A stretch of DNA of 64,000 bases from an uncultured virus (IMG/VR IMGVR_UViG_3300017938_000552). Taxonomy: Duplodnaviria > Heunggongvirae > Uroviricota > Caudoviricetes. The translations under genes were made by a program, and so were the position numbers. The notes under the pieces were generated by a model. The model had not been told where the DNA came from. It saw only the letters and a list, made by a program, of their open reading frames with translations, and made no database searches. The stretch is taken from IMG/VR virus record IMGVR_UViG_3300017938_000552. The stretch is one strand, 5' to 3'. Shown piece after piece: positions 1 through 64,000 of this stretch. Position 1 is the stretch's first letter. The number at the start of each line of letters is the position of its first letter.

Positions 1-285
1 TCATAACTTATCTGCTAAACTTTTACCCTTCGGTGTAAGTTGTAAAATACGGGTCGGTTTATTAAATGAAAATTTGTTTAGCAAACCAGCAGTAACCATA
101 GAACGTGCTACAGAATATGCTCCATTTCTATGAATTGCAAATTCCCAAGTCTTGTCATTGGTGGAGTTTGCCAATATATGACTAATGTGAGAAAAAACGG
201 TTCTGTATGATAGACCCTGTTTTGATGCGGAACGAAGTGTAATAAGAATTAGTGATCTTGTTTTTGATTCGGGTGTGATAGACAC
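1..285 (-). CDS. winged helix-turn-helix DNA-binding protein
   Basis: Basic 94 aa; C-terminal AGLL...LQLTPKGKSLA wing pattern of archaeal wHTH proteins. Confidence 0.55.
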   Translation of the reverse strand: MSITPESKTRSLILITLRSASKQGLSYRTVFSHISHILANSTNDKTWEFAIHRNGAYSVARSMVTAGLLNKFSFNKPTRILQLTPKGKSLADKL

Positions 286-292
286 TTGTTTA

Positions 293-499
293 TCAACCCT
301 GTTTTATAAAAACAGCCCAATTCTTGCCTTCTTTGAAGTTGTGAACTTTTACAACTCTTACACTTACACCCGCATGATAACGGACAAGTTTAGCACGTGA
401 TTGTGCCTCAGACTTCCTCTCAAAGAGGGAATCTAAATAGAACTTTTTACCGCCGATGATACGTGTAGATTTCGTCAAATGTATTGTCATTTTACTCAT
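293..499 (-). CDS. small basic protein, paralog of 501..740 and 1482..1694
   Basis: Shared GKxF/Y...KxxA...R pattern and C-terminal Trp-containing hydrophobic strand (WAVFIK, WAIWVR, YVLWIR). Confidence 0.6.
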   Translation of the reverse strand: MSKMTIHLTKSTRIIGGKKFYLDSLFERKSEAQSRAKLVRYHAGVSVRVVKVHNFKEGKNWAVFIKQG

Positions 500-500
500 T

Positions 501-740
501 TTACTTACCTCTTGGCTTTCTTACCCAGATTGCCCAGAACCTTGTACGTCTGATTTTATTGTCTGGTGCGTGTGCAACATCAGCAAAAACTTCACTGATC
601 CTCACGTTGTAACCCAAGTCCCTCAAACCTTTAGCATAATCTTTAGCCAAAGTTTTTGTTTGCTGAACATTTACACGTGCATATGTCTTTCCACTAAATT
701 TCTTATGTGGACTATTCTTATACCAAGGCTTGGTTGTCAA
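501..740 (-). CDS. small basic protein (paralog family)
   Basis: PWY...KKFSGKTY...TKTLAK...RFWAIWVRK; TTG start about 30 nt below promoter 770-786. Confidence 0.65.
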   Translation of the reverse strand: MTTKPWYKNSPHKKFSGKTYARVNVQQTKTLAKDYAKGLRDLGYNVRISEVFADVAHAPDNKIRRTRFWAIWVRKPRGK

Positions 741-769
741 TCTGTATCGAGTAATATTGTACCTACAAG

Positions 770-786
770 TATTTAAATGTTATGAT
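770..786 (-). promoter_or_regulatory. class B BRE-TATA promoter ATCATAACATTTAAATA
   Basis: Repeated motif, upstream of start at 740. Confidence 0.7.
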
Positions 787-790
787 ATAG

Positions 791-1156
791 CTATACAAGC
801 AACCTGCTTAACAATCTCTGATGGTGATGATATACTAGCGGTCTGCCACTAACTCTATCACCAGCCAAAGGCTGAATTCTCTCAGGTATTATTCTATAAG
901 TTCCCTGTTGATAAAGAATACTATTACGATTAATTCTTGATAGTTTTCCCTTTGTCTTAACTATATAATATTCCCTACAGACCTCAATAACTCTTCCCGT
1001 TGTCCTACCTCTTGGTGTGACATAACTAATTCTATCACCAATTTTGTGTGGCTTGTGCCTACCCTCTCCATGAGTAGCTTCACCTTTTTTTGTAAAATTT
1101 TTTGGGGCTGGTTTATATTTATATAGTTTTTCTCTAAATATATTAAATTTTGGCAT
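791..1156 (-). CDS. basic KOW/SH3-like protein, paralog of 1711..2121
   Basis: GExTHGEGRHxPHKxGDxISY...G.V..V..E.Y.VK...NRNSILY in both copies. Confidence 0.65.
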   Translation of the reverse strand: MPKFNIFREKLYKYKPAPKNFTKKGEATHGEGRHKPHKIGDRISYVTPRGRTTGRVIEVCREYYIVKTKGKLSRINRNSILYQQGTYRIIPERIQPLAGDRVSGRPLVYHHHQRLLSRLLV

Positions 1157-1188
1157 TACGAAAAACTACCATTCTAAACCCAATTACC

Positions 1189-1476
1189 TCACAGTTCACC
1201 AAACTTATGTAACCGATTATATGTTCTTTCACAGTTTTTATTAAACTGCCTCATTTTTGCCAATGCAGATTTACCTGCTTTTATATGTTCTATAGCAACC
1301 CAAAGAGGGGCAGATTCTGAGTGATAGTTTACATCCTCAAAACTGTCGAAAAGTTTTCTAAGTTTTACAGGTCCATCTGACACCTTGGCTTTCATACCTG
1401 CCTTGAGCATACCACCATAATCGAAGTTGGCACTAAAACGTTTTCCTGCTTTGAATTTTGCCATTCTTCCTACCAT
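1189..1476 (-). CDS. hypothetical basic protein
   Basis: ORF in operon context with GGTGA upstream. Confidence 0.55.
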   Translation of the reverse strand: MVGRMAKFKAGKRFSANFDYGGMLKAGMKAKVSDGPVKLRKLFDSFEDVNYHSESAPLWVAIEHIKAGKSALAKMRQFNKNCERTYNRLHKFGEL

Positions 1477-1481
1477 TCAAA

Positions 1482-1694
1482 TCACCTGTGTTTTGTCCTT
1501 ATCCAGAGAACATATCTAGGTTTTGGAATTTCATGGGGGATTTCTTCTGCTGTTACCCTAGAACCAAAGTAGCGGTTATTGAATTTTCTTTGTGCTGTCT
1601 TAGCTTCTAGTTTTGTCCTATATGAACCAGCTAAGAAATAATCTGTGCCATTGAAGGCTCTCTTACCATTTTCACTATACCAACTTGAAGGCAT
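1482..1694 (-). CDS. small basic protein (paralog family)
   Basis: SWY...KRAFNGTDY...TKLEAK...RYVLWIR; GGAG RBS. Confidence 0.65.
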   Translation of the reverse strand: MPSSWYSENGKRAFNGTDYFLAGSYRTKLEAKTAQRKFNNRYFGSRVTAEEIPHEIPKPRYVLWIRTKHR

Positions 1695-1710
1695 TGTTTT
1701 TTTCTCCTAC

Positions 1711-2121
1711 TTACTTTTTCTTCTTTGGCGTTAGTTTTGGTCTTGCCTTGTATTTTCCATACTGAGACTTGAACTTCTCTAACCTTTCGTTTTCTTTTTC
1801 CTTACCGAATTCATATGCCTTTTTGGTATTCTCAGCCATCTGTTTCATTCCACCAAGGAATGTTCCAAGGCTGTAGAGGATGCTGTTGCGATTGACTTTT
1901 GTAACATTTCTGCCGTTCTTGACATAATAGAATTCTTTGTGTACACTGACTATAACACCCTGCTTTCTACCACTTGGGGCACGATAGCTAATCTTATCAC
2001 CTACTTTGTGCGGGTGATGTCTGCCTTCGCCATGTGTCTCTTCACCAAGTTCCCTGAAGTCTCTGGGTGTTGGTCTATAGCTCTTTTCTAAGCCCTCTCT
2101 GAATTTTGTTCCTCTACTCAT
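1711..2121 (-). CDS. basic KOW/SH3-like protein with Lys-rich tail
   Basis: Paralog of 791..1156; promoter at 2153-2169. Confidence 0.7.
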   Translation of the reverse strand: MSRGTKFREGLEKSYRPTPRDFRELGEETHGEGRHHPHKVGDKISYRAPSGRKQGVIVSVHKEFYYVKNGRNVTKVNRNSILYSLGTFLGGMKQMAENTKKAYEFGKEKENERLEKFKSQYGKYKARPKLTPKKKK

Positions 2122-2152
2122 AACATTATCACAGTAATAGTTATAACGATAA

Positions 2153-2169
2153 TATATAAATGTTATGAT
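2153..2169 (-). promoter_or_regulatory. class B promoter ATCATAACATTTATATA
   Basis: Repeated motif 32 nt above ATG at 2121. Confidence 0.7.
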
Positions 2170-2174
2170 AAGGA

Positions 2175-2688
2175 TTAATTAGAATCTAACCTGCCACAAT
2201 CATAGTCATTTATTCTTTTTAATATTTCTTCTATGGAAATAGGTCGGAAATCCCAAGCGTCTACCCCACAGTTGATATAATATTTATTGTGTTCTTTACG
2301 AATTTTCCAAAGGTTGTGGACATGACCAATTAGATTATATTTATGGTTAGAATTGAATGGATGATGTTCCAGCCACCATGTTTTTCCCCCTAACTCTATA
2401 ATCATGGAATTTATGATAGTTTTGGCTGAATTATTATTATCATGGTTCCCTCTGATCAGGATCATATTACCATTAAGTCTATCCATCCAATCTTGTGCTT
2501 TAATACCATCTTTTTCTTTTAAAACAAAAATCACCCAAATGAAATACAGTATCTTCATCCTTTACTCTCTCATTCCAATTCTTTATAATAGTTTCATTCA
2601 TGTGATATATATCTTTAAAAGGTCTATTAGTATATTTAATTATATTTGTGTGGTTGAAGTGTGAATCCCCTGTAAACCAAAATCTCAT
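2175..2688 (-). pseudogene. calcineurin-like metallophosphoesterase split by a one-base frameshift near 2520
   Basis: DxH and HLGD motifs in 2500..2688; RGNHD and GHVH in 2175..2558; frames join at TTT AAA A GAA. Confidence 0.8.
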
Positions 2689-2709
2689 TTTATATTCTCC
2701 TTGTTATTT

Positions 2710-3588
2710 TTAAAGACTAATTGTAATATTCATTATTTCCTTGAACTTGTTTGCATTAAGCCTGAGTGAAACTTCAGATATGCCACATGAATATGCTAAT
2801 TCTCTCTGGGTCATATTTAATGACATACACACATTTACTATGTACAATATGGCACATGCTATAGAAATTGGTGACTTTCCAACAACTTGTTTTTTCTCAG
2901 CTATGATGTCATACATAGCCTTTGCCATCTGTTCAACATCACCCGGAAGATTGTTTTTTGCAACAATTCTGGACACAAGTAATAGAACACGGTTTTGTGG
3001 GTCTTTTCTAGTAATAAAACCAGATTGTTTCATTGAGCTATAATATTTACCAATTATTGTTTTATCAATATTTGCCCTATCTGCAAATGCTCTAAGATTG
3101 ATAGGTATTCCATGTTGCATATATCCAGCATAAACACAAGCACAAAGTGTTCCATAGATAGTTTTTCCATGTAGGTATTTACCCCTTGCCGCTTTTTTAT
3201 AAATGCCCATAGCTGTGTCTGCTATTGGATTTGGAATTTCTAAAACTTCTTTCATTCTCAGAAGCTGGATATTTGCCTTGAAGATGTTCCGTTCCACACT
3301 GGAATTTATCTTTTTTATTGAATCTATCTTTTTGAGCCTAGACCACTTCTTTGTTTTTCTGAAGCCATCTGAGTAAGTAAAGCCAATTTCTGTTGTTGAA
3401 CCTCTGCCAATTGGATCAAATGGAGAACCAGCCGTTGTACTTTCTTTAGGCTCACCAAAATCTTTCCAATTTGGGTCTTTAGATGGCAGATAACCATATA
3501 CCAGACCACAATTTGGGCAAACAAGTTCACCATCAGCACCTGTGACAAGTGGCACTCTACATTCATCGCATAGAATATCTATTGACAT
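2710..3588 (-). CDS. tfb: archaeal transcription initiation factor TFB homolog
   Basis: N-terminal CxxC..CPNCG Zn ribbon, VERN linker, two cyclin repeats (GKT.., GKSP), C-terminal TQRELA..GISEVSLR HTH; ATG at 3588 follows GGTGA. Confidence 0.93.
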   Translation of the reverse strand: MSIDILCDECRVPLVTGADGELVCPNCGLVYGYLPSKDPNWKDFGEPKESTTAGSPFDPIGRGSTTEIGFTYSDGFRKTKKWSRLKKIDSIKKINSSVERNIFKANIQLLRMKEVLEIPNPIADTAMGIYKKAARGKYLHGKTIYGTLCACVYAGYMQHGIPINLRAFADRANIDKTIIGKYYSSMKQSGFITRKDPQNRVLLLVSRIVAKNNLPGDVEQMAKAMYDIIAEKKQVVGKSPISIACAILYIVNVCMSLNMTQRELAYSCGISEVSLRLNANKFKEIMNITISL

Positions 3589-3589
3589 A

Positions 3590-6500
3590 TTAATCACCAA
3601 ATAGCTCATCTACATTTTCAAAACCCTGTATATTCGCCCAAGAAATACCAGCCGCATTTAAAATGCTCTCAAGCGGTGAACGTAGGGTTCTATCAACAAC
3701 CCACTCATAATCTGGTGTTATACCTAATTTTTTCACTCTATCAGCATCCAAATAAGCCACCCACTGATTATAAGGTAAGTTACCACAACTCTTGGCTTTG
3801 AAATAACGCACCATATCCCCACCGATAATACTTTCTCCTATATATTTGTTGCCCCATATTGCACCATCATAATATTCACCATCCACTTCTATGCCTTTTT
3901 CAAATGGTTTAGAAAGGTTTATGGGAATTGTGATCTGGTCAAGATCATATTCCTTGGTGGCGATGTCTTTCATAATTTTCTGGATGTTTGAAATTATTTT
4001 TGTTGTATCATCCATTAAAATCTGATCAATAACTTCTTTTTGAAGTTTGCGTGTAACCTCTGAAGTGTTACCACGAACATAATCAAAACCTTTGATCAAG
4101 ATGTAATCACAGGGGTCGTTATTCTCCCTAATAATACGCTGACCATAACGCTTTTTAGCACCTTCCTCAGAATTTTTAGCTTTGATGAAAAGTGTTGTTG
4201 AAGCAAACCTATCTTCTTTAATGTGGAATTTTGAATCAACAATTCCCTTTTCCTTTGCCCAAAGTGTTAGCTCATCGTTGACTTCTGCAACTAAACCCTC
4301 TACCTCTTCCATTGTAGAGCCTAAGAAGATGGAATCTGTATTATGTAGCAAAACACCACCACTTGAAAATTGATGATTTTCCGTTTCTAGATCATAAACA
4401 TTTACGTTACTATAAATTCCTAAATCAGTAATTTGTTTTACTTCATGATCTTGATGTAAACGTAAATCTGTTATGTTTTTAACAATTCTAATTTTTCTAA
4501 GGTATTGTTTTGATTTTCTCTGCCCAACATAAACCATATATCTGCTTTTTTGCCCTATAATTTTATATAAGATATGTAAACCAAACATTATTAACTCTGT
4601 TTTACAGAATTCCATTATTTTTTCTTTATTCTTATCGGAACCATCACCATAAATAAAACCGTCTATAAATTCTGAAATTGCGTTTGTATCCGCATTAAAT
4701 ATAAGTTCTGGAATTTTCTTATTGTGGTTTGAATCATAACACATTAGGAAATATTCTAAAGCACCACATTTAATAGGGTTATGAATATTTAACCTATATA
4801 CTATACCACCAGACGTTTCATTTGATGGATATGACGAGATTTTACAGTCAAAATGTAATTTTCTTTCTAATATATCCTTTGAACGAATCAATAAATCTTC
4901 CTGTTGCCCATCAATATGTACAGCCACCTTGTTACATGTTTTTCTATAATCACCTGCTGTTCCATCTGCACAGAAATATCCCAATAACCAAGCAATTTCA
5001 CTATCATAAAAGGTTCCTTTTGGCAAAGAAGAATATTTTATCTCACCAAGAATATCACCCGTTGAAACTTCCCTTGGTTTTGCTGGCGATCCATCACTTC
5101 TGATCAGCGAATGATCCTCTGTAACTTCAACAACACCATCATATGTTTCGACACGGAACATTTTTTTGGTGACTGTCTTTTTTATTAATTTATTTACTTT
5201 TGTCCAACCAGATTCTGTCAGAGTCGTATCATTGGCTTTAACGTCTTGTATAGGAACAACATCTAACCTGTTATTTCTAAGTATTAAGGTTGGTGAGTTT
5301 TCAATAACACTATCACCATAAATCGTATCATGTCCAGCTTTCTTAGCACGATCCTTAACACGGTTGAGTCCTTCACCAGCCGTCTTGAGTACGAAATCAC
5401 CACGTTCCTTGCTGTATATTCGGCTACCCTTGAAAGCGAAATATCCCCAAGCACCAGATAGGAAAGTCTTTACATTTGTTTGGGTAACTTTGGCTGTTTT
5501 ATATTCCTCAGTACCCGGAGTGTATTTCTTAACTTCAGCATCCCAGAAGTCTCGTTCCTTTGATAGATATGTAATGACGGATGGTGCAAGTTTGCCCCAG
5601 ATGTCGGGGGATGTTTCTTTCGGGAATGAAAGTAATATTGACGGATAGTACCTACTCATGTCAAGAACCGTTATCTTTCTGTAAAGACCCATCGATGGGG
5701 TGAAAACAACGCCACCAAATTCCAAATCTTCAGTGTCCTCAGACATATATGATGTTGGGAGTGTAAATCCAAGTTGGTGGGCTGTACTGAGCCACAGTGG
5801 ATCGTGACGTTTTATATGTGATGTTGTATATTCTAAATTGGCTAGACCAACAAAATTCTTCTGCCCCCAAAAGTTTCGGAAAATATCATACTGAATCCAT
5901 TTACCATCCGTGACACGTTTGAAACCATTAGCCAACATTACACAATATTCGACATCTTTTTTGTTATATTTAATGAAGTTATCTCTTTGTGTTTTATCAG
6001 TATACATCTCTATTTTGAATGTATCAGAAACCATATTCACAGCTTTTATTATATCTTCTTTAACAACAACTTCCTTTAATCTGTTCCCCAAGGAAGATTT
6101 TATCTTTTTATATGCTCCTAATAAATCAAAAATCTCACAACGAGATAAATCTAGAGTTTCCTTGAACTTTGCCTTTGCCCATGCTTGGAAATAATCAATG
6201 TCGAATTTGATGTTCCAACCAGAAATAATATCTGGATTTGCATTATCTAAATACTGTTTTGTAAGATCAAAAAGATTCCTAGCATTTATAACACGAACCA
6301 AGTCCCAATCTGGTTCCAGTTGAGTATGTGTTTGTTGGAAAACTCTATCATCCAGACATATACTATAATATTTTTTGTATACAGAATCGTGGAGTGTTAC
6401 AGCAATTACAGGTTGTGTTGGATTTCTCATGTTCGGGAATCTGCCCTGTGATAAAACCTCAATGTCAATAAATACTACACGTGGTTGAATGATCTTGTTC

Positions 6501-6889
6501 ACAGGCACTATTGTTGTGTAAGGAATAACTACTGTGTTAATTGGCGTGTAGAAACAGGATAGGATGCCTGTATCTATCAACAACCTTTGAATGTAATTTA
6601 CATCAGCCTCATGTGGTGCTTTGAACTTTACACGATTATTACCTACAGAAGCTGGATCGGTTGCTATGATCTTTATGTCTGGTTTTCCATCCATATGGAG
6701 AAAACCACCCAGAGTCTCTACAATCCAAGGTTCGGTTGGAATTGCCTCTGTTGATGGAACATAGAGATATGGAACGAAACCTGTTATGAAAACTTTTTTC
6801 TTTACAAGAGATGTGGTGTCCCTTACCCACATATCAATATTCCCAGATTCACCATTATAATGGGCAGTTAAATATTGATACTCAGGCAA
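3590..6889 (-). CDS. polB: family B DNA polymerase with intein
   Basis: Exo I DIE, Exo II GWNIKFD, Exo III YNKKD, motif A LDMSRYYPS, motif C YGD|TDS, KKRYG, IKG. Confidence 0.95.
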   Translation of the reverse strand: MPEYQYLTAHYNGESGNIDMWVRDTTSLVKKKVFITGFVPYLYVPSTEAIPTEPWIVETLGGFLHMDGKPDIKIIATDPASVGNNRVKFKAPHEADVNYIQRLLIDTGILSCFYTPINTVVIPYTTIVPVNKIIQPRVVFIDIEVLSQGRFPNMRNPTQPVIAVTLHDSVYKKYYSICLDDRVFQQTHTQLEPDWDLVRVINARNLFDLTKQYLDNANPDIISGWNIKFDIDYFQAWAKAKFKETLDLSRCEIFDLLGAYKKIKSSLGNRLKEVVVKEDIIKAVNMVSDTFKIEMYTDKTQRDNFIKYNKKDVEYCVMLANGFKRVTDGKWIQYDIFRNFWGQKNFVGLANLEYTTSHIKRHDPLWLSTAHQLGFTLPTSYMSEDTEDLEFGGVVFTPSMGLYRKITVLDMSRYYPSILLSFPKETSPDIWGKLAPSVITYLSKERDFWDAEVKKYTPGTEEYKTAKVTQTNVKTFLSGAWGYFAFKGSRIYSKERGDFVLKTAGEGLNRVKDRAKKAGHDTIYGDSVIENSPTLILRNNRLDVVPIQDVKANDTTLTESGWTKVNKLIKKTVTKKMFRVETYDGVVEVTEDHSLIRSDGSPAKPREVSTGDILGEIKYSSLPKGTFYDSEIAWLLGYFCADGTAGDYRKTCNKVAVHIDGQQEDLLIRSKDILERKLHFDCKISSYPSNETSGGIVYRLNIHNPIKCGALEYFLMCYDSNHNKKIPELIFNADTNAISEFIDGFIYGDGSDKNKEKIMEFCKTELIMFGLHILYKIIGQKSRYMVYVGQRKSKQYLRKIRIVKNITDLRLHQDHEVKQITDLGIYSNVNVYDLETENHQFSSGGVLLHNTDSIFLGSTMEEVEGLVAEVNDELTLWAKEKGIVDSKFHIKEDRFASTTLFIKAKNSEEGAKKRYGQRIIRENNDPCDYILIKGFDYVRGNTSEVTRKLQKEVIDQILMDDTTKIISNIQKIMKDIATKEYDLDQITIPINLSKPFEKGIEVDGEYYDGAIWGNKYIGESIIGGDMVRYFKAKSCGNLPYNQWVAYLDADRVKKLGITPDYEWVVDRTLRSPLESILNAAGISWANIQGFENVDELFGD
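4340..5311 (-). mobile_element. 324-aa intein with LAGLIDADG endonuclease in PolB motif C
   Basis: Starts SVIENS after YGD; block B VTEDH; LAGLIDADG-like WLLGYFCADG and FIDGFIYGDG; VYDLETENHQF; ends LHN before Thr. Confidence 0.93.
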
Positions 6890-6925
6890 GAGAACACCAG
6901 AAACAGAAACTAAACAGATTTATAG

Positions 6926-6942
6926 TATTTAAACCTTTCGGT
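6926..6942 (-). promoter_or_regulatory. class A BRE-TATA promoter ACCGAAAGGTTTAAATA (polB/tfb operon)
   Basis: Same core at 8071, 8245 and 11179. Confidence 0.8.
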
Positions 6943-7117
6943 GTGTATTTTCCTTTTTATCTGTTATAGAAATTCTATGAATCAACAAGGGACATTTTAC
7001 TTCCACTCCAAACGGACACTCCTCAAATATATTTCCATCTGGATTGGGTTGACCACACCACTGATTGAGTGTTGTGGGAGATTCAAACTGAATCAAATAC
7101 TTACATTTTTTTACCGT
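6929..7117 (-). CDS. 62-aa four-Cys protein, possible ACG start
   Basis: Open frame VKKCKY...WCG...ECP...KCP; first canonical start (TTG) lies after the first Cys. Confidence 0.45.
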   Translation of the reverse strand, partial: TVKKCKYLIQFESPTTLNQWCGQPNPDGNIFEECPFGVEVKCPLLIHRISITDKKENTHRKV

Positions 7118-7671
7118 ATATTATCCCATCCTGTTTTACCAACTCTACTTGAAATCAAATCGGCAGAAGAAACTATACTAGCCAAGAGTGTGTCTGGATA
7201 ATAGCCTGTTACACTCCAACCACCCATATGACTGAGTATGGCTAGGCGTATATTCTGAGAAAAGTTGAAACCAAACTCATCCCAATCTAAAATGGGAATT
7301 TCGGCATGATCAACAGGTCCAATAGTGTTATGTGGCTTGGTAAATATCAAACTGTTTGGATTATGTTCATATGCACCATTAACCAGAATATACATATCGG
7401 ACTTGCCAGCATCGTGGAAAATTATAGAAATCATAAGTTCATCCAAATCCATACTTTCAAACACACAGGCATCATAAATGGATTGACCAATAAATATCAT
7501 TTCTTCTGTATGGGCACGAAGTCCACCTTTAAAGAAATGGTGGATATTACGACTTGCTGGTGCATCATCAAAACCACGTTTCTTAATTATTTCAAAATAT
7601 TCAAATGACCACGTTCTAAATTGTCTGTCGTTTATGCTCTCTATACTTTTTTCTATATTTATTTTATCCAT
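7111..7671 (-). CDS. HD-domain phosphohydrolase (YhaM-like HD domain)
   Basis: APAS..HH...GGL..HT, HDAGK, DH, AILSHMG, ADL. Confidence 0.85.
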   Translation of the reverse strand: MDKINIEKSIESINDRQFRTWSFEYFEIIKKRGFDDAPASRNIHHFFKGGLRAHTEEMIFIGQSIYDACVFESMDLDELMISIIFHDAGKSDMYILVNGAYEHNPNSLIFTKPHNTIGPVDHAEIPILDWDEFGFNFSQNIRLAILSHMGGWSVTGYYPDTLLASIVSSADLISSRVGKTGWDNIR

Positions 7672-7683
7672 TTATACCACCTT

Positions 7684-8040
7684 TTACTTTCCAGCTTGAT
7701 ACTCATTCCAAGTAAGTGTTTGAGAACTTATTATTTTGGGTTCACCATCTATATAAACTTCTTGACCAAACAACACCCATTTCACAATATTTAAATTACC
7801 AGTAATTGTGGAATGTGTCTTTAATACTGTTTTCGTTCCATTATCATATTGAGTGATTGTATATTCTATACGTTCTGTTACACTAACCAATGGTGGAATA
7901 TATTGAAGTCTATACAAGACACCAAAGAATATGGCAACTATAAATAAAATAATAAAAATTTTTACAATCTTTCTCCTATTATTTGGTACAACAACGTTGG
8001 TGTTAGTATAATCATCGGTAGTATTTGTATAGTCCGACAT
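7684..8040 (-). CDS. single-pass membrane protein
   Basis: RRK followed by hydrophobic helix; promoter 8071-8086. Confidence 0.6.
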   Translation of the reverse strand: MSDYTNTTDDYTNTNVVVPNNRRKIVKIFIILFIVAIFFGVLYRLQYIPPLVSVTERIEYTITQYDNGTKTVLKTHSTITGNLNIVKWVLFGQEVYIDGEPKIISSQTLTWNEYQAGK

Positions 8041-8070
8041 CGAATATCCCAACACAAATGATTTCTGAGC

Positions 8071-8086
8071 ATTTAAACCTTTCGGT
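8071..8086 (-). promoter_or_regulatory. class A promoter
   Basis: ACCGAAAGGTTTAAAT. Confidence 0.8.
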
Positions 8087-8091
8087 TAAAA

Positions 8092-8221
8092 TGGTGTGGG
8101 TGTAGGATGGTCCTTGGTTACTTCGCACCTTTCACGGATTTCCACCATCAATAGCCCTAGAGAGATTACTTTCATCGACCTTTGGGTGCTGTCGTTCCCT
8201 TCAGGATGTCCCGTTTCCCAC
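8092..8221 (-). ncRNA. candidate ~130-nt rod-like structured RNA ending in ACCA
   Basis: Own promoter 24 nt upstream; nested pairs GUGGG/CCCAC, GGGA/UCCU, UCCU/AGGA, GCACC/GGUGC, UCGAU/AUUGA; 3' ACCA then UUUU; locally GC-rich. Confidence 0.55.
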
Positions 8222-8244
8222 AAATAACAGAATCGGTCTGGAAA

Positions 8245-8261
8245 TATTTAAACCTTTCGGT
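8245..8261 (-). promoter_or_regulatory. class A promoter driving the ncRNA candidate
   Basis: ACCGAAAGGTTTAAATA. Confidence 0.8.
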
Positions 8262-10367
8262 TTTTATTTCTCCCTTTGGAATACATTTTTATAAATAATT
8301 TCTCCCATTTTTTCTAAAATCAAAAAAGTCAACTACAGATTGATATAGCCACCCACCTAGAATAAAAGAAACACCACCACAGATCATAAAACCCATTTTA
8401 TCTCTATCAATAAAGGAAAAATATGTTAAACCCCATAATAATACTGCAAGTGTCAAACAAATTACTACATCCGTTTTATGACTTTTAAAACGTATCTGAA
8501 ACAATTCTTCCCTATCCATTTTTTTGCTTCTCCCTCACCAACCTCTCTTCAGATTCTATACAGCAATCATGGTAAAATGAACAGGAAAGACAGGTTTTGT
8601 TCATCAAATAGATGTGCTTTGGTGTACTTTCATATGGAGAATCTTTCCAGCCGAAACATGCTAGATCACGATCTGTTGTGTAACACATTTTTATTCCCTC
8701 TCGTTTCTTGACCCAATACCAATACCAACATTAATGCCCCACAAAAAGTAGCATGTTGTATAAAGTATGAGCCAATATACACTACCCATACCAAATTCTA
8801 CGCCGATAGCAAATAGTATGCCACCAACGATGAGTAATATTACTTGAATAATTACTAATGTTTTTGTTTTCATTTTACACTATCATCCCCAAGCCTCATT
8901 AAACGTCATACCATTTTTCATTTTTTCTGCGGTGTCAAGGAAGTTCAATATTCCGCAATAATAATTTTCAGAATCCATAAAATTAGCAAGAAGTTGTTCA
9001 TATTTTTCCTGCAACTTATGTATTTTCTCAATACTCATAATTTTTATAAAACTATCTAACTGCTTTTCCAACGGACTTTTCCTCTTAAATATATTTCTTA
9101 TCATTTCACTTCATCCTTTACCTGTGATGAGTCGAGTGTGCCATCAATCAGATGAATATATTGTTTCATCTGTTCTTCTGAGAACTTTGCTGTTCTTTTC
9201 TCTAAGCTCTTTGCACATCTTATATATACTTCTGCACTATCCTTCATCATAATGTAGTCATAATATGCTATTTTAACAGGGTTTTTTTCTATAGTAATCA
9301 TTTTTTCACATCCAATTTAACCAATACTAACAATAAACTAATTGAAGTTAAAAATGAAACACCAAAAAATACCTGACCCAAAACATCATATCCAAACAAA
9401 CGCCATGATATTAGCACACCAACTAGACCTGAGAGATAAATAATACAAGAAAAGAAAAAAAACCAATTATTTTTCATTTTTTTATCACCTATCATAACGT
9501 GTTACAGCCATTAATAAACCTTCCGTTTATCATCAACCTCAACAATTTTCAACAAGTAGATGAGGTAGCTACCTACTCGCCTCTTGTTATATCTTTTCCT
9601 AGCCGAACTTTCATCCTCAAAGTATTCTGGTTCCCAATCACCAGAACTGGAATTGACTTCAGCAACTATCCATCTTTCAGTCATTATCTTAACCATCCAC
9701 TTTATGTAATACTGATGTGCTTATAGATGGTTGTGTCTTTTCCCACTCTTCTTGTATTTTCAAAGTTCTGCCTATGTTCCAAGGGCATTTATCACATATA
9801 TGTTCTAACTCGTCAACCTTGGCTTGGAAATTCATCACTTCACCCCTTGCCCTATCACGTTCCTCTTCGAGTTTTAGAATGGTTTCGTGATCGTTCATTG
9901 AGATTCCTGCTTTGTCTTTTCCTCTGCTGTTTGAATTACTGTTTTTAGACCAATATAGATACCGAAACCTATACCACTAAAACCTATGGCTAAATCACCA
10001 ATGAATTGGTTTCCAAGCATGACAAAACCAACAAAAGAGAGCATACCAATGGTTGCACAGATCGCTTCTATTAAAACAGCAACTTCAAATCTCATTTTTA
10101 GTTCATCCTAGTGTGGTAACAATTTTATTTAAATTAGCACCATCTTCCTTAGCTAACCTTTTCATAAAGTTGATTATAGCTTCTGGTTTATTCCCAACTA
10201 GCTCAAAGGAATAGGTGGGTGGACAGCAAAATGTTCTCACCACGATTAACTTATCCGTATCTAGGTCAATACAAGCCATATCCATTAGTCTTTGGGGAAT
10301 TGTATATTTATTATAAAAATCAATTCCTACTACCTTTTTTTCGGACAAATTACAGTCATTCTCATTA

Positions 10368-10637
10368 CTACGATGTACCATATAAAGGTTTCGGTTTAGC
10401 AAATAATTTCTTGTTTTCCGCTTCTAATCGTCTAAAGAAAGCCTGTCTCTCCTTTGTCATATAACCATTGCCTTCACACCAGAGACAAAGACTATAATCT
10501 GTCTCAAATGTTCCATCTCTCCCAAAGTGGAAATATCCTTCACCTTTACAGTGTGGGCAGACTATAGCACCTTCTGGTATCTTTATGGTTTCACGATAAA
10601 TTTCGCCCTGTCTTACAGGATGAACATAATCAGACAT
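10368..10637 (-). CDS. DnaJ-type CxxCxGxG zinc finger protein
   Basis: CPHCKGEG and CLWCEGNG. Confidence 0.7.
   Translation of the reverse strand: MSDYVHPVRQGEIYRETIKIPEGAIVCPHCKGEGYFHFGRDGTFETDYSLCLWCEGNGYMTKERQAFFRRLEAENKKLFAKPKPLYGTS
10380..10395 (-). promoter_or_regulatory. class A promoter inside the 3' end of the upstream gene
   Basis: ACCGAAACCTTTATAT; implies the next gene starts at TTG 10348. Confidence 0.6.
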
Positions 10638-11178
10638 TTTTCTATCTCCTACATTGGCTTGGTTCCTTTTAACTCTTCCTGCATCTTGTCTCTTATCTTC
10701 TTTGGGAATTCTTTGAGCAACATTGTGGCAACATCATCGTCTTGAATTGATTGAATGATCTCGTTCCATTCTGCCAATGTAAGTGTGATAGTTACCGAAA
10801 GGTCCATTATTGTTGTTTTTTTACTCATCCTTTATCCACCCTTTCTATATTTTTTAAATGATATTCCACAGATTCCGTGATAATATCACTCCAAGCCCAC
10901 ATCTGAAGGGATTCCTCTATTTCATTCCGTAATTCTTCATCTGTTAGATTATATTTCTTCTTAGTCTCATCCCATATATGCTTATATGTGAAGAGTTCAT
11001 AAGTTTTATAAACAGCAGGTTCAATCATTTCATCACCAAGCGGTGCTTTCAAACTTTTAACTGTTTCTGATGGATGATACACATTAGATTTTGGATATTT
11101 ATCTTTCCAAGATTCAGTCATTCTTTACACACCCATGATTCTGGGTATCTCTATCTATTCTCAGTTAGAATTCTAAGC

Positions 11179-11194
11179 ATTTAAACCTTTCGGT
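11179..11194 (-). promoter_or_regulatory. class A promoter
   Basis: ACCGAAAGGTTTAAAT with extended identity to 8063-8088. Confidence 0.8.
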
Positions 11195-13191
11195 TATTAT
11201 CTGTGAATACCTATACAAAGACCACCATTAGTGGCATTATCAATCTTACAAACACCATATTCCTCAAGTTTTTTTATAATTTCTTGAATATCACATATTC
11301 TACTCAATTAAATTCACCTGAAACATGGCGGGTTACGTGTATCATCGAACAACTTTTCCCTACGTTCAACCTCCACTAAAAATATTTTCATTCTTATCCT
11401 CATAATTCTTATTTCCTCATTAATATCAACAAAAGAATAATTTCTCATATCTTCTCTAATTTCCATAGCTAATTCATCTGGGTCTTTACATCCCGTTTCA
11501 AATGATCCAAGTTTATTCATTTAATCACTCTCCAATTATTACATCTCTGTTTTTTCAATTCTTCTTCCCATCCTTTTTTGTCTGTATCAACTAAATATAA
11601 TGCTCTAATCCAAATATTTTCAGGTTCATCCACAGAAAAACGACAGGTATATTCATGTGGAGAATCATCATAAGATAAAAATCCAAATCGCTTATAGAAG
11701 CAATTAAAACAGGACTTTTCACTCATTTTTTATCCACCGATCTTTCTAATTTTTTCTCAGCTTGCCGAATCATAGTCGTAACATGACAGTTAATTCTGCC
11801 ACATGTTGGGCAAACTGGCTTACCATCCTTTCCTATCATTTTTTAATAACTCCATAGAGGCAAAACACACCATTGTTGTCCAAATCAAACTCTAGACAAT
11901 GTTCACAAATTTCACAGTTTCCCATGTTCTGCCAACCCGTTTTTTTGTCTCTGGTTGGTATGCCCTCAATTATTGGTGGCTCTTTGGGTGGTGTAGTAAT
12001 TATACCATTAAGATATTGGTTCCACTCTTTTACTATTGGTTCATTTTGCTCCGAAATTAATTGCCGTTGTTCATCTGTCATTTTAGAATAGTCATATATC
12101 TTATAGGTTTTGGGACACCAAACTGCTGAACTACGCACTCTGAATTTTGCTTTTCTTAAAAGTTCTACATCCATATTAATCACTTCTTGGCTGAAAGTGG
12201 CTGTTCCAAATTTTTATATGCCTTCTCGATGGCTGGTATCAATAGTTTGCCGTTGTTTCGTTTTTCAACCAAGTTTGAGAATTGCCTGTTACCTCTTTCT
12301 TCTCTGAGAATATGTGCAATCTTCCATGCGTCATTAGATAGTAAAACTAAATGGGTATAGCTTCCCCCAACTCTTCCCGTATTATCTTTTTTGATGAAGG
12401 CAAAGGGGCATCTGACAAAACTGATAAACTTGTCATCGTGCCATCCCTTAGCTATATCAAGGTCTGTATCATTCATTCGAGATGGTTGAACACAACCCAT
12501 CTGGTTCACCATACAATCCTCAAAGTACAAAAGTAAGTTCCTTTCATCCTTGGTCATATCTTCAACTTTCATTTTTCATTCACCCTATTTTCTACCTCTT
12601 TAATATGGGATAAAAGTGGTTCATTCTTCTCCGATTCCATTCGCCAAGTCTCACCATCAAATAATTCTATCTTTCCCTTACTTGTACGCCATATCAGAGA
12701 ATCATCAGGATTAATTCGAGCCTTCCATAAAAGGTGCTGAATGAAAGCTAACAACTTCTCAGGGTTCTCAATCCATTCCTTTACTGTATCTTCAACAGTG
12801 ACTCTTTGGATACTCATTTTTTCACCATCTCTGAAAACTTTGTCGTATATGATTCTGTATTAGCGGCATACTGTTCAGACCTATATGAACAACTCTCAAT
12901 TGGACATTTTAATTCTGATCTAGTCCACTCATCTGTGGAAATTAATTTTTCCAAATGAATCGGACATATTCTCCTGCCTGATTTAAGTTCATAATATGAG
13001 TATCCTGTTAGTGGGTGTGTATATCCACTGAAATAAAAGGATTTTCTTTCTACGTATAGCCCAAACTTTTGAAATGTATGTCTAGCTGATTCGGTACGTA
13101 TCTCGAAGTTATTTATATCACCCCTTAGAGACTTCATACCACGTTGAAAACTCTTGTTCCAACGATATTCTCCATATGTGAATTTCATTAT

Positions 13192-13467
13192 TTATCCAAC
13201 CCTATCTATCAACCGATTATAGGCATCTATAATTGAACCTTTAGCATCAAGTTCCTTGAATGTTGATCTGCAATGGATGTTCTTACACTCAAATACAAAT
13301 ATGTAGTTATTATCGGTTTTTATCTTTGTGCTAAAGAGTTGATCCTTTTTGCACATTGGACATATATACGGTCCTTTAAACATGTTATGAACATTATTTC
13401 TTCGATGTTCTGTAAGAGAGGCTTTATATTCCTCAATTTCATCTATTGATTTTTGCATTACTGTCAA
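13192..13467 (-). CDS. Elf1-like zinc ribbon protein
   Basis: PYICPMC...FECKNIHC...IIDAYNRLID resembles Elf1 FxCPxC...CxxC...VDxYxxxxD. Confidence 0.55.
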   Translation of the reverse strand: MTVMQKSIDEIEEYKASLTEHRRNNVHNMFKGPYICPMCKKDQLFSTKIKTDNNYIFVFECKNIHCRSTFKELDAKGSIIDAYNRLIDRVG

Positions 13468-13487
13468 TAACAGAGTTGGTTGATGAG

Positions 13488-13504
13488 TTTATAAAGATTT
13501 CGGT
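13488..13504 (-). promoter_or_regulatory. class A promoter
   Basis: ACCGAAATCTTTATAAA. Confidence 0.75.
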
Positions 13505-13517
13505 TAAAAGACCGAAT

Positions 13518-14141
13518 TTAAACGGATATTTTGTTAATAACTTCCTGTCCTTTCACAGCAAGGTCAAACGGGTTTGTGGTGCATGGCAGACTTCTATACT
13601 CAAATCCGTGTTTCTTAGGTTCCCACTCACCAAGCATCCTCTTGTTGGAAACCACATAATCTTTGAATGTGTTGTCCAATTCAAAAACCATATGTCGAAT
13701 TTCATCCTTTGTGAAGTCTCTAAACTTTTCTTTTTCTGTATCCCATATGGAAAAGTGAACGTGCATACCAGCAGTTGCCCTTCCGGGTAGAAGTCCTGTG
13801 TTGTGGGTGTGTTCGGTCTTTCCATAGATGTTTTGTGTACTATCACCAAATGAGGCATGATGATACTTTTCGGCTATATATTTCTGCCATTCGTCTGTGA
13901 CTTTCATTTCTGGACTTAGAAGTATTTTTAATCCTAACACACGTGCCTTTTCTCTTTCGTTGCTTTCGGCTAGTCCAAGTGTATCAACAACTCTCTCTGG
14001 GTTACTTCCCCAAGCAGAACGGACTTCAACAAGGAAGCCCATCTCATCAGCAGGGAAGTTGTACATAGGTGCTTCTACGATTCTGTTATCAGAGTCGAGA
14101 AGCCACATCTCTCTCTCCAAACCAATCTCTTTGATTAGCAT
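13518..14141 (-). CDS. COOH-NH2 ligase (glutamate-cysteine ligase/amidoligase fold, phiEco32-like)
   Basis: IGLERE, VEVR, AGMHVHFS, GFEYRSLP; ATG 14141 sits about 22 nt below a TATA box at 14163. Confidence 0.7.
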   Translation of the reverse strand: MLIKEIGLEREMWLLDSDNRIVEAPMYNFPADEMGFLVEVRSAWGSNPERVVDTLGLAESNEREKARVLGLKILLSPEMKVTDEWQKYIAEKYHHASFGDSTQNIYGKTEHTHNTGLLPGRATAGMHVHFSIWDTEKEKFRDFTKDEIRHMVFELDNTFKDYVVSNKRMLGEWEPKKHGFEYRSLPCTTNPFDLAVKGQEVINKISV

Positions 14142-14215
14142 ACATACTACCTTTATCGAGAATATATAAACGTTTGTGTACTGTTTGCACAAAAAATACA
14201 TTAAAACATTAAGTT

Positions 14216-14584
14216 TTACCTGAAATAAGTACCGTAATATATAATCAGGGCATTGTTAGCAACAACTATCATGTTTATTTCAATAGCTAATATAATGAAA
14301 ACCTTACAAAATTTCCGATATGCCAGTGATGCATTATGCCTTTCAAGATAGTTTTGCCCAAATATAAGCACACCAGCCACACCACTCATTATCAGAAATG
14401 ATACTAATATCACAAGTGGATAGCCCCCTAAATTCAAAAGATATGCGGTTACAGGATTTGCCTCATATCCATAACCATGACTTATAGAAACAGTGGTTGT
14501 GATCAAATCTAAGAATTTCGTAAAGAAGAGAAGAGATACAATTATGAAAGGTTGTATTTTTAGACTCTTAATTTCAGAACCCAT
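14216..14584 (-). CDS. DUF5658-like membrane protein
   Basis: LDxxTT...GYxxEANP, C-terminal NN, three hydrophobic helices. Confidence 0.7.
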   Translation of the reverse strand: MGSEIKSLKIQPFIIVSLLFFTKFLDLITTTVSISHGYGYEANPVTAYLLNLGGYPLVILVSFLIMSGVAGVLIFGQNYLERHNASLAYRKFCKVFIILAIEINMIVVANNALIIYYGTYFR

Positions 14585-14607
14585 ATTTGATATTTGGTTG
14601 TGATCTG

Positions 14608-14624
14608 TTTATAAACATTTCGGT
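14608..14624 (-). promoter_or_regulatory. class A promoter (leaderless transcript likely)
   Basis: ACCGAAATGTTTATAAA, 24 nt above ATG. Confidence 0.75.
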
Positions 14625-14629
14625 TCAGT

Positions 14630-14983
14630 TTAGGAAAAAATGCTCTGATATATAATAATACAATTATTCAGGACAACAATCATATTAAATATGAAAAAAC
14701 CATAAGTAACTATCCTAATTGTAAATATCGTTGGTATACCCTCTCTATTGAACCATTTTTGCATGAAAAGGATCATGATACCAACACAGGACATAACCAA
14801 TAAAGATACAATCGCTAGTGATAGAAAACCACCTATACCTAGAAAGTACGCTGTGATGGGGTTTGCTTCAGAGGCATAACCACTTTTTATTCCAAAATAA
14901 GTTGTTCCTAAGTCCAAAATCTTTGAACCTAAGAGAAGTGTGAAGACTGTGACGGGTTGGAGTTTTCCTTGTGTCTTGGACAT
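14630..14983 (-). CDS. DUF5658-like membrane protein, tandem paralog
   Basis: LDLGTT...EANPITAY...NMIVVLNN. Confidence 0.7.
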   Translation of the reverse strand: MSKTQGKLQPVTVFTLLLGSKILDLGTTYFGIKSGYASEANPITAYFLGIGGFLSLAIVSLLVMSCVGIMILFMQKWFNREGIPTIFTIRIVTYGFFIFNMIVVLNNCIIIYQSIFS

Positions 14984-15019
14984 AATAATTTATATGTGAT
15001 AACTTACTTATAAGGTTTT

Positions 15020-15169
15020 CTATTTTATAGGTGATGTCATACCATCGGATTTTCCAGCCAAAGACATCATTTCATTATAACACTTTAGACAAAGTTCTCT
15101 TTGATTTTTTGGATCATATCCCAGAAAATCGGTCTTACAACCACATTTATCACACGTTGTTTTTCCTAT
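15020..15169 (-). CDS. 49-aa CxxC..CxxC zinc ribbon with ATA start
   Basis: GGAGGTGA RBS then ATA GGA AAA; GKTTCDKCG...LCLKCY; in-frame TGA three codons upstream. Confidence 0.6.
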   Translation of the reverse strand: MGKTTCDKCGCKTDFLGYDPKNQRELCLKCYNEMMSLAGKSDGMTSPIK

Positions 15170-15641
15170 CTCTAATCACCTCCATCCAGAGATTTTCCAT
15201 TTTTATCCAAGCACTTACATTTTCAAGGGTTATTTTTCTCTCTTTATCCAAGTAGTAGATTTCCTTTATCCCACTTTGAATGATAAAACGTCTGCACATA
15301 AAACATGGGCTATCTCCTTTGGCATCGCCAGCAGGGGAAAGATACATGGTTGCACCCCATCTACGTATTGGATCGGCTTGAATTATGGCGTTCTGTTCAG
15401 CGTGAACGGCTGGACAGAAGTTGTAGGATGTTGAATGTTCTTCGTTCTCTAAGTCCTTGAGACAGGGCATTTCTTCCGTTCCATAGTTGTGAGTTCCATG
15501 TGCAGAACCGTTATATCCCGAACTGATAATCATGTCATCTTTTACGATGATTGCACCGAACTTTCGTCTTGAACAGGAAGAACGTTCAGCAACAACACCT
15601 GCTATATCCAGATAATACTGGGTTTTTGTTGGTCTAGACAA
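15150..15641 (-). CDS. dCMP deaminase family protein
   Basis: RSSC, SGYNG, HAEQNA, SPCFMC. Confidence 0.92.
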   Translation of the reverse strand: MSRPTKTQYYLDIAGVVAERSSCSRRKFGAIIVKDDMIISSGYNGSAHGTHNYGTEEMPCLKDLENEEHSTSYNFCPAVHAEQNAIIQADPIRRWGATMYLSPAGDAKGDSPCFMCRRFIIQSGIKEIYYLDKERKITLENVSAWIKMENLWMEVIRDRKNNV

Positions 15642-15667
15642 TTCTATATTTTAACCACATGAACTAC

Positions 15668-15683
15668 ATATAAATGTTTCGGT
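15668..15683 (-). promoter_or_regulatory. class A promoter
   Basis: ACCGAAACATTTATAT. Confidence 0.75.
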
Positions 15684-16388
15684 AAATATATCCCAGTTTC
15701 CTTTAATATATAATTTTTTTGGTTATTTTTTCAGCTTTTTTTCCAATTCCTCTATCTTTGTGTTGAGTATAGCAATATCAGCATAGTGCTTTAACTTAAC
15801 TTCTGGTGCTTTTGCCCCACCAAACTCTTGTTTCCACAAAGTAACTTCATTCTCAAGAACCTTGTATGGGCATTTGTTCGGAGTACACCGTATCTTAATA
15901 CAGAAATCACGGTTCGGGCAACTAAGCTGGATTTTCTCTTCCTCACTCAATTTATATGTCATTTTTTCACCATTCCATCGGCTGTGGATTTAATACAAGA
16001 ATAACGTTTCATATTTTCATTAAATGAACTTGTCTTTTTCTCTTTATCAGACCATTCACTTAACCTAGCCATACCATCTTTAAAATAACTAAATTTCATA
16101 GCACATCTTAGACACCTTGCATCTCCATATCTCTCTATATCAGACTGAACCCATTTGTGAGGTAGTAAATCTTTTTCAGTAAGAGGAACCACAAGTTGAA
16201 GTTTATCAAGTAATTTTTGAAGTCTTACACGTTCTGCATCATATTGATTTTCAGATGAGAAGTCCCTTTTCTTATATGCCTCATCAGCAAGTTTTTTTAG
16301 TTTTGAAATCCTTTCTTCCAAATTCTTTATACTATGTGTTGGATTATTATTCATCATATTGCACAATAACCTATGTTATTGATCATTA

Positions 16389-16404
16389 ATATAAGTCTTT
16401 CGGT
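16389..16404 (-). promoter_or_regulatory. class A promoter
   Basis: ACCGAAAGACTTATAT. Confidence 0.7.
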
Positions 16405-17084
16405 TTGAAACCACCAAAATCATTAGTTATCTATTATAAAATAAATAGATTTTTTACTATCTACTCGTCTACGCTTCCACGCTTCCACTCTTCAAATATT
16501 ATGATGTGATCTCATTTTTTCGCCTTTTCTTTTTAAGAAAGCAAAATATTTTAACAGAATTCTAACATCTTTTTCTGTCCCATTTCTAACTGCCATATTC
16601 TGAACGATTCTAAAGCTATCCGTGCAACCTCTACTTTTATACCAGTTTAGAATCACAATCGAACCAGCAAGTGGATTTGGTTCCCTTTCTTCTCCTATAA
16701 AATCGCCAAACGGAACATAAATCACCCCTGCACAATCATCATTATCATACCAATATGTTCCATATGGTGAATAATTATCTTCATGCTGGTTACAGAACCT
16801 ACGGAGTTTATTTATCAAAAAGCAATTCCAGTTATCGTCCCTGAAAGTGCCATCTAGATTGAAAGCACAGTATGGTGGGCTTCCATTCCAATTCTGTTTA
16901 CCGTGTCTGCAAAGTATTCCTGTCAATATTTTTCCTTCCTTTGCACCAACATTCCCAGCACATTTCCTTAGTACCTTCCCTACCTACAGTTCTAGACCAT
17001 TCTAAATATGCTGAAATACTCAGTGGGTTACTACCAATGATGATTATCTCAGATTCGTGACCACATTTATACTTTGTCAAACTT

Positions 17085-17134
17085 TTTCAATATGAGTAAA
17101 GACCTGTGTAGTATTTAAATCTTTCGTATCTAAA
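17085..17134. repeat. 50-bp promoter-containing direct repeat, copy 1
   Basis: 45/50 identical to 17361-17410 by manual alignment. Confidence 0.85.
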
Positions 17135-17360
17135 GATATTTAGGTAATGTTTCCATAACCAAAAAAGAAAGCTAACAAATCCATGAAAATACTACACCCA
17201 CAAGCTACAATAAATCCAGCAACACCCGGAGTATAATTTGACTGGTAATTGGAAAACCAACCAGTATACCAAATTCCAAATATGACAAGATCAAATGCCG
17301 AACTTAGCACAATGGCTATACCAAATGCTTTCCAATCCATATTAGACTTCACCATTTCTA

Positions 17361-17410
17361 TTTCAATACGTGTAAATACTTGTGTAGTATTTAAGTCTTT
17401 CGTATCTAAA
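17361..17410. repeat. 50-bp promoter-containing direct repeat, copy 2
   Basis: Minus strand contains ACGAAAGACTTAAATA; the two copies flank ORF 17140..17355. Confidence 0.85.
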
Positions 17411-17445
17411 CAAACCTTTAAATACTATTAATGTTTCTATAATAT

Positions 17446-17504
17446 GCTTACTGCCTCAAAGCACATCGCTGACTGACCAATTACTTTGACGGGGAGGGGT
17501 AAGC
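17446..17504 (+). ncRNA. candidate ~60-nt stem-loop small RNA
   Basis: CAAACCTTTAAATA at 17411-17424; GCUUAC/GUAAGC and UCAAAG/CUUUGA stems, 22-nt loop, followed by TATTTT. Confidence 0.45.
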
Positions 17505-17514
17505 TATTTTCTTC

Positions 17515-18474
17515 TTATCCCATATTTTTATACGGACAATCTCTAACACTAACATACATACACATTCCGATGCTACGCAACTTTGAACATGTATATGGTT
17601 TTAGATGTCTACAAGATTTAATTTGACTTAAACATATGGTGTTATTCCAATCCAACCAATTCAATGGCTCAAGGAAACTTCTTACATCCTCTGGACTGAA
17701 AACCTGTAATAAATCTGTCGCTGTTGCAACCCTAGCAGAATGTACAGGGTTTGGAACTGTTATTGCATTGTAAAGGCAAGGTCTTAGATATGCTTTTAAA
17801 AGATCGTTTGTTCGACCAGACACAACAGGTTGAGCTATTAATGATGGTGTCATATTCACGATTTCAGATAGTTTTAACTGTGGTAAATCGTTTATTGTTT
17901 GTGTTGGTTTTGGTGCTTCTGAAAATTCATGTGGCATCCTTGACCAGTTAATAACATCCATCCACTTGAAATTTACAAACTCTGGTGGAAGTGGTGTACA
18001 CCAGAACCTATTCTGTGGTGGTCTACGTGTATTGGGTATTCTACTAATTCTTCGTATATCTCCGATGCAATGTGGGTCTGCTGTTGTTTTTGTATATCCA
18101 TCACCAAAAACAGCTCTGAGAATACCCCAAGTTGCTTGTGATAAAATCTCTTTCGTGGTTGGAATTGGCTTTAACAGAACATAAATATGAACACCTTTTT
18201 TACCAGACGCAATTACCGCAACCGAATGTCCTTCTGCCATAAGCCATTTATAAACTCTCTTTGCATCTTCAAGTGCAGAGGCATAACCATCAAAATCATA
18301 AAAAATTTTGTCCACTTCATAATCTAATGTATAGATTGAGGTATAACAATCAGTTACTCCGTCATTTTCAACTAAATAACGTTGCATTGCATCCATGTTA
18401 TAAATATTCGATCTTATTCCAACTTCTCTGGGAAACTTACCAAAAAGTTGTCGGGTTAGTTGATCAAAAATCAT
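17515..18474 (-). CDS. priS: archaeo-eukaryotic primase, PriS-like catalytic domain fused to a Cys-rich PriL-CTD-like domain
   Basis: FYDFD, SGKKGVHIY, DIRRISRIPNT; C-terminal RPCL..H..R...TCSKLRSIGMC..C. Confidence 0.85.
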   Translation of the reverse strand: MIFDQLTRQLFGKFPREVGIRSNIYNMDAMQRYLVENDGVTDCYTSIYTLDYEVDKIFYDFDGYASALEDAKRVYKWLMAEGHSVAVIASGKKGVHIYVLLKPIPTTKEILSQATWGILRAVFGDGYTKTTADPHCIGDIRRISRIPNTRRPPQNRFWCTPLPPEFVNFKWMDVINWSRMPHEFSEAPKPTQTINDLPQLKLSEIVNMTPSLIAQPVVSGRTNDLLKAYLRPCLYNAITVPNPVHSARVATATDLLQVFSPEDVRSFLEPLNWLDWNNTICLSQIKSCRHLKPYTCSKLRSIGMCMYVSVRDCPYKNMG

Positions 18475-18493
18475 AAATAATCACACATAGAAT

Positions 18494-18730
18494 TTATGTT
18501 AAACTATTGTACCTTATCTGATCAATGTTTTTCTCAATTTCTTCAAAGTGCCTATCCAAAGTAAATATAAGTTTTCCCATTAAACACAATCTACATATTT
18601 CTGGACTTGGTTTATGTAAACAATCACCAGAATATTTATCATTCATTGGAAGTGGTGTAAATTCACAACTTGGAACATCATCAGAATCATTACGATTTTT
18701 CAATATCCAAGGTTCAGTATGATCAGTCAT
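18494..18730 (-). CDS. Cys-rich hypothetical protein
   Basis: ORF within the replication operon. Confidence 0.5.
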   Translation of the reverse strand: MTDHTEPWILKNRNDSDDVPSCEFTPLPMNDKYSGDCLHKPSPEICRLCLMGKLIFTLDRHFEEIEKNIDQIRYNSLT

Positions 18731-18883
18731 TTTATCTATTCTCTTTTTCGATCATTCTAAATGTTGGATGGTCTGGTGAGTTTGGGTGTGTTACAGTTAC
18801 CCAAACCTGTCCATCTTTTCCAAGTGTGATTTTTGTCACCTTGAGTTGGATTGTATCACCAACTTGTAAAGTGTCCATTTAGA

Positions 18884-19693
18884 TCAGTCCTGTTTTTTAG
18901 TCGCTAAGAAGCACATCATATTTATGTCTTTTGATTGTTGTGTTATGAATATTGCCTTCTGGAACATTGTGATAGTGATTTCACCTGCAAAACTTTCCAA
19001 CAGACTTTTTAATAACTTTACATTAAAGTTATATTTCTGATAGTTAAATGGTACTTCAGGTGTTATTGGTGTGTCTGTCTCAAGATGATTTCTTGGAACC
19101 AATACTTTTTGTGGATCAAGGTTCATATTCATTTCTGCATGTCCATCCATTTCCCACTCTAACTTCATAGAAGTATCGAGTACTGATATGGAAACATCTG
19201 GGAAGTTTGGTATCACTAGTCTTTCTCTTCCAATCTTAGTTTGGAAATGTATTGGTGTACTCTGTCTCTTTGCTGGCAGAAAACCAATGCCTTCAACGTC
19301 TGTTACGGGTATACTACTTTCAGCAACACCAACTGACTTGATGTTTTGTGGGTTCGGTATAGATGGTGTCCAACGTTTACCACCAGCAACAAGCTGTAGC
19401 TTATTGTTGGGTATGTCCGACTCAATTGTAACTGATTGTTCGGAACCAATATACAATTCATCAAGATTTTTAATAAACTGTTTTGTAATCTTGATTTCTG
19501 TCATTGCATCACATACATACTCACTAAAGTATGTAGGTTGATAGACACCATAAGTACCATACGTTCCTTGTGATACATTTGTGATTGCCTCTTGTGGAGT
19601 GAATCTAATGAAAGCAGAATCCGACAGTCCATTCATCAAGGCTTTCTTAAACATATCTAGTAATCGTTTGGGTTCTAATGTTATCTTAAACAT
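18884..19693 (-). CDS. pcn: divergent PCNA-like sliding clamp
   Basis: 269 aa; MFKI start, FSEYVC, FNVKLL and C-terminal CFLA match the PCNA layout; near primase and RFC genes. Confidence 0.65.
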   Translation of the reverse strand: MFKITLEPKRLLDMFKKALMNGLSDSAFIRFTPQEAITNVSQGTYGTYGVYQPTYFSEYVCDAMTEIKITKQFIKNLDELYIGSEQSVTIESDIPNNKLQLVAGGKRWTPSIPNPQNIKSVGVAESSIPVTDVEGIGFLPAKRQSTPIHFQTKIGRERLVIPNFPDVSISVLDTSMKLEWEMDGHAEMNMNLDPQKVLVPRNHLETDTPITPEVPFNYQKYNFNVKLLKSLLESFAGEITITMFQKAIFITQQSKDINMMCFLATKKQD

Positions 19694-19695
19694 TT

Positions 19696-20775
19696 TTACT
19701 TATCTCCTTTATAAAGCAATTCATATGCTTTAACTTTTCCAGCATCTGCTGTAACATCTACTTTTCTACCTGTAGGGAAACTAGCATATTTAGATGTTGT
19801 TATATGTGCATTAAAACGCACAACACCACTAAGTTTATCTTCTGTACTCCACGTTTCAATAACGATGTCTGTCTGATCCTCAATGATGTCTAACCAGATT
19901 GGTTTCTTTGTCCTTTCCTTGGTTACACCATTGATTATTATTTCTTCATAATCATACTTAGTGCAGAAGATTACCCCTTTCTTCACAATCATTGCTAGTT
20001 TGAGGAATAACTGTTTAGTGTAGAGTCTGCGATCCTTCCAGAATTGCCACTCAACACCCTGAGTCATTTTTATACCATTACGCCATCTCATAACATTTTC
20101 TGCAATTTTCATATACTCTTCCAGACCATCTATTAAAATCCAATCTGGATAAGCGTCTGGTCCTTGTGACTTAATCATATCCAGAATTGAGAAGATGTAT
20201 CGGAAGCAAATTTCAGATGATACTAGAGAAGCATCTGGGCTTGAGTAATCCATATATTTAATGGCATCATAAATAGTGATTCTTGGGTCGCTGTTAAACA
20301 TATCAACCCAAGTTGGCACTGTTTTGTGGTCAAATGACAGAACATCCATCTTTCCGGGGAAGGAAAGTGCTACTGTCGTTTTTCCTGAGTTTTTACCACC
20401 AAAAACAGTGAGATATTTTAGTAGTGTTGGTTTTTCTGGTTCCATATCATATTCTTTCGGAAATGTTGGTAGTGCTATAATTGGTACGTCTGATGTTTGT
20501 TTAAACACATTCATACCACTAGACAAAAGTGGGTTTGGCACAGGTGCTGGTGGTTTTGGTGCTTCAGGTAGAAGTGAAGATATTCCAGTTAGAGGCTTAG
20601 TTTCTTGTGGTGTTGGTGTAGCTTCTGGTGTTTTTTCGGGTGCTACTTCAGATGTTTTTTCTGGTGTAGTTTCTGGTGGTTTATTTTCCACTGGTTTTGG
20701 TTCTGTTATTTGTGGTTGAACAACTGGTGGTTGTTCATCCTTCTTTTTCACACCAAATAAAGCCTCAAGTGACAT
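19696..20775 (-). CDS. P-loop ATPase (AAA_24/Sak4-like) with Pro-rich N-terminal linker
   Basis: Walker A GGKNSGKTT, Walker B ILIDG, TDIVI. Confidence 0.75.
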   Translation of the reverse strand: MSLEALFGVKKKDEQPPVVQPQITEPKPVENKPPETTPEKTSEVAPEKTPEATPTPQETKPLTGISSLLPEAPKPPAPVPNPLLSSGMNVFKQTSDVPIIALPTFPKEYDMEPEKPTLLKYLTVFGGKNSGKTTVALSFPGKMDVLSFDHKTVPTWVDMFNSDPRITIYDAIKYMDYSSPDASLVSSEICFRYIFSILDMIKSQGPDAYPDWILIDGLEEYMKIAENVMRWRNGIKMTQGVEWQFWKDRRLYTKQLFLKLAMIVKKGVIFCTKYDYEEIIINGVTKERTKKPIWLDIIEDQTDIVIETWSTEDKLSGVVRFNAHITTSKYASFPTGRKVDVTADAGKVKAYELLYKGDK

Positions 20776-20780
20776 TTAGT

Positions 20781-21746
20781 TTACCGTTCCTCAAATCCTG
20801 ACTGAGAGAAGATTGGGACTATAAGACAGACAGCCATACTTAAAGTTTCTAAGTTTGTTGTGTTATCCCTCTTCTTCGTAATAGGTCCAAGGAAAGCACA
20901 ATATGTACCATCATCATAGACTGTATTCTCTGGTGCTACCCAACCAGTTATTCCGGGCATAACAATTCTACCCTGATTATCCTGAGTTGGTTTTTCCTGA
21001 ACGGTCATGTCGGTTATCTTGATCCTACCAGACATTATGTCTGTTGTATCTGGTAAATCCTTTGGCTTCCATGTTATTGGAGAACCAGAAACATAACCGA
21101 TGATACAACGCCAATCCGTATCAACAACATATCCTGTTTGTGCTACTGTTTTTGACGGATTATTATATGCCTCTGCAATTGTTACAATTGGAATCTTTAG
21201 TTGCTCACATAGAGCATATACATCTAAGTTCGATGGCTGTACGGGTCTTACATTTGCCCTATCATCTAAGACAAAATCACCACCCTCAGCAAATCTGCCG
21301 AGACTAGCGGTATATATGCTTAGTGGGACAAGCCCAAGCGGAACATCTGCAAATTTACCATTACCAACCATTCTCTTTATTACCATTTGACCTTCATTAA
21401 CACCAGCATAGGCATTAATATAAGGTGTTTTTCCACCCTTACTAATTTTCTTTCCCTGATGTCCAAGGAAGATAAAGGTAATATCTGTCACAGGTGGTCT
21501 TTGGATAAGCATCTGGAAAGCCTTCCCAATTGCATATCTCTGTCTCATTTCAAGTAGTCTTTCGGGTGTCGAGCTAGGAAATTGCTTTGTTGCGAATGTT
21601 CCTGAAACCTCAAACTCCCTTTGGTACTCCTTGATTACAACATCACGACTAATTCCCCACTTTGATACCAGTTGGCTAAACATAGCCTCAACAAAATCTG
21701 GATATGTAGGCGGGTGTGCTAATAGTTTTGAATCTTGTGTACTCAA
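20781..21746 (-). CDS. putative single-stranded DNA-binding (OB-fold) protein
   Basis: Beta-rich; first gene of the replication operon next to the Sak4-like ATPase; call rests mainly on context. Confidence 0.4.
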   Translation of the reverse strand: MSTQDSKLLAHPPTYPDFVEAMFSQLVSKWGISRDVVIKEYQREFEVSGTFATKQFPSSTPERLLEMRQRYAIGKAFQMLIQRPPVTDITFIFLGHQGKKISKGGKTPYINAYAGVNEGQMVIKRMVGNGKFADVPLGLVPLSIYTASLGRFAEGGDFVLDDRANVRPVQPSNLDVYALCEQLKIPIVTIAEAYNNPSKTVAQTGYVVDTDWRCIIGYVSGSPITWKPKDLPDTTDIMSGRIKITDMTVQEKPTQDNQGRIVMPGITGWVAPENTVYDDGTYCAFLGPITKKRDNTTNLETLSMAVCLIVPIFSQSGFEER

Positions 21747-21870
21747 ATTGAGTCTGGGAATGATCCAATAGAAGGGTATATAAACCTTTGTAATATACCA
21801 TAGATTGCTATGTATTCCAACATTAAAAAAAGATTACTGGTAGTATATATACCGATATTGGTTTGGATAT

Positions 21871-21914
21871 TATATCACCTCAAAGGCAAATCGGAGATGC
21901 TTCTTGAGGATATG
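21871..21914. other. hairpin between the divergent replication operons
   Basis: TATATC/GATATG, CTCAA/TTGAG, AGGCA/TGCTT; palindrome GTATATATAC at 21843-21852. Confidence 0.5.
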
Positions 21915-21959
21915 GAGATCAGAATACTTAAATACTCTTGTGTATAGGGATAGGTAACT

Positions 21960-22922
21960 ATGTCCGAAAACATAAAACTAGTCGATAAATACAAACCACA
22001 ACATTGGGAAGATATTGTTGGACAAACTAGGATTGTTACTCAGGTAAAAGCCATTGTGGATAAAAAAGGACCATACCCACACTTTTTGTTTGTTGGTCCT
22101 GCTGGTTCTGGTAAAACTTCTTTAGCAGAAATATTTGCTAAAGAAACAGGATATGATGTTCACGAATTTAACGGTTCTGACGATAGAACACTTGTTTTCA
22201 TTAGAGATAAAATCAAGGCACTTTCACAATTTGCTGGTAGGAGAATTATTATTCTAGATGAAGCCGATATGTTGATTCAACCAGCACAGATGGCTATGAA
22301 GAGGATAATGGAAACCACAGATGCCATATACATACTCTGTGCTAATGATGAATTTAAAATTGAGGATGCTATCAAAAGCAGGTGTGCAATTTTCCGTTTC
22401 CCAAGGTTGACTGATAGTGTTGTTGAAGCTAAAATTGTTGATATTATTAAAAAAGAAGGAATTGGCTTTGTTGATGACGAAAACCAAACTGTTATGAGAG
22501 GTCTGGGTACACTTGTCAAAAATGCCAAGGGAGATTTACGAACAGCACTCAACGATCTTGAAACTGTTATAGATGTCAATAAACAAATAACACCTGAGTC
22601 AATAATGCTTGTTGGTGGAACCACAGGACTTGCTGTTTTGGCTATGGTTAAAGCACTTGAGGGTGATTTCAACACAGCCAAGGAAATGATCGAAAAGGCA
22701 TATGTTGAAGGAAAATACGATCCAAGAAATATTTGTAGGGAGTTATATAGTGCTATACCAAATTTGAATGTTGAGTTAGAAATAAAGATTAGGATGTTCG
22801 AGAAGCTGGGAGAAGTTGAACACAACCTAAATGATGGTGGTGATCCAATAATTCAATTGGTCACATATATATCTTTTATATGGTTAATCCCACATGCTAC
22901 GGGTTGCCCACTTCTCAAGTAG
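21960..22922 (+). CDS. rfcS: replication factor C small subunit
   Basis: DKYKP, GPAGSGKTS, EFNGSDDR, IILDEAD, SRC, GDLR. Confidence 0.93.
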   Translation: MSENIKLVDKYKPQHWEDIVGQTRIVTQVKAIVDKKGPYPHFLFVGPAGSGKTSLAEIFAKETGYDVHEFNGSDDRTLVFIRDKIKALSQFAGRRIIILDEADMLIQPAQMAMKRIMETTDAIYILCANDEFKIEDAIKSRCAIFRFPRLTDSVVEAKIVDIIKKEGIGFVDDENQTVMRGLGTLVKNAKGDLRTALNDLETVIDVNKQITPESIMLVGGTTGLAVLAMVKALEGDFNTAKEMIEKAYVEGKYDPRNICRELYSAIPNLNVELEIKIRMFEKLGEVEHNLNDGGDPIIQLVTYISFIWLIPHATGCPLLK

Positions 22923-22931
22923 GTTTAATTT

Positions 22932-23324
22932 ATGTCCGAATATTGGATTGAAATACACCCAGAAGAACCACAGTATATAATCGTTTCGGATGAAATTATC
23001 AATATTCTAAGAAATGCGAAGTTTCCAGAAAAATTAGATGTACAGATTATATTAATTGATAAAACAATTACACTCATATTCTATAAATTTACTTCAGATG
23101 CTGAGAAAAAAGCAATACTTACAGACAATAAAATTACGGGAATTAAATATACAGACATCAGTAAGGTTTATAAGTTGCCGATTAGAGTATTTGTTACCTT
23201 TGAACAGAGGGACACATACCAACAAACCAACCTTGACTTTGACGTTTTTGTGATTGACTTCACGACTGACATAGACAAACCAAAACAGGAAGAGGAAGAA
23301 AGTTTAGAAGATGTGTTCAAATGA
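22932..23324 (+). CDS. hypothetical protein with acidic C-terminal SLEDVF motif
   Basis: ORF in operon. Confidence 0.55.
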   Translation: MSEYWIEIHPEEPQYIIVSDEIINILRNAKFPEKLDVQIILIDKTITLIFYKFTSDAEKKAILTDNKITGIKYTDISKVYKLPIRVFVTFEQRDTYQQTNLDFDVFVIDFTTDIDKPKQEEEESLEDVFK

Positions 23325-24076
23325 TGTCCACAGTAAATGAAAAAATGGCTAGTATCACTCAAACCCAGATGAATCTGGATGAAAACTGCCCTCAGAGTTG
23401 GTATTATTATCGTAAAAAGTTCCCTAAAATTATTGGAGATACTAGATATATGCTGGTTGGAACCATAATCCATAATTCCATAGAACAATATTTTAGGACA
23501 ATTTCAGAAAGCCCACATACTGGACTAATATCTGGAACATTCAAGACAATTTTAGATAAGAATTGGGAACCACATAATGAAGAACTAAAAGAATTATATA
23601 ATAGAAAAATAAAATGTACAGAAAACTTCTTAAAGTTTGAAACAGAACGAATGAAAGTTTGCAATAGATATAGACCATCAATGCAAGAAGAAAAATTAAA
23701 TGCCAATATTAACGGTGTAGAGTTTTTTACAATTGTTGATTGTTTCTGGGCTGAAGATGGATTCTTAGTTGATTGGAAAACAGGAAGCAAGAACACTTTA
23801 AGTGTACAGGATTACATTCAAGGCATGATTGAAAAAATGATTCTTGAGGCTAGAGGATATACAGTCAAGAAAGTAGTTTTTGCAATGTTATTCACAGGGC
23901 AATATATTGAGATGGGTGTACAACCAGATAATTTCATTATGGACAGAGCAAACAAAATGATCCGTGAATGGACAACTGGTAACTTCCCAAAAATAAGAGG
24001 GCAACAATGTTTATATTGCGGTTGGGATATTAGGTGTGCCCTTCAAGAGAAGAAAATTAGTCTATGGGAGATATAA
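23321..24076 (+). CDS. Cas4-like PD-(D/E)XK nuclease with Fe-S Cys pattern
   Basis: CP..W, GTIIH, IVD, VDWKTG, Q, CxxC...C. Confidence 0.85.
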   Translation: MMSTVNEKMASITQTQMNLDENCPQSWYYYRKKFPKIIGDTRYMLVGTIIHNSIEQYFRTISESPHTGLISGTFKTILDKNWEPHNEELKELYNRKIKCTENFLKFETERMKVCNRYRPSMQEEKLNANINGVEFFTIVDCFWAEDGFLVDWKTGSKNTLSVQDYIQGMIEKMILEARGYTVKKVVFAMLFTGQYIEMGVQPDNFIMDRANKMIREWTTGNFPKIRGQQCLYCGWDIRCALQEKKISLWEI

Positions 24077-24294
24077 AAATGGGTGTATATCATAAATGTG
24101 AACATTGTAATAGAACCCTAACAGATATGGATTCCATGACTGTCGGTTATGGTCCAGTTTGTTATAAAAAGTTATTTGGTATAGCACTAAAAAGAACACA
24201 AGCTAACAAAACAAAAACTATATACAAAACAACAAAAAAGATGAAAGATTTGTTGGAAATGGAGAATTTAGATGAGGTTTTTATAGATGTTTGA
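24064..24294 (+). CDS. DUF6011-like zinc finger (probable start 24079)
   Basis: CEHCNRTLTD..S...GYGPVC. Confidence 0.75.
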   Translation: MGDIKMGVYHKCEHCNRTLTDMDSMTVGYGPVCYKKLFGIALKRTQANKTKTIYKTTKKMKDLLEMENLDEVFIDV

Positions 24295-25147
24295 ACCAAA
24301 AAAAATTAGTGATTTATTGGGTAATCCAACAGCACTTAAAAAATTAGAGGAACAGATCAAAGACGGTGTTCCAACACTTATTGTTGGTCCACCCGGAATT
24401 GGTAAAACCACAGGTGTAAATGTTATTGCAAAAGAGTTAGGATATGAAGTCATGGGGCTTAATGCTAGTGACGATAGACAGGCTGGAACAGATGATGAAC
24501 CAAGCGAACTTAGAAAGTTGCTTTGGAAATCTCAAATGAATAGCCCATTTGGTGAGAAATATCTTATATTTTTAGATGAAGTTGATGGTATGGGTAGCAC
24601 TCAAATGGATGGTGTATCGAGTTGGGATATTGTTAAGGATATAATTCAAGAAAGCGTTTATCCTGTTATTCTAGCTTGTAACGATGACTATAAGGTTCCA
24701 GAAGGCGTACAAAAACTTCTAATAAAAATTGATTTCAGACAGGTTGATTCCAGAACAGTAACAAAAATTGTACAGAAGTTTGCTAAGGATATGGGTGTTT
24801 CACCAGACTTATCAAAAATTGGTGGTGATATTAGATCAGGAATTTCCCTTCTTTTTGGTGGTGAAGGTTATGTTCCATCTGGTGATTTCCTATATATTCA
24901 GAAGTTTTTTGCTGAAGGAACAGAGATTGAACGAGAGAAATATCCTTGGATTTTAGATAACATACCTGAATTTTACAAGGGTTATGATATGTATTTGGCA
25001 TATAAAGTACTATCATTAACCAGATATAGCCCAAGGGCACTAGATATGCTGAGAAAGGGCAAGATAGGAAGGGTAAAGTTCCCTACTTATTACCTAGTTA
25101 GGAAGAAAGATAAAAAGGTGGAGAAAGAGGAAAATGGTCAAGTTTAG
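24287..25147 (+). CDS. rfcL: replication factor C large subunit, C-terminally shortened
   Basis: GPPGIGKTT, LNASDDR, IFLDEVDG, PVILACND, GDIR. Confidence 0.85.
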   Translation: MFEPKKISDLLGNPTALKKLEEQIKDGVPTLIVGPPGIGKTTGVNVIAKELGYEVMGLNASDDRQAGTDDEPSELRKLLWKSQMNSPFGEKYLIFLDEVDGMGSTQMDGVSSWDIVKDIIQESVYPVILACNDDYKVPEGVQKLLIKIDFRQVDSRTVTKIVQKFAKDMGVSPDLSKIGGDIRSGISLLFGGEGYVPSGDFLYIQKFFAEGTEIEREKYPWILDNIPEFYKGYDMYLAYKVLSLTRYSPRALDMLRKGKIGRVKFPTYYLVRKKDKKVEKEENGQV

Positions 25148-25269
25148 AGATGCGGGTTGCCTTTTAACAGCTATTGTTTTGGGTAATGTATTTTGCGATA
25201 ATTGTCCTTTTCACCTACTTTTTGGATGCCATAGTGGTGAATATATAACAGATAAGGTGAAAACAGAAA

Positions 25270-26784
25270 ATGGCTGATATTTCAGAAAAAAACCCGTTTG
25301 ATATTATTTCATTACCATCAGAGATAGAAAAAGAAGAGACAATCAAAAAGAGAGAGGGTATTACGGCAACTGGTTTGGTTGGAGAACTTGCAAATTTTAT
25401 GTCTGATAAAATTCCAACAAGCCCAGATTGGTGTGAAAATTTGGCGGCTTGTTTGGTTGGGGCAATTGCTGGTTCAACTGAGGATGGAAAAATGAGAGAG
25501 ATTAGAAATTCTTTTGGACCACTCAGACCTAACATATTTACAATTTATATCGGTGCTAGTAGATTAGGATTCAAAACAGTTCCACTTAAAACGGTTGTTA
25601 GACCTATGTTAATCAGAGTTACAACCATGTATAACAGCAAAGTGTGTTTGGAAAATGGAATAACTGTTGATGAGTTCTATATTAGAAAATCTGGTTTATC
25701 AAAGGCAAAAGGAAAAGAAAAAACAACACCAGAATGGAAAAAGGAAAAGGAGTTTATTGATAGAATTTCAACACAACTAGTAAATTTTGAAATGCCTGAG
25801 AGTTTTACAAGTGAAGCATTAATATCTTGGTTATCAACACATCCAATCGGAATGATTGCTTCTGATGAATTCACAAATATGTTCAAGGGAACAACAACAA
25901 AAGACTATTTAGCAAATGTTATGGAAGTTCTAAGTAGGCTTTATGATAGTGAGGTTGAAAAGAAAGCAACAATAGCAAGAGGCATAGAGGATGCAAAGAA
26001 TATACATGTCTGTTTTGCATCGGCAACCACACCATATGTAATGACCCTCATGGATGAATCTTTCTTTTGGCAGGGTACTGGAAATAGAATACTTTGGATT
26101 GCTGATGATGAGCTTGATAAGATTGATGTGAAAGAGGAAGAAAATTTCACGGAGTTTTTCTGGAACCCAGATCAGACACGTGCCTTTGAAAATGAATTTG
26201 AGAGACTATCAATCTTATTGGCTGGAATTAAAAATTTACCAACAGGGCAACTTTTACTAAGTTTCGGTTCTGCGGCTGAGTTGAACAAATACAGAATTGA
26301 GATGTATAATAAAGCAGTTGATCTTTTTGTGACAGATATAATGGATAAAGATTCAAGTTTCGTTGCTGGTCTTGCTCAAAACGCCATGAAGTTGGCTTTA
26401 ATTCATTGTATTGGAAGATATGCTATGGATTCTAGTAGTGGAAACTATACAGGATTCATGGAAATAAATGAGGAAGATTCTGGTTGGGCAATTAAGAAAA
26501 TGGATAGACATCTCAAATTCTACAAGAAGTTATGGGATTTATCTTCTAAGGTTAGAAAAACAGAGACAAAGGCACATGTGATAGATCAGGATAGGGTACT
26601 TCTGTTGATTGAGAGATTTGAATCAACGGGAAGAAAACTCACGGCAAATGAGTTACGTAGGAATACAAAATGGGACAGTGAAGAGTGTCAAAAAGTATTG
26701 AATACTATGGTACTAAACGAAGATATATATGTGGTAAATGAGAAAAAATTTACATATTACACAACCATAAATCCAAAAGTTTAG
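25270..26784 (+). CDS. DUF3987/YfjI-like AAA+ putative helicase with C-terminal wHTH
   Basis: NIF..YIGASRLGFKT, TSEAL, SDEF, LSRLYD, GTGNR. Confidence 0.7.
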   Translation: MADISEKNPFDIISLPSEIEKEETIKKREGITATGLVGELANFMSDKIPTSPDWCENLAACLVGAIAGSTEDGKMREIRNSFGPLRPNIFTIYIGASRLGFKTVPLKTVVRPMLIRVTTMYNSKVCLENGITVDEFYIRKSGLSKAKGKEKTTPEWKKEKEFIDRISTQLVNFEMPESFTSEALISWLSTHPIGMIASDEFTNMFKGTTTKDYLANVMEVLSRLYDSEVEKKATIARGIEDAKNIHVCFASATTPYVMTLMDESFFWQGTGNRILWIADDELDKIDVKEEENFTEFFWNPDQTRAFENEFERLSILLAGIKNLPTGQLLLSFGSAAELNKYRIEMYNKAVDLFVTDIMDKDSSFVAGLAQNAMKLALIHCIGRYAMDSSSGNYTGFMEINEEDSGWAIKKMDRHLKFYKKLWDLSSKVRKTETKAHVIDQDRVLLLIERFESTGRKLTANELRRNTKWDSEECQKVLNTMVLNEDIYVVNEKKFTYYTTINPKV

Positions 26785-27008
26785 TCCTTTTTATCTGGTT
26801 GTTTTTCAATTAAATTCCATTCAGAACTATGATCAGTGGGATTATGCGTTGCCCTACCCTTAGCTAAATAAACTATATTAAAAATCTTACAGTATGGGCA
26901 CTCAATTTTATCTTCGGCTTCTGAACTTACCCCATTTCTCATTAATTTAAAACTATCTGGTGGAATTACCCGCCTACAAGAATAACATATCATTATGTCT
27001 GAAAGCAT
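26781..27008 (-). CDS. small zinc ribbon protein
   Basis: CYSC...CPYC. Confidence 0.55.
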   Translation of the reverse strand: MLSDIMICYSCRRVIPPDSFKLMRNGVSSEAEDKIECPYCKIFNIVYLAKGRATHNPTDHSSEWNLIEKQPDKKD

Positions 27009-27049
27009 CGCTGTTTTAATTACCTTAACACATTATACATGTATGATAG

Positions 27050-27066
27050 AATATAAATGTTATGAT
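27050..27066 (-). promoter_or_regulatory. class B promoter
   Basis: ATCATAACATTTATATT. Confidence 0.65.
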
Positions 27067-27159
27067 AAAGTGAAAACAACCATTTTTCTTACCTAATATA
27101 CCAAATCAAGGCGTGAATATCCACAATCCTTTTATACTACATATGTATTTCTATTACAT

Positions 27160-27874
27160 GTGAAAAACATGGAACAAGAACAGAAACCGTTAAGCCTTGG
27201 AAAGTTATCCATCCTGATTGATGAGAAAAAACCAAAGTGCCTCTGTGGAAAACCATTAGAGGGAGTCGGTGTAAACTATTGGGGTCCACATGATAGTGGC
27301 ATCTACATCGTTGGTGAAAAGGAAAAGCAATGGGTTTATATCCACTGCAACCACTGTGGATATGACATGGCACTCTGGAAGATTATGAGGGAACTTCAAT
27401 GACCGTAAAACCCAAGATGCTTCAGTACAACGTAGACTTCTTTATGAGGGGGATGACACCAGACGATGAGATTATCCCAGATGGATCAACAGTCGGTCAC
27501 TATACCATAGACAGGACAAGACTTCACCGATGGATCGACATGCTCATAGACAGTGGTAAAGTTGATAAGATCGATATTGGTTGGTATGATGCTAGTATAG
27601 GCTATGTCAAGAGGGTACAAGATCAGCTTGTTGAGAGCGAGAAAAACCTTGATGAACTTGAAAACAGAGAAAAGACACAATGAACAACAAACAGGCACTT
27701 TTTATAATAACACTACTTACAATCATATTTATATCTTTTATGGCTTATTTGATATTCCCACTACCAAAACTTATATTTTGGATTTTAGAAATTGCCTTGG
27801 TTATTGCCATTCCATTATGTGTACTTGGTATTTCAGTATTAATATATGAGGAATATACATATCTAGGAGAATAA
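27160..27874 (+). other. three small ORFs: Zn ribbon 27160..27402, 27399..27683, membrane peptide 27680..27874
   Basis: ATGA overlaps; CLCG...CNHCG; two hydrophobic helices in the last ORF. Confidence 0.65.
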
Positions 27875-27932
27875 AAACACAAACCTTATATAAAGCCCGT
27901 AATATTTATAAACAAAAACATATTATATTAAA

Positions 27933-28400
27933 TTGATTAATATGACATCTGGAAATAAAACACGTTGTGATTTCTGTAATAATGAATTAATAGCTCAACC
28001 AAGAGCTAGAAAAGATAAATCGGGTATGTTTTATTCAACACGACCCGAATATTATATGCCATATAAATGTCCTTTTTGTGGTGGATATTTCTGCGATAAA
28101 CATAGATTGCCTGAGAATCATAAATGTAAAAATATGCCATCTAGATATAGAAATACAGCATATAAAGAAATGCCATATTATGAAATCCCAACATATACAG
28201 ATGTTAAAAAAATGTATTTAATAGAGCAAAAAAAGCCTGTTACAACATTTGACTATAATCCACCACCAAAAGACTACAGTAAACTGGGAAATTCACCAAA
28301 ACAAACGGTAGCTGATTATATCCCATACTGGAAGGCAAGCAAAAAACCCAGTTTATTGACAAGAGCTAAAAACAGATTAACAAGAAAGAAAAAAAGATAA
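27933..28400 (+). CDS. AN1-type zinc finger protein
   Basis: CDFC...[23 protein letters not shown]. Confidence 0.8.
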
Positions 28401-28402
28401 AT

Positions 28403-29593
28403 TTAATATTCCTGTATCTGCCCATTAGCTAACTTTTCACAGTAATCTCCAAGTCCCAGCATTTCATGGTTCACCAGATTGATTATTTCATCTTCTACTA
28501 CTGTTTTGTGAACCATCAACCCATCGTGTTTTATGTATATGATTGTCGGTTCGTTTATTGGTGTTCCAATCCTGCTAACCATCCAGACATAGACGGTACT
28601 TATCTGATTTTCCTTGAAATTCTGGTATATCTTATCCGCAAGATAGAAACAGAAGTGATTATAGATTTTTCCGATGTGTGAGATTGAATTCTTACCACTT
28701 GCCGCCTCAACGCTCATGGGTCTGGACATTGAGATCAAACCAACAGGATTGTTACCTCTACCAACTTGACCAGAATCACCAGATTCGGCTGATGTTCCTG
28801 TGACGGTGAGATACAAACCATTTATTCCATTATCATATCTATCCAATGTATTGAGCCTAATTGTTGGAGTATAATCTGGATAATTCTCTCTACAGAATCT
28901 AGCTATTAATCTTGTAATCTCTTCTTTGTCCTTCCTATAAGCATACATATCTGTGATATATCTATCAATCATAGCCATTGCCACCGTGATGTCTAATTGT
29001 TTGCCGTTTCTGATAGTCATTACCTTGATGTCCTTGCCTGAGCATGGATATTGTTTCTTGAATTCTGGTGTGTTAAGATATTTCTCAAGCCCTATTGTGA
29101 GATTTTCTGTCGGTGTGAATGGTGCATACCCTACAGCCGCAGATGTGTCGTTGGCTGGTAGAAATTCACCATTTTTAGTTCGTTCAAAAATATCATTGAG
29201 ATCACCAGAGCCTTCAGCTAGGTATGAAACATATTTCGGCATAGGGAACATATCTAAATTTGTCTTAAACCAGTTCTTGATTGTTTGCTCTATAACTGGG
29301 TGGATGTCCACTTTCTTCCCATCAATAATAGATGTTGCTCTATCACCCAAACATATCGTGGCTGGTTTTATGATCTTCCCACCACCAAAGGCTGGTTGTG
29401 TTTCACCAGCAAAGAGTGTTGCCTTATCAAAGTTGTGGTGCTGTTTCCAGTTCTTGAAGTATTCTACAGAGATTGCATCAACGATACTATTTATGATTGT
29501 ATCTGGATGCCCAAAACCCTTACGTTCAACGATTTCAACGCTGTCATTTTCAACGTTTGTCACACGTACTGGCTCAATATTTATGTTGACCAT
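28403..29593 (-). CDS. mat: archaeal-type S-adenosylmethionine synthetase
   Basis: VEIVERKGFGHPDT, ANDTS, DIKVM, TGTSAESGDSGQVGRGN, GKIYN. Confidence 0.95.
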   Translation of the reverse strand: MVNINIEPVRVTNVENDSVEIVERKGFGHPDTIINSIVDAISVEYFKNWKQHHNFDKATLFAGETQPAFGGGKIIKPATICLGDRATSIIDGKKVDIHPVIEQTIKNWFKTNLDMFPMPKYVSYLAEGSGDLNDIFERTKNGEFLPANDTSAAVGYAPFTPTENLTIGLEKYLNTPEFKKQYPCSGKDIKVMTIRNGKQLDITVAMAMIDRYITDMYAYRKDKEEITRLIARFCRENYPDYTPTIRLNTLDRYDNGINGLYLTVTGTSAESGDSGQVGRGNNPVGLISMSRPMSVEAASGKNSISHIGKIYNHFCFYLADKIYQNFKENQISTVYVWMVSRIGTPINEPTIIYIKHDGLMVHKTVVEDEIINLVNHEMLGLGDYCEKLANGQIQEY

Positions 29594-29648
29594 ATCGTAT
29601 ATGTATATAGATAATAAATATAAATGTTTGTATGTCTATGAGGAATAA

Positions 29649-29987
29649 TTATATTAGTGTGTCTACATATCTCTGTATCATCTTTGTATACACCAACATC
29701 CTTCTATCATGTCTGGTCTTACCTGTCTTGTAATGTTGAAGATAGTGGGCAAATTCATGGGAAACATCACCAGCAATTATTTGCCTATACTTGACATATT
29801 GTATCGTGTTAGGATACACGAATTTACAGAACCTCCTATTTTGTATTTTTATGTTTGGTATAGGGACATGAAATCTCCAACACATAAAATAAGTTAATCC
29901 GATTGCCTCTATTTGAGTTATGGGCTGATCATACTTTGTGTTAGAAAGTTTATCTCTTTCAGTCCTGTAGTATACAAGACGAGTCAA
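29649..29987 (-). CDS. small zincin-like (HExxH) protein
   Basis: HEFAH followed by a downstream His. Confidence 0.6.
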   Translation of the reverse strand: MTRLVYYRTERDKLSNTKYDQPITQIEAIGLTYFMCWRFHVPIPNIKIQNRRFCKFVYPNTIQYVKYRQIIAGDVSHEFAHYLQHYKTGKTRHDRRMLVYTKMIQRYVDTLI

Positions 29988-30204
29988 AGTTTGTCACTCT
30001 TGTAGGAACACCTGATACAAACATTATCGAATGTATATCCATCAAAGAACCTACAAAGGTTACAGGTCTTTCCTATTAGAACCTGCGTACCTAATTTCGG
30101 GCACTCAACCAATGGTATCCGAATAACTTCCAGAGATTCAAATTTTGGCTTTGGCATGTGTACCATACACATAGATACATATCTCTTATATAAATCTTCC
30201 GAAC

Positions 30205-31164
30205 CTAAGAATCTTGTATAATGGCTTTTATATATCCAATTCCGAAATAAAAGCCAAGAATGATAGCAACTCTTAGTACTGTATAATTGTGATGGTTCTT
30301 TAAATCTACACTCATAATTGTAAAAATTAAGCCCCAGCTTCCAAAGAAAGCACCAATACAATCAATCAGTGGTCTTGTTCCAATAAAATACGGTATGAAG
30401 AAAAACACAGGACTTAGAAGAATTAATAATGATGGCAGAGAACGGGATGGAAGATAGAAATGTTTTACCCTCAACATCCTACCCCAACTCCAACCATAGC
30501 CAAAAATTTGCTTTTGGAATTGTTTTATTGTCTTTCTTTCGTGATGTATTACTGGTGAGTTTGGGACACCTAATAATCTATATCCTCTCTTACGTAGTCT
30601 ATAATTCATCTCATAGTCTTCTGCACCACCAATATCCTCATTAAATCCATCAACATCTGCTATTGCTTTTGTTCTATATACACTGTTATATCCGGGTAGG
30701 CTATTGACATATGTGAAATCATCATATTTTTGCGAGTGATTAGAAGCAAGTTTCATTACAGAATTTATTGCTTGTGAAAGTTCTGAGGAAGCGTCTGGTA
30801 CACAACCAGAAGATATTCCTGCAATTGGCATTTCACCAAAATTGTTTAGATCAGAAAACATCTCTTCCATATCATCTGCCCAAGTGTGTGGAACTTCCGT
30901 ATCGCTGTCTAGGAAGGCAACAAGATCGGATGTAACGTGCATGAGTCCTTGATTACAGGCAACTGCACGTTTACTTCCCTTTCCAAGAGACTTGGGTTCA
31001 TCATAGATTTCACAGCCATATTTTTTGGCAATTTCCAGAGTTTTATCAGTTGAACAACCATCAACAATTATGATCCTGACAGGAATGGTTTGTTGTCTCA
31101 GTGATTTGAGACAGACTTCAAGTGTTCCTTCAGAATTTTTTGTGGGTATAATTACATCAATCAT
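30205..31164 (-). CDS. GT2 glycosyltransferase with C-terminal TM helices
   Basis: VIIPTKN, VDGCSTD, FLDSD, AEDYE. Confidence 0.92.
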   Translation of the reverse strand: MIDVIIPTKNSEGTLEVCLKSLRQQTIPVRIIIVDGCSTDKTLEIAKKYGCEIYDEPKSLGKGSKRAVACNQGLMHVTSDLVAFLDSDTEVPHTWADDMEEMFSDLNNFGEMPIAGISSGCVPDASSELSQAINSVMKLASNHSQKYDDFTYVNSLPGYNSVYRTKAIADVDGFNEDIGGAEDYEMNYRLRKRGYRLLGVPNSPVIHHERKTIKQFQKQIFGYGWSWGRMLRVKHFYLPSRSLPSLLILLSPVFFFIPYFIGTRPLIDCIGAFFGSWGLIFTIMSVDLKNHHNYTVLRVAIILGFYFGIGYIKAIIQDS

Positions 31165-31314
31165 TTTAATCAGTCACATCTGGTGTTATCATAAAAGCCG
31201 CACAACCAAAGCCAAAAGAAATTTGTACTATAATAACCGAATTAACTAATATACCAGCCATAACACCAATTGCTGAAATAATAGTTGTTTTAATTATCCA
31301 TTGATACCATTTCA

Positions 31315-31662
31315 TCACAAATACACCAACAACTTTGGTATGAATATTATACATCCCACGAAGAATGTAAATATTGTGAATAGTAAAACAGCACCAGAAC
31401 TAATATCCTTAATAATTTTTATTTGTGGATTGGGATTTGGATCAATCATGTTGCATATTGCTTCTACGCAAGTATTCATCATTTCTAGTGCCATTAACAT
31501 AGATGAACATATAAGAACAGCTATCCATTCCATTGGAGATGCACCAAACATAAAACACATAATAAATGTAATGGTTGTAAACGTAAGCAATAATAGTAGT
31601 TTGCTATTCACCAATGCTAACAATATTCCGTTTAATCCGTATTTGAACATACAATACTCCAC
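31315..31662 (-). CDS. dgkA: DgkA-family diacylglycerol/polyprenol kinase
   Basis: EMMNTCVE, KDISSGAVL, three TM helices. Confidence 0.85.
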   Translation of the reverse strand: MEYCMFKYGLNGILLALVNSKLLLLLTFTTITFIMCFMFGASPMEWIAVLICSSMLMALEMMNTCVEAICNMIDPNPNPQIKIIKDISSGAVLLFTIFTFFVGCIIFIPKLLVYL

Positions 31663-32045
31663 CAGTTTTTAAGTCTATATATTAAAGACAGAGACATAAC
31701 ACCATTATAATGATTAAATATTATATCCAAAAAAATATGTATGAAATATCCAGCACCAAAATAAACAATATATTGATTATGAATAAAAAACATCAAACCA
31801 ATAACAATTAACATAAATTCATAACTATGAAGAGGCAATATATAATGTGGTCTATCTGCAAGACCATCTGAGAGTTCTCTAAGTGAATATGTTGGTTTCC
31901 TATACCTGAGATAATAATCGAAACAATGATCAAAATCTATCAACACACCACCAATAAAGAATGGAATTAAAAGATATAGATTATCCTTCGGTGCAAAGAA
32001 TAGGAAAATTGCTATTATGATTATTGCATGGTGTGAGAAGTACAA
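31632..32045 (-). CDS. membrane-bound metal-dependent hydrolase (YdjM-like)
   Basis: H, DxDH, LHS, HxxLD motifs within TM helices. Confidence 0.65.
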   Translation of the reverse strand: MYFSHHAIIIIAIFLFFAPKDNLYLLIPFFIGGVLIDFDHCFDYYLRYRKPTYSLRELSDGLADRPHYILPLHSYEFMLIVIGLMFFIHNQYIVYFGAGYFIHIFLDIIFNHYNGVMSLSLIYRLKNWWSIVCSNTD

Positions 32046-32050
32046 ATAAG

Positions 32051-32914
32051 TTATACACCCTTCATAATTTCCATAGTTAGTGTAATGCCCATTTCCAAAT
32101 CGTGAAGTGGCACAAACCCAAGTTTCACAATTTTATCTATATTGTACCAAGACCTTTTTAGATCAAAAGCAGACATCTCATATGGAACAAAAACTATTTT
32201 AGCATCCGTTTGTCTGGATATAATTTCTGCAACATCAAGCACACTTGACTCAACACCTGTACCAATATTGTATGTTTCACCACGTATGCCATCTTCTAAC
32301 ACAAGTTGAAGCCCATCAAGGGCATCATCTATGTAGATCATATCCCTTGTTTGCTTACCATCACCATAAACTGTGAGAGGTTCACCTTTTAATGCCTTGT
32401 TGATGAAAATGTTTACTGGTCCCTCAGTTCTATTCGGTCCATAGACACTACTGAAACGGATAATCCTTGCATTTACATTCTTCGTAATAACCCATTTTCT
32501 TAGGTATTGTTCTGCGGCATACTTGGATATTCCATAGTTGCTGACAGGTATACACATTGAATATTCTGAGTGTGGTACATTTGAAAGTCCATAAACAGCA
32601 CCAGAAGAGGTGTAGACCATCGGAATATCTGTACCTTCCAAACATTTTAGAAGGTTGATCATCCCAAACTCGTTTATCTTTATGTCCATTTCTGGATTTT
32701 GTTCTCCGGGTTTGAGAAAGGCTTGGGCACAAATATGATAGACCTGATCTGGATCAAATTTATAAAAAACATCCATCAACCTATCACCATCTGTGATGTC
32801 ATATCTTTCATCGTGTTTTATGTCGTAATTAAAGACATCGTGACCTTGGCTCTTTAGTCTTTCGACTAGAGCATTTCCTACAAATCCAGAACCGCCTGTT
32901 ACAAGTATTCTCAA
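32051..32914 (-). CDS. NAD-dependent nucleotide-sugar epimerase/dehydratase
   Basis: VTGGSGFVG, SSGAVYG, YGISK, RDMIY; TTG start overlapping upstream stop. Confidence 0.92.
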   Translation of the reverse strand: MRILVTGGSGFVGNALVERLKSQGHDVFNYDIKHDERYDITDGDRLMDVFYKFDPDQVYHICAQAFLKPGEQNPEMDIKINEFGMINLLKCLEGTDIPMVYTSSGAVYGLSNVPHSEYSMCIPVSNYGISKYAAEQYLRKWVITKNVNARIIRFSSVYGPNRTEGPVNIFINKALKGEPLTVYGDGKQTRDMIYIDDALDGLQLVLEDGIRGETYNIGTGVESSVLDVAEIISRQTDAKIVFVPYEMSAFDLKRSWYNIDKIVKLGFVPLHDLEMGITLTMEIMKGV

Positions 32915-33711
32915 TATATTTTCATCCTCACTTTTAATGCAACTTCCTCTGCCACAGGACAGGAACATGCATACTTTTTATAATATTTGTTTTGGTAAAC
33001 CGTCTTTGGATAGTAACCATCCTTTGGACTGAGCATACCCAATTCAGATTCGATAGCTATTTTGTGTAAACGCAAGTTTGTCAGACCTATGAAGGCACAT
33101 AACCTTGGCATCTTGTAGTTGTAGCCTTCCATGACTTTTTCACCGTTCTCATCGAATCCATGATTGCGAATCATTCTAGCTTTTTTATCTATGTCAGGAT
33201 CGTCTGTAACCAAAGCACCACCCTCAAATGTCCACAGGTTTTTTGAGGCATAAAAACTGAATGTGCCAACATCACCAATTGAACCTGCCCTTCTACCATC
33301 CTTGACTTTTGCACCAAAGGCTTGAGAGGCATCTTCAATGAACTTCACGGCTGAGTTGTCACAAATCTTCCTGATTTCGAGAAGGTTTTCTGTATTACCA
33401 AAGAGATCGACATTGAGAATCGTGCTAATACGATTGTTTTCTTCCAGCTTTTTCTGTACAAGTTCTGGATCAAGACATAGAGTTTTTCTATCTATATCAA
33501 CGAATATAGGCTTTCTACCTATCTGAAGAATTGGGTCAACGGTTGCTATGAATGTAAAGGGTGTGGTTATTACATCTGCCCAAGTGTCAGATGCAATTAA
33601 AGCAGTATGAATGGCAGATGTTCCATTTGAAACAGCAACGACATATTTAGTACCAATATATTTGGCAATCTCTTCCTCAAATAGCTTGATAACGTCATCA
33701 AACTCGTTCAA
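32911..33711 (-). CDS. DegT/DnrJ/WbpE-family sugar aminotransferase, shortened
   Basis: SNGTSA, TFIAT, IEDASQ, SFYASKN, EGG, GYNYKM. Confidence 0.9.
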   Translation of the reverse strand: MNEFDDVIKLFEEEIAKYIGTKYVVAVSNGTSAIHTALIASDTWADVITTPFTFIATVDPILQIGRKPIFVDIDRKTLCLDPELVQKKLEENNRISTILNVDLFGNTENLLEIRKICDNSAVKFIEDASQAFGAKVKDGRRAGSIGDVGTFSFYASKNLWTFEGGALVTDDPDIDKKARMIRNHGFDENGEKVMEGYNYKMPRLCAFIGLTNLRLHKIAIESELGMLSPKDGYYPKTVYQNKYYKKYACSCPVAEEVALKVRMKIY

Positions 33712-34148
33712 TGTGATTCCTCATATATTTTCTTTTTAGCAAAGTATTTATTAATATCATATTTATATTTTGCTGGATTTCCAAAGTAAACCCCCTTATT
33801 ATAGAGGGATTTTGTGACAACAGCAGACCCACCAACAACAATTCCACTGGAAACTCTTATACCCGGAAATATTGTGCAACTACCGCCAAGTACAACATCA
33901 TCTTCAATTGTTGGGGGTAAATTCTTACTACTTGGTGGATATTTGTCATTTAAGAATGTAACGTTTGGACCGATAAAAACCCTGTTACCAATTTTAGTTC
34001 CGTTTGGTATTGATACTCTACATTGAATGTTGCAATCTTCACCAATCTCAACATCTGTACCGATGTCACAAAAAGCACCGATTTTTGTTCCCTTTCCTAT
34101 AGATTTTGCCCTATTCACCGTTGGCTCATAGATAATAGGATCAGACAT
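33708..34148 (-). CDS. hexapeptide-repeat N-acetyltransferase (WbpD-like)
   Basis: IG repeats, VFIGPNVTFLND, VVTKS, GNPAK. Confidence 0.9.
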   Translation of the reverse strand: MSDPIIYEPTVNRAKSIGKGTKIGAFCDIGTDVEIGEDCNIQCRVSIPNGTKIGNRVFIGPNVTFLNDKYPPSSKNLPPTIEDDVVLGGSCTIFPGIRVSSGIVVGGSAVVTKSLYNKGVYFGNPAKYKYDINKYFAKKKIYEESH

Positions 34149-34178
34149 TGATTTACACCAATATTACGTTGTGGTTGA

Positions 34179-34194
34179 TTTATAAATGTTATGG
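34179..34194 (-). promoter_or_regulatory. class B promoter
   Basis: CCATAACATTTATAAA above ATG 34148. Confidence 0.7.
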
Positions 34195-34196
34195 AC

Positions 34197-34213
34197 ACCG
34201 AAACACTTATAAA
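34197..34213 (+). promoter_or_regulatory. class A promoter, back-to-back with class B
   Basis: ACCGAAACACTTATAAA. Confidence 0.7.
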
Positions 34214-34274
34214 CTCTCCTAAAAACAGTTCTGTGGGAATCCCCGTCTAAACGGAATCCTAAAGGTAAAACAAA

Positions 34275-34613
34275 ATGTCAAATAACGATTTTGATTTTCC
34301 ATATTTCTCTGAAATTATGGATAATGAAGAAACAAAGGTATATGATGAGGTTTGCAAGTTGCCAACACTCAAACTTTTTGAAGAGTTTGACAAGACTATG
34401 GAAAATAGTGAGAACATCAAAAACAGAACTAGATATGATGTTATCAGAGGTGTGATAGCTGATAGGTTGGGACTTTTCCACAGGGATGTTGCTGGTCCTG
34501 CCATTGCTGGTGAAATAGCTGAGGCTAATGATAAAATAGAAGAGTTAGATCGTAAGTTCAAAAACCACAGACATGATACATCCAAGTCCTATTCAGGCAA
34601 ATCAGAGTGGTGA
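34275..34613 (+). CDS. hypothetical protein
   Basis: Own promoter and AGGT RBS. Confidence 0.6.
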   Translation: MSNNDFDFPYFSEIMDNEETKVYDEVCKLPTLKLFEEFDKTMENSENIKNRTRYDVIRGVIADRLGLFHRDVAGPAIAGEIAEANDKIEELDRKFKNHRHDTSKSYSGKSEW

Positions 34614-34784
34614 CGGTTGGAAAAAACAGCACTTTACTGGATTGATAAAGCCATAAAAATAATCCTGTTCGTTCCAATTTTTATTATTTTACTTTTTGCT
34701 GATTATATGTTCTATCCAAATCAACAGCGATATGATGTGGTTGAGGTATTGAAAGAGTGGTGGAATCAGACACCACAGTGATAA

Positions 34785-35375
34785 TCACCACCTGTGCATT
34801 ATTGATACATTTACACTTCTCTGATGCTCAAAAACGTTTTTGCCAACAAATCCATTAGCTATGAATTTATCAACAAGATACCCAGTATGAACCTCTATCA
34901 CACATGGTGTGTGGTAATTTTTGAGTATGTCACCATCAAGTAAACCGCCCTCATAACCTTCTATGTCCATCTCCATAAAATGGTGGGGTATTGAGAGCAT
35001 ATCAACTGAAAATGGTTTGCCTATAACGATGATGGGGTGAGTTTGGGCATTTTCTTTGAGGTATTTTAATGCAACAGGTTCCATTTCGACAGCTATTACC
35101 TGTTTAGCACCAAGTTCTTCTATATAGAATTTGGAAGTTTCTCCACACCCTGCACCAACATTTAGAACAGTTTTGCCAACTAGGGAAAATGGAGGTTTAT
35201 AAAGTTTTCTCCATACAGGAAGTTCCCTATAATATAAATTCTCGAATTCTGGTGAAAAAGACCAGCCTTTCAAACTAGACCTGCGGAACAACATCTTCCA
35301 AGGTATGGGTTGCCCATATGCAGTAAGATGAAGGGGCAATCCTGTATATTTAATTCCTAATTTATTTGTTTTCAT
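34785..35375 (-). CDS. SAM-dependent methyltransferase (FkbM-like)
   Basis: VLNVGAGCG, VIAVE, MDIEGYE. Confidence 0.8.
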   Translation of the reverse strand: MKTNKLGIKYTGLPLHLTAYGQPIPWKMLFRRSSLKGWSFSPEFENLYYRELPVWRKLYKPPFSLVGKTVLNVGAGCGETSKFYIEELGAKQVIAVEMEPVALKYLKENAQTHPIIVIGKPFSVDMLSIPHHFMEMDIEGYEGGLLDGDILKNYHTPCVIEVHTGYLVDKFIANGFVGKNVFEHQRSVNVSIMHRW

Positions 35376-35384
35376 TTATTTTAC

Positions 35385-35438
35385 TTCCGCTTTCCGCTTT
35401 AATTTCCGCTTTACGCTTCCGGTTCCGAGTTCACGCTT
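35385..35438. repeat. TTCCG/CGCTT microrepeat tract
   Basis: Five TTCCG and five CGCTT in 54 bp; ACGCTTCC also occurs twice in tandem at 16471-16486. Confidence 0.6.
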
Positions 35439-35489
35439 GGTTGGTTCCAATCAACTAGCATTTTTATGTAGTATATATAAATAGAAGTG

Positions 35490-35505
35490 TTTATAAATGT
35501 TATTC
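35490..35505 (-). promoter_or_regulatory. class B promoter
   Basis: GAATAACATTTATAAA. Confidence 0.55.
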
Positions 35506-36201
35506 TTTTTTACAGACAATTACTTTGTCATAACAGAATTCGGTTAAGAACCTATTTTTATATGTCTTGTTTTCTACCTTATTATATAGGGATGTACTCA
35601 CTTTTATTATATTATCAGGTCTTGAATTTTTTCCGAATATGGCTTTGTAAAATATAGAAAGTAGTCTAGGTATAAAATTTAGGTTATATCCATATAATTG
35701 TTCTATTTTGAATTTATTTAGCATACTTTTAGCTTGTGTGTTTGTATAATAGTGTGTTTTTTGGTTATATTCTGAATATTGTGATTGTAAGTTATTGGTA
35801 TAAGTATTGATTTTTAATAAATTTTCAAGGTCTATCAATAGTCTGTAGGCAGATAATGATGATTGAAAACTAATCACCAAAAATGAGCCTTTTTTTAAGA
35901 CTCTGTAAAATTCATCAATCGCTTTTTGATCTTTTTCAACATATCCAATAACCAAAATACAGAAAACAAAATCAAATGTATTGTCTCTAAATGGCAAATT
36001 TTCTATAGAAGACTGTATAAAAGGTATATTTTCAATATCTTTTGGCACTAAAACATCAACTGGAATAACGGAATAACCCATATTCATCAGATATTTTGTA
36101 TATTTTAAATCACCAGCACCAGCATCCAGAATAATATCTGAAGATTTTGCTAATTCTAACAGTTTCTTTAATGATGGATTTCCTATAATATTAATCAACA
36201 C
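35500..36201 (-). CDS. class I SAM-dependent methyltransferase
   Basis: ILDAGAG, LPFRDNTFD, EFYRVLKKG. Confidence 0.9.
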   Translation of the reverse strand: MLINIIGNPSLKKLLELAKSSDIILDAGAGDLKYTKYLMNMGYSVIPVDVLVPKDIENIPFIQSSIENLPFRDNTFDFVFCILVIGYVEKDQKAIDEFYRVLKKGSFLVISFQSSLSAYRLLIDLENLLKINTYTNNLQSQYSEYNQKTHYYTNTQAKSMLNKFKIEQLYGYNLNFIPRLLSIFYKAIFGKNSRPDNIIKVSTSLYNKVENKTYKNRFLTEFCYDKVIVCKKE

Positions 36202-36833
36202 CTTAATTTATTTACTTTCCATGCAATAATAGTTCTTAATATACTTTTATTGTGTGGTTTAAAAAAGTTTATAATGGTCATAACACTAGATACAATCATA
36301 TACTCTAAACCACTCCAATAAATCCTGTTTATTATCTTTGTATTAAAACCAAGTTTCTTAAAGTCTGTATCATACCATATAGATTTGTGATAATCAATAA
36401 CATCATCACCCACTCTCGATAATGTATTACCATATGGACATACAAATATAACAAGTTTGGCTTTATCTCTAAGATATTCAATCATTTTTAATACTTTTTC
36501 TTTATCCTCAATATGTTCTATAACTTCTGTACATATTATAATATCTAAATCTTTTATGATATTCTCTGGATATGGTATATTTATGGCATCATATAGATAT
36601 ACCTCTCTGATAAATGGCATCCACTTTTTTGCAAAATCTACATTGATTGGGTCTACATCTATACCAACAATATATGGTTCTCCACTAATTTTCTGGTTTC
36701 GATTTGCAAAAGACACTATTGTATGTGAAATCTGCCCACAACCAAAGCCAATATCCAGAATACGTGCCCCCTGAATATTTGCTGGTAATAAGTCAAGAAT
36801 CGAATCTATATCGTGAAATGTACCATGTGCCAT
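36195..36833 (-). CDS. class I SAM-dependent methyltransferase
   Basis: ILDIGFGCG, GID, EVIEH. Confidence 0.88.
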   Translation of the reverse strand: MAHGTFHDIDSILDLLPANIQGARILDIGFGCGQISHTIVSFANRNQKISGEPYIVGIDVDPINVDFAKKWMPFIREVYLYDAINIPYPENIIKDLDIIICTEVIEHIEDKEKVLKMIEYLRDKAKLVIFVCPYGNTLSRVGDDVIDYHKSIWYDTDFKKLGFNTKIINRIYWSGLEYMIVSSVMTIINFFKPHNKSILRTIIAWKVNKLRC

Positions 36834-36838
36834 TTACA

Positions 36839-37354
36839 TCATCCACTTGATTGCTGTTTTTCCTTACTTTTTTCTTTTGTTTCATAAATGAAATCAATAT
36901 ATGTACTAATTCTATATGGTCTATCAATGTGCCAAATTGGTAGTTCACCCTCTTTTAATATTGGTTTGTGTCCTTCATAATAATCTACATCATAGTGCCA
37001 AGTATCCATACTCTGAGTTAATGGTGGTTCCCATAGCCTTTTTCTATCTGGTCCACGCTTACCGATGTGAATGTGCCTTCTAACATCTTTTTCGTGTTCC
37101 CTCAGATATATCACAGATCGTGGTTTGACTTTAGACACATCATCACGTATTCCGAACACAGTTTCCACACCAAGCATCTGATTGAGTTTAGATACAGTCT
37201 CAACATATTTATCCGTTTCGGTATAAACTTCCTCAACATACTTTGGTCTTAAATGAAGTACCCTACATACAGAATAAACAATGAGTTTTATGCCCCTTTG
37301 CATAGCATATATGTAGTCCAAGTCTGGATTGTCCCAATCGAATAGAACTTTCAT
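36839..37354 (-). CDS. hypothetical protein, possibly polysaccharide deacetylase-like
   Basis: VLFDWD start and His motifs; located in the glycan cluster. Confidence 0.4.
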   Translation of the reverse strand: MKVLFDWDNPDLDYIYAMQRGIKLIVYSVCRVLHLRPKYVEEVYTETDKYVETVSKLNQMLGVETVFGIRDDVSKVKPRSVIYLREHEKDVRRHIHIGKRGPDRKRLWEPPLTQSMDTWHYDVDYYEGHKPILKEGELPIWHIDRPYRISTYIDFIYETKEKSKEKQQSSG

Positions 37355-38442
37355 ACTACATTCATCCTTAAAAGTTCATTAATAATTCTTTTTGAAGCAT
37401 CACGAATTATCAAACCTGAGAATTTCTGAAATACACTTTTTTGTGCTATATGAATACCATCTATGATCTTTTGTGGATCGGAACCAACAAGACGATTTGC
37501 ACCCGCTTTTATTGTCCATTCCCATTCAGTATTCTCTCTCAAAGTTACACATGGAGTACCTAACCAAAATGCTTCCTTCTGCAAACCACCAGAATCTGTG
37601 ATCACCACACTAGCATCTTGAACGAGACTTAACATTTCAAAGTATGGTAATGGGTCTACTATATTAATGTTTTGTAAATTAATACCCAAAAGTTCCAAAT
37701 TTTTCCTAGTGTGTGGGTGACAGGGGAAAATAACATTCATATGTGATTCTATGATGGAATTAATTATTGATTTTAATTTATCTAAATCATCAACATTAGA
37801 TTCTCTATGCAGAGTTAAAACACAATACGTTTTTTCAACAAGACCAAAAAACATTCTTGCTGTTCTTGCTTGATCAATATCTAATTTATGTTGAATTATA
37901 CTTTCATACATAGTATCACCTGCAAGTTCTATTTTATCACTTGATATTCCTTCATTTAAGAGATTGGTGATACAATCTGTTGAAACAGCACATAACATAG
38001 ATGATATATGATCTACAATACGTCTATTAACTTCTTCGGGCATAGTCATATCTCCACTTCTAGCACCCGACTCAACATGAACAACGGGAATAGACATCTT
38101 TACTGCTGATAAAGCACCTGCTAATGTCGAGTTTGTATCACCCGGAACAAGAACAATATCGGGTTTCAAACTATTATATGCATCTTCCAAACCACACATC
38201 ATTTTCGTTATTTGCTGTACAGGTGAACACGAACCAACACCCAAGTTTACAACAGGATCAGGAAGGGATAATTCGTTGAAAAATTCCTTTGACATTTCAT
38301 AATCGTAGTGTTGTCCAGTATGTACTATAAACATCTCAATTTCTTTATGCTTTCCAGCTTCGTTTATTATGGGTGCAGACTTGATTATCTGTGGTCTGGT
38401 TCCTATGACCAGAGCAATTTTTAATTTTTTCATTTCAACCAT
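37351..38442 (-). CDS. wecB: UDP-N-acetylglucosamine 2-epimerase (non-hydrolysing)
   Basis: GTRPQ, HTGQHYD, GDTNS, HVESG, PEE.NR, TDSGGLQKEA. Confidence 0.95.
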   Translation of the reverse strand: MVEMKKLKIALVIGTRPQIIKSAPIINEAGKHKEIEMFIVHTGQHYDYEMSKEFFNELSLPDPVVNLGVGSCSPVQQITKMMCGLEDAYNSLKPDIVLVPGDTNSTLAGALSAVKMSIPVVHVESGARSGDMTMPEEVNRRIVDHISSMLCAVSTDCITNLLNEGISSDKIELAGDTMYESIIQHKLDIDQARTARMFFGLVEKTYCVLTLHRESNVDDLDKLKSIINSIIESHMNVIFPCHPHTRKNLELLGINLQNINIVDPLPYFEMLSLVQDASVVITDSGGLQKEAFWLGTPCVTLRENTEWEWTIKAGANRLVGSDPQKIIDGIHIAQKSVFQKFSGLIIRDASKRIINELLRMNVV

Positions 38443-39428
38443 TTCTTTCCATATCCAAATTCTGGTTTATTCTTGTTTTTAATTAAAATCCATAGCTGTT
38501 TATACTCTCCAATACTCTCCAAAAACTGGAATACTAACAAATTTAGGCTCAATTTTCCGTGAGATACAATTACACCATAGCACAATCCAAATATGGACAA
38601 TGCCAAGGTTAATCCAAATAAGGTTGCTGACGGAATAGAACCTATGGCTAAACTAAGCAGAATCATAATAATTGAAAATAAAAAGCCAGTTCTTAATAAT
38701 ACACCAAAAAAGTGATGTTTACATAACAAACAATAACGCCAACCATATTTATAAAAAAACCTGAAAAAAGTACCTGTTTTTAGGGCTTTGGTTATATTTC
38801 TCATTCCATATATACCAAAATGGTATCCTTCCGAGCCACAATCAGCACCTATTTTTCCTGCCTGTGATAAACGTATAACTAAATCAAAGTCTTGACCACG
38901 TGTAAATAATGGATCAAAACCACCAACTTCAATAGCATCCTTTCTCCTAAATGCAATTATTCCAGATAGTGGATCAGCACCATTTGTGTATTTCAGTTCT
39001 GTCGAAGCTGGAATTTTCTCTGGATCAACCTCAGATATTTTACTTGGATTCTCTGGTGTGCCCGAATTACATAAATAAGACAAATTTTCATTACTGACAA
39101 AAAAGCCCATCATTCTTTCTACCCAATGTTTTGACTTGATTCCATCTGAACTTGCCCAGAGAATTATATCCCCCTTAGCTTTTGATAGTGATAGACTCAT
39201 AGCATAACCTGTACCTATGCCCTCTCTATCATAGCACAGTCTAACAGGCACACTACATTTTTTCTGAAAGTCTAATATTAATTCCTCTGTTTTATCTTCA
39301 CTTTTACCTATGCAAACCACATATTCATCTGGTTGAACTACCTGTTCTAACAACATCTTTAATGAATATGGTAGACACCACTCTGCATTACGGGTCGGAA
39401 GAACAACAGAGGACATCATTTTTTTCAC
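38430..39428 (-). CDS. GT2 glycosyltransferase with TM helices
   Basis: SVVLPTRN, SED, GGFDP, QD; DxD motif degenerate (SSD). Confidence 0.8.
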   Translation of the reverse strand: MKKMMSSVVLPTRNAEWCLPYSLKMLLEQVVQPDEYVVCIGKSEDKTEELILDFQKKCSVPVRLCYDREGIGTGYAMSLSLSKAKGDIILWASSDGIKSKHWVERMMGFFVSNENLSYLCNSGTPENPSKISEVDPEKIPASTELKYTNGADPLSGIIAFRRKDAIEVGGFDPLFTRGQDFDLVIRLSQAGKIGADCGSEGYHFGIYGMRNITKALKTGTFFRFFYKYGWRYCLLCKHHFFGVLLRTGFLFSIIMILLSLAIGSIPSATLFGLTLALSIFGLCYGVIVSHGKLSLNLLVFQFLESIGEYKQLWILIKNKNKPEFGYGKKWLK

Positions 39429-40090
39429 TTCTTATATATTAATAATGGGTCTTTCTTGTCCAGATGCACCAATAAACGGTGTGTACCTAATAATAGAGCA
39501 AAATCCAATTTCAATTTTAGTAATATTCCTGCTGTGAGAGATTCTACAAATAGCTTTCGCTTGGACATTGAGATAAAAACCGTATCTGGTACAAGACTGA
39601 TCAAGTCTTTCTCAGTGAAATGATATGGGTGTATCTGATCAAACTCATTCATTATTGGTTTGACAATGGGTGAGAAAATATTTGAAAAAATATAAATTCT
39701 ATTTGTGGAAACACGAATCATTTCATTTAGTGCTTTTTGCGGATGTTCGGTGTGGTCTAACATATTCATGGCATAACAATCTCTAAAATGGTTATCCTCA
39801 AAAGGTAGGTTTTCAGCATTTGCTTGAATAAAATTCTTTCCATATTGGCTAAAATCTAGTGAATCTGTCCCAATTATTTTATCCGAAAATCTCCAAAAGC
39901 CATCAGAACCACACCCAACTTCTATATTTAAGCCATCAAAATCTTTCAACTCAATTAGGTCTGCCCAAAACTTGAAACTATATGGAACCCCCCATTTCTG
40001 TGGTTTATTTTCCTCATTATATTTTCTTTCTAACTCTTGTGAATGTTCCCATTTGTTTTTTATTACTCTTTCTATCAAATCTGTATTCAT
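39425..40090 (-). CDS. class I SAM-dependent methyltransferase
   Basis: IEVGCG, AENLPF, LDH, EMIRV. Confidence 0.85.
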   Translation of the reverse strand: MNTDLIERVIKNKWEHSQELERKYNEENKPQKWGVPYSFKFWADLIELKDFDGLNIEVGCGSDGFWRFSDKIIGTDSLDFSQYGKNFIQANAENLPFEDNHFRDCYAMNMLDHTEHPQKALNEMIRVSTNRIYIFSNIFSPIVKPIMNEFDQIHPYHFTEKDLISLVPDTVFISMSKRKLFVESLTAGILLKLKLDFALLLGTHRLLVHLDKKDPLLIYKK

Positions 40091-40116
40091 ATCATTCTCT
40101 CCTTATTTTCACCATA

Positions 40117-41688
40117 CTATCCATCTATACTTGTTCCTATCCATTTATAAATCTTTATGTTTTTATACTCTTCAACTAATTTCCAATCAGGTAAGTCTTT
40201 CCAAATATCTGGAATTGGTTGATTGATTTGAACTGTTCTATACTTGGTTTTGAAGAAAAAGAAAGCAGATTTCTCCATTCTAGGACTCAGAATGATATAT
40301 TTAAAAAATGGTGGTATTATCTCTACGGTTGTGGTTTCATTTGCATTTATTGTTGTTTTTGTCGTAGATACAGTTAAGTTCAAATTTACTTCAATTCTTT
40401 GATTTTCTATAGTATAAAAACTATCCTGTAGCAACGGTAATCTGAGGTCTGAAGAGTAAAATATAAGTGAATTTTTCATTGGTACATCTGTCCACCATTC
40501 GGTAAAATTATATGTATTGTGTATAATTGAACTGTGTCCTAAGAATTCATATTCATCCGATGTCATTGCATTATTAATATATAACATAGTATTAGCACCA
40601 TTTATAGATGTTAATATCATAGTTGTAATAATAATTAATATAAAAATAATAGACAATATTGTTTTAAATTTGCTAATTAGTAAAGAAGTAAAGAATGATA
40701 ATGGTAAAATAAAATAAAAAATTACTCTTGTTGGTGCAATTAGATATGGTGAATAGAATAACCAACTAACGACAAATAATAAAATACAACCAAATAAATA
40801 TTCAAACATAATATTTATCTTTGGTTTATATAACAATATTGATATTAATGATAATATAACCATAACAACACTACCAAAGAAAATAGACACACCAAGTAAT
40901 AAATCAGATATGGAGTATAAAAATATATTAGATAATTTGAATTGTGATGACATTGAACTAGGTAGAATAAAATATGTCATTACTTGATGTGGATTTAATG
41001 ATGAAATCAAAAATAAAACAACCAGACATAACACAACGGCTACATAAACTTTGTGTCTATAGTTTCCATTTAAGAAAATATCTAACAATACCAAGCCTAT
41101 AATAAAAACTGCTGGTAATATGTGTGTATACATTGATATTACTATAAACACTAAGAAACCACAAAAGAATTTTATTTTGCTGTTTCTTTGTTCTTTATCT
41201 TTTGTATTTAAATACATATAAAGAGCAAGCATTGCAAAAAAGAAACCTAACGATTCTGTACTATTGAATATGCTCGATCTATATATCATATTTTCACTAA
41301 ATGTCCATAGTGTTGTTGCTACAAGTGCTACTTTCTGGGTTGATATTTTTCTTAGTATATAATAAATAGGAATTATTGTCAATCCACCGATGATTGGGTT
41401 TACATATTGGCATAAAATTGTTGGATCAATGTGTGTTATTAAGTAGATAAAATATACTAAGTATTGTTCTAAAACAGGTTGATAACCAAGGCGAAAGGTT
41501 GTACCTGTTTTTATTAAGTCAAGAATTGTGTATACATATCCTTCCTCTTCAATAATCCAACGTGGTATGAGATAAAGATGCGGATATGATCTGTAAAAAA
41601 TACCTGCAATAGATAATATAAATAGCCATATGCTAGTTTTGCTGATTTTAGCCTTAGTCTCTTCTAAAAAACAAAACATTTTGTTCAT
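40117..41688 (-). CDS. multi-pass GT-C-like membrane glycosyltransferase
   Basis: Many TM helices, acidic EEE in the first external loop, C-terminal soluble domain ending YKNIKIYK. Confidence 0.6.
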   Translation of the reverse strand: MNKMFCFLEETKAKISKTSIWLFILSIAGIFYRSYPHLYLIPRWIIEEEGYVYTILDLIKTGTTFRLGYQPVLEQYLVYFIYLITHIDPTILCQYVNPIIGGLTIIPIYYILRKISTQKVALVATTLWTFSENMIYRSSIFNSTESLGFFFAMLALYMYLNTKDKEQRNSKIKFFCGFLVFIVISMYTHILPAVFIIGLVLLDIFLNGNYRHKVYVAVVLCLVVLFLISSLNPHQVMTYFILPSSMSSQFKLSNIFLYSISDLLLGVSIFFGSVVMVILSLISILLYKPKINIMFEYLFGCILLFVVSWLFYSPYLIAPTRVIFYFILPLSFFTSLLISKFKTILSIIFILIIITTMILTSINGANTMLYINNAMTSDEYEFLGHSSIIHNTYNFTEWWTDVPMKNSLIFYSSDLRLPLLQDSFYTIENQRIEVNLNLTVSTTKTTINANETTTVEIIPPFFKYIILSPRMEKSAFFFFKTKYRTVQINQPIPDIWKDLPDWKLVEEYKNIKIYKWIGTSIDG

Positions 41689-42298
41689 TTAAATATGTTC
41701 CTCTTCTGTCAATGATTGTAAACCCATTTCTTGTAACATTGTCTATGAAATAACTCATAGGGAATGAATATTCATGTACACCCTGCTGACTAAAGTGTTC
41801 CCAACCCCAATTAAGTAGACCACCAAAGAAAGAAAAATGGTTTGGTTGAACTATCATTAACCACTTATCTGAGATTCGGCAACCTTCTTTTATGAACGGT
41901 AGTGGGTCTTTAAAATGTTCCCACAAACCCTCAGAAAACATAAAATCAAACTTTCTATCTGGATAGCCTGTATTGGAACCATCTTTTCTGAAAACATCTA
42001 CATTTTCTGTTAATCCATGTAGTTCTGATTTTCTCATTGCATGTGATGATATGTCTATTCCGATTGAGTTTTTAAAACCTATATCTCGCAAGAGTAGTAA
42101 TGTTTCCCCACTTCCACAACCTACATCAATTGCTGATAGTTCTTTAGATATTGATTTTAACATTTTTCTTATTATTCCCATTCTCTGGACACGAAGGAAT
42201 TTACCAATAATGGAACTGTGTTCATGTATATCGGCTGATTTTATCCATTCCTCTTCCCATAACCTTGCAACATCTTCAATAGACATACCAACCATCAC
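41654..42298 (-). CDS. class I SAM-dependent methyltransferase
   Basis: IDVGCGSG, GIDIS, GLWEH. Confidence 0.9.
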   Translation of the reverse strand: MMVGMSIEDVARLWEEEWIKSADIHEHSSIIGKFLRVQRMGIIRKMLKSISKELSAIDVGCGSGETLLLLRDIGFKNSIGIDISSHAMRKSELHGLTENVDVFRKDGSNTGYPDRKFDFMFSEGLWEHFKDPLPFIKEGCRISDKWLMIVQPNHFSFFGGLLNWGWEHFSQQGVHEYSFPMSYFIDNVTRNGFTIIDRRGTYLNEQNVLFFRRD

Positions 42299-43011
42299 CT
42301 TACACTATCAACGATGGAATATAGTGGTGCTTTGACTTTCTTCACTACTCCAAGCCTAAAATAATAAATATTACTGTTTTTACCAGACGAAAATTCCTTA
42401 AATGCTGGTGTGTGTAATACATCATCTGAAAGCAATATACCACCAGATTTCAGATATTTCCAAGCGGTATTGTATTCAAATGACATAACTTCGTAACTAT
42501 GTTCACTATCATGTAAGAACATATCTATTGAACCTAGTCTATCCAACAGAGGAACCAAAACATCACTGCTAAGACCACGCACTATTTCCCATCTATCCTT
42601 TAGTTCATCTGGAACAAACCAACCAATTTTCTTACCTGTTTCACTTGAGTTACGATCACCTGCCAATCTACCTATACCTAAACAAAACTCATCTGGGTCA
42701 ATAGAGTATAATTTTCCCATGTTATTATCGTGAAGTGCCCTTAATATAAAATAAGAGGAAAAGCCGCTATTAATACCCGTTTCAACAACTATTTCTGGTT
42801 TATATTCTCTGACTAGAGCATATATATACTCACAACAATCATACCAAACAGGTCCACAATCTCCTAACATATATCTATAATTAAAATCACTAACAACACA
42901 CTTGAATTTAGACGTTAATCTGTATGTTCTGGGTTTGGTGACAATATAAGATGCAAGAACAAGTGGATTTGATAATAGATACTTTGTTTTTATTTTATTC
43001 ATTGTATTCAC
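42295..43011 (-). CDS. Methyltransf_24-type methyltransferase
   Basis: VETG..SGFS, YSID, FLHDSEH, GG...SDD. Confidence 0.88.
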   Translation of the reverse strand: MNTMNKIKTKYLLSNPLVLASYIVTKPRTYRLTSKFKCVVSDFNYRYMLGDCGPVWYDCCEYIYALVREYKPEIVVETGINSGFSSYFILRALHDNNMGKLYSIDPDEFCLGIGRLAGDRNSSETGKKIGWFVPDELKDRWEIVRGLSSDVLVPLLDRLGSIDMFLHDSEHSYEVMSFEYNTAWKYLKSGGILLSDDVLHTPAFKEFSSGKNSNIYYFRLGVVKKVKAPLYSIVDSVR

Positions 43012-43023
43012 CTTTTCTTGTTT

Positions 43024-43725
43024 TTAAAGAGTTGAAAAACATTTTTGTATTGCACCCTCATAATCACTATCCATCTTGTTTTCTTTATGATATAAGATAC
43101 TACATATTTCACATATCTTTGAATCTTCCATATTCCACCATTCAGATTTAAGCAACATATCTATGGTCTTTTGTGAAAACCTATATTTAATAACCTTCGC
43201 TGGAACACCAACAACAACCGCATATGGTGGAACATCCTTGGTGACAACAGCACCAGCACCGATAACAGCACCTGTGGATATATTTACAGGTGGCAGAATT
43301 ATCACATTTGAACCTATCCAAACATCATTTCCAATTGTAATTAGATTACTTTCTTGGAGATATTCTTCAGCTAACTCTTTTTCAATAAAACCATATTTAC
43401 GTTCGGTTGTTATTGGGTGTGTAGTAAATCTGTGGATTGGATGATCATATCCAGCAAGAACCAAATTACGTGCTATTGCACAGAAATTTCCTATGCTTTT
43501 AAGTGTATGATATTCAGAATTAAGTAACTGTATAACACCATATGTATATCTGCCTATTTCTATGTTAAAATACTTCTTATAAAAATATATCACTAATCTT
43601 TGATCTTTATATTTTCTATTCAAAAACCCCAGAATGGATACAATAAATACTGGTGGAATTGACTTTTTATGTAATATATATAGAACACTTAGTATGTGTT
43701 TTTCTGTGGTTGTTATATCATTCAA
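43024..43725 (-). CDS. CatB/Vat-like O-acetyltransferase
   Basis: IGRYTY, IGNDVWIG, VVTKDVPPY, GVPAK, WW; TTG start after GGTGG. Confidence 0.9.
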   Translation of the reverse strand: MNDITTTEKHILSVLYILHKKSIPPVFIVSILGFLNRKYKDQRLVIYFYKKYFNIEIGRYTYGVIQLLNSEYHTLKSIGNFCAIARNLVLAGYDHPIHRFTTHPITTERKYGFIEKELAEEYLQESNLITIGNDVWIGSNVIILPPVNISTGAVIGAGAVVTKDVPPYAVVVGVPAKVIKYRFSQKTIDMLLKSEWWNMEDSKICEICSILYHKENKMDSDYEGAIQKCFSTL

Positions 43726-45073
43726 ATAAGAATCCCACCATACCTTTGGCATCGTTGAAAACATTAACCCACTCTCTTGGGTTTGTGGCAACATTCCACC
43801 AGAACTTTGGGTTTTTGATATAGAATTCGTTAAAACAGTATTGCTCCCATTTCTTCATTTCCTCAAAGTTCATCATATACGTTCCCGGCATGTCTTGATG
43901 TGCCTTTCTAACATCAACTATAGTCGTGTTTGGATACTCCTGCAATTGTGCCACATTAATACGGGTAGCACCGTTATCCTTTATCCATTTGACCATATAT
44001 CTTATATCAGCTTTCGACATCCAAGGGAAGATCATAAAACTAGAGGAAGTCCAGAGCTTGAGCTTGTTGACATCCTTGATAAATTGTGCTTCCTGTTTGA
44101 CTGTAATATCCTTTTTCATCTCATCTAAATAGCTCTGAATTGGAACTTCATAGCCAACGTGCAAAGTCCGGCAACCAGCATCTTTCATCAGTCTCAGTGT
44201 ATCATAATCCTTATCAGCACGTGAATAGCAACCCCAACACAATTTGAGTCCTTCACTGAGCATTGTAAGACTGATTTCCCTTGCCCTTGATCCAATAAGT
44301 GTTGAATCTTGAAAGAAAAGTTGTTTGATCTGTGGAAGTTCATTTTTGACATACCAAAGTTCTTCCATCACATTCTTGATGCTACGCTGTACATAACGCT
44401 TTGGATGTAAGAGATCACAACCATTTGTCCAACTACAAAACGCACAACGGTGAGGGCAACTTAAAGCTGAAAATAAATCAATAAACGGATACCTGAAACT
44501 TGTCTGATGATAATCAAAAAAGTCTAAGTGTTCAGCATAAACCTTTGTAACGAAAGGCATCCAATCAAATTCTTCCTGTGTATACGGTTCAGCCTGTGGA
44601 TTGAAGAGAATATCTTTACCTTCTCTATATTTTAGACCTTGTATTAATCTCTTTGGCTCATCTGTATAAAGGTCTTGTAACGTGTATTCAAAATTTCCGA
44701 AAGTCATTTCATTAACGTTTGGGCATTTATCTAGAGCATCGGGCATATGAGCAGACCAAGGACCAACGAGAGTTACATGGTAATCCTTACCCAATTCATT
44801 AGCGAATGAAAGATCGGATTCTGCCGTATCATATGCCCAGAAATAGGCTATGGCTTCTGGTTTCAGACTATTAACAAGAAACTTAACGTCTAAACACGAA
44901 TCTTTTTTCACAGAAGCATCATATAAATAACATTCATGTCCAAATTTCTCTAGTGTTCCAGTAGCATACGCAAGATGGATAGGATACCATGATTGTGTAC
45001 TAATCTTTGATTTACGAACTAGCCTTCCCGTTCTTATTGCTTCTCCCGGTGGGTTCAATAAAAGAACTTTCAA
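43718..45073 (-). CDS. B12-binding radical SAM enzyme (HpnJ-like)
   Basis: LLLNPP N-terminus, CPHRCAFC, MKDAGC..LHVGYE. Confidence 0.88.
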   Translation of the reverse strand: MKVLLLNPPGEAIRTGRLVRKSKISTQSWYPIHLAYATGTLEKFGHECYLYDASVKKDSCLDVKFLVNSLKPEAIAYFWAYDTAESDLSFANELGKDYHVTLVGPWSAHMPDALDKCPNVNEMTFGNFEYTLQDLYTDEPKRLIQGLKYREGKDILFNPQAEPYTQEEFDWMPFVTKVYAEHLDFFDYHQTSFRYPFIDLFSALSCPHRCAFCSWTNGCDLLHPKRYVQRSIKNVMEELWYVKNELPQIKQLFFQDSTLIGSRAREISLTMLSEGLKLCWGCYSRADKDYDTLRLMKDAGCRTLHVGYEVPIQSYLDEMKKDITVKQEAQFIKDVNKLKLWTSSSFMIFPWMSKADIRYMVKWIKDNGATRINVAQLQEYPNTTIVDVRKAHQDMPGTYMMNFEEMKKWEQYCFNEFYIKNPKFWWNVATNPREWVNVFNDAKGMVGFLFE

Positions 45074-45438
45074 TTTTTACCTTTCTCCTTTCCAAAGTGT
45101 ATTTCCCAAAAAATCCAAATCCAAACACCACTAGTATATGCACCAAATCCTATAAGGACAAGAGATGTTAATCTTAACCAAGGCACAAAATATGTAATTG
45201 CAGAAATTGTTAAAAGCCCACAACCAATGACAAATTCTTTGATTGTTGGTGGTTCAAGATTGTACTCATCATTACGAAATATAAAATAAATAAGGATAAA
45301 ACCCAAACCACCTATTGTTAATAAAAACGTACCTAAATGTTTCTCTGGACTTATAAAATCTACAATTCCAGCAACCAATATGAGTATAGAAAACATATAT
45401 AATGATACTGGATTTGGTGGATCACCTACGATACTCAA
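45070..45438 (-). CDS. four-TM membrane protein
   Basis: Hydrophobic helices. Confidence 0.55.
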   Translation of the reverse strand: MSIVGDPPNPVSLYMFSILILVAGIVDFISPEKHLGTFLLTIGGLGFILIYFIFRNDEYNLEPPTIKEFVIGCGLLTISAITYFVPWLRLTSLVLIGFGAYTSGVWIWIFWEIHFGKEKGKN

Positions 45439-45544
45439 TTAGTAAACCTTCCTATAGCCATGAGTATGATTATTACAATAATCAATATTAATGCTGAAAA
45501 CCATGTAAAAAGTGGGTCGATTTTTCTATTTTCAAATACCATAT

Positions 45545-46498
45545 TTATAAACTCTCCCAAGCTGGGGGGATTTTTGCATCTGGTTCCACATAATACTTGA
45601 AAAGTTCATCCAACACAGTTGAGACATTCTTCTCTGGTTTCCAGCCGAAACGTTTGTATATTTTTTCAATATTTAGCGTAGATTCTAGCACATATCCATT
45701 TGGTGCAAACGGTGTCTTGGAATAATCAAGTTTATAACCATATTTTGTGGCTGTCCTTGCAACAATTTCCGCTATTGTCGAACCACTTACCTCCATCCCC
45801 ATCGAGACATTATATGTATTCTCAAACGGTTCACAGGTCTGCATGTATATGGCAGATATTAATGCCCTACAAATATCATGTACGGATATTAAATCTCTAT
45901 AGGCTTTTCCGTTGTTGAATAGTTCTATTGGAATACCATGCACAGCACAGTAAACAAGCCTATTAGGGAAGGTTCTGCCTCTTATTCCAATAACCGTTCC
46001 GAATCTATAGATCACATACTCTATACCAGACTTCCTAATTTCCTCTTCACAAACCCACTTTGAATAGCCATACGGACTTGAGATTTGAATGGGATGTATC
46101 TCTCTCATTCTCCTGCCTTGACCATATATATTAGCCGAAGAGGAAAATATAATTTTCTCTGGTCGAATTTTTGAAAGAACGTTATATGTTGCAACCGTGT
46201 TATTATAGAAGCAATTATCTGCCTCTGCTAACCAGCCCTGATCACCCTTGACTTTTGACCAAGGAGAACCTGCCAAATGAATAACAGCCCTTGGTTTCTC
46301 ATTTATATATTTGAATTCTGGATCGGCTAAATCTTCCACAATATATTCAACATCATCGAACATTTTGTCAGGTGGTCTTTTGTCAATAGATATTATTTTA
46401 ACATCATAGTATTTTTTATATTTCTCAACCAACATATCCAAGAGGTTTGACCCGATAAATCCTGATCCACCCGTAACAATTAAAGTAAAGTCGGTCAT
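45545..46498 (-). CDS. NAD-dependent nucleotide-sugar epimerase/dehydratase
   Basis: VTGGSGFIG, SSSANIYG, YGYSK, RDLI. Confidence 0.9.
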   Translation of the reverse strand: MTDFTLIVTGGSGFIGSNLLDMLVEKYKKYYDVKIISIDKRPPDKMFDDVEYIVEDLADPEFKYINEKPRAVIHLAGSPWSKVKGDQGWLAEADNCFYNNTVATYNVLSKIRPEKIIFSSSANIYGQGRRMREIHPIQISSPYGYSKWVCEEEIRKSGIEYVIYRFGTVIGIRGRTFPNRLVYCAVHGIPIELFNNGKAYRDLISVHDICRALISAIYMQTCEPFENTYNVSMGMEVSGSTIAEIVARTATKYGYKLDYSKTPFAPNGYVLESTLNIEKIYKRFGWKPEKNVSTVLDELFKYYVEPDAKIPPAWESL

Positions 46499-46743
46499 TT
46501 GATGTTTAATTCCTTAAAACCAATTTTTTCACAAAACTTAAATAAAATATAACCATACATAAAAATGAATGGTATTGAAATAAACCCGCAAACAATTTCA
46601 ACAGCATCATTAGTTATAAGCATTGTATTAAATAATTCTTGCGATCCAACAAACAATCCACCCAAAAAAGATACCGTTAATATAGCAAAGGCAGTAGAAA
46701 CAGTTATAAATAAAATAAAATAAAAATCGTTAATTTTGCTCAT
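46495..46743 (-). CDS. two-TM membrane protein
   Basis: Hydrophobic ORF in operon. Confidence 0.5.
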   Translation of the reverse strand: MSKINDFYFILFITVSTAFAILTVSFLGGLFVGSQELFNTMLITNDAVEIVCGFISIPFIFMYGYILFKFCEKIGFKELNIK

Positions 46744-47939
46744 TTGACATTCAACTCTTTCACTAATCTACGTTGCATACTGATTATAAATGTTATGGTT
46801 CCCAGCATCAGAGAAGCTATAAAACTTATACCACAGATGAGTGCCATAGATATATTGAGTTTGAATGTTTCGAGATATAAACCTGTCGTGTATAGACCAG
46901 AGAATAATGATGTTAAGAATAAGATGGCTGTTGGTATTCCAATATATGTGTAGGGTCTATTCCATACAGCACCCCAGAATATTATCTCAATGAGTGTCAG
47001 ACCCTGATATATAAATTTTGTGGGATGTTCTGGTTTGTTATAAGTGACATTACATGGCACATCTGTTATGTTTAAACCCTTCTCTCTTGCCCTATTAATT
47101 ATCTCAAGGGATGCTTCCATTCCATCTGCTGTCAAATGTAGCCTATCAATTGCAAATTTATTATATGCCCTGAAACCGCACTGAGTATCACCAATACCAT
47201 AGATCATATTAATTCCCTGAACAACAACTCTTCTATGGTAAGGCATATTATTTGTTACTGAAAACCTATTACCAACAACAATATCTGAATCTTGAATTTT
47301 ATCTAAAAACTTTGGAATTTCATTAGGATCATGCTGTCCATCTCCATCAAGCGTAATGAGGACATCATAATCATTAACCTTAGCATATTTGAAGATTTCT
47401 TGTAAAGCTCTGCCATATCCAGACCAATCAAATTCTAGAACCTTAGCACCATAAGATTTTGCAAGAAAAGCTGTTCCATCTGTTGATCCATTGGAAACAA
47501 CAAGAACATCACCATATTTCTTGGACTCTTTTACTACATCTTTAATGTTATCCTGTTCATTATATGCAGGAATACCAATCAGGATATTATGACCTAATGG
47601 AAACTTCACTTTTAGTGTATTATCTAATAGTGCCATTTCCTCTGGATCGGTTGATTCTGCATCACAGGCAACAAAATGATAGTGTTCTGGTATTGAGCAG
47701 TGTGTAGAATCACAGAAATACCAAGGCTTGATACCGACATACTTGTTCATGTATTCTATGAGCTTGGCTTTGACACGTATCTGTTCTTCAAAAGTAGGTT
47801 TATCAGAGTGTCTAATTATGCTGGACATCAGACGAATTTTATGCCCTTTCTTATCTTTAGTTTCCACAACATATACTAATTCATCTGTGTAAATAAGTTT
47901 TTCTCGTTGAGGAATAGTACAGAGTGAACATTCAGACAT
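46740..47939 (-). CDS. HIT-like domain fused to a DPM1/GtrB-like GT2 glycosyltransferase
   Basis: N-terminal CSLC...IYTDE...H...SIPEHYHF; then IPAYNE, GSTDGT, LDGDGQH, DTQCGFRA, two C-terminal TM helices. Confidence 0.8.
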   Translation of the reverse strand: MSECSLCTIPQREKLIYTDELVYVVETKDKKGHKIRLMSSIIRHSDKPTFEEQIRVKAKLIEYMNKYVGIKPWYFCDSTHCSIPEHYHFVACDAESTDPEEMALLDNTLKVKFPLGHNILIGIPAYNEQDNIKDVVKESKKYGDVLVVSNGSTDGTAFLAKSYGAKVLEFDWSGYGRALQEIFKYAKVNDYDVLITLDGDGQHDPNEIPKFLDKIQDSDIVVGNRFSVTNNMPYHRRVVVQGINMIYGIGDTQCGFRAYNKFAIDRLHLTADGMEASLEIINRAREKGLNITDVPCNVTYNKPEHPTKFIYQGLTLIEIIFWGAVWNRPYTYIGIPTAILFLTSLFSGLYTTGLYLETFKLNISMALICGISFIASLMLGTITFIISMQRRLVKELNVK

Positions 47940-47940
47940 T

Positions 47941-48201
47941 TTAATTACCTCTCAAAATTGAATTCTTTGAGAAATAATCATCATATACCACCAAAATTAT
48001 TGTATATAAAATCGTTATAATAAGAATTGTTTGTATTATTGGGTTATAACTTAAAGCACACAGTGTCCTAGCAGGTTCGGTTTGTATCACAGCCGTTGTA
48101 TAACCCATTGGACAAAAAACCATGAAACAAAAAAGAATAGAAATTACATCTACATAGACAGATATATGAAATATTTGTTTTTTGTCTATGTTGATTGACA
48201 T
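47941..48201 (-). CDS. two-TM membrane protein
   Basis: Hydrophobic ORF in operon. Confidence 0.5.
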   Translation of the reverse strand: MSINIDKKQIFHISVYVDVISILFCFMVFCPMGYTTAVIQTEPARTLCALSYNPIIQTILIITILYTIILVVYDDYFSKNSILRGN

Positions 48202-48207
48202 TTTATC

Positions 48208-48885
48208 TTACACAACTGGTTTTAAAGCTGTTTTCCATTTTTCAGTGAATTCTTTTACAGCTTCCTCTGTTTTGGGATGTTTGTACATCTCATTTAGGAC
48301 TTTGTACGGAACTGTTACAATATCAGCACCGCTATCCATACAGACCTGAACATCCTCTGGACTTCTGATACTTCCACAGATTAGGAGTGGTCTATCACCA
48401 CTACCAAATCTCTGTAAATATTCGGCTGTTATTCTGATCTGTTCCTTTGCGTAATCAAAGTTCTTGAAATCAATCATTCTCCTGTAGAAAAGGGAGATAT
48501 AATATGGTTCTGACTCAAGACCAATGATAGCCTGATAAGCAGACATTAGACATGTTAGATTTACTGGAATATGTTTTCTTTTTAAAGCATTTATTAATTC
48601 TGATGTGCGAGTATCAATCATAGGTACTTTTACTACTACCTTTTCCATACAACACATATAGTATTCTGTTGCTTCATCAACAAGTTTATCTATAGATAAA
48701 AATGGATCAATCAACTCAACAGATACATCATATATATCATATTGACATATATCATGTATCATCTTCTGTATGTCTTTCACACCAGATTTTGCCATTAGAC
48801 TTGGGTTGGTTGTAATACCATCACATAAACCAAGGCTAAGAATCTCATCTATCTCTTTCAAGTCTGCCGAATCTAAGTATAATAT
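48208..48885 (-). CDS. transaldolase/fructose-6-phosphate aldolase family protein (ATA start)
   Basis: LDSA, GITTNPSL, VVKVP, NLT, SIR, GADIVTVP, HPKT. Confidence 0.92.
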   Translation of the reverse strand: MLYLDSADLKEIDEILSLGLCDGITTNPSLMAKSGVKDIQKMIHDICQYDIYDVSVELIDPFLSIDKLVDEATEYYMCCMEKVVVKVPMIDTRTSELINALKRKHIPVNLTCLMSAYQAIIGLESEPYYISLFYRRMIDFKNFDYAKEQIRITAEYLQRFGSGDRPLLICGSIRSPEDVQVCMDSGADIVTVPYKVLNEMYKHPKTEEAVKEFTEKWKTALKPVV

Positions 48886-49280
48886 AGCCCAACATCCTCC
48901 ATATACGTTTTTAACATTTCTTCATTTATCTCAGTCTTTTTGTTCAGTTTAGTAATCATATCTATAGCAGTTAGAACTGTTATTTTTTCGTGTCTAGCTA
49001 GATATAGTGCGACCACAAACGCTGAACGAGACTTACCTTCACGACAATGAATTAGTATTCTCTTTCTTTTATTAACTTGTTCTCTAATCTTCTTCAAGAC
49101 TAGATTATAGTGCTTAATAGGATTGTGACCATCCACTAGATGGAACTTATAATCCTCAAATCCTGTATCACTTCCACCCACATTTATAACGAAACAAATA
49201 TTATTACTTCTAAGATCGTCTAAAGTATATTTATCGTTTCCTATAAATATATCTTCTGTTATTTTTGTTATCGACATCAT
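48873..49280 (-). CDS. dual-specificity (CX5R) phosphatase
   Basis: IHCREGKSRS. Confidence 0.9.
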   Translation of the reverse strand: MMSITKITEDIFIGNDKYTLDDLRSNNICFVINVGGSDTGFEDYKFHLVDGHNPIKHYNLVLKKIREQVNKRKRILIHCREGKSRSAFVVALYLARHEKITVLTAIDMITKLNKKTEINEEMLKTYMEDVGLYYT

Positions 49281-49846
49281 GTTACCTTCAATACATTTAT
49301 TTCCGATACTAATGCATGTGCTAAGACACTATGTATTCCCTCAACTATATAAGGATTTCTTGTATCTACACAGAGTGAAATATCACATAACTCTTTTAAA
49401 TTACCACCATTATTGCCTATAAAAGCATATCTATAACCGTGCATAGATTTAAAATACTTTGCTAAATTAAACAAATTAGAACTCCACAACTCATCATTCG
49501 GACTCTTGCCACTTGAACCATTCACACTAGCCATAATGAGAATGTCACCATTCTTGATCCTACCCTTGACAACGGAAGAGTAAACATCATCCCAACCATC
49601 ATCATTTATCTTGGCTGTGAGGGAGGGGACATTATCTGTTATGCAGATTGCTTGTATTCCAAGGTTTGTAAGGTCTGATGCTAAGTGACTCATCGTTGCT
49701 GACGAACCACCATTACCAACTAACCACACCGTAGCATTAAAACGGTGTGCCCTGATGAAAATTGCATTTGCAATATCTTTTATAAGAATTATATTCGTTT
49801 CTGGTAAATATTTTACAACTTCATCAATTACCTGTCTAGCTGTCAC
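49277..49846 (-). CDS. gmhA: SIS-domain phosphoheptose isomerase-like protein
   Basis: GNGGS, TAKINDDG, SVNGSS, EGIH. Confidence 0.8.
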   Translation of the reverse strand: MTARQVIDEVVKYLPETNIILIKDIANAIFIRAHRFNATVWLVGNGGSSATMSHLASDLTNLGIQAICITDNVPSLTAKINDDGWDDVYSSVVKGRIKNGDILIMASVNGSSGKSPNDELWSSNLFNLAKYFKSMHGYRYAFIGNNGGNLKELCDISLCVDTRNPYIVEGIHSVLAHALVSEINVLKVT

Positions 49847-50777
49847 CTGCTATCACCTCTGAGCCTGTATATGTCATTTTGAATGGAACATATGCCCTAC
49901 TCTCGAAACAACCAGACTGAAGAATTTTTGTTCTTGTTTTATTATCTGGAATAACTACCATGAGGAATCCACCACTACCTGCACCGACTAATTTTCCACC
50001 AATAGCACCGTTTTGTCTCAATTCATCATAGAGATTATCTATCTCTGGTGTAGACATCTCAGGTGAAATTGTCTTTTTAATTTTCCAGTGATCATCCATA
50101 AGTTCACCAAGTTTTTGATAATCCAGATTCATAATAGCCTTAGCGGATTCTCTACCAATCTCTTCAATATCTTTAAGTTGCCGTGTGGATTCCTTTACAG
50201 TATTGAGTATCCTTCCCGAATCACGTATATTTGAGGTATAAATTAACATTAAGTGGTTTGTAAGTTCTGGTTCTGTGAGAATTATATCATCAACTTTACC
50301 ATCCCTACCAATCATATAAACTCTAGTTCCACCAAAAGAAGCCGAATATTGATCCTGCTTTCCGATGGGTCTTGAAAGATTGTTCCGTTCAATGGAATAT
50401 GCCTGTTCAGCCAAGTCGGTTTTACTTATTGTAGGATTAAATGCCTTTATTGCACCAACTGTGAAAGCACCAGAAGAACCTAATCCTGAACTTCCGGGTA
50501 GATCAGCAAATGTGATAAATTCCTGATTCTGCCATATGTTAAACTTCTTGAATATCTCCCTGATTATTGGATGTTGAATATCTCGATTGCCTTTAGTAAT
50601 TTCTAGATTTGAATAAACTATTCTAAGTTCTTTCTCAAACCTAGTGTTTATAGCTATATATATGTATTTGTCGATTGTAGCTGAAATCCAGAAACCACCG
50701 TTTTCTTGATAGTATTCTGGTATGTCTGTTCCACCACCCCCAAGTGTTATACGTAAAGGTGTTCTTGTAATGATCAT
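49836..50777 (-). CDS. hddA: GHMP kinase, heptose-7-phosphate 1-kinase-like
   Basis: RTPLRITLGGGGTD, GLGSSG, GKQDQY, GGKLVGAGSGG. Confidence 0.9.
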   Translation of the reverse strand: MIITRTPLRITLGGGGTDIPEYYQENGGFWISATIDKYIYIAINTRFEKELRIVYSNLEITKGNRDIQHPIIREIFKKFNIWQNQEFITFADLPGSSGLGSSGAFTVGAIKAFNPTISKTDLAEQAYSIERNNLSRPIGKQDQYSASFGGTRVYMIGRDGKVDDIILTEPELTNHLMLIYTSNIRDSGRILNTVKESTRQLKDIEEIGRESAKAIMNLDYQKLGELMDDHWKIKKTISPEMSTPEIDNLYDELRQNGAIGGKLVGAGSGGFLMVVIPDNKTRTKILQSGCFESRAYVPFKMTYTGSEVIAGDS

Positions 50778-51406
50778 ACTAAACGACCACCACTGGTTTT
50801 TGGCACATGAAATATAAGTGAATAATGTGTTTGTAAATCATTCATCTTTTTCTTTTTACAATTTCCTACCTCAAAAATCATAACATCACCATTTTGCTTT
50901 TTTGCATAAACATCTACAGCATAACGATGTCCATTAATTGTTATAAATCTCTCTGTTTCTACAACCATACCAAGAGAACGTATTTCGTTTGCTATTTTAT
51001 TTTTTATAGTTTTATGTTCATCAGACTCTCTTGAAATATTAAGATATTTAGCATCATTTTCAAAATATATATGAAGTTTATTACTAATTGAATCTAATGT
51101 TTTTTGTGAATAGACATTTGTTTTTCCTTTATTCCAAGGAATGTGCCCTATATTAGCATCACTAATTCTTTTTACACTTTCATTATTATACTTAGTTTTA
51201 CCAATATTCCAAACGGTTCGTTCACCATTTTCATATAATTTTTTTAAACTTTTAGATGTCTTTTCTTTTTGTTCTTCTGAAACACACATACCTTTCTTAG
51301 TTTTTGATATATTATCCCCCCATTCCCTGCTTCTGGGCTTTCCATTAAACGGATGTATGTGTACCTTGCCACACTTACGGCAGAGTCCATAGTTATGTCC
51401 TTTCAC
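50774..51406 (-). CDS. NUMOD3-repeat PD-(D/E)XK-like homing endonuclease
   Basis: PWNKG/SEEQKEK repeats; ESDEH...ERFI...VDVYAKK...FEVGNC. Confidence 0.65.
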   Translation of the reverse strand: MKGHNYGLCRKCGKVHIHPFNGKPRSREWGDNISKTKKGMCVSEEQKEKTSKSLKKLYENGERTVWNIGKTKYNNESVKRISDANIGHIPWNKGKTNVYSQKTLDSISNKLHIYFENDAKYLNISRESDEHKTIKNKIANEIRSLGMVVETERFITINGHRYAVDVYAKKQNGDVMIFEVGNCKKKKMNDLQTHYSLIFHVPKTSGGRLV

Positions 51407-51448
51407 TTTTTAAATCACCAGAAACAACACATTCTAACAATAGACATT

Positions 51449-52120
51449 CTATTTAGATTTCTCCATAGGTTTCGATTTATTAACACAATATAGTACTATC
51501 AAGATGTTTATAAACCTGTTGATCATAAAATAAGGTGAATTCCAATAACTAGCTATAATACTACTATTCTCTGTTGGAACTGGTGATCTAAAATATAAGA
51601 ATAATATTGAAATGATAACACCAGATAAAACAGCAATTATTGTTTTTCTATCACTTTTCCATCCACAGGTAATATATATGAAAAGAACAAACAAAAGACC
51701 AACAAGCTGTAAGAAAATATCTATCACAAATCCTTTTTGAAGTACGTTATATATAATTGTTGGTGCTTCCCAGAAAAATCTTCCTACACCAACAGACACA
51801 ACCGAAATAGCAAATGCTTGTGGGAAGTCCCATTTTCTATCAACCATAAGGTACATTATAAATGAAAGACCAATAAAACCATAAAAAGATATTAAATATG
51901 TTATAGAAGTAGCATTTAATATATATGTTAAATATGATCCATTAGACTGTATAAATGTATAAAATACTTGCATAAATAGTGTAAATAAAAGACCAATATA
52001 CAAAAATATATATATTTTGTTTAACTTTGATGTTTTATAGTAGTAGAACATTATTGCAAAAGCAGGAAGTATCCACATCACAAAATATGCTAATAGTGAC
52101 ATTAAAGTTGCTTCATCCAT
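51449..52120 (-). CDS. multi-pass membrane protein (family member 1)
   Basis: TM FFWE and C-terminal YFMINR. Confidence 0.6.
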   Translation of the reverse strand: MDEATLMSLLAYFVMWILPAFAIMFYYYKTSKLNKIYIFLYIGLLFTLFMQVFYTFIQSNGSYLTYILNATSITYLISFYGFIGLSFIMYLMVDRKWDFPQAFAISVVSVGVGRFFWEAPTIIYNVLQKGFVIDIFLQLVGLLFVLFIYITCGWKSDRKTIIAVLSGVIISILFLYFRSPVPTENSSIIASYWNSPYFMINRFINILIVLYCVNKSKPMEKSK

Positions 52121-52122
52121 TT

Positions 52123-52791
52123 TTAAAACCTTGGTGATTCAATTTTATAATTTTCTTCTTTACCATGCTCAACTAGGTAGTAAAATAGGAAGAACGTTGT
52201 TGTACGCATAAACAGCCAAAAGACATTGGCGTTTGGATCATAATTATAGGAACTACCGACGGCAAAGTGTGTCCAGAAACCATTAATCCACAAAGCAAGA
52301 TAACCAATTCCCTGTAAAAGTAGAAGCCCTACTGTCTTTAGTTTATCAGAAATACTCAACTTTTTCTTCAATATTGGATAGTGTTTATTCAAAATTAGAA
52401 GAATCCAGTAAAACCACACAATTACGGTCACATCCGTGATGAACATGATATTCCAAACACCATTTATTGCAAAGTTATTGAAGTCCCATAGAAATCCACC
52501 AAAGTAACTATGTATGGCAACTATGAGAAAAGAAGCAACTATTCTAGTTATAATAGGAATATGTTTTAATACTCTTTGATACATCATAAAAGCAATTGAA
52601 AACAATATCATAGAATAACTATGAACATAATTAATTGTGAATGGAATCTGTGATACTGCATATATACTTTTGGTCTGTAAAATAGGAATGGTACAATATA
52701 TAATGATCAAAATTGGAATAACCCAAGTCACTATAACATTTATATTTTTACTTAGTTTTGGGTTGTTCATGTTTCTTCGTTCGTTCCTCAT
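52123..52791 (-). CDS. multi-pass membrane protein (family member 2)
   Basis: HSYS, FLWD, DPNANVFWLFMR. Confidence 0.6.
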   Translation of the reverse strand: MRNERRNMNNPKLSKNINVIVTWVIPILIIIYCTIPILQTKSIYAVSQIPFTINYVHSYSMILFSIAFMMYQRVLKHIPIITRIVASFLIVAIHSYFGGFLWDFNNFAINGVWNIMFITDVTVIVWFYWILLILNKHYPILKKKLSISDKLKTVGLLLLQGIGYLALWINGFWTHFAVGSSYNYDPNANVFWLFMRTTTFFLFYYLVEHGKEENYKIESPRF

Positions 52792-53299
52792 GTTGCTTTT
52801 TGTTAAGTATCATTGGGTATAGGAACCATACGCCAAGTCCCTTGTTAATCATCCACAGCCAATCATGTGGATTTGGTGTTGTCATACCAGAAGCCAACCA
52901 AGCACGTACTAGTGGATAGTAACCTGTAAATGTGAAGATATAAAATGTTGAAAGTTCAATCAAATATAAAGCAATGCTCAGTTTGGTTAGATGTATGAAT
53001 TTAAACAAATAATTACAGACAATAAGTGCTACAAACAATCCGATAACCACAACAATATACTGCATAAAATAGGAATTTATATTTGTCTCATATGTCATAT
53101 ACTGCCAAATGGATTCATAAAGATCATTTCCAAAAGCACCCAATAAATAAGCTAACATAAGGGCATAGACAATGTTTGTATATCTAGATATTTTATAGAA
53201 AGCCACAAAACAGAAAACTGCATATGTTACAAATGACCAAACGTGAAGCTGATAACCACCAATATGAACTTCTAATAATAAAAGATTATAAATCCACAA
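52748..53299 (-). CDS. multi-pass membrane protein (family member 3; possible ATA start at 53314)
   Basis: HVWS, NDLYE, PNPHDWLWMINKGLG. Confidence 0.7.
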   Translation of the reverse strand: MWIYNLLLLEVHIGGYQLHVWSFVTYAVFCFVAFYKISRYTNIVYALMLAYLLGAFGNDLYESIWQYMTYETNINSYFMQYIVVVIGLFVALIVCNYLFKFIHLTKLSIALYLIELSTFYIFTFTGYYPLVRAWLASGMTTPNPHDWLWMINKGLGVWFLYPMILNKKQHEERTKKHEQPKTK

Positions 53300-53310
53300 C
53301 CAGAAGTCGA

Positions 53311-53871
53311 TTATTGACGTTTTCTCTTTCCCCCCTTCAATCTTAAATTTCGCTGTTCCTTACTCAATATAAGCGGATATAAAGCAAAAGCACCCAAACC
53401 CTTATTGATCATCCATAACCAATTATGTGGGTCTGGTGTTTGTCCACCAGACAAGAACCAAGGTCTAAGTACCTCATAATGCCCTGTGAAATATAATACA
53501 AAAAATGAAAGAATTTCAAGAGAAATTAAAATAACAAAAGTTTTATTTATTCTTAAAAATACTGTTTTTCTATTAACGACAAACAAAAGGACAACAAGAG
53601 AACTTAGAATTATCATATCTTGTGGTATTAACACTGTTCTGGATGGAATCTGTGCAAAGGCTGTCCAGATAGTTTCATAAAAATCATTTGCTATTATACC
53701 AACTAAAAGAGTTAATAATGCACTAATAACAATATTATAATACTTGGAGATTTTATAAAATGCAACTAAACAAAAGGCAATATATACAACCAAAGACCAC
53801 ACGTGGATATTACCAAGAGAAGGTATTGTGGAAAGTAAAAAAAGATAAAATTCTTCAAACATTAGAGCCAT
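53311..53871 (-). CDS. multi-pass membrane protein (family member 4)
   Basis: HVWS, NDFYE, PDPHNWLWMINKGLG. Confidence 0.7.
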   Translation of the reverse strand: MALMFEEFYLFLLSTIPSLGNIHVWSLVVYIAFCLVAFYKISKYYNIVISALLTLLVGIIANDFYETIWTAFAQIPSRTVLIPQDMIILSSLVVLLFVVNRKTVFLRINKTFVILISLEILSFFVLYFTGHYEVLRPWFLSGGQTPDPHNWLWMINKGLGAFALYPLILSKEQRNLRLKGGKRKRQ

Positions 53872-54278
53872 TGCCCTTTATTCTTTCTCTTGGGTGCTAA
53901 TCCTGTTAAGTATCCTAATGCACCAACTGTTAATGAATAGTTCCAGAAAGCGGCAACCAGAATTGCACAAATATCCGCTATAATTAATGGTAAAATACTA
54001 ACAAGAGATGAAAGAACTAAATAATTTACGGCAGTTCCACCTATACCACAAATAATAGCATAATTACCAAAACTCCAAATTTTCTTATAAAAACTTGCAA
54101 TTGGACCTGAATCATCAGAAATCTTATCCAAACCGAGAAGAATTAATCTAGACATTGGGTTGTCAATTGTTTGTGTAGATTCATTTACCTCAATAACCTT
54201 CTTATTCTCAGCTACTTTGAGTTGTGACTTTAAGTTTTCAACTTGTTGCTTGAGTAATTCTAATTCTGTTGTTGACAT
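53862..54278 (-). CDS. GtrA-like membrane protein with N-terminal coiled coil
   Basis: YAIICGIGGTAVNY...AAFWNY. Confidence 0.6.
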   Translation of the reverse strand: MSTTELELLKQQVENLKSQLKVAENKKVIEVNESTQTIDNPMSRLILLGLDKISDDSGPIASFYKKIWSFGNYAIICGIGGTAVNYLVLSSLVSILPLIIADICAILVAAFWNYSLTVGALGYLTGLAPKRKNKGQWL

Positions 54279-54293
54279 TAAAAAACCTTCAGT

Positions 54294-54410
54294 TTATGCC
54301 TTAGATAATTGTTTCCTTAACTTTGCCAAACGTACTCTAGCAACAACCTCCCAGATGAATATACCACCTAGCATTGATGCCGCTACAGTAAATATGAAAT
54401 CTGTTTCTAT
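54294..54410 (-). CDS. 38-aa single-TM peptide with ATA start
   Basis: GAGGTGA RBS 7 nt above ATA, which overlaps the upstream TAG. Confidence 0.45.
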   Translation of the reverse strand: METDFIFTVAASMLGGIFIWEVVARVRLAKLRKQLSKA

Positions 54411-54544
54411 TGTCTTTTCACCTCTTTTTTCTTTTCTTCCTCAGATACTGCTTTCTCTAAAGCGGTTTTAATAAAAGAATGGATGTTGATTCCAAGTTTG
54501 GATATTCTTATAACTAGCTCGTCTGGTATATAATATGTTCCCAT
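54407..54544 (-). CDS. 45-aa ribbon-helix-helix-like protein
   Basis: MGTYYIPDELV...GINIHSFIKTALEKAV; promoter 54578-54594. Confidence 0.55.
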   Translation of the reverse strand: MGTYYIPDELVIRISKLGINIHSFIKTALEKAVSEEEKKKEVKRQ

Positions 54545-54577
54545 CTTACAATCGTGTTATAATAATAATAACATAGA

Positions 54578-54594
54578 TATATAAATGTTATGTT
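54578..54594 (-). promoter_or_regulatory. class B promoter heading the membrane/sugar operon
   Basis: AACATAACATTTATATA. Confidence 0.7.
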
Positions 54595-54607
54595 TTCCCT
54601 GACTTTT

Positions 54608-54925
54608 TTAGAATACAGATATTATAGACTCAAACATGCTTTTCTTTTTCTTTTGTGGTGTTGGTTTCTTCTTTGATGTGAGTGGCTTTACAATAGCACT
54701 TCCTATTCTAACAGCCCTGTTACCCTTGATGTTGGTTTCTATCCACATATCTGCTTTTACTTTGCTTGTTTCTACATACGGTTTGAATTTTCTTTCTGTA
54801 TGTATTGCTGTCTTAACCAGTGGCTTGACAAGACCCCTCATCCGTTTTGGTGATCTAACATAAACTTGAGCAAGAGTCTGTGTAGCTTGTTCACCCAATT
54901 CATCTATTCTATTTCTTTTAGACAT
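54608..54925 (-). CDS. basic hypothetical protein
   Basis: Lys/Arg-rich; ATG about 22 nt below a TATA box. Confidence 0.6.
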   Translation of the reverse strand: MSKRNRIDELGEQATQTLAQVYVRSPKRMRGLVKPLVKTAIHTERKFKPYVETSKVKADMWIETNIKGNRAVRIGSAIVKPLTSKKKPTPQKKKKSMFESIISVF

Positions 54926-54947
54926 GGTTGATCATACTATATATGTG

Positions 54948-54964
54948 TTTATAAAGGTTATGTT
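54948..54964 (-). promoter_or_regulatory. class B promoter
   Basis: AACATAACCTTTATAAA. Confidence 0.65.
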
Positions 54965-55037
54965 AATGTATATTTGTTAACGGTTGATCATTACTGTTAA
55001 ACCATAATCCTTATATAATAGTCTCGTACACTATGGA

Positions 55038-55754
55038 TTGATTGAAATGCCAAAGAAAGGAGAACACCCATCAGATGTAACAAGAAAACTACAGAGTGAG
55101 GCTAAGAAAGGTAAGCATCTCTCAGACACAACAAAAAAGCTATTAAGTGAGATTAATAAAGGTGAGAATAACCCCATGTTTGGTGTGACAGGTGAAAAAT
55201 GCCCTGCGTTTGGTATACATTTAACTGGTGAGAAAACCTCTATGTTTGGCAAACATCACACAAAGGAAACAAAAAAACTAATTGGTGATGCTAATAGAGG
55301 TGAAAAAAGTCCTATGTTTGGTAAAACTGGTGGGTTATGCCCTAATTATGGCAGACATCACACGCAAGAGGAAAGAGTAAAAATAAGTGTAGCACACCAA
55401 CTACGTGTTCATCACACCAAAGGTGGAGGTACATCCCACCTAGTTACTATAGCACTCATTAGTAGTCGATTAGAGAGTCTGGGATGGAAAGTTGAAAGTT
55501 GGTGTACAACAGGAGAGAGATTTATCACGATAGATAAACACAAATACTCACCTGATATTTATGCTACAAAGGATAATAATAATCCAATTTTGGTTGAGGT
55601 TGGAAGTTGCACAACACAAAAACTATGCCACTTAATGTCCCATTATCCTGTGGTATTACATGTGTCAAAGCTGAAAATGGAGTTAGAATTTCAATTCTCT
55701 AAGAATGAAATGTCCACACTATATAAATGGAATTTATTTAACAGGCTACTTTAA
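55038..55754 (+). CDS. NUMOD3-repeat PD-(D/E)XK-like homing endonuclease
   Basis: GENNPMFG/GKHHT repeats; TSHL...GERFI...PDIYA...VEVGSC. Confidence 0.75.
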   Translation: MIEMPKKGEHPSDVTRKLQSEAKKGKHLSDTTKKLLSEINKGENNPMFGVTGEKCPAFGIHLTGEKTSMFGKHHTKETKKLIGDANRGEKSPMFGKTGGLCPNYGRHHTQEERVKISVAHQLRVHHTKGGGTSHLVTIALISSRLESLGWKVESWCTTGERFITIDKHKYSPDIYATKDNNNPILVEVGSCTTQKLCHLMSHYPVVLHVSKLKMELEFQFSKNEMSTLYKWNLFNRLL

Positions 55755-55845
55755 CTACTTAATCTCAAATGTTTGCTAAACATACCATCTATTAGGCTTG
55801 TCCTATTATTTTCGTCTTTTATTTCTCTAGGTATGTTTAATCACA

Positions 55846-58800
55846 CTATATACTTGAAAAGAGGCGTGTGAAGAAACCCGATAAGTAACCAAATATCCAT
55901 CTGATCCAGTCGGACACAACGGAGTATATAAACATAGCGAAACCTGTCAACACGTTTATGAGTCCGTACAATGTTTGGAAGTCATTAAGTGCAAGTGAAA
56001 GTAAACCTATACCCATTGTCTCCTGCCGAGAATCTAGGCTTTGTATCCAAACAATGAAGATAACAAATGGCATAAAGATTATCAAATTAGTACCACCAAA
56101 GAGGTTCCAAATGTTTCCTAAACCAAAACTGATACTACCTACAACATTACCGCCATAGGTTATAGCTGTACTAGTACCATTCAAAAGATTTATCATTATA
56201 GTAACAAGTGCAATTATAAAACTTCCCATTATTGAAATCCAAGTAAATAGGAACACTGCGAAGTTAAAGAACATCGTTCCCAACGTTGTAACAAATGACA
56301 CCATCATAGTTATTGACGCCACGAACCATATACCAATAGATGTTATCATAGCCCAAATAGCCACTACACCGCCACCAATACCAAAAAGGTTGAATACTGG
56401 CTGAAGTAATATGGTAAGTGGGCTTAGGCTTGGAACAAAGTTTGCAGTAACATAGACTGTTAATGTGGCGTTGTTTGCCGAAGGACCAGCAACAAATGGT
56501 AATAACATAAACAGTTTAAGATGATATGTCTGATTGCCAGTGGCTAAGTAAGGAGTGAAAACAACCTGATATGTACCATTTACGATAGCAGGGTCTTGGG
56601 CAACTAAAGTCTTATTCCAAACCTCCACTCTAGTAAATTGTGCATCTGGTGGTGAAACCATAACTGTATACAGATTAATGTTTGCAGGAGAAATTTCATA
56701 AAAAACACCACCTGTTATGGCTATCTGAACACCTAGAAAGACCTGTGGTGTTGTTGTCGTTATGGTTGCAACTAAATCGGATATAACATCACAATAGGCT
56801 GTTTGCATTTTAATTATGCCTGAAGAACCAGCACCATTCACAGCCTCAAGATATAAGTCTAAATCAGCCGTAGTTGGGAAATTCCATTTTGTTTCAATCT
56901 TGAATGTTGCCGTTCCAAGTGTGCCTGATTTAGCCCAGACACAGTGTGCAGTGTCAAGATTTATTATTGTTGAGTTGGAAATTATTGACCAAACAGGAAC
57001 AGTATTTAGGCTTGCACCATGAACCTTGAAATAAATCTGTGCCCCTTTCATAGCTGTAATATATATATCCGTGACATCATTGGGTGAATTTACTGTGGTT
57101 GTAGATGCTACAAAAGTGTAATACTTATCCATGCTATAAATATTCCTGAACGTTGAAATTCCAGCACTCAAGTCTGGTACTACCAGATAATTTAGTGTTG
57201 GTTCATCACCTGTCAAAAGACCATTTACTACAATTGTGTATGGTGGTCCAGCACCTGTCATCCAACCTACACCTGTTGGTGAGAAAGATTGATAAACAGA
57301 TATTATCGGTGTTCCTGTTGTTATACCAGAACTAGTAATACCTACTGTAACACCACTCCATGAAGATGTTGAATTTCTATATATATTGTAATATATTTTG
57401 TCCGTTACTGGATCATTCATCCAAATAACAGAGATATCCTCATAGCTATTTCTTGAGATTGTTGGTGATGGTGCTGTACCCAAGGAAGTATATAGAATTG
57501 TTTCTGCTGTGATAGCCCCCATTTCACCACTATAAAAATCTGAATCTATTTTGTTTGTCGATGTTGTATAAGCAATAAAAACATCATTATCTTTATTGAC
57601 ACAACTGAATGATGAGAATGATTTCAGAGAATATGAGGTTTGAGAAACAGTATTAAATACAGATGTTCTTAAACACAACATATAATTGCTAATTGAAGTT
57701 GCACTACTATCACTATCAAAACAAACATCAAATATACCTGTTGTAAAGATAAGTTTGGCACTCTTACCACCCACTGATGGAAGTAGATATGATATTGTAC
57801 TCATAGTATTTATGTCTATTTTTGTCAATACTGGTGTTGTATAATTATATACAGTATATAGATATGTACCATCATTTACTATGGATGTTGGATTTGCATG
57901 ATAACTAGGAAGAACAGACCAATTAGCTACGGTTAACATAAATGGTGTTATATTTATCTTTACGATCTTTGAATCTACACCAATGTATATGAAACTACCA
58001 TATGCCGAACTACTATAAACATTCGCACCATAACCTGCACCACTCCATGTGCCTGTGGTGGATAATGTTGTAGTATTCATCTGTATAGCCGCACAATTTG
58101 ATGCTTGTGACATACTTATATAGACATTACCATCTGCGGCATCATACATAATCGTGTTTGTACCTACATAAATATAGCTTGTCACATCCTTGGAATCATA
58201 TGTCATAGTAGATTCGAGAATTTTCACTACAACAAGATGATTAGTTGCCATATTTCTTGCTAATGCATACAAATATGTGCCATCTGAACACAAGCCAAGA
58301 GCATAATCAAGATTATAACTTGGGTCTGCTTTGTATGATTGTGCTGTTTTCATTGTTACCGCATTTACTTTAGTTATTACTAAGTTTCCGTATCCTTCAC
58401 AGCCAATATATAAGAAACCAGCATCATATACCAGTGTATTATTTGCGGGAAGTGTTGAATTATATTGCCAAACATCAACGGGGAAAAGACCATCTACGGT
58501 TAGTTTTTTAATGACTAATGGACTTTGATATAGTGATTCATAAAGGTACGTTCCATCACTAACTGCATTATTAAGTGAATTTTCCGTGTTGGTAGAATTA
58601 AATAAGACATTCTGAATTTCATAACCAGAATCAAGAAAACCATAAGAACTTGTACTTACCACAAAACTTGTGACAGACTTCCCACCAACAAAGGATACTG
58701 GTGATGTTAATTGCTTATCTTTAGCAACATTTATAATAGTTTTGGTTGATGTGTGATCACCATATACAACCGTACAGTTGAGTTGTAATGTATGAGATGG

Positions 58801-60108
58801 GTCTGTTTGATATGTAATACCAATATTATTTAGTTCTGTTGAACTTAGCGGTGATGTAAAATTGTAATATATAATATCTCTTCCTGTTATTGGGTCTGTG
58901 GTATAATACCAGCTATTAACATACGAGTGCCAAACAAATATTGCAGGTAGAGTTTTTATATAATTTAGTGTGCCAACACCACCATAGTAATCATCCCCAC
59001 CATATCTATCATGTGATGCTATACCATCAACATAATATTCTAAGTCTGAACTAAAGTTTTCCCACATGGTAGCATCATTATAAGTGATCTTGGTTATCAC
59101 TTTTGCATTTGAAATACCATGTTCCGCATTATATTTGTAAATAGCACCTAAAACATCACCATTAAGTGGCACTTGTATTGTGAGAGTTGTACCATCAGAA
59201 TAATAAATTATAAATGTTCCATAAACAGGTCCACTACCAGTAGAATACATGGTGGCTGATGCTGTAAAGGTACTTATGCTATTCAACTGGATCAAACAAT
59301 TTTCTGACTGAGAACTATATCCACTATCAAAAACAATACTTGAAAGTGTCTTTATACCCTGTTCAAGAATTGAACCAAGTGGTTCTCCATCTAAACCATA
59401 TGCAGAGTTAAAAGACTTAGTTTTTAGTGGTGTAGAATCGCTCCCATAAGCAACGATGACATGACCATCAACTGTTGGTGTTGGGCAAACACCATATTGT
59501 ACAAAAGCAAGTGATCTCTCAAGTTCTATTGGCATAGGGTATCCAACTGTGCCATTGTCACGGTCACTTCTCATAACATATGCGGCTGTATATGTAGCAT
59601 TTCCACCTATAACACCGTTTGAGTTACAATAACCAATCCATAAATATCCAGCAGTATCTATGCAAACTGATGGTGCTGTTACATAGTAATTATTTGTTTT
59701 TATTTTTGTCTCAGAGATTAACCAAACAATACTACCATTCGTTTGTGTTATTCCATAACGATAGTATAATACACCTGCGGTGGTCACACGTACATAAGCA
59801 ACATACGGACCATTAGAAAACACAGAAAATAGATTACCAGAAGCAACACCTGTCACAGCAGTATAAATTGTGTTAAATGTGATATAGTCTGGTGTGGATG
59901 TCCATTTCATGTCTATGCCATCTGAATAGAAGTACCAAGTCAGACCTGAAGCATTAAAAGTGTGTCTTTGGAAGTTATATCCAAAAGCCGTTGGTGATGT
60001 TGTTGTGATTGATGGGGTAGAGTGTGCAATCTGTTGTGGCATAATAAATGCACTCATAATGAAAATGAGTAACACAACTAAAGATTTAAACTTCATATTA
60101 TCTACCAC
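55846..60108 (-). CDS. 1420-aa secreted, C-terminally membrane-anchored surface protein (putative virion spike/adhesin)
   Basis: Signal peptide, S/T/Y-rich beta repeats (SDGTYLY x2, NDGTYLY), many N-x-S/T sequons, long hydrophobic C-terminus. Confidence 0.7.
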   Translation of the reverse strand: MVDNMKFKSLVVLLIFIMSAFIMPQQIAHSTPSITTTSPTAFGYNFQRHTFNASGLTWYFYSDGIDMKWTSTPDYITFNTIYTAVTGVASGNLFSVFSNGPYVAYVRVTTAGVLYYRYGITQTNGSIVWLISETKIKTNNYYVTAPSVCIDTAGYLWIGYCNSNGVIGGNATYTAAYVMRSDRDNGTVGYPMPIELERSLAFVQYGVCPTPTVDGHVIVAYGSDSTPLKTKSFNSAYGLDGEPLGSILEQGIKTLSSIVFDSGYSSQSENCLIQLNSISTFTASATMYSTGSGPVYGTFIIYYSDGTTLTIQVPLNGDVLGAIYKYNAEHGISNAKVITKITYNDATMWENFSSDLEYYVDGIASHDRYGGDDYYGGVGTLNYIKTLPAIFVWHSYVNSWYYTTDPITGRDIIYYNFTSPLSSTELNNIGITYQTDPSHTLQLNCTVVYGDHTSTKTIINVAKDKQLTSPVSFVGGKSVTSFVVSTSSYGFLDSGYEIQNVLFNSTNTENSLNNAVSDGTYLYESLYQSPLVIKKLTVDGLFPVDVWQYNSTLPANNTLVYDAGFLYIGCEGYGNLVITKVNAVTMKTAQSYKADPSYNLDYALGLCSDGTYLYALARNMATNHLVVVKILESTMTYDSKDVTSYIYVGTNTIMYDAADGNVYISMSQASNCAAIQMNTTTLSTTGTWSGAGYGANVYSSSAYGSFIYIGVDSKIVKINITPFMLTVANWSVLPSYHANPTSIVNDGTYLYTVYNYTTPVLTKIDINTMSTISYLLPSVGGKSAKLIFTTGIFDVCFDSDSSATSISNYMLCLRTSVFNTVSQTSYSLKSFSSFSCVNKDNDVFIAYTTSTNKIDSDFYSGEMGAITAETILYTSLGTAPSPTISRNSYEDISVIWMNDPVTDKIYYNIYRNSTSSWSGVTVGITSSGITTGTPIISVYQSFSPTGVGWMTGAGPPYTIVVNGLLTGDEPTLNYLVVPDLSAGISTFRNIYSMDKYYTFVASTTTVNSPNDVTDIYITAMKGAQIYFKVHGASLNTVPVWSIISNSTIINLDTAHCVWAKSGTLGTATFKIETKWNFPTTADLDLYLEAVNGAGSSGIIKMQTAYCDVISDLVATITTTTPQVFLGVQIAITGGVFYEISPANINLYTVMVSPPDAQFTRVEVWNKTLVAQDPAIVNGTYQVVFTPYLATGNQTYHLKLFMLLPFVAGPSANNATLTVYVTANFVPSLSPLTILLQPVFNLFGIGGGVVAIWAMITSIGIWFVASITMMVSFVTTLGTMFFNFAVFLFTWISIMGSFIIALVTIMINLLNGTSTAITYGGNVVGSISFGLGNIWNLFGGTNLIIFMPFVIFIVWIQSLDSRQETMGIGLLSLALNDFQTLYGLINVLTGFAMFIYSVVSDWIRWIFGYLSGFFTRLFSSI

Positions 60109-60148
60109 AGGTTTAACGGTATGATCTGTATATTATTTACACTAAATA

Positions 60149-60163
60149 TATATAAATGTTAGT
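60149..60163 (-). promoter_or_regulatory. class B-like promoter of the surface protein gene
   Basis: ACTAACATTTATATA; a second copy at 60289-60305. Confidence 0.55.
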
Positions 60164-60355
60164 ATAAAAAACAACATTCAAAATACCACCTATATCATAG
60201 CTTTTTCACAACATTTTAAAAAGACATATATAGATTATATTAAAAATATTTTTATGAAAAAACCATCAATAATAAGTAATATTGTTTACATATAAATGTT
60301 ATTATAATATCTAGATAAATATATTTCTACTATTTACTAGTTTTATATAAGATAA

Positions 60356-61210
60356 TCACACCATCCAACGATAAAATTTATGCCAATTAACTAAGTCTCT
60401 AATATCAATAGGTTTTAGTTCCATTTTCATTTTTGGGACTTGCAACACTATTGGATATTTGATCATAAGATTGCATAGTTTCTGTGTAGAACAATCCCCA
60501 ACCTCAACTAGAATGATATCATTACCCTTCTTGGCATAGATGTCGGGTACATAATTATATTTATCTATTCTAACAAATCTCTCTCCCGTTGTAGTCCAAC
60601 TCTGTACTGCCCACCCTAATCTCTCCAATTGATTACTAATGAGTGATATCGTAACCAAATGAGATGTTTTTCCACCTCTATTATGTTTTTCTTTTAATGG
60701 TGCTTTTTCTCTCATTTTTTCTCTTGATGCCTCTGATTGGTGTTTTCCCTTCATAGGAGAAGGTCTACCCTTATTTGCCACACTTAATTTTATTTTTGTT
60801 GCCTCTGATGGATGTTTACCATAATTAGGACATAACACACCTATCTTGCCTTTTTGTGCGTTTCCGATTTTTATTCTTGTTGCTTCCGAGTGGTGTTTGC
60901 CAAACATTGGATTTTTATCACCAGTTCTACCAAACGCAGGGCATTTTTCACCTATCCTACCAAACATAGGGTTACTTTCACCTTTATGACCTTTTTTCAT
61001 ATTTGTCTCTTTAGAGTAATGTTTACCTGAATTGGCACTACCAATTTTCACTTTGGTTTCTGGTGTGAGATGTTTACCATAATTAGGTGCTTTCTCACCT
61101 GTCCTACCCATACTTTTCTTGGTCTTACTTATTTTTATTTTTGTTGCTTCTGAGAGATGTTGTTGTGGCATTTCATCAACATCAGAAAGTAACCATTCCA
61201 TTTCAATCAA
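60356..61210 (-). CDS. NUMOD3-repeat PD-(D/E)XK-like homing endonuclease, paralog of 55038..55754
   Basis: GKHHSEAT repeats; TSHLVTI, TTGERF, PDIYA, VEVGDC. Confidence 0.75.
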   Translation of the reverse strand: MIEMEWLLSDVDEMPQQHLSEATKIKISKTKKSMGRTGEKAPNYGKHLTPETKVKIGSANSGKHYSKETNMKKGHKGESNPMFGRIGEKCPAFGRTGDKNPMFGKHHSEATRIKIGNAQKGKIGVLCPNYGKHPSEATKIKLSVANKGRPSPMKGKHQSEASREKMREKAPLKEKHNRGGKTSHLVTISLISNQLERLGWAVQSWTTTGERFVRIDKYNYVPDIYAKKGNDIILVEVGDCSTQKLCNLMIKYPIVLQVPKMKMELKPIDIRDLVNWHKFYRWMV

Positions 61211-61247
61211 TTAATAGATATAAAACTATTATATAAGGTTTGTGGAT

Positions 61248-61598
61248 TTATTCTTTGTGTTTGGAAGGATCGTATTTTACATCTGAACGTAGCTTTCTAT
61301 AGTATATATAATATCCATCTCCCTGTTTTTTACCACCATTATAACCAACCTTGTAAACAAAAGTTTTACCCTTAAAAATTCCTGTTCCACCCGATTTATT
61401 CTTTTCCAATAACCATTTTGGTATTTCATCTGGATATGAATTTGGCATACCATAAGTTCCTATTCTCTCCCAATGCGTTTTTAGATACTTTTCATTTTCT
61501 TTGTCTTCTTTTTCTTTTTGCCTAATTGCTCTCTCTTTTGATTTCTCTTTTTGATTGATCTCTCTCGCTTTCATTTTCTGTTTCAGGCTTTCAAACAT
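61248..61598 (-). CDS. basic hypothetical protein
   Basis: Promoter CCACAAACTTTAAATA at 61629-61644. Confidence 0.6.
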   Translation of the reverse strand: MFESLKQKMKAREINQKEKSKERAIRQKEKEDKENEKYLKTHWERIGTYGMPNSYPDEIPKWLLEKNKSGGTGIFKGKTFVYKVGYNGGKKQGDGYYIYYRKLRSDVKYDPSKHKE

Positions 61599-61834
61599 TT
61601 TGTATCATATAAAGATGTGCATCATAACTATTTAAAGTTTGTGGTTTTTAATTACCTAAATAAGTATAATTCATTCGTAAACTCTGTAGATTTAAATGCA
61701 TTTTATCAAATATAATATGAATAATTTTTAAACAGTTTCATAATCTATTTTATATAGAAAAGAACCGTTTTTATTTATTAATCACTAATTAGATAGTTAA
61801 ATAATCATTTTATATATAAGTATTATTATAAATT

Positions 61835-64000
61835 CTAAAATAATACATTCGTACTCTTCACATTTGGCATTTTTACTATACTAACCTGTTTTGGTATCTC
61901 TAATGATCCTCTCTTGTTCCATGTATTTCCGAGTGCTTCTCTAAATGTACGTGCAGAAACTTCTTTTTCATTTTCGTTATCCATGAATGTATATGTCACT
62001 TTAAACTTTGATATGCTTTTTGATGGCTTATCCGCATAGTCTTTATCTGTTGGCTTTGCTGGTGCGGGAAGTTTCAAAGATGGATATTCTTTTTCTTCAT
62101 ATGACTGAGATGATGGTGAGGGTTCACTTGGTTCTGATAATTCAGATATAGATGAAAGTTCACTTGGTTCTGATGTTTCTGACACAGATGAAATTTTACT
62201 TTGCTCAGAAATATTACTTACCTCAGATATTGAGCTTATATCTGATGGTGATTTTGCTGATTCTACTGAACTTATATATTTCTCTACCTGATTTGAACTT
62301 ACCTTTTCTGATGCAGATTCTATAGAACTTATACTATCTTCTGATTGCACAGATTTAATAGAAGATGCTATTTTTGAACTAATTCTTTCAGATAGATTAC
62401 TCTTCACAGACTCTGGTACAGAATTATATATCTTAGAAACTTGCTCTGGACTAGAAATATCAACAAGTTTCTCTATTGTAGGTGCAGATAAAGCATTAAT
62501 CGCAGAATCTAACTGTGTGGCTGATAGTTTCCCACTTGAAATAATAGTAGATAAATCATTTATTTGTGACGTTGATAATTTTATAGAGCCTGTGGTTGCT
62601 GAGATGCTATAATCGGTTGATAAAACAGCATTGAGTGTTGGTATATACATTGTGTTTGCCTTAATACTAGAAGAACCCGAATCAAGATTCACAATTTTGC
62701 TAATTGCATCTTCTGTAACAGTACCTGCATTACCAATTGGTTGCATCATCTGTAGTGGGACAATTCTACCGTTTATATTGACCCACAACTGATCACCAAC
62801 TTTTATGAATTTCTGCCCCGGTCCAATGATTATTTGTGATTCCATCCCCTGTTCTGAGGGCATAACACCGACATACTGTCCTGATCTATCCAGTATATCC
62901 TGATAAAGTTTTCCTAAGTCTTTACGATCCATCTTACTTATAAAATCTTCATTGGTAACATCATCAATTCCAATTGAGATTACGCTTGCCTTAGCAAATG
63001 GGTTGACAAAAGCACTTGGCAAAGCTACCTCTTCTGCTTGTCCTATACCAGAAAATGCAGTACTCCAACTATGTGATGCCCAAAGTAATGGTGCATCTCC
63101 ACCTGTAACACCGACTTTTGCTAGACTTGCAACTAATTGTGGGTCTTGGGTTCCTGAATATACAATAACTTTCCCCTCCTGTTCCAGTTCAGGTGGTGTA
63201 TAGTTCACACTTAGCATCTTGAAGTTTTCTGGTGTTGCTTTCATTCGTTGTTCTTCAAAGCCCGGATACTTAGCCCTGCCCTCTATAACATTTGCCTCTG
63301 CAACTTCATATGCACTTAGTGGTTGTCCTTTTGTTAGCTTCATTTGAATATAGTTAAAAGGTGTATCACTATATGAGAATCCTACTTGGAAACCTTTTAT
63401 ACCACCAAGGAAAGCAGAAGAATCTACAGCAAATTGACCCAACCAATCTTCTGCCCCTTTTGTCTGTAGCACTTTTTCAAGTCTATCATATTCATATGCG
63501 GCAAGACCAGCCGTTCCTGCTATAGTAACCAGTGGCATTTGTGTAATTGCCGCTAATTGATTTAATGTATCCATCTCAGTAACACCAAGTGATAGTTTGT
63601 CCATACCAATTGTTATAGCATTTTTAAGTTGACCTGTAAGTGTTGGTGCTTTAGTTGTAATACTTTCAACCGTAAGAGGTATAACTTTTCCCTCTTCATC
63701 AGTCACTAATTGTGTAGCCTCATCAATAATACCTAGTTTTGTTAAACCTGCTTTTATTGTAGAAAGAATACTTGATGGTAAACTTGCCCCTGTTGCTGTT
63801 GTTAATGCCATACCACCCCTTTCAGCCAAACCACCAATTGCGGGAATTTTAGCTACAAGTTTACCTGCCGCACCATAAGCAAAACCAAGAACAGCACCTT
63901 CAACCATAGATGTGAAGTATATTTCTGCACCCTCTGTAGCATATCCCATTGCCTTGCCAACAATTACCTTGTCTGGTGTAAGCCCTCTATCCTCTAAATC
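61835..64000 (-). CDS. large Ala/Gly- and Ser-rich protein, 5' end beyond the window (putative virion protein)
   Basis: Frame stays open to 64000; hydrophobic Ala/Gly segments and an SEPS/SSIS-rich C-terminal region. Confidence 0.6.
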   Translation of the reverse strand, partial: DLEDRGLTPDKVIVGKAMGYATEGAEIYFTSMVEGAVLGFAYGAAGKLVAKIPAIGGLAERGGMALTTATGASLPSSILSTIKAGLTKLGIIDEATQLVTDEEGKVIPLTVESITTKAPTLTGQLKNAITIGMDKLSLGVTEMDTLNQLAAITQMPLVTIAGTAGLAAYEYDRLEKVLQTKGAEDWLGQFAVDSSAFLGGIKGFQVGFSYSDTPFNYIQMKLTKGQPLSAYEVAEANVIEGRAKYPGFEEQRMKATPENFKMLSVNYTPPELEQEGKVIVYSGTQDPQLVASLAKVGVTGGDAPLLWASHSWSTAFSGIGQAEEVALPSAFVNPFAKASVISIGIDDVTNEDFISKMDRKDLGKLYQDILDRSGQYVGVMPSEQGMESQIIIGPGQKFIKVGDQLWVNINGRIVPLQMMQPIGNAGTVTEDAISKIVNLDSGSSSIKANTMYIPTLNAVLSTDYSISATTGSIKLSTSQINDLSTIISSGKLSATQLDSAINALSAPTIEKLVDISSPEQVSKIYNSVPESVKSNLSERISSKIASSIKSVQSEDSISSIESASEKVSSNQVEKYISSVESAKSPSDISSISEVSNISEQSKISSVSETSEPSELSSISELSEPSEPSPSSQSYEEKEYPSLKLPAPAKPTDKDYADKPSKSISKFKVTYTFMDNENEKEVSARTFREALGNTWNKRGSLEIPKQVSIVKMPNVKSTNVLF

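Follow-up and report, generated by a model that had tools for sequence, protein, structure and literature searches.

The DNA analysed here, a window of 64,000 nt, belongs to a virus-like archaeal element of at least 194 kb whose genes are almost all without known function; wider counts cover 98.7 kb of the element. The minus strand of the window carries a gene for a DNA polymerase of family B that contains an intein-like insert (polB, 3590..6889; PF00136, PF03104 and PF14890), the first gene of a transcription unit that also contains a TFB gene (tfb, 2710..3609), the start of which overlaps the polB stop by 20 nt. Beyond tfb on the same strand lies a cluster encoding six small proteins recognized as basic from their sequence properties (293..2121; pI 10.0–10.7), among which the 136-aa and 121-aa proteins are paralogues with 51% identity. 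The final gene of the cluster (1..285) encodes an EarA-like winged-helix protein (PF07381, E = 9.1e-5). Also on the minus strand are a 321-aa SSB/RPA-like protein with a tandem OB-fold (20781..21746; AF2 pLDDT 85.3), for which Foldseek matches SSB and RPA with E = 3e-8 to 4e-7, and a 1420-aa protein (55846..60108) with a signal-peptide-like N-terminus, a T/S-rich composition, 21 N-x-S/T sequons and clustered hydrophobic segments at its C-terminus, which has no match in Pfam, PHROG or PDB.

The encoded TFB is a complete protein of 299 residues, conserved in nine clade members, with a zinc ribbon, a divergent B-reader, two cyclin repeats (PF00382 in two stretches, E = 9.8e-22) and the HTH residues of the family at its C-terminus. 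Residues 102–293 can be aligned with P. woesei TFBc (1D3U/1AIS; E = 6e-18). The lineage is very divergent: only 2 of 2344 matches reach E <= 1e-30, and the closest TFB in the phage database is 23% identical. The zinc-ribbon cysteines C14, C17, C31 and C34 are invariant in the nine clade members, and in a 50-sequence alignment C17, C31 and C34 are invariant and C14 is present in at least 90%. Within the B-reader, W48 is retained, E47 is changed to N or H, R49 to K, R59 to T and D68 to G; position 59 is R in 130 of 148 other TFBs. A preliminary description of this DNA had pointed to an altered recognition helix. The residues it gave are correct, since 276–288 form the HTH helix and read GISEVSLRLNANK, and the C-terminal half of the helix (positions 284–288) is indeed clade-specific, whereas the turn and the N-terminal half keep the family consensus, with the base-reading residues T267, Q268, E279, V280 and R283 all retained. 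At position 284 the clade has I, L or N, and at 285 it has N; of 148 other TFBs, 106 have N at the former and 119 have R at the latter. Being complete and conserved in the clade, the encoded TFB looks functional.

The same description had proposed two BRE-TATA promoter classes, called A and B here, together with an ACAAA variant, our class C. In the window, the generic BRE-TATA core occurs at 31 sites versus 4.4 expected, and both classes are enriched, with 8 (A) and 9 (B) exact copies where fewer than 0.2 are expected, all on the minus strand. The sites combine a TATA-like YTTAWA box at a suitable distance from a start codon with a BRE directly upstream that carries C-7, R-6, A-4 and A-3, and by these properties they are probably genuine archaeal BRE/TATA core promoters. 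All of the sites described earlier were found, but the positions had been placed about 2 nt too low for motifs on the minus strand, and a class B site at 46785 and two class A variants at 17114 and 17390 had been missed.

Class A, which is characterised by G-6 and A-3, has the consensus aaCCGAAAnn-TTTAWA. Its exact pattern, ACCGAAANNTTTAWA, is present in 8 copies in the window versus 0.06 expected, and a search with CCGAAANNTTTAWA allowing at most one mismatch returned 14 matches (1.37 ± 1.16 expected), a number reached by 0 of 100 shuffles. The exact minus-strand copies identified by pattern search lie at 6928..6941 (CCGAAAGGTTTAAA), heading polB-tfb; 8072..8085, heading the gene at 7684–8055 and small genes downstream; 8247..8260, heading a small ORF at 8086–8223; 10381..10394, heading about ten small ORFs in a row, from 10.35 to 8.29 kb; 11180..11193, heading 10825–11121; 13490..13503, heading 13192–13467 and a small-ORF operon that extends to 11.3 kb; 14610..14623, heading a DUF5658 gene at 14216–14584; and 15669..15682, heading a dCMP deaminase gene at 15150–15641. 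Variants on the minus strand are found at 16390..16403 (CCGAAAGACTTATA) ahead of 15959–16366, at 17114..17127 (ACGAAAGATTTAAA) ahead of 16898–17080 and 16492–16926, and at 17390..17403 (ACGAAAGACTTAAA, with its TATA hexamer at 17390–17395) ahead of 17140–17355. One variant on the plus strand (34198..34211, CCGAAACACTTATA) heads 34275–34613(+) and diverges from the adjoining class B site at 34181(-). The variants at 16390, 17114 and 34198(+) belong to the one-mismatch matches. Over the 98.7 kb there are 17 class A sites, mostly ahead of small ORFs, and the gene set comprises polB-tfb, the dCMP deaminase gene and small accessory ORFs arranged in blocks. On the coding strand, the distance from the class A site to the start codon is 16–63 nt with a median of 27, and is 28 nt or less at 9 of the 17; from this spacing, class A mRNAs are predicted to be often leaderless. 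The strong BRE of M. jannaschii is reported as MRCCGAAAAG followed by TWTATATA (PMC2602779), and the class A consensus AACCGAAAGG-TTTAAAT matches 9 of its 10 BRE positions, although that consensus is a cellular one, drawn mainly from tRNA promoters, and may not be that of the host. Read against it, class A is a canonical strong BRE.

Class B has the consensus tatCATAACA-TTTAWAta, with A at -6 and T at -5. The pattern [CA]ATAAC[AC]TTTAWA occurs in 9 exact copies in the window versus 0.19 expected, and ATAACATTTAWA with at most one mismatch gives 14 matches versus 4.98 ± 2.15 expected, one of them intragenic on the plus strand at 52733. Three minus-strand sites of the B1 type head small proteins: 772..783 (TATCATAACATTTAAATA), a 79-aa basic protein (501–740); 2155..2166, the 136-aa basic protein (1711–2121) and further basic proteins, at a site that is conserved in relatives; and 27052..27063, a 75-aa Cys-rich protein (26781–27008). 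The site at 34181..34192 heads a first glycan operon encoding a hexapeptide transferase, a DegT aminotransferase, an epimerase and a GT2 protein. At 35492..35503 an AATAACA version lies 116 nt ahead of a methyltransferase gene (34785–35375), the leader of which contains a 19-nt tandem repeat. The site at 46785..46796 is within the 3' end of a GT2 gene (46740–47939) and heads an 82-aa membrane protein and the glycan genes downstream, and that at 54580..54591 heads a 45-aa gene, multi-pass membrane proteins and a long glycan operon. Of two variant forms, both on the minus strand, 54950..54961 (ATAACCTTTATA), which is one of the nine exact copies, heads a 105-aa basic protein (54608–54925) and 60151..60162 (CTAACATTTATA), which is among the one-mismatch matches, lies 42 nt upstream of the gene for the 1420-aa protein. 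The copy at 60291..60302 (TATAATAACATTTATA) fits the exact pattern, but the next 130 nt contain no ORF of at least 40 aa; this copy may head a small RNA or serve the 1420-aa gene as a second promoter. The class B gene set thus consists of genes for small basic proteins, operons for membrane proteins and glycosylation, and the gene for the secreted 1420-aa protein. Class B sites are 21–116 nt from the start codon (median 33; 2 of 15 at 28 nt or less), and the TATA lies 31–33 nt from the start codon at six of the nine exact B1 sites, a distance from which most class B transcripts are predicted to begin with a leader of only some 8 nt. Class B1 has an additional conserved TAT at -10..-8 and nothing conserved further upstream.

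The ACAAA sites listed in the preliminary description were all recovered. The class C group (ACAAA/CACAAAC) is mixed in register, with ACAAAnn-TATA at some sites and CACAAAC-TATA at others, and its start-codon distances are 21–42 nt. Minus-strand sites are at 14165..14177 (ACAAACGTTTATA), ahead of 13518–14140; at 21779..21791 (ACAAAGGTTTATA), ahead of the SSB/RPA-like gene and the 17.5–21.7 kb module; at 29619..29631 (ACAAACATTTATA), ahead of an archaeal-type SAM synthetase gene; at 61232..61244 (CACAAACCTTATA), ahead of a NUMOD3 endonuclease gene (60356–61210); and at 61631..61642 (ACAAACTTTAAA), ahead of 61248–61598. Further class C sites are at 47010 and, on the plus strand, at 27878..27890 (CACAAACCTTATA), upstream of an AN1 zinc-finger gene (27933–28400); a second TATA is present near the latter site, at 27905. 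Class C therefore heads the SSB-like module, the SAM synthetase and homing endonucleases. An operon encoding RFC, a PD-(D/E)XK nuclease, an AAA protein and a primase-like protein is headed by a generic promoter at 21920..21932(+) (CAGAATACTTAAA) that falls outside all three families.

These families are not parts of one continuous motif. Among 49 generic-core sites in 98.7 kb, positions -6/-5 are GA at 17, AT at 18 and AC at 8, leaving 6 with another pair; because 43 of the 49 read GA, AT or AC, the families are discrete. G-6 is coupled to A-5 (Fisher p = 1.5e-8) and to C-8 (p = 1.4e-3), T-5 is coupled to CA at -2/-1 (p = 3.6e-4), and the families differ at -10..-8, -6/-5 and -2/-1. Ahead of the 280 TTTAWA hexamers in the window, the most frequent words at -7..-3 are CATAA and CGAAA with 9 occurrences each, followed by ACAAA with 4, tied with ATATG and TATTT. 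Around the TATA start, no conservation was found beyond about -10..+10, outside of which the information content equals background. Classes A and B had also been said to segregate by function, and they do head different kinds of genes and cluster by module: the 22 A and B sites (12 and 10) fall into 5 runs along the genome (permutation p = 0.0016). The division is more than one of replication versus structure, since replication genes are found under class A, class C and the generic promoter alike, and calling class B "late" is an assumption because no virion gene was identified in the element.

The element carries real promoter regulons, and a TFB switch between them is plausible. In the reading that we prefer, with a probability of roughly 0.45, the three discrete families mark separately controlled gene sets, selection among them takes place at the TFB step, and the element's own TFB is the prime candidate for the selector. 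The class-specific information is confined to -10..-1 and 2–4 nt past the TATA hexamer, which is the footprint of the TFB C-terminal cyclin/HTH domain, and for this reason selection most likely occurs at the TFB step and not through an upstream activator. Positions -6 and -3 are reported to be the strongest determinants of TFB specificity (PMC5512572), and the Sulfolobus paralogue TFB2 drives a promoter set of its own (bioRxiv 10.64898/2026.09.06.749720). Because the gene for the divergent TFB shares its class A promoter with the polymerase gene, we consider this TFB the likeliest factor to shift transcription from one family to another; a shift of this kind would amount to a sigma-like switch. 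The motifs, their separation into families, the genes that they head and their conservation in relatives are observations, whereas a difference in timing between the families and a preference of the viral TFB for one class are predictions. The preliminary description had proposed that the host TFB would read class A and the encoded TFB class B, a division of labour on which the indirect evidence is mixed. In a more specific version of the switch, the viral TFB would redirect host RNA polymerase to class B and so to the genes for basic proteins, envelope and glycans. We consider this version unlikely; if true, it would be the first early-to-late cascade of an archaeal virus to be driven by a TFB, and the genome that carries it, of at least 194 kb, would be the largest archaeal virus-like one seen to date.

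Host factors alone might instead read all of the families, which would then represent strength tiers or copied cassettes, with A maximal owing to G-6 and B and C as other good words; the viral TFB would not be class-specific, and would boost viral transcription generally or, in view of its altered B-reader, compete with the host TFB to silence host genes. We regard this as possible, if on the unlikely side. In its favour, the words occur elsewhere. The exact class B 18-mer is present at 80 titled genome loci, 23 of them archaeal, in at least 8 lineages, and 14 of the 23 archaeal copies are promoter-like and precede ordinary genes, for example those for LSM, Lrp/AsnC, SPFH or a PAS sensor. For class A, the exact 16-mer is present in 73 other viral contig stretches and is promoter-like in 39 of 74. 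Because both words are promoter-like in unrelated archaea and archaeal viruses, cellular TFBs evidently can use them and no special reader is required. Reading by the host alone also agrees with the fit of both classes to C-7 R-6 n A-4 A-3 in a single register, about which the preliminary description had rightly cautioned, with the canonical base-reading half of the viral TFB HTH, with a B-reader that lacks residues conserved elsewhere (E47, R49, R59 and D68), and with the 17114 and 17390 cassettes being near-duplicates. Against it, intermediate words are nearly absent (6 of 49 sites) and the segregation is module-wise.

Copying alone is also difficult to reconcile with the relatives, in which the class B word is 100% conserved while the flanking proteins drop to 57–65% identity, the values for the basic-protein homologues in L004, L005 and L007. 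We compared six relatives, with TFBs 51–81% identical, at the position that directly follows tfb: four of the six have the class B 18-mer unchanged there and one has a copy with one mismatch, and L006 has a class C-like word instead. The polB-tfb order is conserved in L003, L006, L007 and L008. Besides the word in L006, a further point against selection by the viral TFB is that the class B word is unchanged where TFB position 284 varies (I/L versus N), so that differences in the helix among members of the viral clade are not matched by differences in the word.

Another view, which we find distinctly improbable, is that small element-encoded DNA-binding regulators over or next to the BRE read the class, either recruiting TFB to the weaker BRE with A at -6 or acting as repressors, after the models of EarA, TFB-RF1 and the ara-box factor. 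Candidates would be the EarA-like winged-helix protein (1–285), an HTH_45 protein in the left flank (L001) and Zn-ribbon proteins. The EarA-like gene closes the class B1 basic-protein cluster, and the additional TAT at -10..-8 in class B1 could serve such a regulator; activators that rescue weak BREs are documented (PMC5512572), and in other archaeal viruses, inverted repeats that overlap the BRE have been put forward as sites for repressors (PMC11065993). However, EarA sites are described as lying upstream of the BRE (PMC5512572), and we found no activator sites of the EarA/TFB-RF1 type just upstream of the BRE, only the TAT of class B1, and no conservation beyond -10 or +10. The EarA-like Pfam match is marginal (22.6 bits, cut-off 22), and the extended BRE of M. 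jannaschii already spans 9–10 nt and is read by TFB (PMC2602779).

Reading of the families by different host TFB or TBP paralogues, with the virus plugged into a host network as in haloarchaea or as with Sulfolobus TFB1/TFB2, seems to us very improbable. Regulons of TFB paralogues exist, in that the TFB2 cell-cycle wave and the TFB3 response to UV in Sulfolobus tie an extra family member to distinct promoters (bioRxiv 10.64898/2026.09.06.749720; PMC6101591), and both words are found in cellular genomes. In five Asgard-phylum genomes, however, neither word exceeded its reversed control (class A 3–5 versus 0–8; class B 0–4 versus 2–4), and the element's retention of its own TFB would be left unexplained. 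The TFB2 case also differs in kind: its BRE is described as similar and its BRE-TATA spacing as different, whereas the families of the element have one spacing in common and differ in the BRE word. The element has a dedicated additional TFB and promoters that differ where TFB contacts them, as in an alternative-TFB regulon.

Returning to selection by the element's own TFB, three sharply separate BRE words here share one TATA box and one spacing. With a complete, deviant TFB, three BRE words and a conserved order of polB-tfb followed by class B, the element is well suited to asking whether viruses of archaea change from one gene programme to another in the manner of phages and their sigma factors; if the switch is real, archaeal viruses would use TFB as phages use sigma, and even if it is not, the three families provide a regulon map of an element that spans at least 194 kb and in which nearly all genes are uncharacterised. 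In phage sigma cascades (gp55 of T4; gp28 and then gp33/34 of SPO1), an early viral initiation factor redirects the host RNA polymerase. Sigma and TFB belong to different protein families and the systems to different domains of life, so that the analogy would be a functional one only.

Class A resembles the shared early promoter of the SIRV2 type, a near-identical strong core (a purine BRE with G-6 and A-3, then TTTAWATA) reported before many small unrelated genes, and in SIRV2 and others core genes are under other promoters, as in the class A picture (PMC11065993). In contrast to class A, which is at background outside -10..+10, the SIRV2-type promoter has conserved regulatory sequence around its core (PMC11065993), and the element differs further in having a second and a third equally sharp family and its own TFB. 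TFB genes were known before in archaeal viruses: homologues are reported in Italian rudiviruses, in Asgard viruses and MGEs and in Aoguangviridae/magroviruses (PMC9501531, PMC13700489, bioRxiv 10.1101/2021.07.29.453957, PMC10768690). As far as these sources go they annotate the gene, our literature searches found no functional test, and a 2022 review treats promoter steering by virus-encoded TFBs as not established (PMC9501531), which also suits reading by the host alone. What is added here is that the TFB can be considered together with defined promoter families and with a conserved gene order in which polB-tfb is followed by class B. As in the element, the TFB genes of viruses and MGEs are full-length, and in magroviruses, which at 90–100 kb are about half the size of this element, they lie beside polB, RFC and primase.

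Promoters of the element fall into three discrete BRE-TATA families, here called classes A, B and C. To define the site set we took all YTTAWA hexamers that have the loose archaeal BRE core (C-7, R-6, n, A-4, A-3) in front of them on 98,731 nt of element sequence (-7287..0, 1..64000, 64001-70956, 73173-83190 and 101240-111708), more pieces of the element having been recovered by pattern scans of the viral collection; the whole element measures at least 194 kb. This gave 49 sites, and the window alone has 31 versus 4.4 in shuffles. The bases at -6/-5 are GA in 17 sites, AT in 18 and AC in 8, with only 6 sites showing any other pair, and AA appears once versus 10.3 times expected under independence. 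G-6 is coupled with A-5 (p = 1.5e-8) and with C-8 (p = 1.4e-3), and T-5 with CA at -2/-1 (p = 3.6e-4). Together, the -6/-5 distribution and the couplings indicate three separate families in a common register on one TATA box: class A, aaCCGAAAnn; class B, (tat)CATAACA; and class C, ACAAAnn or (c)CACAAAC, a looser family of mixed register. A few promoters lie outside all three, such as the CAGAATA-CTTAAA preceding the RFC operon. One continuous motif without functional segregation is thus not what these 98.7 kb contain: the families are discrete and, along the window, the A and B sites are segregated. In every family the information content is limited to approximately -10..+10 around the start of the TATA hexamer, and no family has a conserved operator-like flank around its promoters. 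Beside this pattern has to be set the rival explanation that small regulators act at the BRE.

The class A pattern ACCGAAANNTTTAWA occurs in eight exact copies in the window, all on the minus strand, and the class B word in nine, compared with 0.06 and 0.19 in mononucleotide shuffles. With up to one mismatch there are 14 matches to class A (1.37 +/- 1.16 in shuffles) and 14 to class B (4.98 +/- 2.15). When the 280 TTTAWA hexamers are taken with no prior, the top 5-mers at -7..-3 are CATAA (9), CGAAA (9) and ACAAA (4, tied with two others). The enrichment over shuffles confirms the two promoter classes of the preliminary description, whose site positions were right apart from small coordinate offsets, with the strand to be given as minus; to its lists have to be added 46785 for class B and the variants 17114 and 17390 for class A.

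Of the 12 class A sites in the window, 11 form a single block at 6.9-17.4 kb. Downstream of them come a family B DNA polymerase with an intein-like insert (polB, 3590-6889, minus strand) and the full TFB whose start overlaps the polB stop (2710-3609, minus strand), a dCMP deaminase (all three by Pfam), two DUF5658 proteins and series of small ORFs that match no family; beyond the window, class A stands before a radical-SAM/ParB-N protein and small ORFs. The window has 10 class B sites, which leave the region from 2.2 to 27 kb empty. Two glycan operons lie behind class B sites, as do the genes for six small proteins with pI values of 10.0-10.7 (including a pair of paralogues), for a 105-aa basic protein, for multi-pass membrane proteins and for a 1420-aa protein that begins like a signal peptide, has 21 sequons and ends in a hydrophobic cluster. 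Glycan genes, including one for an STT3/AglB-like protein, occupy ∼20 kb of the window (Pfam). Beyond the window, a site of class B1, the subset with an extra TAT at -10..-8, precedes two basic proteins and an 1160-aa protein. A PDB sequence search gave no match for the 1420-aa or the 1160-aa protein, and only a chance-level match (E = 0.56) for the 136-aa basic protein near the 2155 site. Class C precedes an archaeal-type SAM synthetase, one of the two NUMOD3 endonucleases of the window (Pfam in each case) and the 17.5-21.7 kb module, whose first gene (20781-21746, minus strand) encodes a tandem OB-fold SSB/RPA-like protein of 321 aa (AF2 pLDDT 85.3; Foldseek matches to SSB and RPA, E = 3e-8 to 4e-7). 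The tandem OB fold rules this gene out as a capsid gene; its product had no usable match in the protein atlas, and a related-locus search of viral contigs with the SSB-like alignment returned the element itself only.

Along the window the A and B sites form 5 runs (permutation p = 0.0016), and the segregation of the two classes is real. It is not a division of replication against the rest, since class A, class C and a generic promoter all have replication genes downstream. At 21960-26784 the plus strand encodes two RFC-like AAA+ proteins, a PD-(D/E)XK nuclease and a primase-like protein (Pfam; the primase-like match is from PHROGs). The term 'late' for class B is an assumption because no virion gene has been identified.

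The distance from box to start codon has a median of 27 nt in class A (28 nt or less in 9/17), which fits leaderless mRNAs, and of 33 nt in class B (28 nt or less in 2/15); six of the nine exact B1 sites lie 31-33 nt from the start codon. At B1 sites (772 and 2155 in the window; -6466, -6161 and 106247 in the element) GAT(A/G) occurs ∼8-11 nt upstream of the start, where it may act as a mini Shine-Dalgarno or initiator signal. Several promoters have individual features. For the class B promoter at 60291-60302 (minus strand), the next 130 nt contain no ORF of at least 40 aa, and the class B variant heading the 1420-aa gene follows 140 nt downstream; the 60291 site may belong to a tandem pair of promoters or drive a small RNA. 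The one at 35492 (minus strand; region 35376-35503) is 116 nt from its gene, and its leader contains a GCGGAA-rich 19-nt tandem repeat (35385-35427, 2.3 copies). At 34.2 kb (34181-34211), a class B promoter on the minus strand and a class A variant on the plus strand stand back to back, 5 nt apart. An inverted second BRE word of the AACCGAAA type adjoins a class A promoter at 13490-13525 and at L048 7950-8062. Both NUMOD3 homing-endonuclease genes (boxes at 55010-55030, plus strand, and 61224-61244, minus strand) share the downstream-extended box CCTTATATAATAGT, of which the AN1 gene promoter (27878-27900, plus strand) has only CCTTATATAA; the BRE word is CATAATC at 55010 and CACAAAC at 61224-61244 and 27878. 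The promoter may travel with the NUMOD3 endonuclease gene.

Relatives of the TFB are found on six short metagenome contigs, with 51-81% identity and with polB preceding tfb wherever sequence exists. The exact class B 18-mer TATCATAACATTTAWATA directly follows the tfb stop in four of the six (L004, L005, L007 and L008), and in a fifth (L003) it has one change (CATAGCA). The downstream basic proteins are only 57-65% identical, so the class B word is strongly constrained. The sixth, L006, has a class C-like ACACAAAG-TTTATATA and no class B after the stop (2421-2478), which shows that B and C are interchangeable at this one position. A promoter of tfb's own inside polB is unlikely: the TTTAAA at 3662 has no BRE, and the relatives have no TATA-like hexamer upstream of tfb in the 40-70 nt compared. 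The polB insert has a weak PF14890 match at residues 556-850, and in the best single reported segment only 246 of the 508 residues of L006 align to polB; the relative may thus have a different intein content.

The preliminary description had host TFB reading class A and the encoded TFB reading class B. Judged from its sequence distribution, class B probably needs no special reader. The exact class B 18-mer occurs in at least 120 genome stretches; archaea account for 23 of the 80 titled ones and are represented by at least eight lineages. Among the matches listed, an ORF of at least 50 aa starts within 60 nt downstream in 14/23 archaeal versus 16/57 other loci, and the archaeal genes so placed are ordinary ones, among them LSM, Lrp/AsnC, SPFH, a PAS sensor and an RPB9-like zinc ribbon. 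Class A, as its exact 16-mer, is found in 74 viral-contig stretches, 73 of them outside this element, and is promoter-like in 39/74. Class A agrees, too, with the strong extended BRE (MRCCGAAAAG) given for M. jannaschii in the available text of PMC2602779, and with the preferred G-6 and A-3 in that of PMC5512572 and PMC11065993. These occurrences in archaea and viruses, with the match to the literature, indicate that both words are part of a repertoire general to archaea. The element is special in using them exclusively, densely and in a segregated way: their density is ∼130 per Mb here versus ∼1 per Mb in five Asgard-phylum genomes, in which they are not in excess over reversed controls. One alternative to a class-specific TFB is that host factors alone read all families and the viral TFB is a general booster or competitor.

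The encoded TFB is very divergent. Only two of its 2344 library matches at E <= 1e-3 reach 1e-30 (52% and 33% identity), and the remainder are at most 33% identical; a word-based search found 11 close relatives. The sole match in the phage collection is Sulfolobales virus YNP2 (23% identity), and a related-locus search of viral contigs with the TFB gave no distinct locus. The zinc ribbon and both cyclin repeats are present. The altered recognition helix attributed to this protein is half true. In an alignment of 157 sequences, residues 284-288 are clade-specific: I/L/N at 284 (N in 106 of the 148 TFBs outside the clade, never I or L), N at 285 (R in 119/148), A/T at 286 (Y in 85/148), N at 287 (K in 83/148) and K at 288 (E in 81/148). 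The turn and the N-terminal half of the helix keep the family consensus at T267, Q268, E279, V280 and R283, with minority but known residues at S278, S281 and L282, and it is to the turn and the helix N-terminal end that base reading by HTH proteins in general is assigned in the available text of PMC4581349. A 3-residue insertion after R283 suggested by phmmer is absent from MAFFT alignments of 50 and 157 sequences and was counted as substitutions.

The B-reader (residues 44-70) also deviates, with E47 replaced by N/H, R49 by K, R59 by T (R in 130/148 others) and D68 by G. These near-universal residues are missing while W48 and the zinc ribbon are retained. As far as residues can tell, the changes could affect initiation or start-site selection rather than promoter choice, and they may make the TFB a competitor of host TFB. 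At the more distant TFB loci L009-L026 the helix is the canonical VTEVTIRNRYKE and no BRE word recurs, so that their TFBs are probably cellular.

The most economical reading of the three families is that they would be promoter sets under separate control, each identified by its extended BRE, where TFB binds, with the TFB being made together with the polymerase from a class A promoter. In every case compared, tfb is followed by a B-type or C-type promoter. Class A co-expression with the polymerase and this following promoter make the TFB the obvious candidate for a switch factor. TFB genes are annotated in rudiviruses, in Asgard viruses and MGEs and in magroviruses (available text of PMC13700489, bioRxiv 10.1101/2021.07.29.453957 and PMC10768690), and what is available of PMC9501531 describes the promoter preference of such virus- or MGE-encoded TFBs as not established. 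Sulfolobus TFB2, a TFB paralogue with its own promoter set, is a cellular precedent in the available part of bioRxiv 10.64898/2026.09.06.749720; that host TFB paralogues read the families is a further rival to a switch by the encoded TFB.

The same sequence is present on two metagenome contigs of 162,755 and 193,754 bp (L001/L002), with 0 mismatches across 13,606 nt compared. This puts the element at 194 kb or more, about twice the size of the magroviruses (90-100 kb), whose genomes rank among the largest of archaeal viruses according to PMC10768690. The window has a G+C content of 35%, nearly all its genes on the minus strand, numerous ORFs without assigned function (Pfam), no tRNA genes found and no near DNA match in the phage collection. 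Because no capsid, portal or terminase gene was recognised in 98.7 kb, a virus, a provirus and a plasmid-like element are all possible; a 59-kb viral record of the element (G406), which gave no match to PF05065 (HK97 capsid), bears the label 'provirus', its completeness being estimated at 33%. The window flanks (L001 15449-16897; L046 337-825, 5882-6616 and 8582-9949) carry genes for an HD-domain enzyme resembling CCA-adding/poly(A) polymerases, for Dam-like and N6/N4 DNA methyltransferases and for a fusion of ParB-N with radical SAM.

With regard to the host, the SAM synthetase is most alike to Thermoproteota clusters, and a related-locus search of genome contigs with it found none; polB is closest to haloarchaeal tailed viruses (28% identity). 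The SSB-like profile matched 1/400 Asgard-phylum genomes and 0/401 and 0/42 genomes in two other phyla. The match is a syntenic four-gene module on a 16-kb contig of 35.9% G+C (L264, G478:C79, 1680-6174, versus 17515-21746, minus strand, in the window), a weak hint of host because a binned contig of this size proves little. A tRNA-Thr gene (2734-2806) sits within the module on that contig.

Follow-up and report, generated by a model that had tools for sequence, protein, structure and literature searches.

A candidate small non-coding RNA gene behind a consensus BRE/TATA promoter in a large archaeal virus or extrachromosomal element

The adenovirus VA RNAs and the Epstein-Barr virus EBERs are small structured viral RNAs that are transcribed by RNA polymerase III, end in a U tract and bind proteins, and the tRNA-like RNAs of other systems include the T4 stable RNAs C and D and the YrlA-type Y RNAs of bacteria. 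Little of the non-coding RNA repertoire of archaeal viruses has been charted: our literature search, whose scope left out a preprint on the SSV1 transcriptome, yielded no report of a small RNA that such a virus encodes as a stand-alone unit. For archaeal genes in general, passages of PMC7289017 describe an architecture in which the BRE lies upstream of the TATA box and fixes the direction of transcription, a T(A/G) initiator rule, and an intrinsic termination for which a short poly-U is enough and a hairpin is not needed. Here we analyse a 130-nt stretch on the minus strand of a 64,000-nt window (the whole stretch of DNA under analysis), which an earlier note had singled out as a rod-like RNA candidate. 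That this stretch has a functional RNA of some kind is, in our judgement, rather probable; that it is a stand-alone small non-coding RNA gene is our preferred but tentative reading, which falls somewhat short of probable.

The window encodes a homolog of the transcription factor TFB, RFC-like clamp-loader subunits, an archaeal-type AdoMet synthetase (PF01941, 1.7e-124) and an STT3/AglB oligosaccharyltransferase, from which we conclude that the element is an archaeal virus or extrachromosomal element. On this gene content, the archaeal context is firm. The position of the TFB gene next to polB is conserved in three related loci (L030, L033 and L036). The AdoMet synthetase appears closest to the Thermoproteota phylum, and the family-B polymerase is a distant relative, at 25–28% identity, of those of haloarchaeal tailed viruses and Methanomicrobiales genomes. 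A blastn search of positions 7000-10000 against a phage database gave no match, and a polB search of viral_contigs gave no relative. Three metagenome contigs (L025–L027) carry the same virus and are 100% identical, representing one population, so that they offer no variation to analyse. The virus group has a size of roughly 200 kb.

The candidate unit is flanked by two protein genes and two copies of the same promoter (Table 1). The gap between the stop codon of the upstream membrane-protein gene and the upstream promoter, P1, measures 26 nt; the P1 motif, as read on the minus strand, is AACCGAAAGGTTTAAAT(A), and a further 23 nt lead from it to G8221. At the ends of the candidate RNA, a 5' GUGGG (8221-8217) is complementary to a 3' CCCAC (8100-8096), directly 3' of which lies an encoded, unpaired ACCA (8095-8092), then a run of four T and immediately thereafter the second promoter, P2. 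The earlier note had reported these paired ends, the ACCA, the U tract and the adjoining next promoter, and all of them are present where it placed them.

Table 1. Positions of the candidate unit, its neighbours and related features in the 64,000-nt window
Feature	Position	Strand	Basis or remark
TFB homolog encoded by the virus	2710..3609	minus	PF00382 TFIIB 9.8e-22 and N-terminal zinc ribbon
17-mer promoter motif, one mismatch	6943-6927	minus	
17-mer promoter motif, perfect copies	8262-8246, 8087-8071, 11195-11179	minus	
Small membrane-protein gene, stop codon upstream of the unit	8519..8289	minus	
Upstream promoter P1, BRE ACCGAAAGG and TATA box TTTAAATA	8262-8245	minus	perfect 17-mer copy at 8262-8246
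45-codon TTG frame overlapping the candidate RNA	8223..8086	minus	ORF list; non-coding codon scores
Predicted transcription start, G preceded by T	8221	minus	promoter geometry
Candidate non-coding RNA, 130 nt, closed rod with three-way junction at the tip	8221..8092	minus	fold, G+C, codon choice
Imperfect internal direct repeat, RNA positions 11-40 vs 79-108	8211..8114	minus	repeat score vs shuffles
T4 tract, possible archaeal poly-U stop signal	8091-8088	minus	read from sequence
Downstream promoter P2, second perfect BRE/TATA copy	8087-8070	minus	17-mer at 8087-8071
Downstream gene, 118 aa, one hydrophobic segment, no family	8040..7684	minus	normal codon scores

The 17-mer AACCGAAAGGTTTAAAT has eight matches with at most three mismatches in the 64-kb window, where 0.36 are expected, a number reached in none of 100 shuffles, and its relaxed form, (C)CGAAA-NN-TTTAWA, marks nine sites, all on the minus strand between 6.9 and 17.1 kb. 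Besides the candidate unit, the class precedes eight other gene starts. Considering the archaeal gene context and the purine/A-rich element directly upstream of the TATA box, we read the motif as a BRE joined to a TATA box. The start near G8221 that the earlier note had derived from a "class A" promoter is retained, whereas the promoter itself belongs to the archaeal BRE/TATA type and not to a phage or bacterial class; a scan for bacterial-type promoters and terminators returned nothing relevant and no hairpin terminator. Two further searches were uninformative: BRE-like CCNNAAGG copies occur inside the RNA, but this motif is not enriched window-wide (15 found vs 17.4 expected), and the 24 matches of the 17-mer in viral_contigs are single ones, one per contig, and were judged to be chance.

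Start codons behind promoters of this class lie 37–50 nt past the G of the BRE, with one exception at 70 nt. The ATG behind the promoter at 14621 has an offset of 37, which implies that the mRNA there is leaderless; the leaders of the other genes of the class measure 0–13 nt, save for that of the gene at 11191 (about 33 nt), and the ATG of the gene downstream of the candidate, at 8040, has an offset of 43 from the BRE G of P2. G8221 has an offset of 37 from the BRE G of P1, the same as that of the leaderless ATG, and its position after a T agrees with the T(A/G) initiator rule. Because the start-codon offsets of the same promoter class place the start there, transcription is predicted, from promoter geometry, to begin at G8221. 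P1 and the predicted start at G8221 together show the arrangement by which archaeal sRNA genes are recognised, a BRE/TATA about 25 nt before a purine start.

The stretch behind this start stands out in base composition. Its G+C content is 50.8%, in a window that averages 34.6% (sd 5.3). This ranks joint first among the G+C peaks of the 64 kb, with the maximum falling exactly at 8092, and the share of all 130-nt windows that reach this value is 7.8e-5. Of these peaks, it alone was found to lie outside long ORFs: six of the other seven coincide with long frames of the ORF list, and the seventh, at 1934-2106, sits in ORF 1711-2121. Four tRNA genes from related loci served as a calibration; their G+C content is 46–58%, against 37–40% for the loci themselves, indicating that structured RNA genes of this virus group are G+C-enriched by a similar margin. 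A scan for G+C islands in 58 related loci gave one island, in L069, which forms a gene's 5' leader in a distant relative and cannot be aligned with the candidate.

The predicted secondary structure of the 130-mer has a minimum free energy (MFE) of −37.2 kcal/mol, and the MFE structure is identical to the centroid. The "long nested rod" that the earlier note had folded by hand coincides with this structure, except that it is not a single hairpin: at its tip, the rod splits into two small arms, forming a three-way junction. The closing helix comprises 5 bp (6 bp when U8222 is counted in), and a 4x3 internal loop adjoins it; the internal loops of the MFE structure are purine-rich and 1–4 nt in size, nearly all bases are engaged in the rod, and free loops do not exceed 7 nt. 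Compared with shuffled controls, the check that the earlier note had proposed, the fold gave a divided result. Its stability is ordinary and not beyond chance (z = −1.13; 23 of 200 shuffles equally stable, and 9% of 500 in a second run). In contrast, the fold is unusually well defined. The MFE structure has a frequency of 0.173, compared with 2.5±3.1% in shuffles, a value attained by 3 of 500, and the ensemble diversity (mean pair distance) is 8.5, compared with 26.6±9.1, with about 1% of 500 shuffles as low. Set against 1,597 natural 130-nt windows on its own strand, the candidate belongs to the top 0.75% by MFE, the top 0.56% by MFE frequency and the top 1.3% by diversity, and the pair probabilities of its stems range from 0.80 to 0.999.

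The fold also persists in most longer contexts. The complete rod is the MFE structure in four of five extended contexts (8225-8088, 8223-8088, 8221-7990 and 8262-8040); in the fifth, 8221-8040, the basal pairing shifts, and the core, which begins with the third stem, is retained. The base at which the promoter predicts the start is also the one that opens the closing helix. Closure of the first 5 nt onto the last 12 occurs in 7 of 500 shuffles and in 33 of the 1,597 natural windows, and this coincidence carries weight, as the fold played no part in the prediction of the 5' end from the promoter. Within the RNA, an imperfect direct repeat with a period of 68 is identical at 23 of 31 positions (74%); its score of 18 exceeds the 13.1±1.85 of shuffles and was attained by 2 of 200.

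Homologs of the candidate were sought at several levels. Around polB genes, we assembled 58 further non-identical loci with polB identities of 20–69%. In these loci and in the window, blastn found no homolog of the candidate, and no paralog exists within the 64 kb. A covariance model built from the single sequence and its MFE structure, searched against 456,463 bases, recovered the candidate itself at 173 bits and, as its only other hit, one in L030 (E = 3.3). Of the relatives whose sequence extends upstream of polB, L043 (69% polB identity) is the closest. There, the promoter motif before polB and a homolog of ORF 8688..8512 are kept, and between these lie two different genes, one of them with a DPPY methyltransferase motif recognised by eye; the element is thus not conserved in place. 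From this comparison, the region upstream of polB reads as a variable accessory block and the candidate RNA as an orphan so far. In 1,203 archaeal genomes (401 from each of three phyla other than Thermoproteota), BLAST returned only short hits at the level of chance, scattered over mutually unrelated genes as well as over strands and frames, with no hit at E ≤ 5e-4 in the 401 genomes of the third phylum.

These observations bear on the alternative that survives best, namely that the stretch is a functionless spacer, or decayed foreign DNA of higher G+C content, between duplicated promoter copies. We consider this possible, though on the unlikely side. It would fit the lack of conservation in the nearest relative, the varying gene content upstream of polB, a composition unlike that of the rest of the genome and the ordinary MFE stability. 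A 39-nt match of 85% identity in a protein gene of one genome of the Thermoplasmatota phylum (E 8.8e-5 per genome) might likewise suggest a foreign origin, and this match (L176) shows a protein-level echo across a frameshift; over the 401 genomes searched, we attribute it to chance. The hits in the genomes are scattered and about as numerous as chance predicts for 1,203 genomes, which argues against this reading, and in the two phyla that yielded them (401 + 401 genomes) they are spread over mutually unrelated genes, for which reason a host-derived fragment or an attP site was rejected as well. Fold definition and end closure, each at about the 1–2% level, also speak against a functionless spacer, as does the 100% identity of the stretch in the three contigs, though these represent one population.

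A second alternative places the same sequence in a longer transcript. P1 would then be a tandem promoter of the downstream gene 8040..7684, transcription would read through the T tract, and the rod would form a structured 5' leader acting as a stabiliser or regulator, with P2 yielding a nearly leaderless form of the same mRNA. The tract from 8091 to 8088, which the earlier note had called a U tract, does exist, but as an archaeal poly-U stop signal it has only four T; it may be such a stop, short and weak, and with this length some read-through is likely. Most other promoters of the class have no T tract before them, and the rod begins at +1 and stays complete in the extension to 7990, as a protective structure at a 5' end would. 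Against this reading, a full consensus promoter inside the would-be leader, right after the T tract, suggests two units; the short leaders of the other genes of the class offer hardly a precedent; and the 3' half of the closing helix lies close ahead of the T tract, as expected of an RNA with its 3' end at this point. On balance, we consider a structured leader unlikely.

The stretch could also encode a small protein, either from the 45-codon TTG frame, which would be leaderless and which the earlier note had named as the alternative explanation, or from an internal 29-aa ATG frame starting at 8175. The 45-codon frame does exist in the ORF list, and no stop codon interrupts it between the predicted start and the T tract; we estimate a chance of about 0.1 that one given frame of this composition stays open over 45 codons. 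Moreover, the virus uses TTG starts near the transcription start for its dCMP deaminase (offset 39) and for polB (offset 50, with an N-terminus conserved in L043). The TTG of the candidate frame, however, has an offset of 35, 2 nt ahead of the most likely start, and the codon scores are at random level: protein-coding signal is absent from the candidate stretch. The log-odds per codon amount to −0.067 for the 45-codon frame and −0.097 for the 29-aa frame, compared with 0.375±0.155 for in-frame gene pieces (0.03% of which are as low as the 45-codon frame) and −0.53±0.25 for off-frame pieces. GC3 of the longer frame is 0.50, compared with 0.27. Its synonymous-codon score of −0.210 is the median obtained for open frames shuffled at equal composition (−0.210±0.093); each of the 13 small ORFs nearby (0.033 to 0.283) and each of the 4,000 gene pieces scores higher. 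The frame was never called as a gene; it has no word-sharing candidate in 5.8 billion protein clusters, no homolog of the peptide was found at E ≤ 0.001 among 1.84 billion representatives, and tblastn gave no match in the related loci. With random codon choice, no homolog in these collections and no gene call, we disfavour the frame and consider a small protein gene very unlikely.

The weakest alternative is a subset of the RNA reading itself, in which the RNA would mimic a tRNA acceptor and be charged, CCA-repaired or cleaved like a tRNA, for example as a defence decoy. The likeness to tRNAs, tmRNAs and tRNA-like RNAs consists of paired ends (5–6 bp) followed by an unpaired A-CCA, and relatives of the virus carry tRNA genes. 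We consider this reading highly improbable: the candidate has no cloverleaf, T or D arm or 7-bp acceptor stem, its closing helix meets a 4x3 loop where a stacked 12-bp acceptor/T minihelix would be expected, ARAGORN at standard settings found no tRNA or tmRNA, and a CCA before a T run has a chance that we estimate at about 5% and was noticed after the fact. Only when introns were allowed and the threshold was lowered did ARAGORN make two overlapping low-score calls, with introns of 343 and 54 nt, which we read as spurious. The labels "tRNA-like" and acceptor-stem mimic, which the earlier note had attached to the RNA, are unsupported, and so is its proposed decoy for tRNA-targeting defence: they had only the short helix and the ACCA in their favour and neither ARAGORN nor Rfam bears them out.

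Searches for other known families were likewise negative. Rfam 15 gave no hit at the gathering score in the whole window, and relaxing the limit to E = 10 for positions 7900-8400 produced only noise far below threshold, with no tRNA, tmRNA, Y-RNA-like or overlapping guide-RNA hit; the best overlaps with the element were rli60 (21.8 bits, cut-off 60) and RF_site1 (15.1 bits, cut-off 40). Assignment to a known Rfam family, which the earlier note had listed among the results that would count against it, was thus not obtained, and the absence of SRP, RNase P, 5S and D/T-arm signatures that it had noted agrees with Rfam and with inspection by hand. By hand, we also found no convincing match to a canonical K-turn, an SRP S-domain or a sarcin-ricin motif. 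With archaeal box H/ACA and C/D guides, the candidate shares a G+C-rich sequence, GA dinucleotides, internal loops rich in purines and, towards its 3' end, ACA triplets (8102-8100 and 8096-8094). It differs from H/ACA guides in having no K-turn or K-loop 5–6 bp above a pocket (as judged by hand) and in the distance between an ACA and the only candidate upper stem, about 22 nt instead of 14–16 nt; together with internal loops of only 1–4 nt and no GA directly beside the 5-bp upper stem, this led us to reject an H/ACA guide. Unlike the boxes of C/D guides, its C-like and D-like boxes are imperfect matches and lack the 12-nt spacing.

Two repeat-based candidates were set aside as well. The middle of the candidate RNA resembles archaeal CRISPR repeats. 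A 20-mer from this part had no match in viral_contigs, and a CRISPR-repeat mimic, though still conceivable, is unsupported: the 1,203 archaeal genomes contain no array-like match, and the internal repeat is only 74% identical. The layout of a TIGR array, for which a passage of PMC12045711 gives 12-nt repeats, 9-nt spacers and 5–15 units, is absent from the stretch.

Taken together, an undescribed viral RNA, as the earlier note had proposed, is still the best reading, given the promoter, the G+C island, the non-coding composition and the defined fold, but its stability is ordinary and it has no homolog in the collections searched. For the stand-alone small RNA gene that we prefer, we propose the following hypothetical sequence of events, in which we infer the start and stop sites, the accumulation of the RNA and every function: (i) TBP and TFB, the latter possibly the element's own, would bind the consensus BRE/TATA at 8262-8245, P1 belonging to what appears to be the strongest promoter class of an early-looking block of small genes; (ii) the archaeal RNA polymerase would initiate at G8221; (iii) a fraction of the transcripts would stop at the T4 tract (8091-8088), giving an RNA of about 130–134 nt; (iv) its first bases would pair with the last bases before the ACCA, shielding the 5' end; (v) the body of the RNA would adopt a single, well-defined rod that is interrupted by small internal loops rich in purines and has two arms at its tip; and (vi) the RNA might act by binding a protein, as decoy or scaffold, and not by antisense pairing or tRNA mimicry. 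We consider protein binding likelier than antisense pairing since the bases are locked in the rod, loops do not exceed 7 nt, and no long complementarity of the candidate RNA to the rest of the window was found.

A more far-reaching version of this proposal would make the candidate the first abundantly transcribed decoy RNA of an archaeal virus and a counterpart of the VA RNAs: an early, nuclease-resistant rod, made from the strongest promoter class of the virus, that sequesters a host RNA-binding factor, with its acceptor-like end as bait. We regard it as quite improbable. The target of such a decoy may be a defence nuclease, an enzyme that recognises tRNA ends, or a factor of translation or RNA decay. 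If a stable RNA is made, large archaeal viruses would use small structured RNAs in early infection, and the RNA would provide a short, defined bait for a search for its host partner. At present, the value of the locus is that it offers a well-specified candidate and points to an archaeal host for a virus group of about 200 kb.

The closest described counterparts of the candidate are the intergenic sRNAs of archaeal chromosomes, with which it shares the gene anatomy of a BRE/TATA about 25 nt before a predicted purine start, a G+C-rich body and a T tract. It differs from them in being encoded by a virus or extrachromosomal element, in having no homolog in the collections searched and in its T tract of only four residues. 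Its gene anatomy is that of ordinary archaeal intergenic small RNA genes, among which it is an orphan. The VA RNAs and EBERs have no sequence or structural homology to the candidate, and their host domain and polymerase differ, so that the comparison is one of analogy only. Within these bounds, the candidate would resemble them as a stand-alone viral RNA in the size range of 130–170 nt with a terminal stem of paired ends, a U-tract stop, transcription by a eukaryote-like polymerase and a mode of action based on protein binding. Should the proposed gene be real, its logic of promoter and poly-U would parallel that of the viral RNAs made by eukaryotic RNA polymerase III.

The small-gene block is driven by nine BRE/TATA promoters belonging to a single class. 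The promoter core, AAACC-GAAA-GGTTT, is a palindrome that as a transcript would give a hairpin with a GAAA loop, and several of the genes behind these promoters are predicted to be leaderless or near-leaderless. TTG appears to serve as the start codon of both the family-B DNA polymerase gene (polB) and the dCMP deaminase gene. Immediately downstream of polB, the virus encodes a homolog of TFB/TFIIB that carries a zinc ribbon at its N terminus; a polB-adjacent TFB gene is also present in three related loci (L030, L033 and L036; 27-31% identity). The virus-specific BRE, ACCGAAAGG, may be a target read by this viral TFB homolog.

Location of features in the window
Feature	Position	Strand	Remark
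TFB/TFIIB homolog	2710-3609	-	adjacent to polB
Family-B DNA polymerase (polB)	3590-6889	-	
Small-gene block	6927-17129	-	
186-aa protein gene	7111-7671	-	between the candidate 130-nt RNA and polB
Glycosylation cluster	within 28403-48000		
AdoMet synthetase, archaeal-type	28403-29593		
STT3/AglB-like oligosaccharyltransferase	40117-41688		part of the glycosylation cluster
284-aa protein	60356-61210	-	four NUMOD3 motifs

The YGD|TD motif of the polymerase is interrupted by an insertion of about 324 aa, which is missing from relatives of about 770 aa. It shows sub-threshold matches to intein-splicing (E 3e-4) and LAGLIDADG (E 0.0045) domains, and these Pfam domains are present in two relatives (P0002 and P0005). 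The insertion is probably an intein. Elsewhere in the window, the 284-aa protein with NUMOD3 motifs (E 2.2e-20) is probably a DNA-binding protein of homing-endonuclease type. H..HD..D signatures, characteristic of the HD phosphohydrolase superfamily, occur in the 186-aa protein; its match to Pfam HD (E 0.0088) lies below the cut-off, and it matches phrog_5889, a family of unknown function, at 7e-13.

In the scan of 1,597 natural 130-nt windows on the strand of the candidate RNA, the best-defined fold was found at 50671-50800 (minus strand; MFE -37.5, MFE frequency 0.283, diversity 4.0), where ORFs 50774-51406 and 49836-50777 meet. Among the 58 related loci, the sole G+C-rich gene-free island is L069 8830-8960 (minus strand; 43% vs 30%, z 3.3). 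In this distant relative, the island is flanked by a TATA-like box and the ATG of a gene on the minus strand. It contains a CACC-GAAA-GGGUG hairpin and may represent a structured leader. No tRNA genes were found within the 64-kb window, unlike in related viruses at about 50% polB identity, namely L030 (Thr, Met and Ile; 11578-13808) and L033 (Met; 13036-13125).

The glycosylation cluster is long and comprises GT2 enzymes, epimerases/dehydratases, a UDP-GlcNAc 2-epimerase, a radical SAM protein and the oligosaccharyltransferase; together with the AdoMet synthetase, it constitutes an unusual cargo for a virus. Gene content differs upstream of polB. In L043, the closest relative with sequence there, the segment from the homolog of ORF 8688..8512 to polB (700-2190) contains two ORFs, one of 198 aa on the reverse strand with a zinc ribbon and one of 242 aa with a DPPY methyltransferase motif. 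The corresponding position in the window is occupied by other genes and the candidate RNA, which makes this a hypervariable accessory slot.
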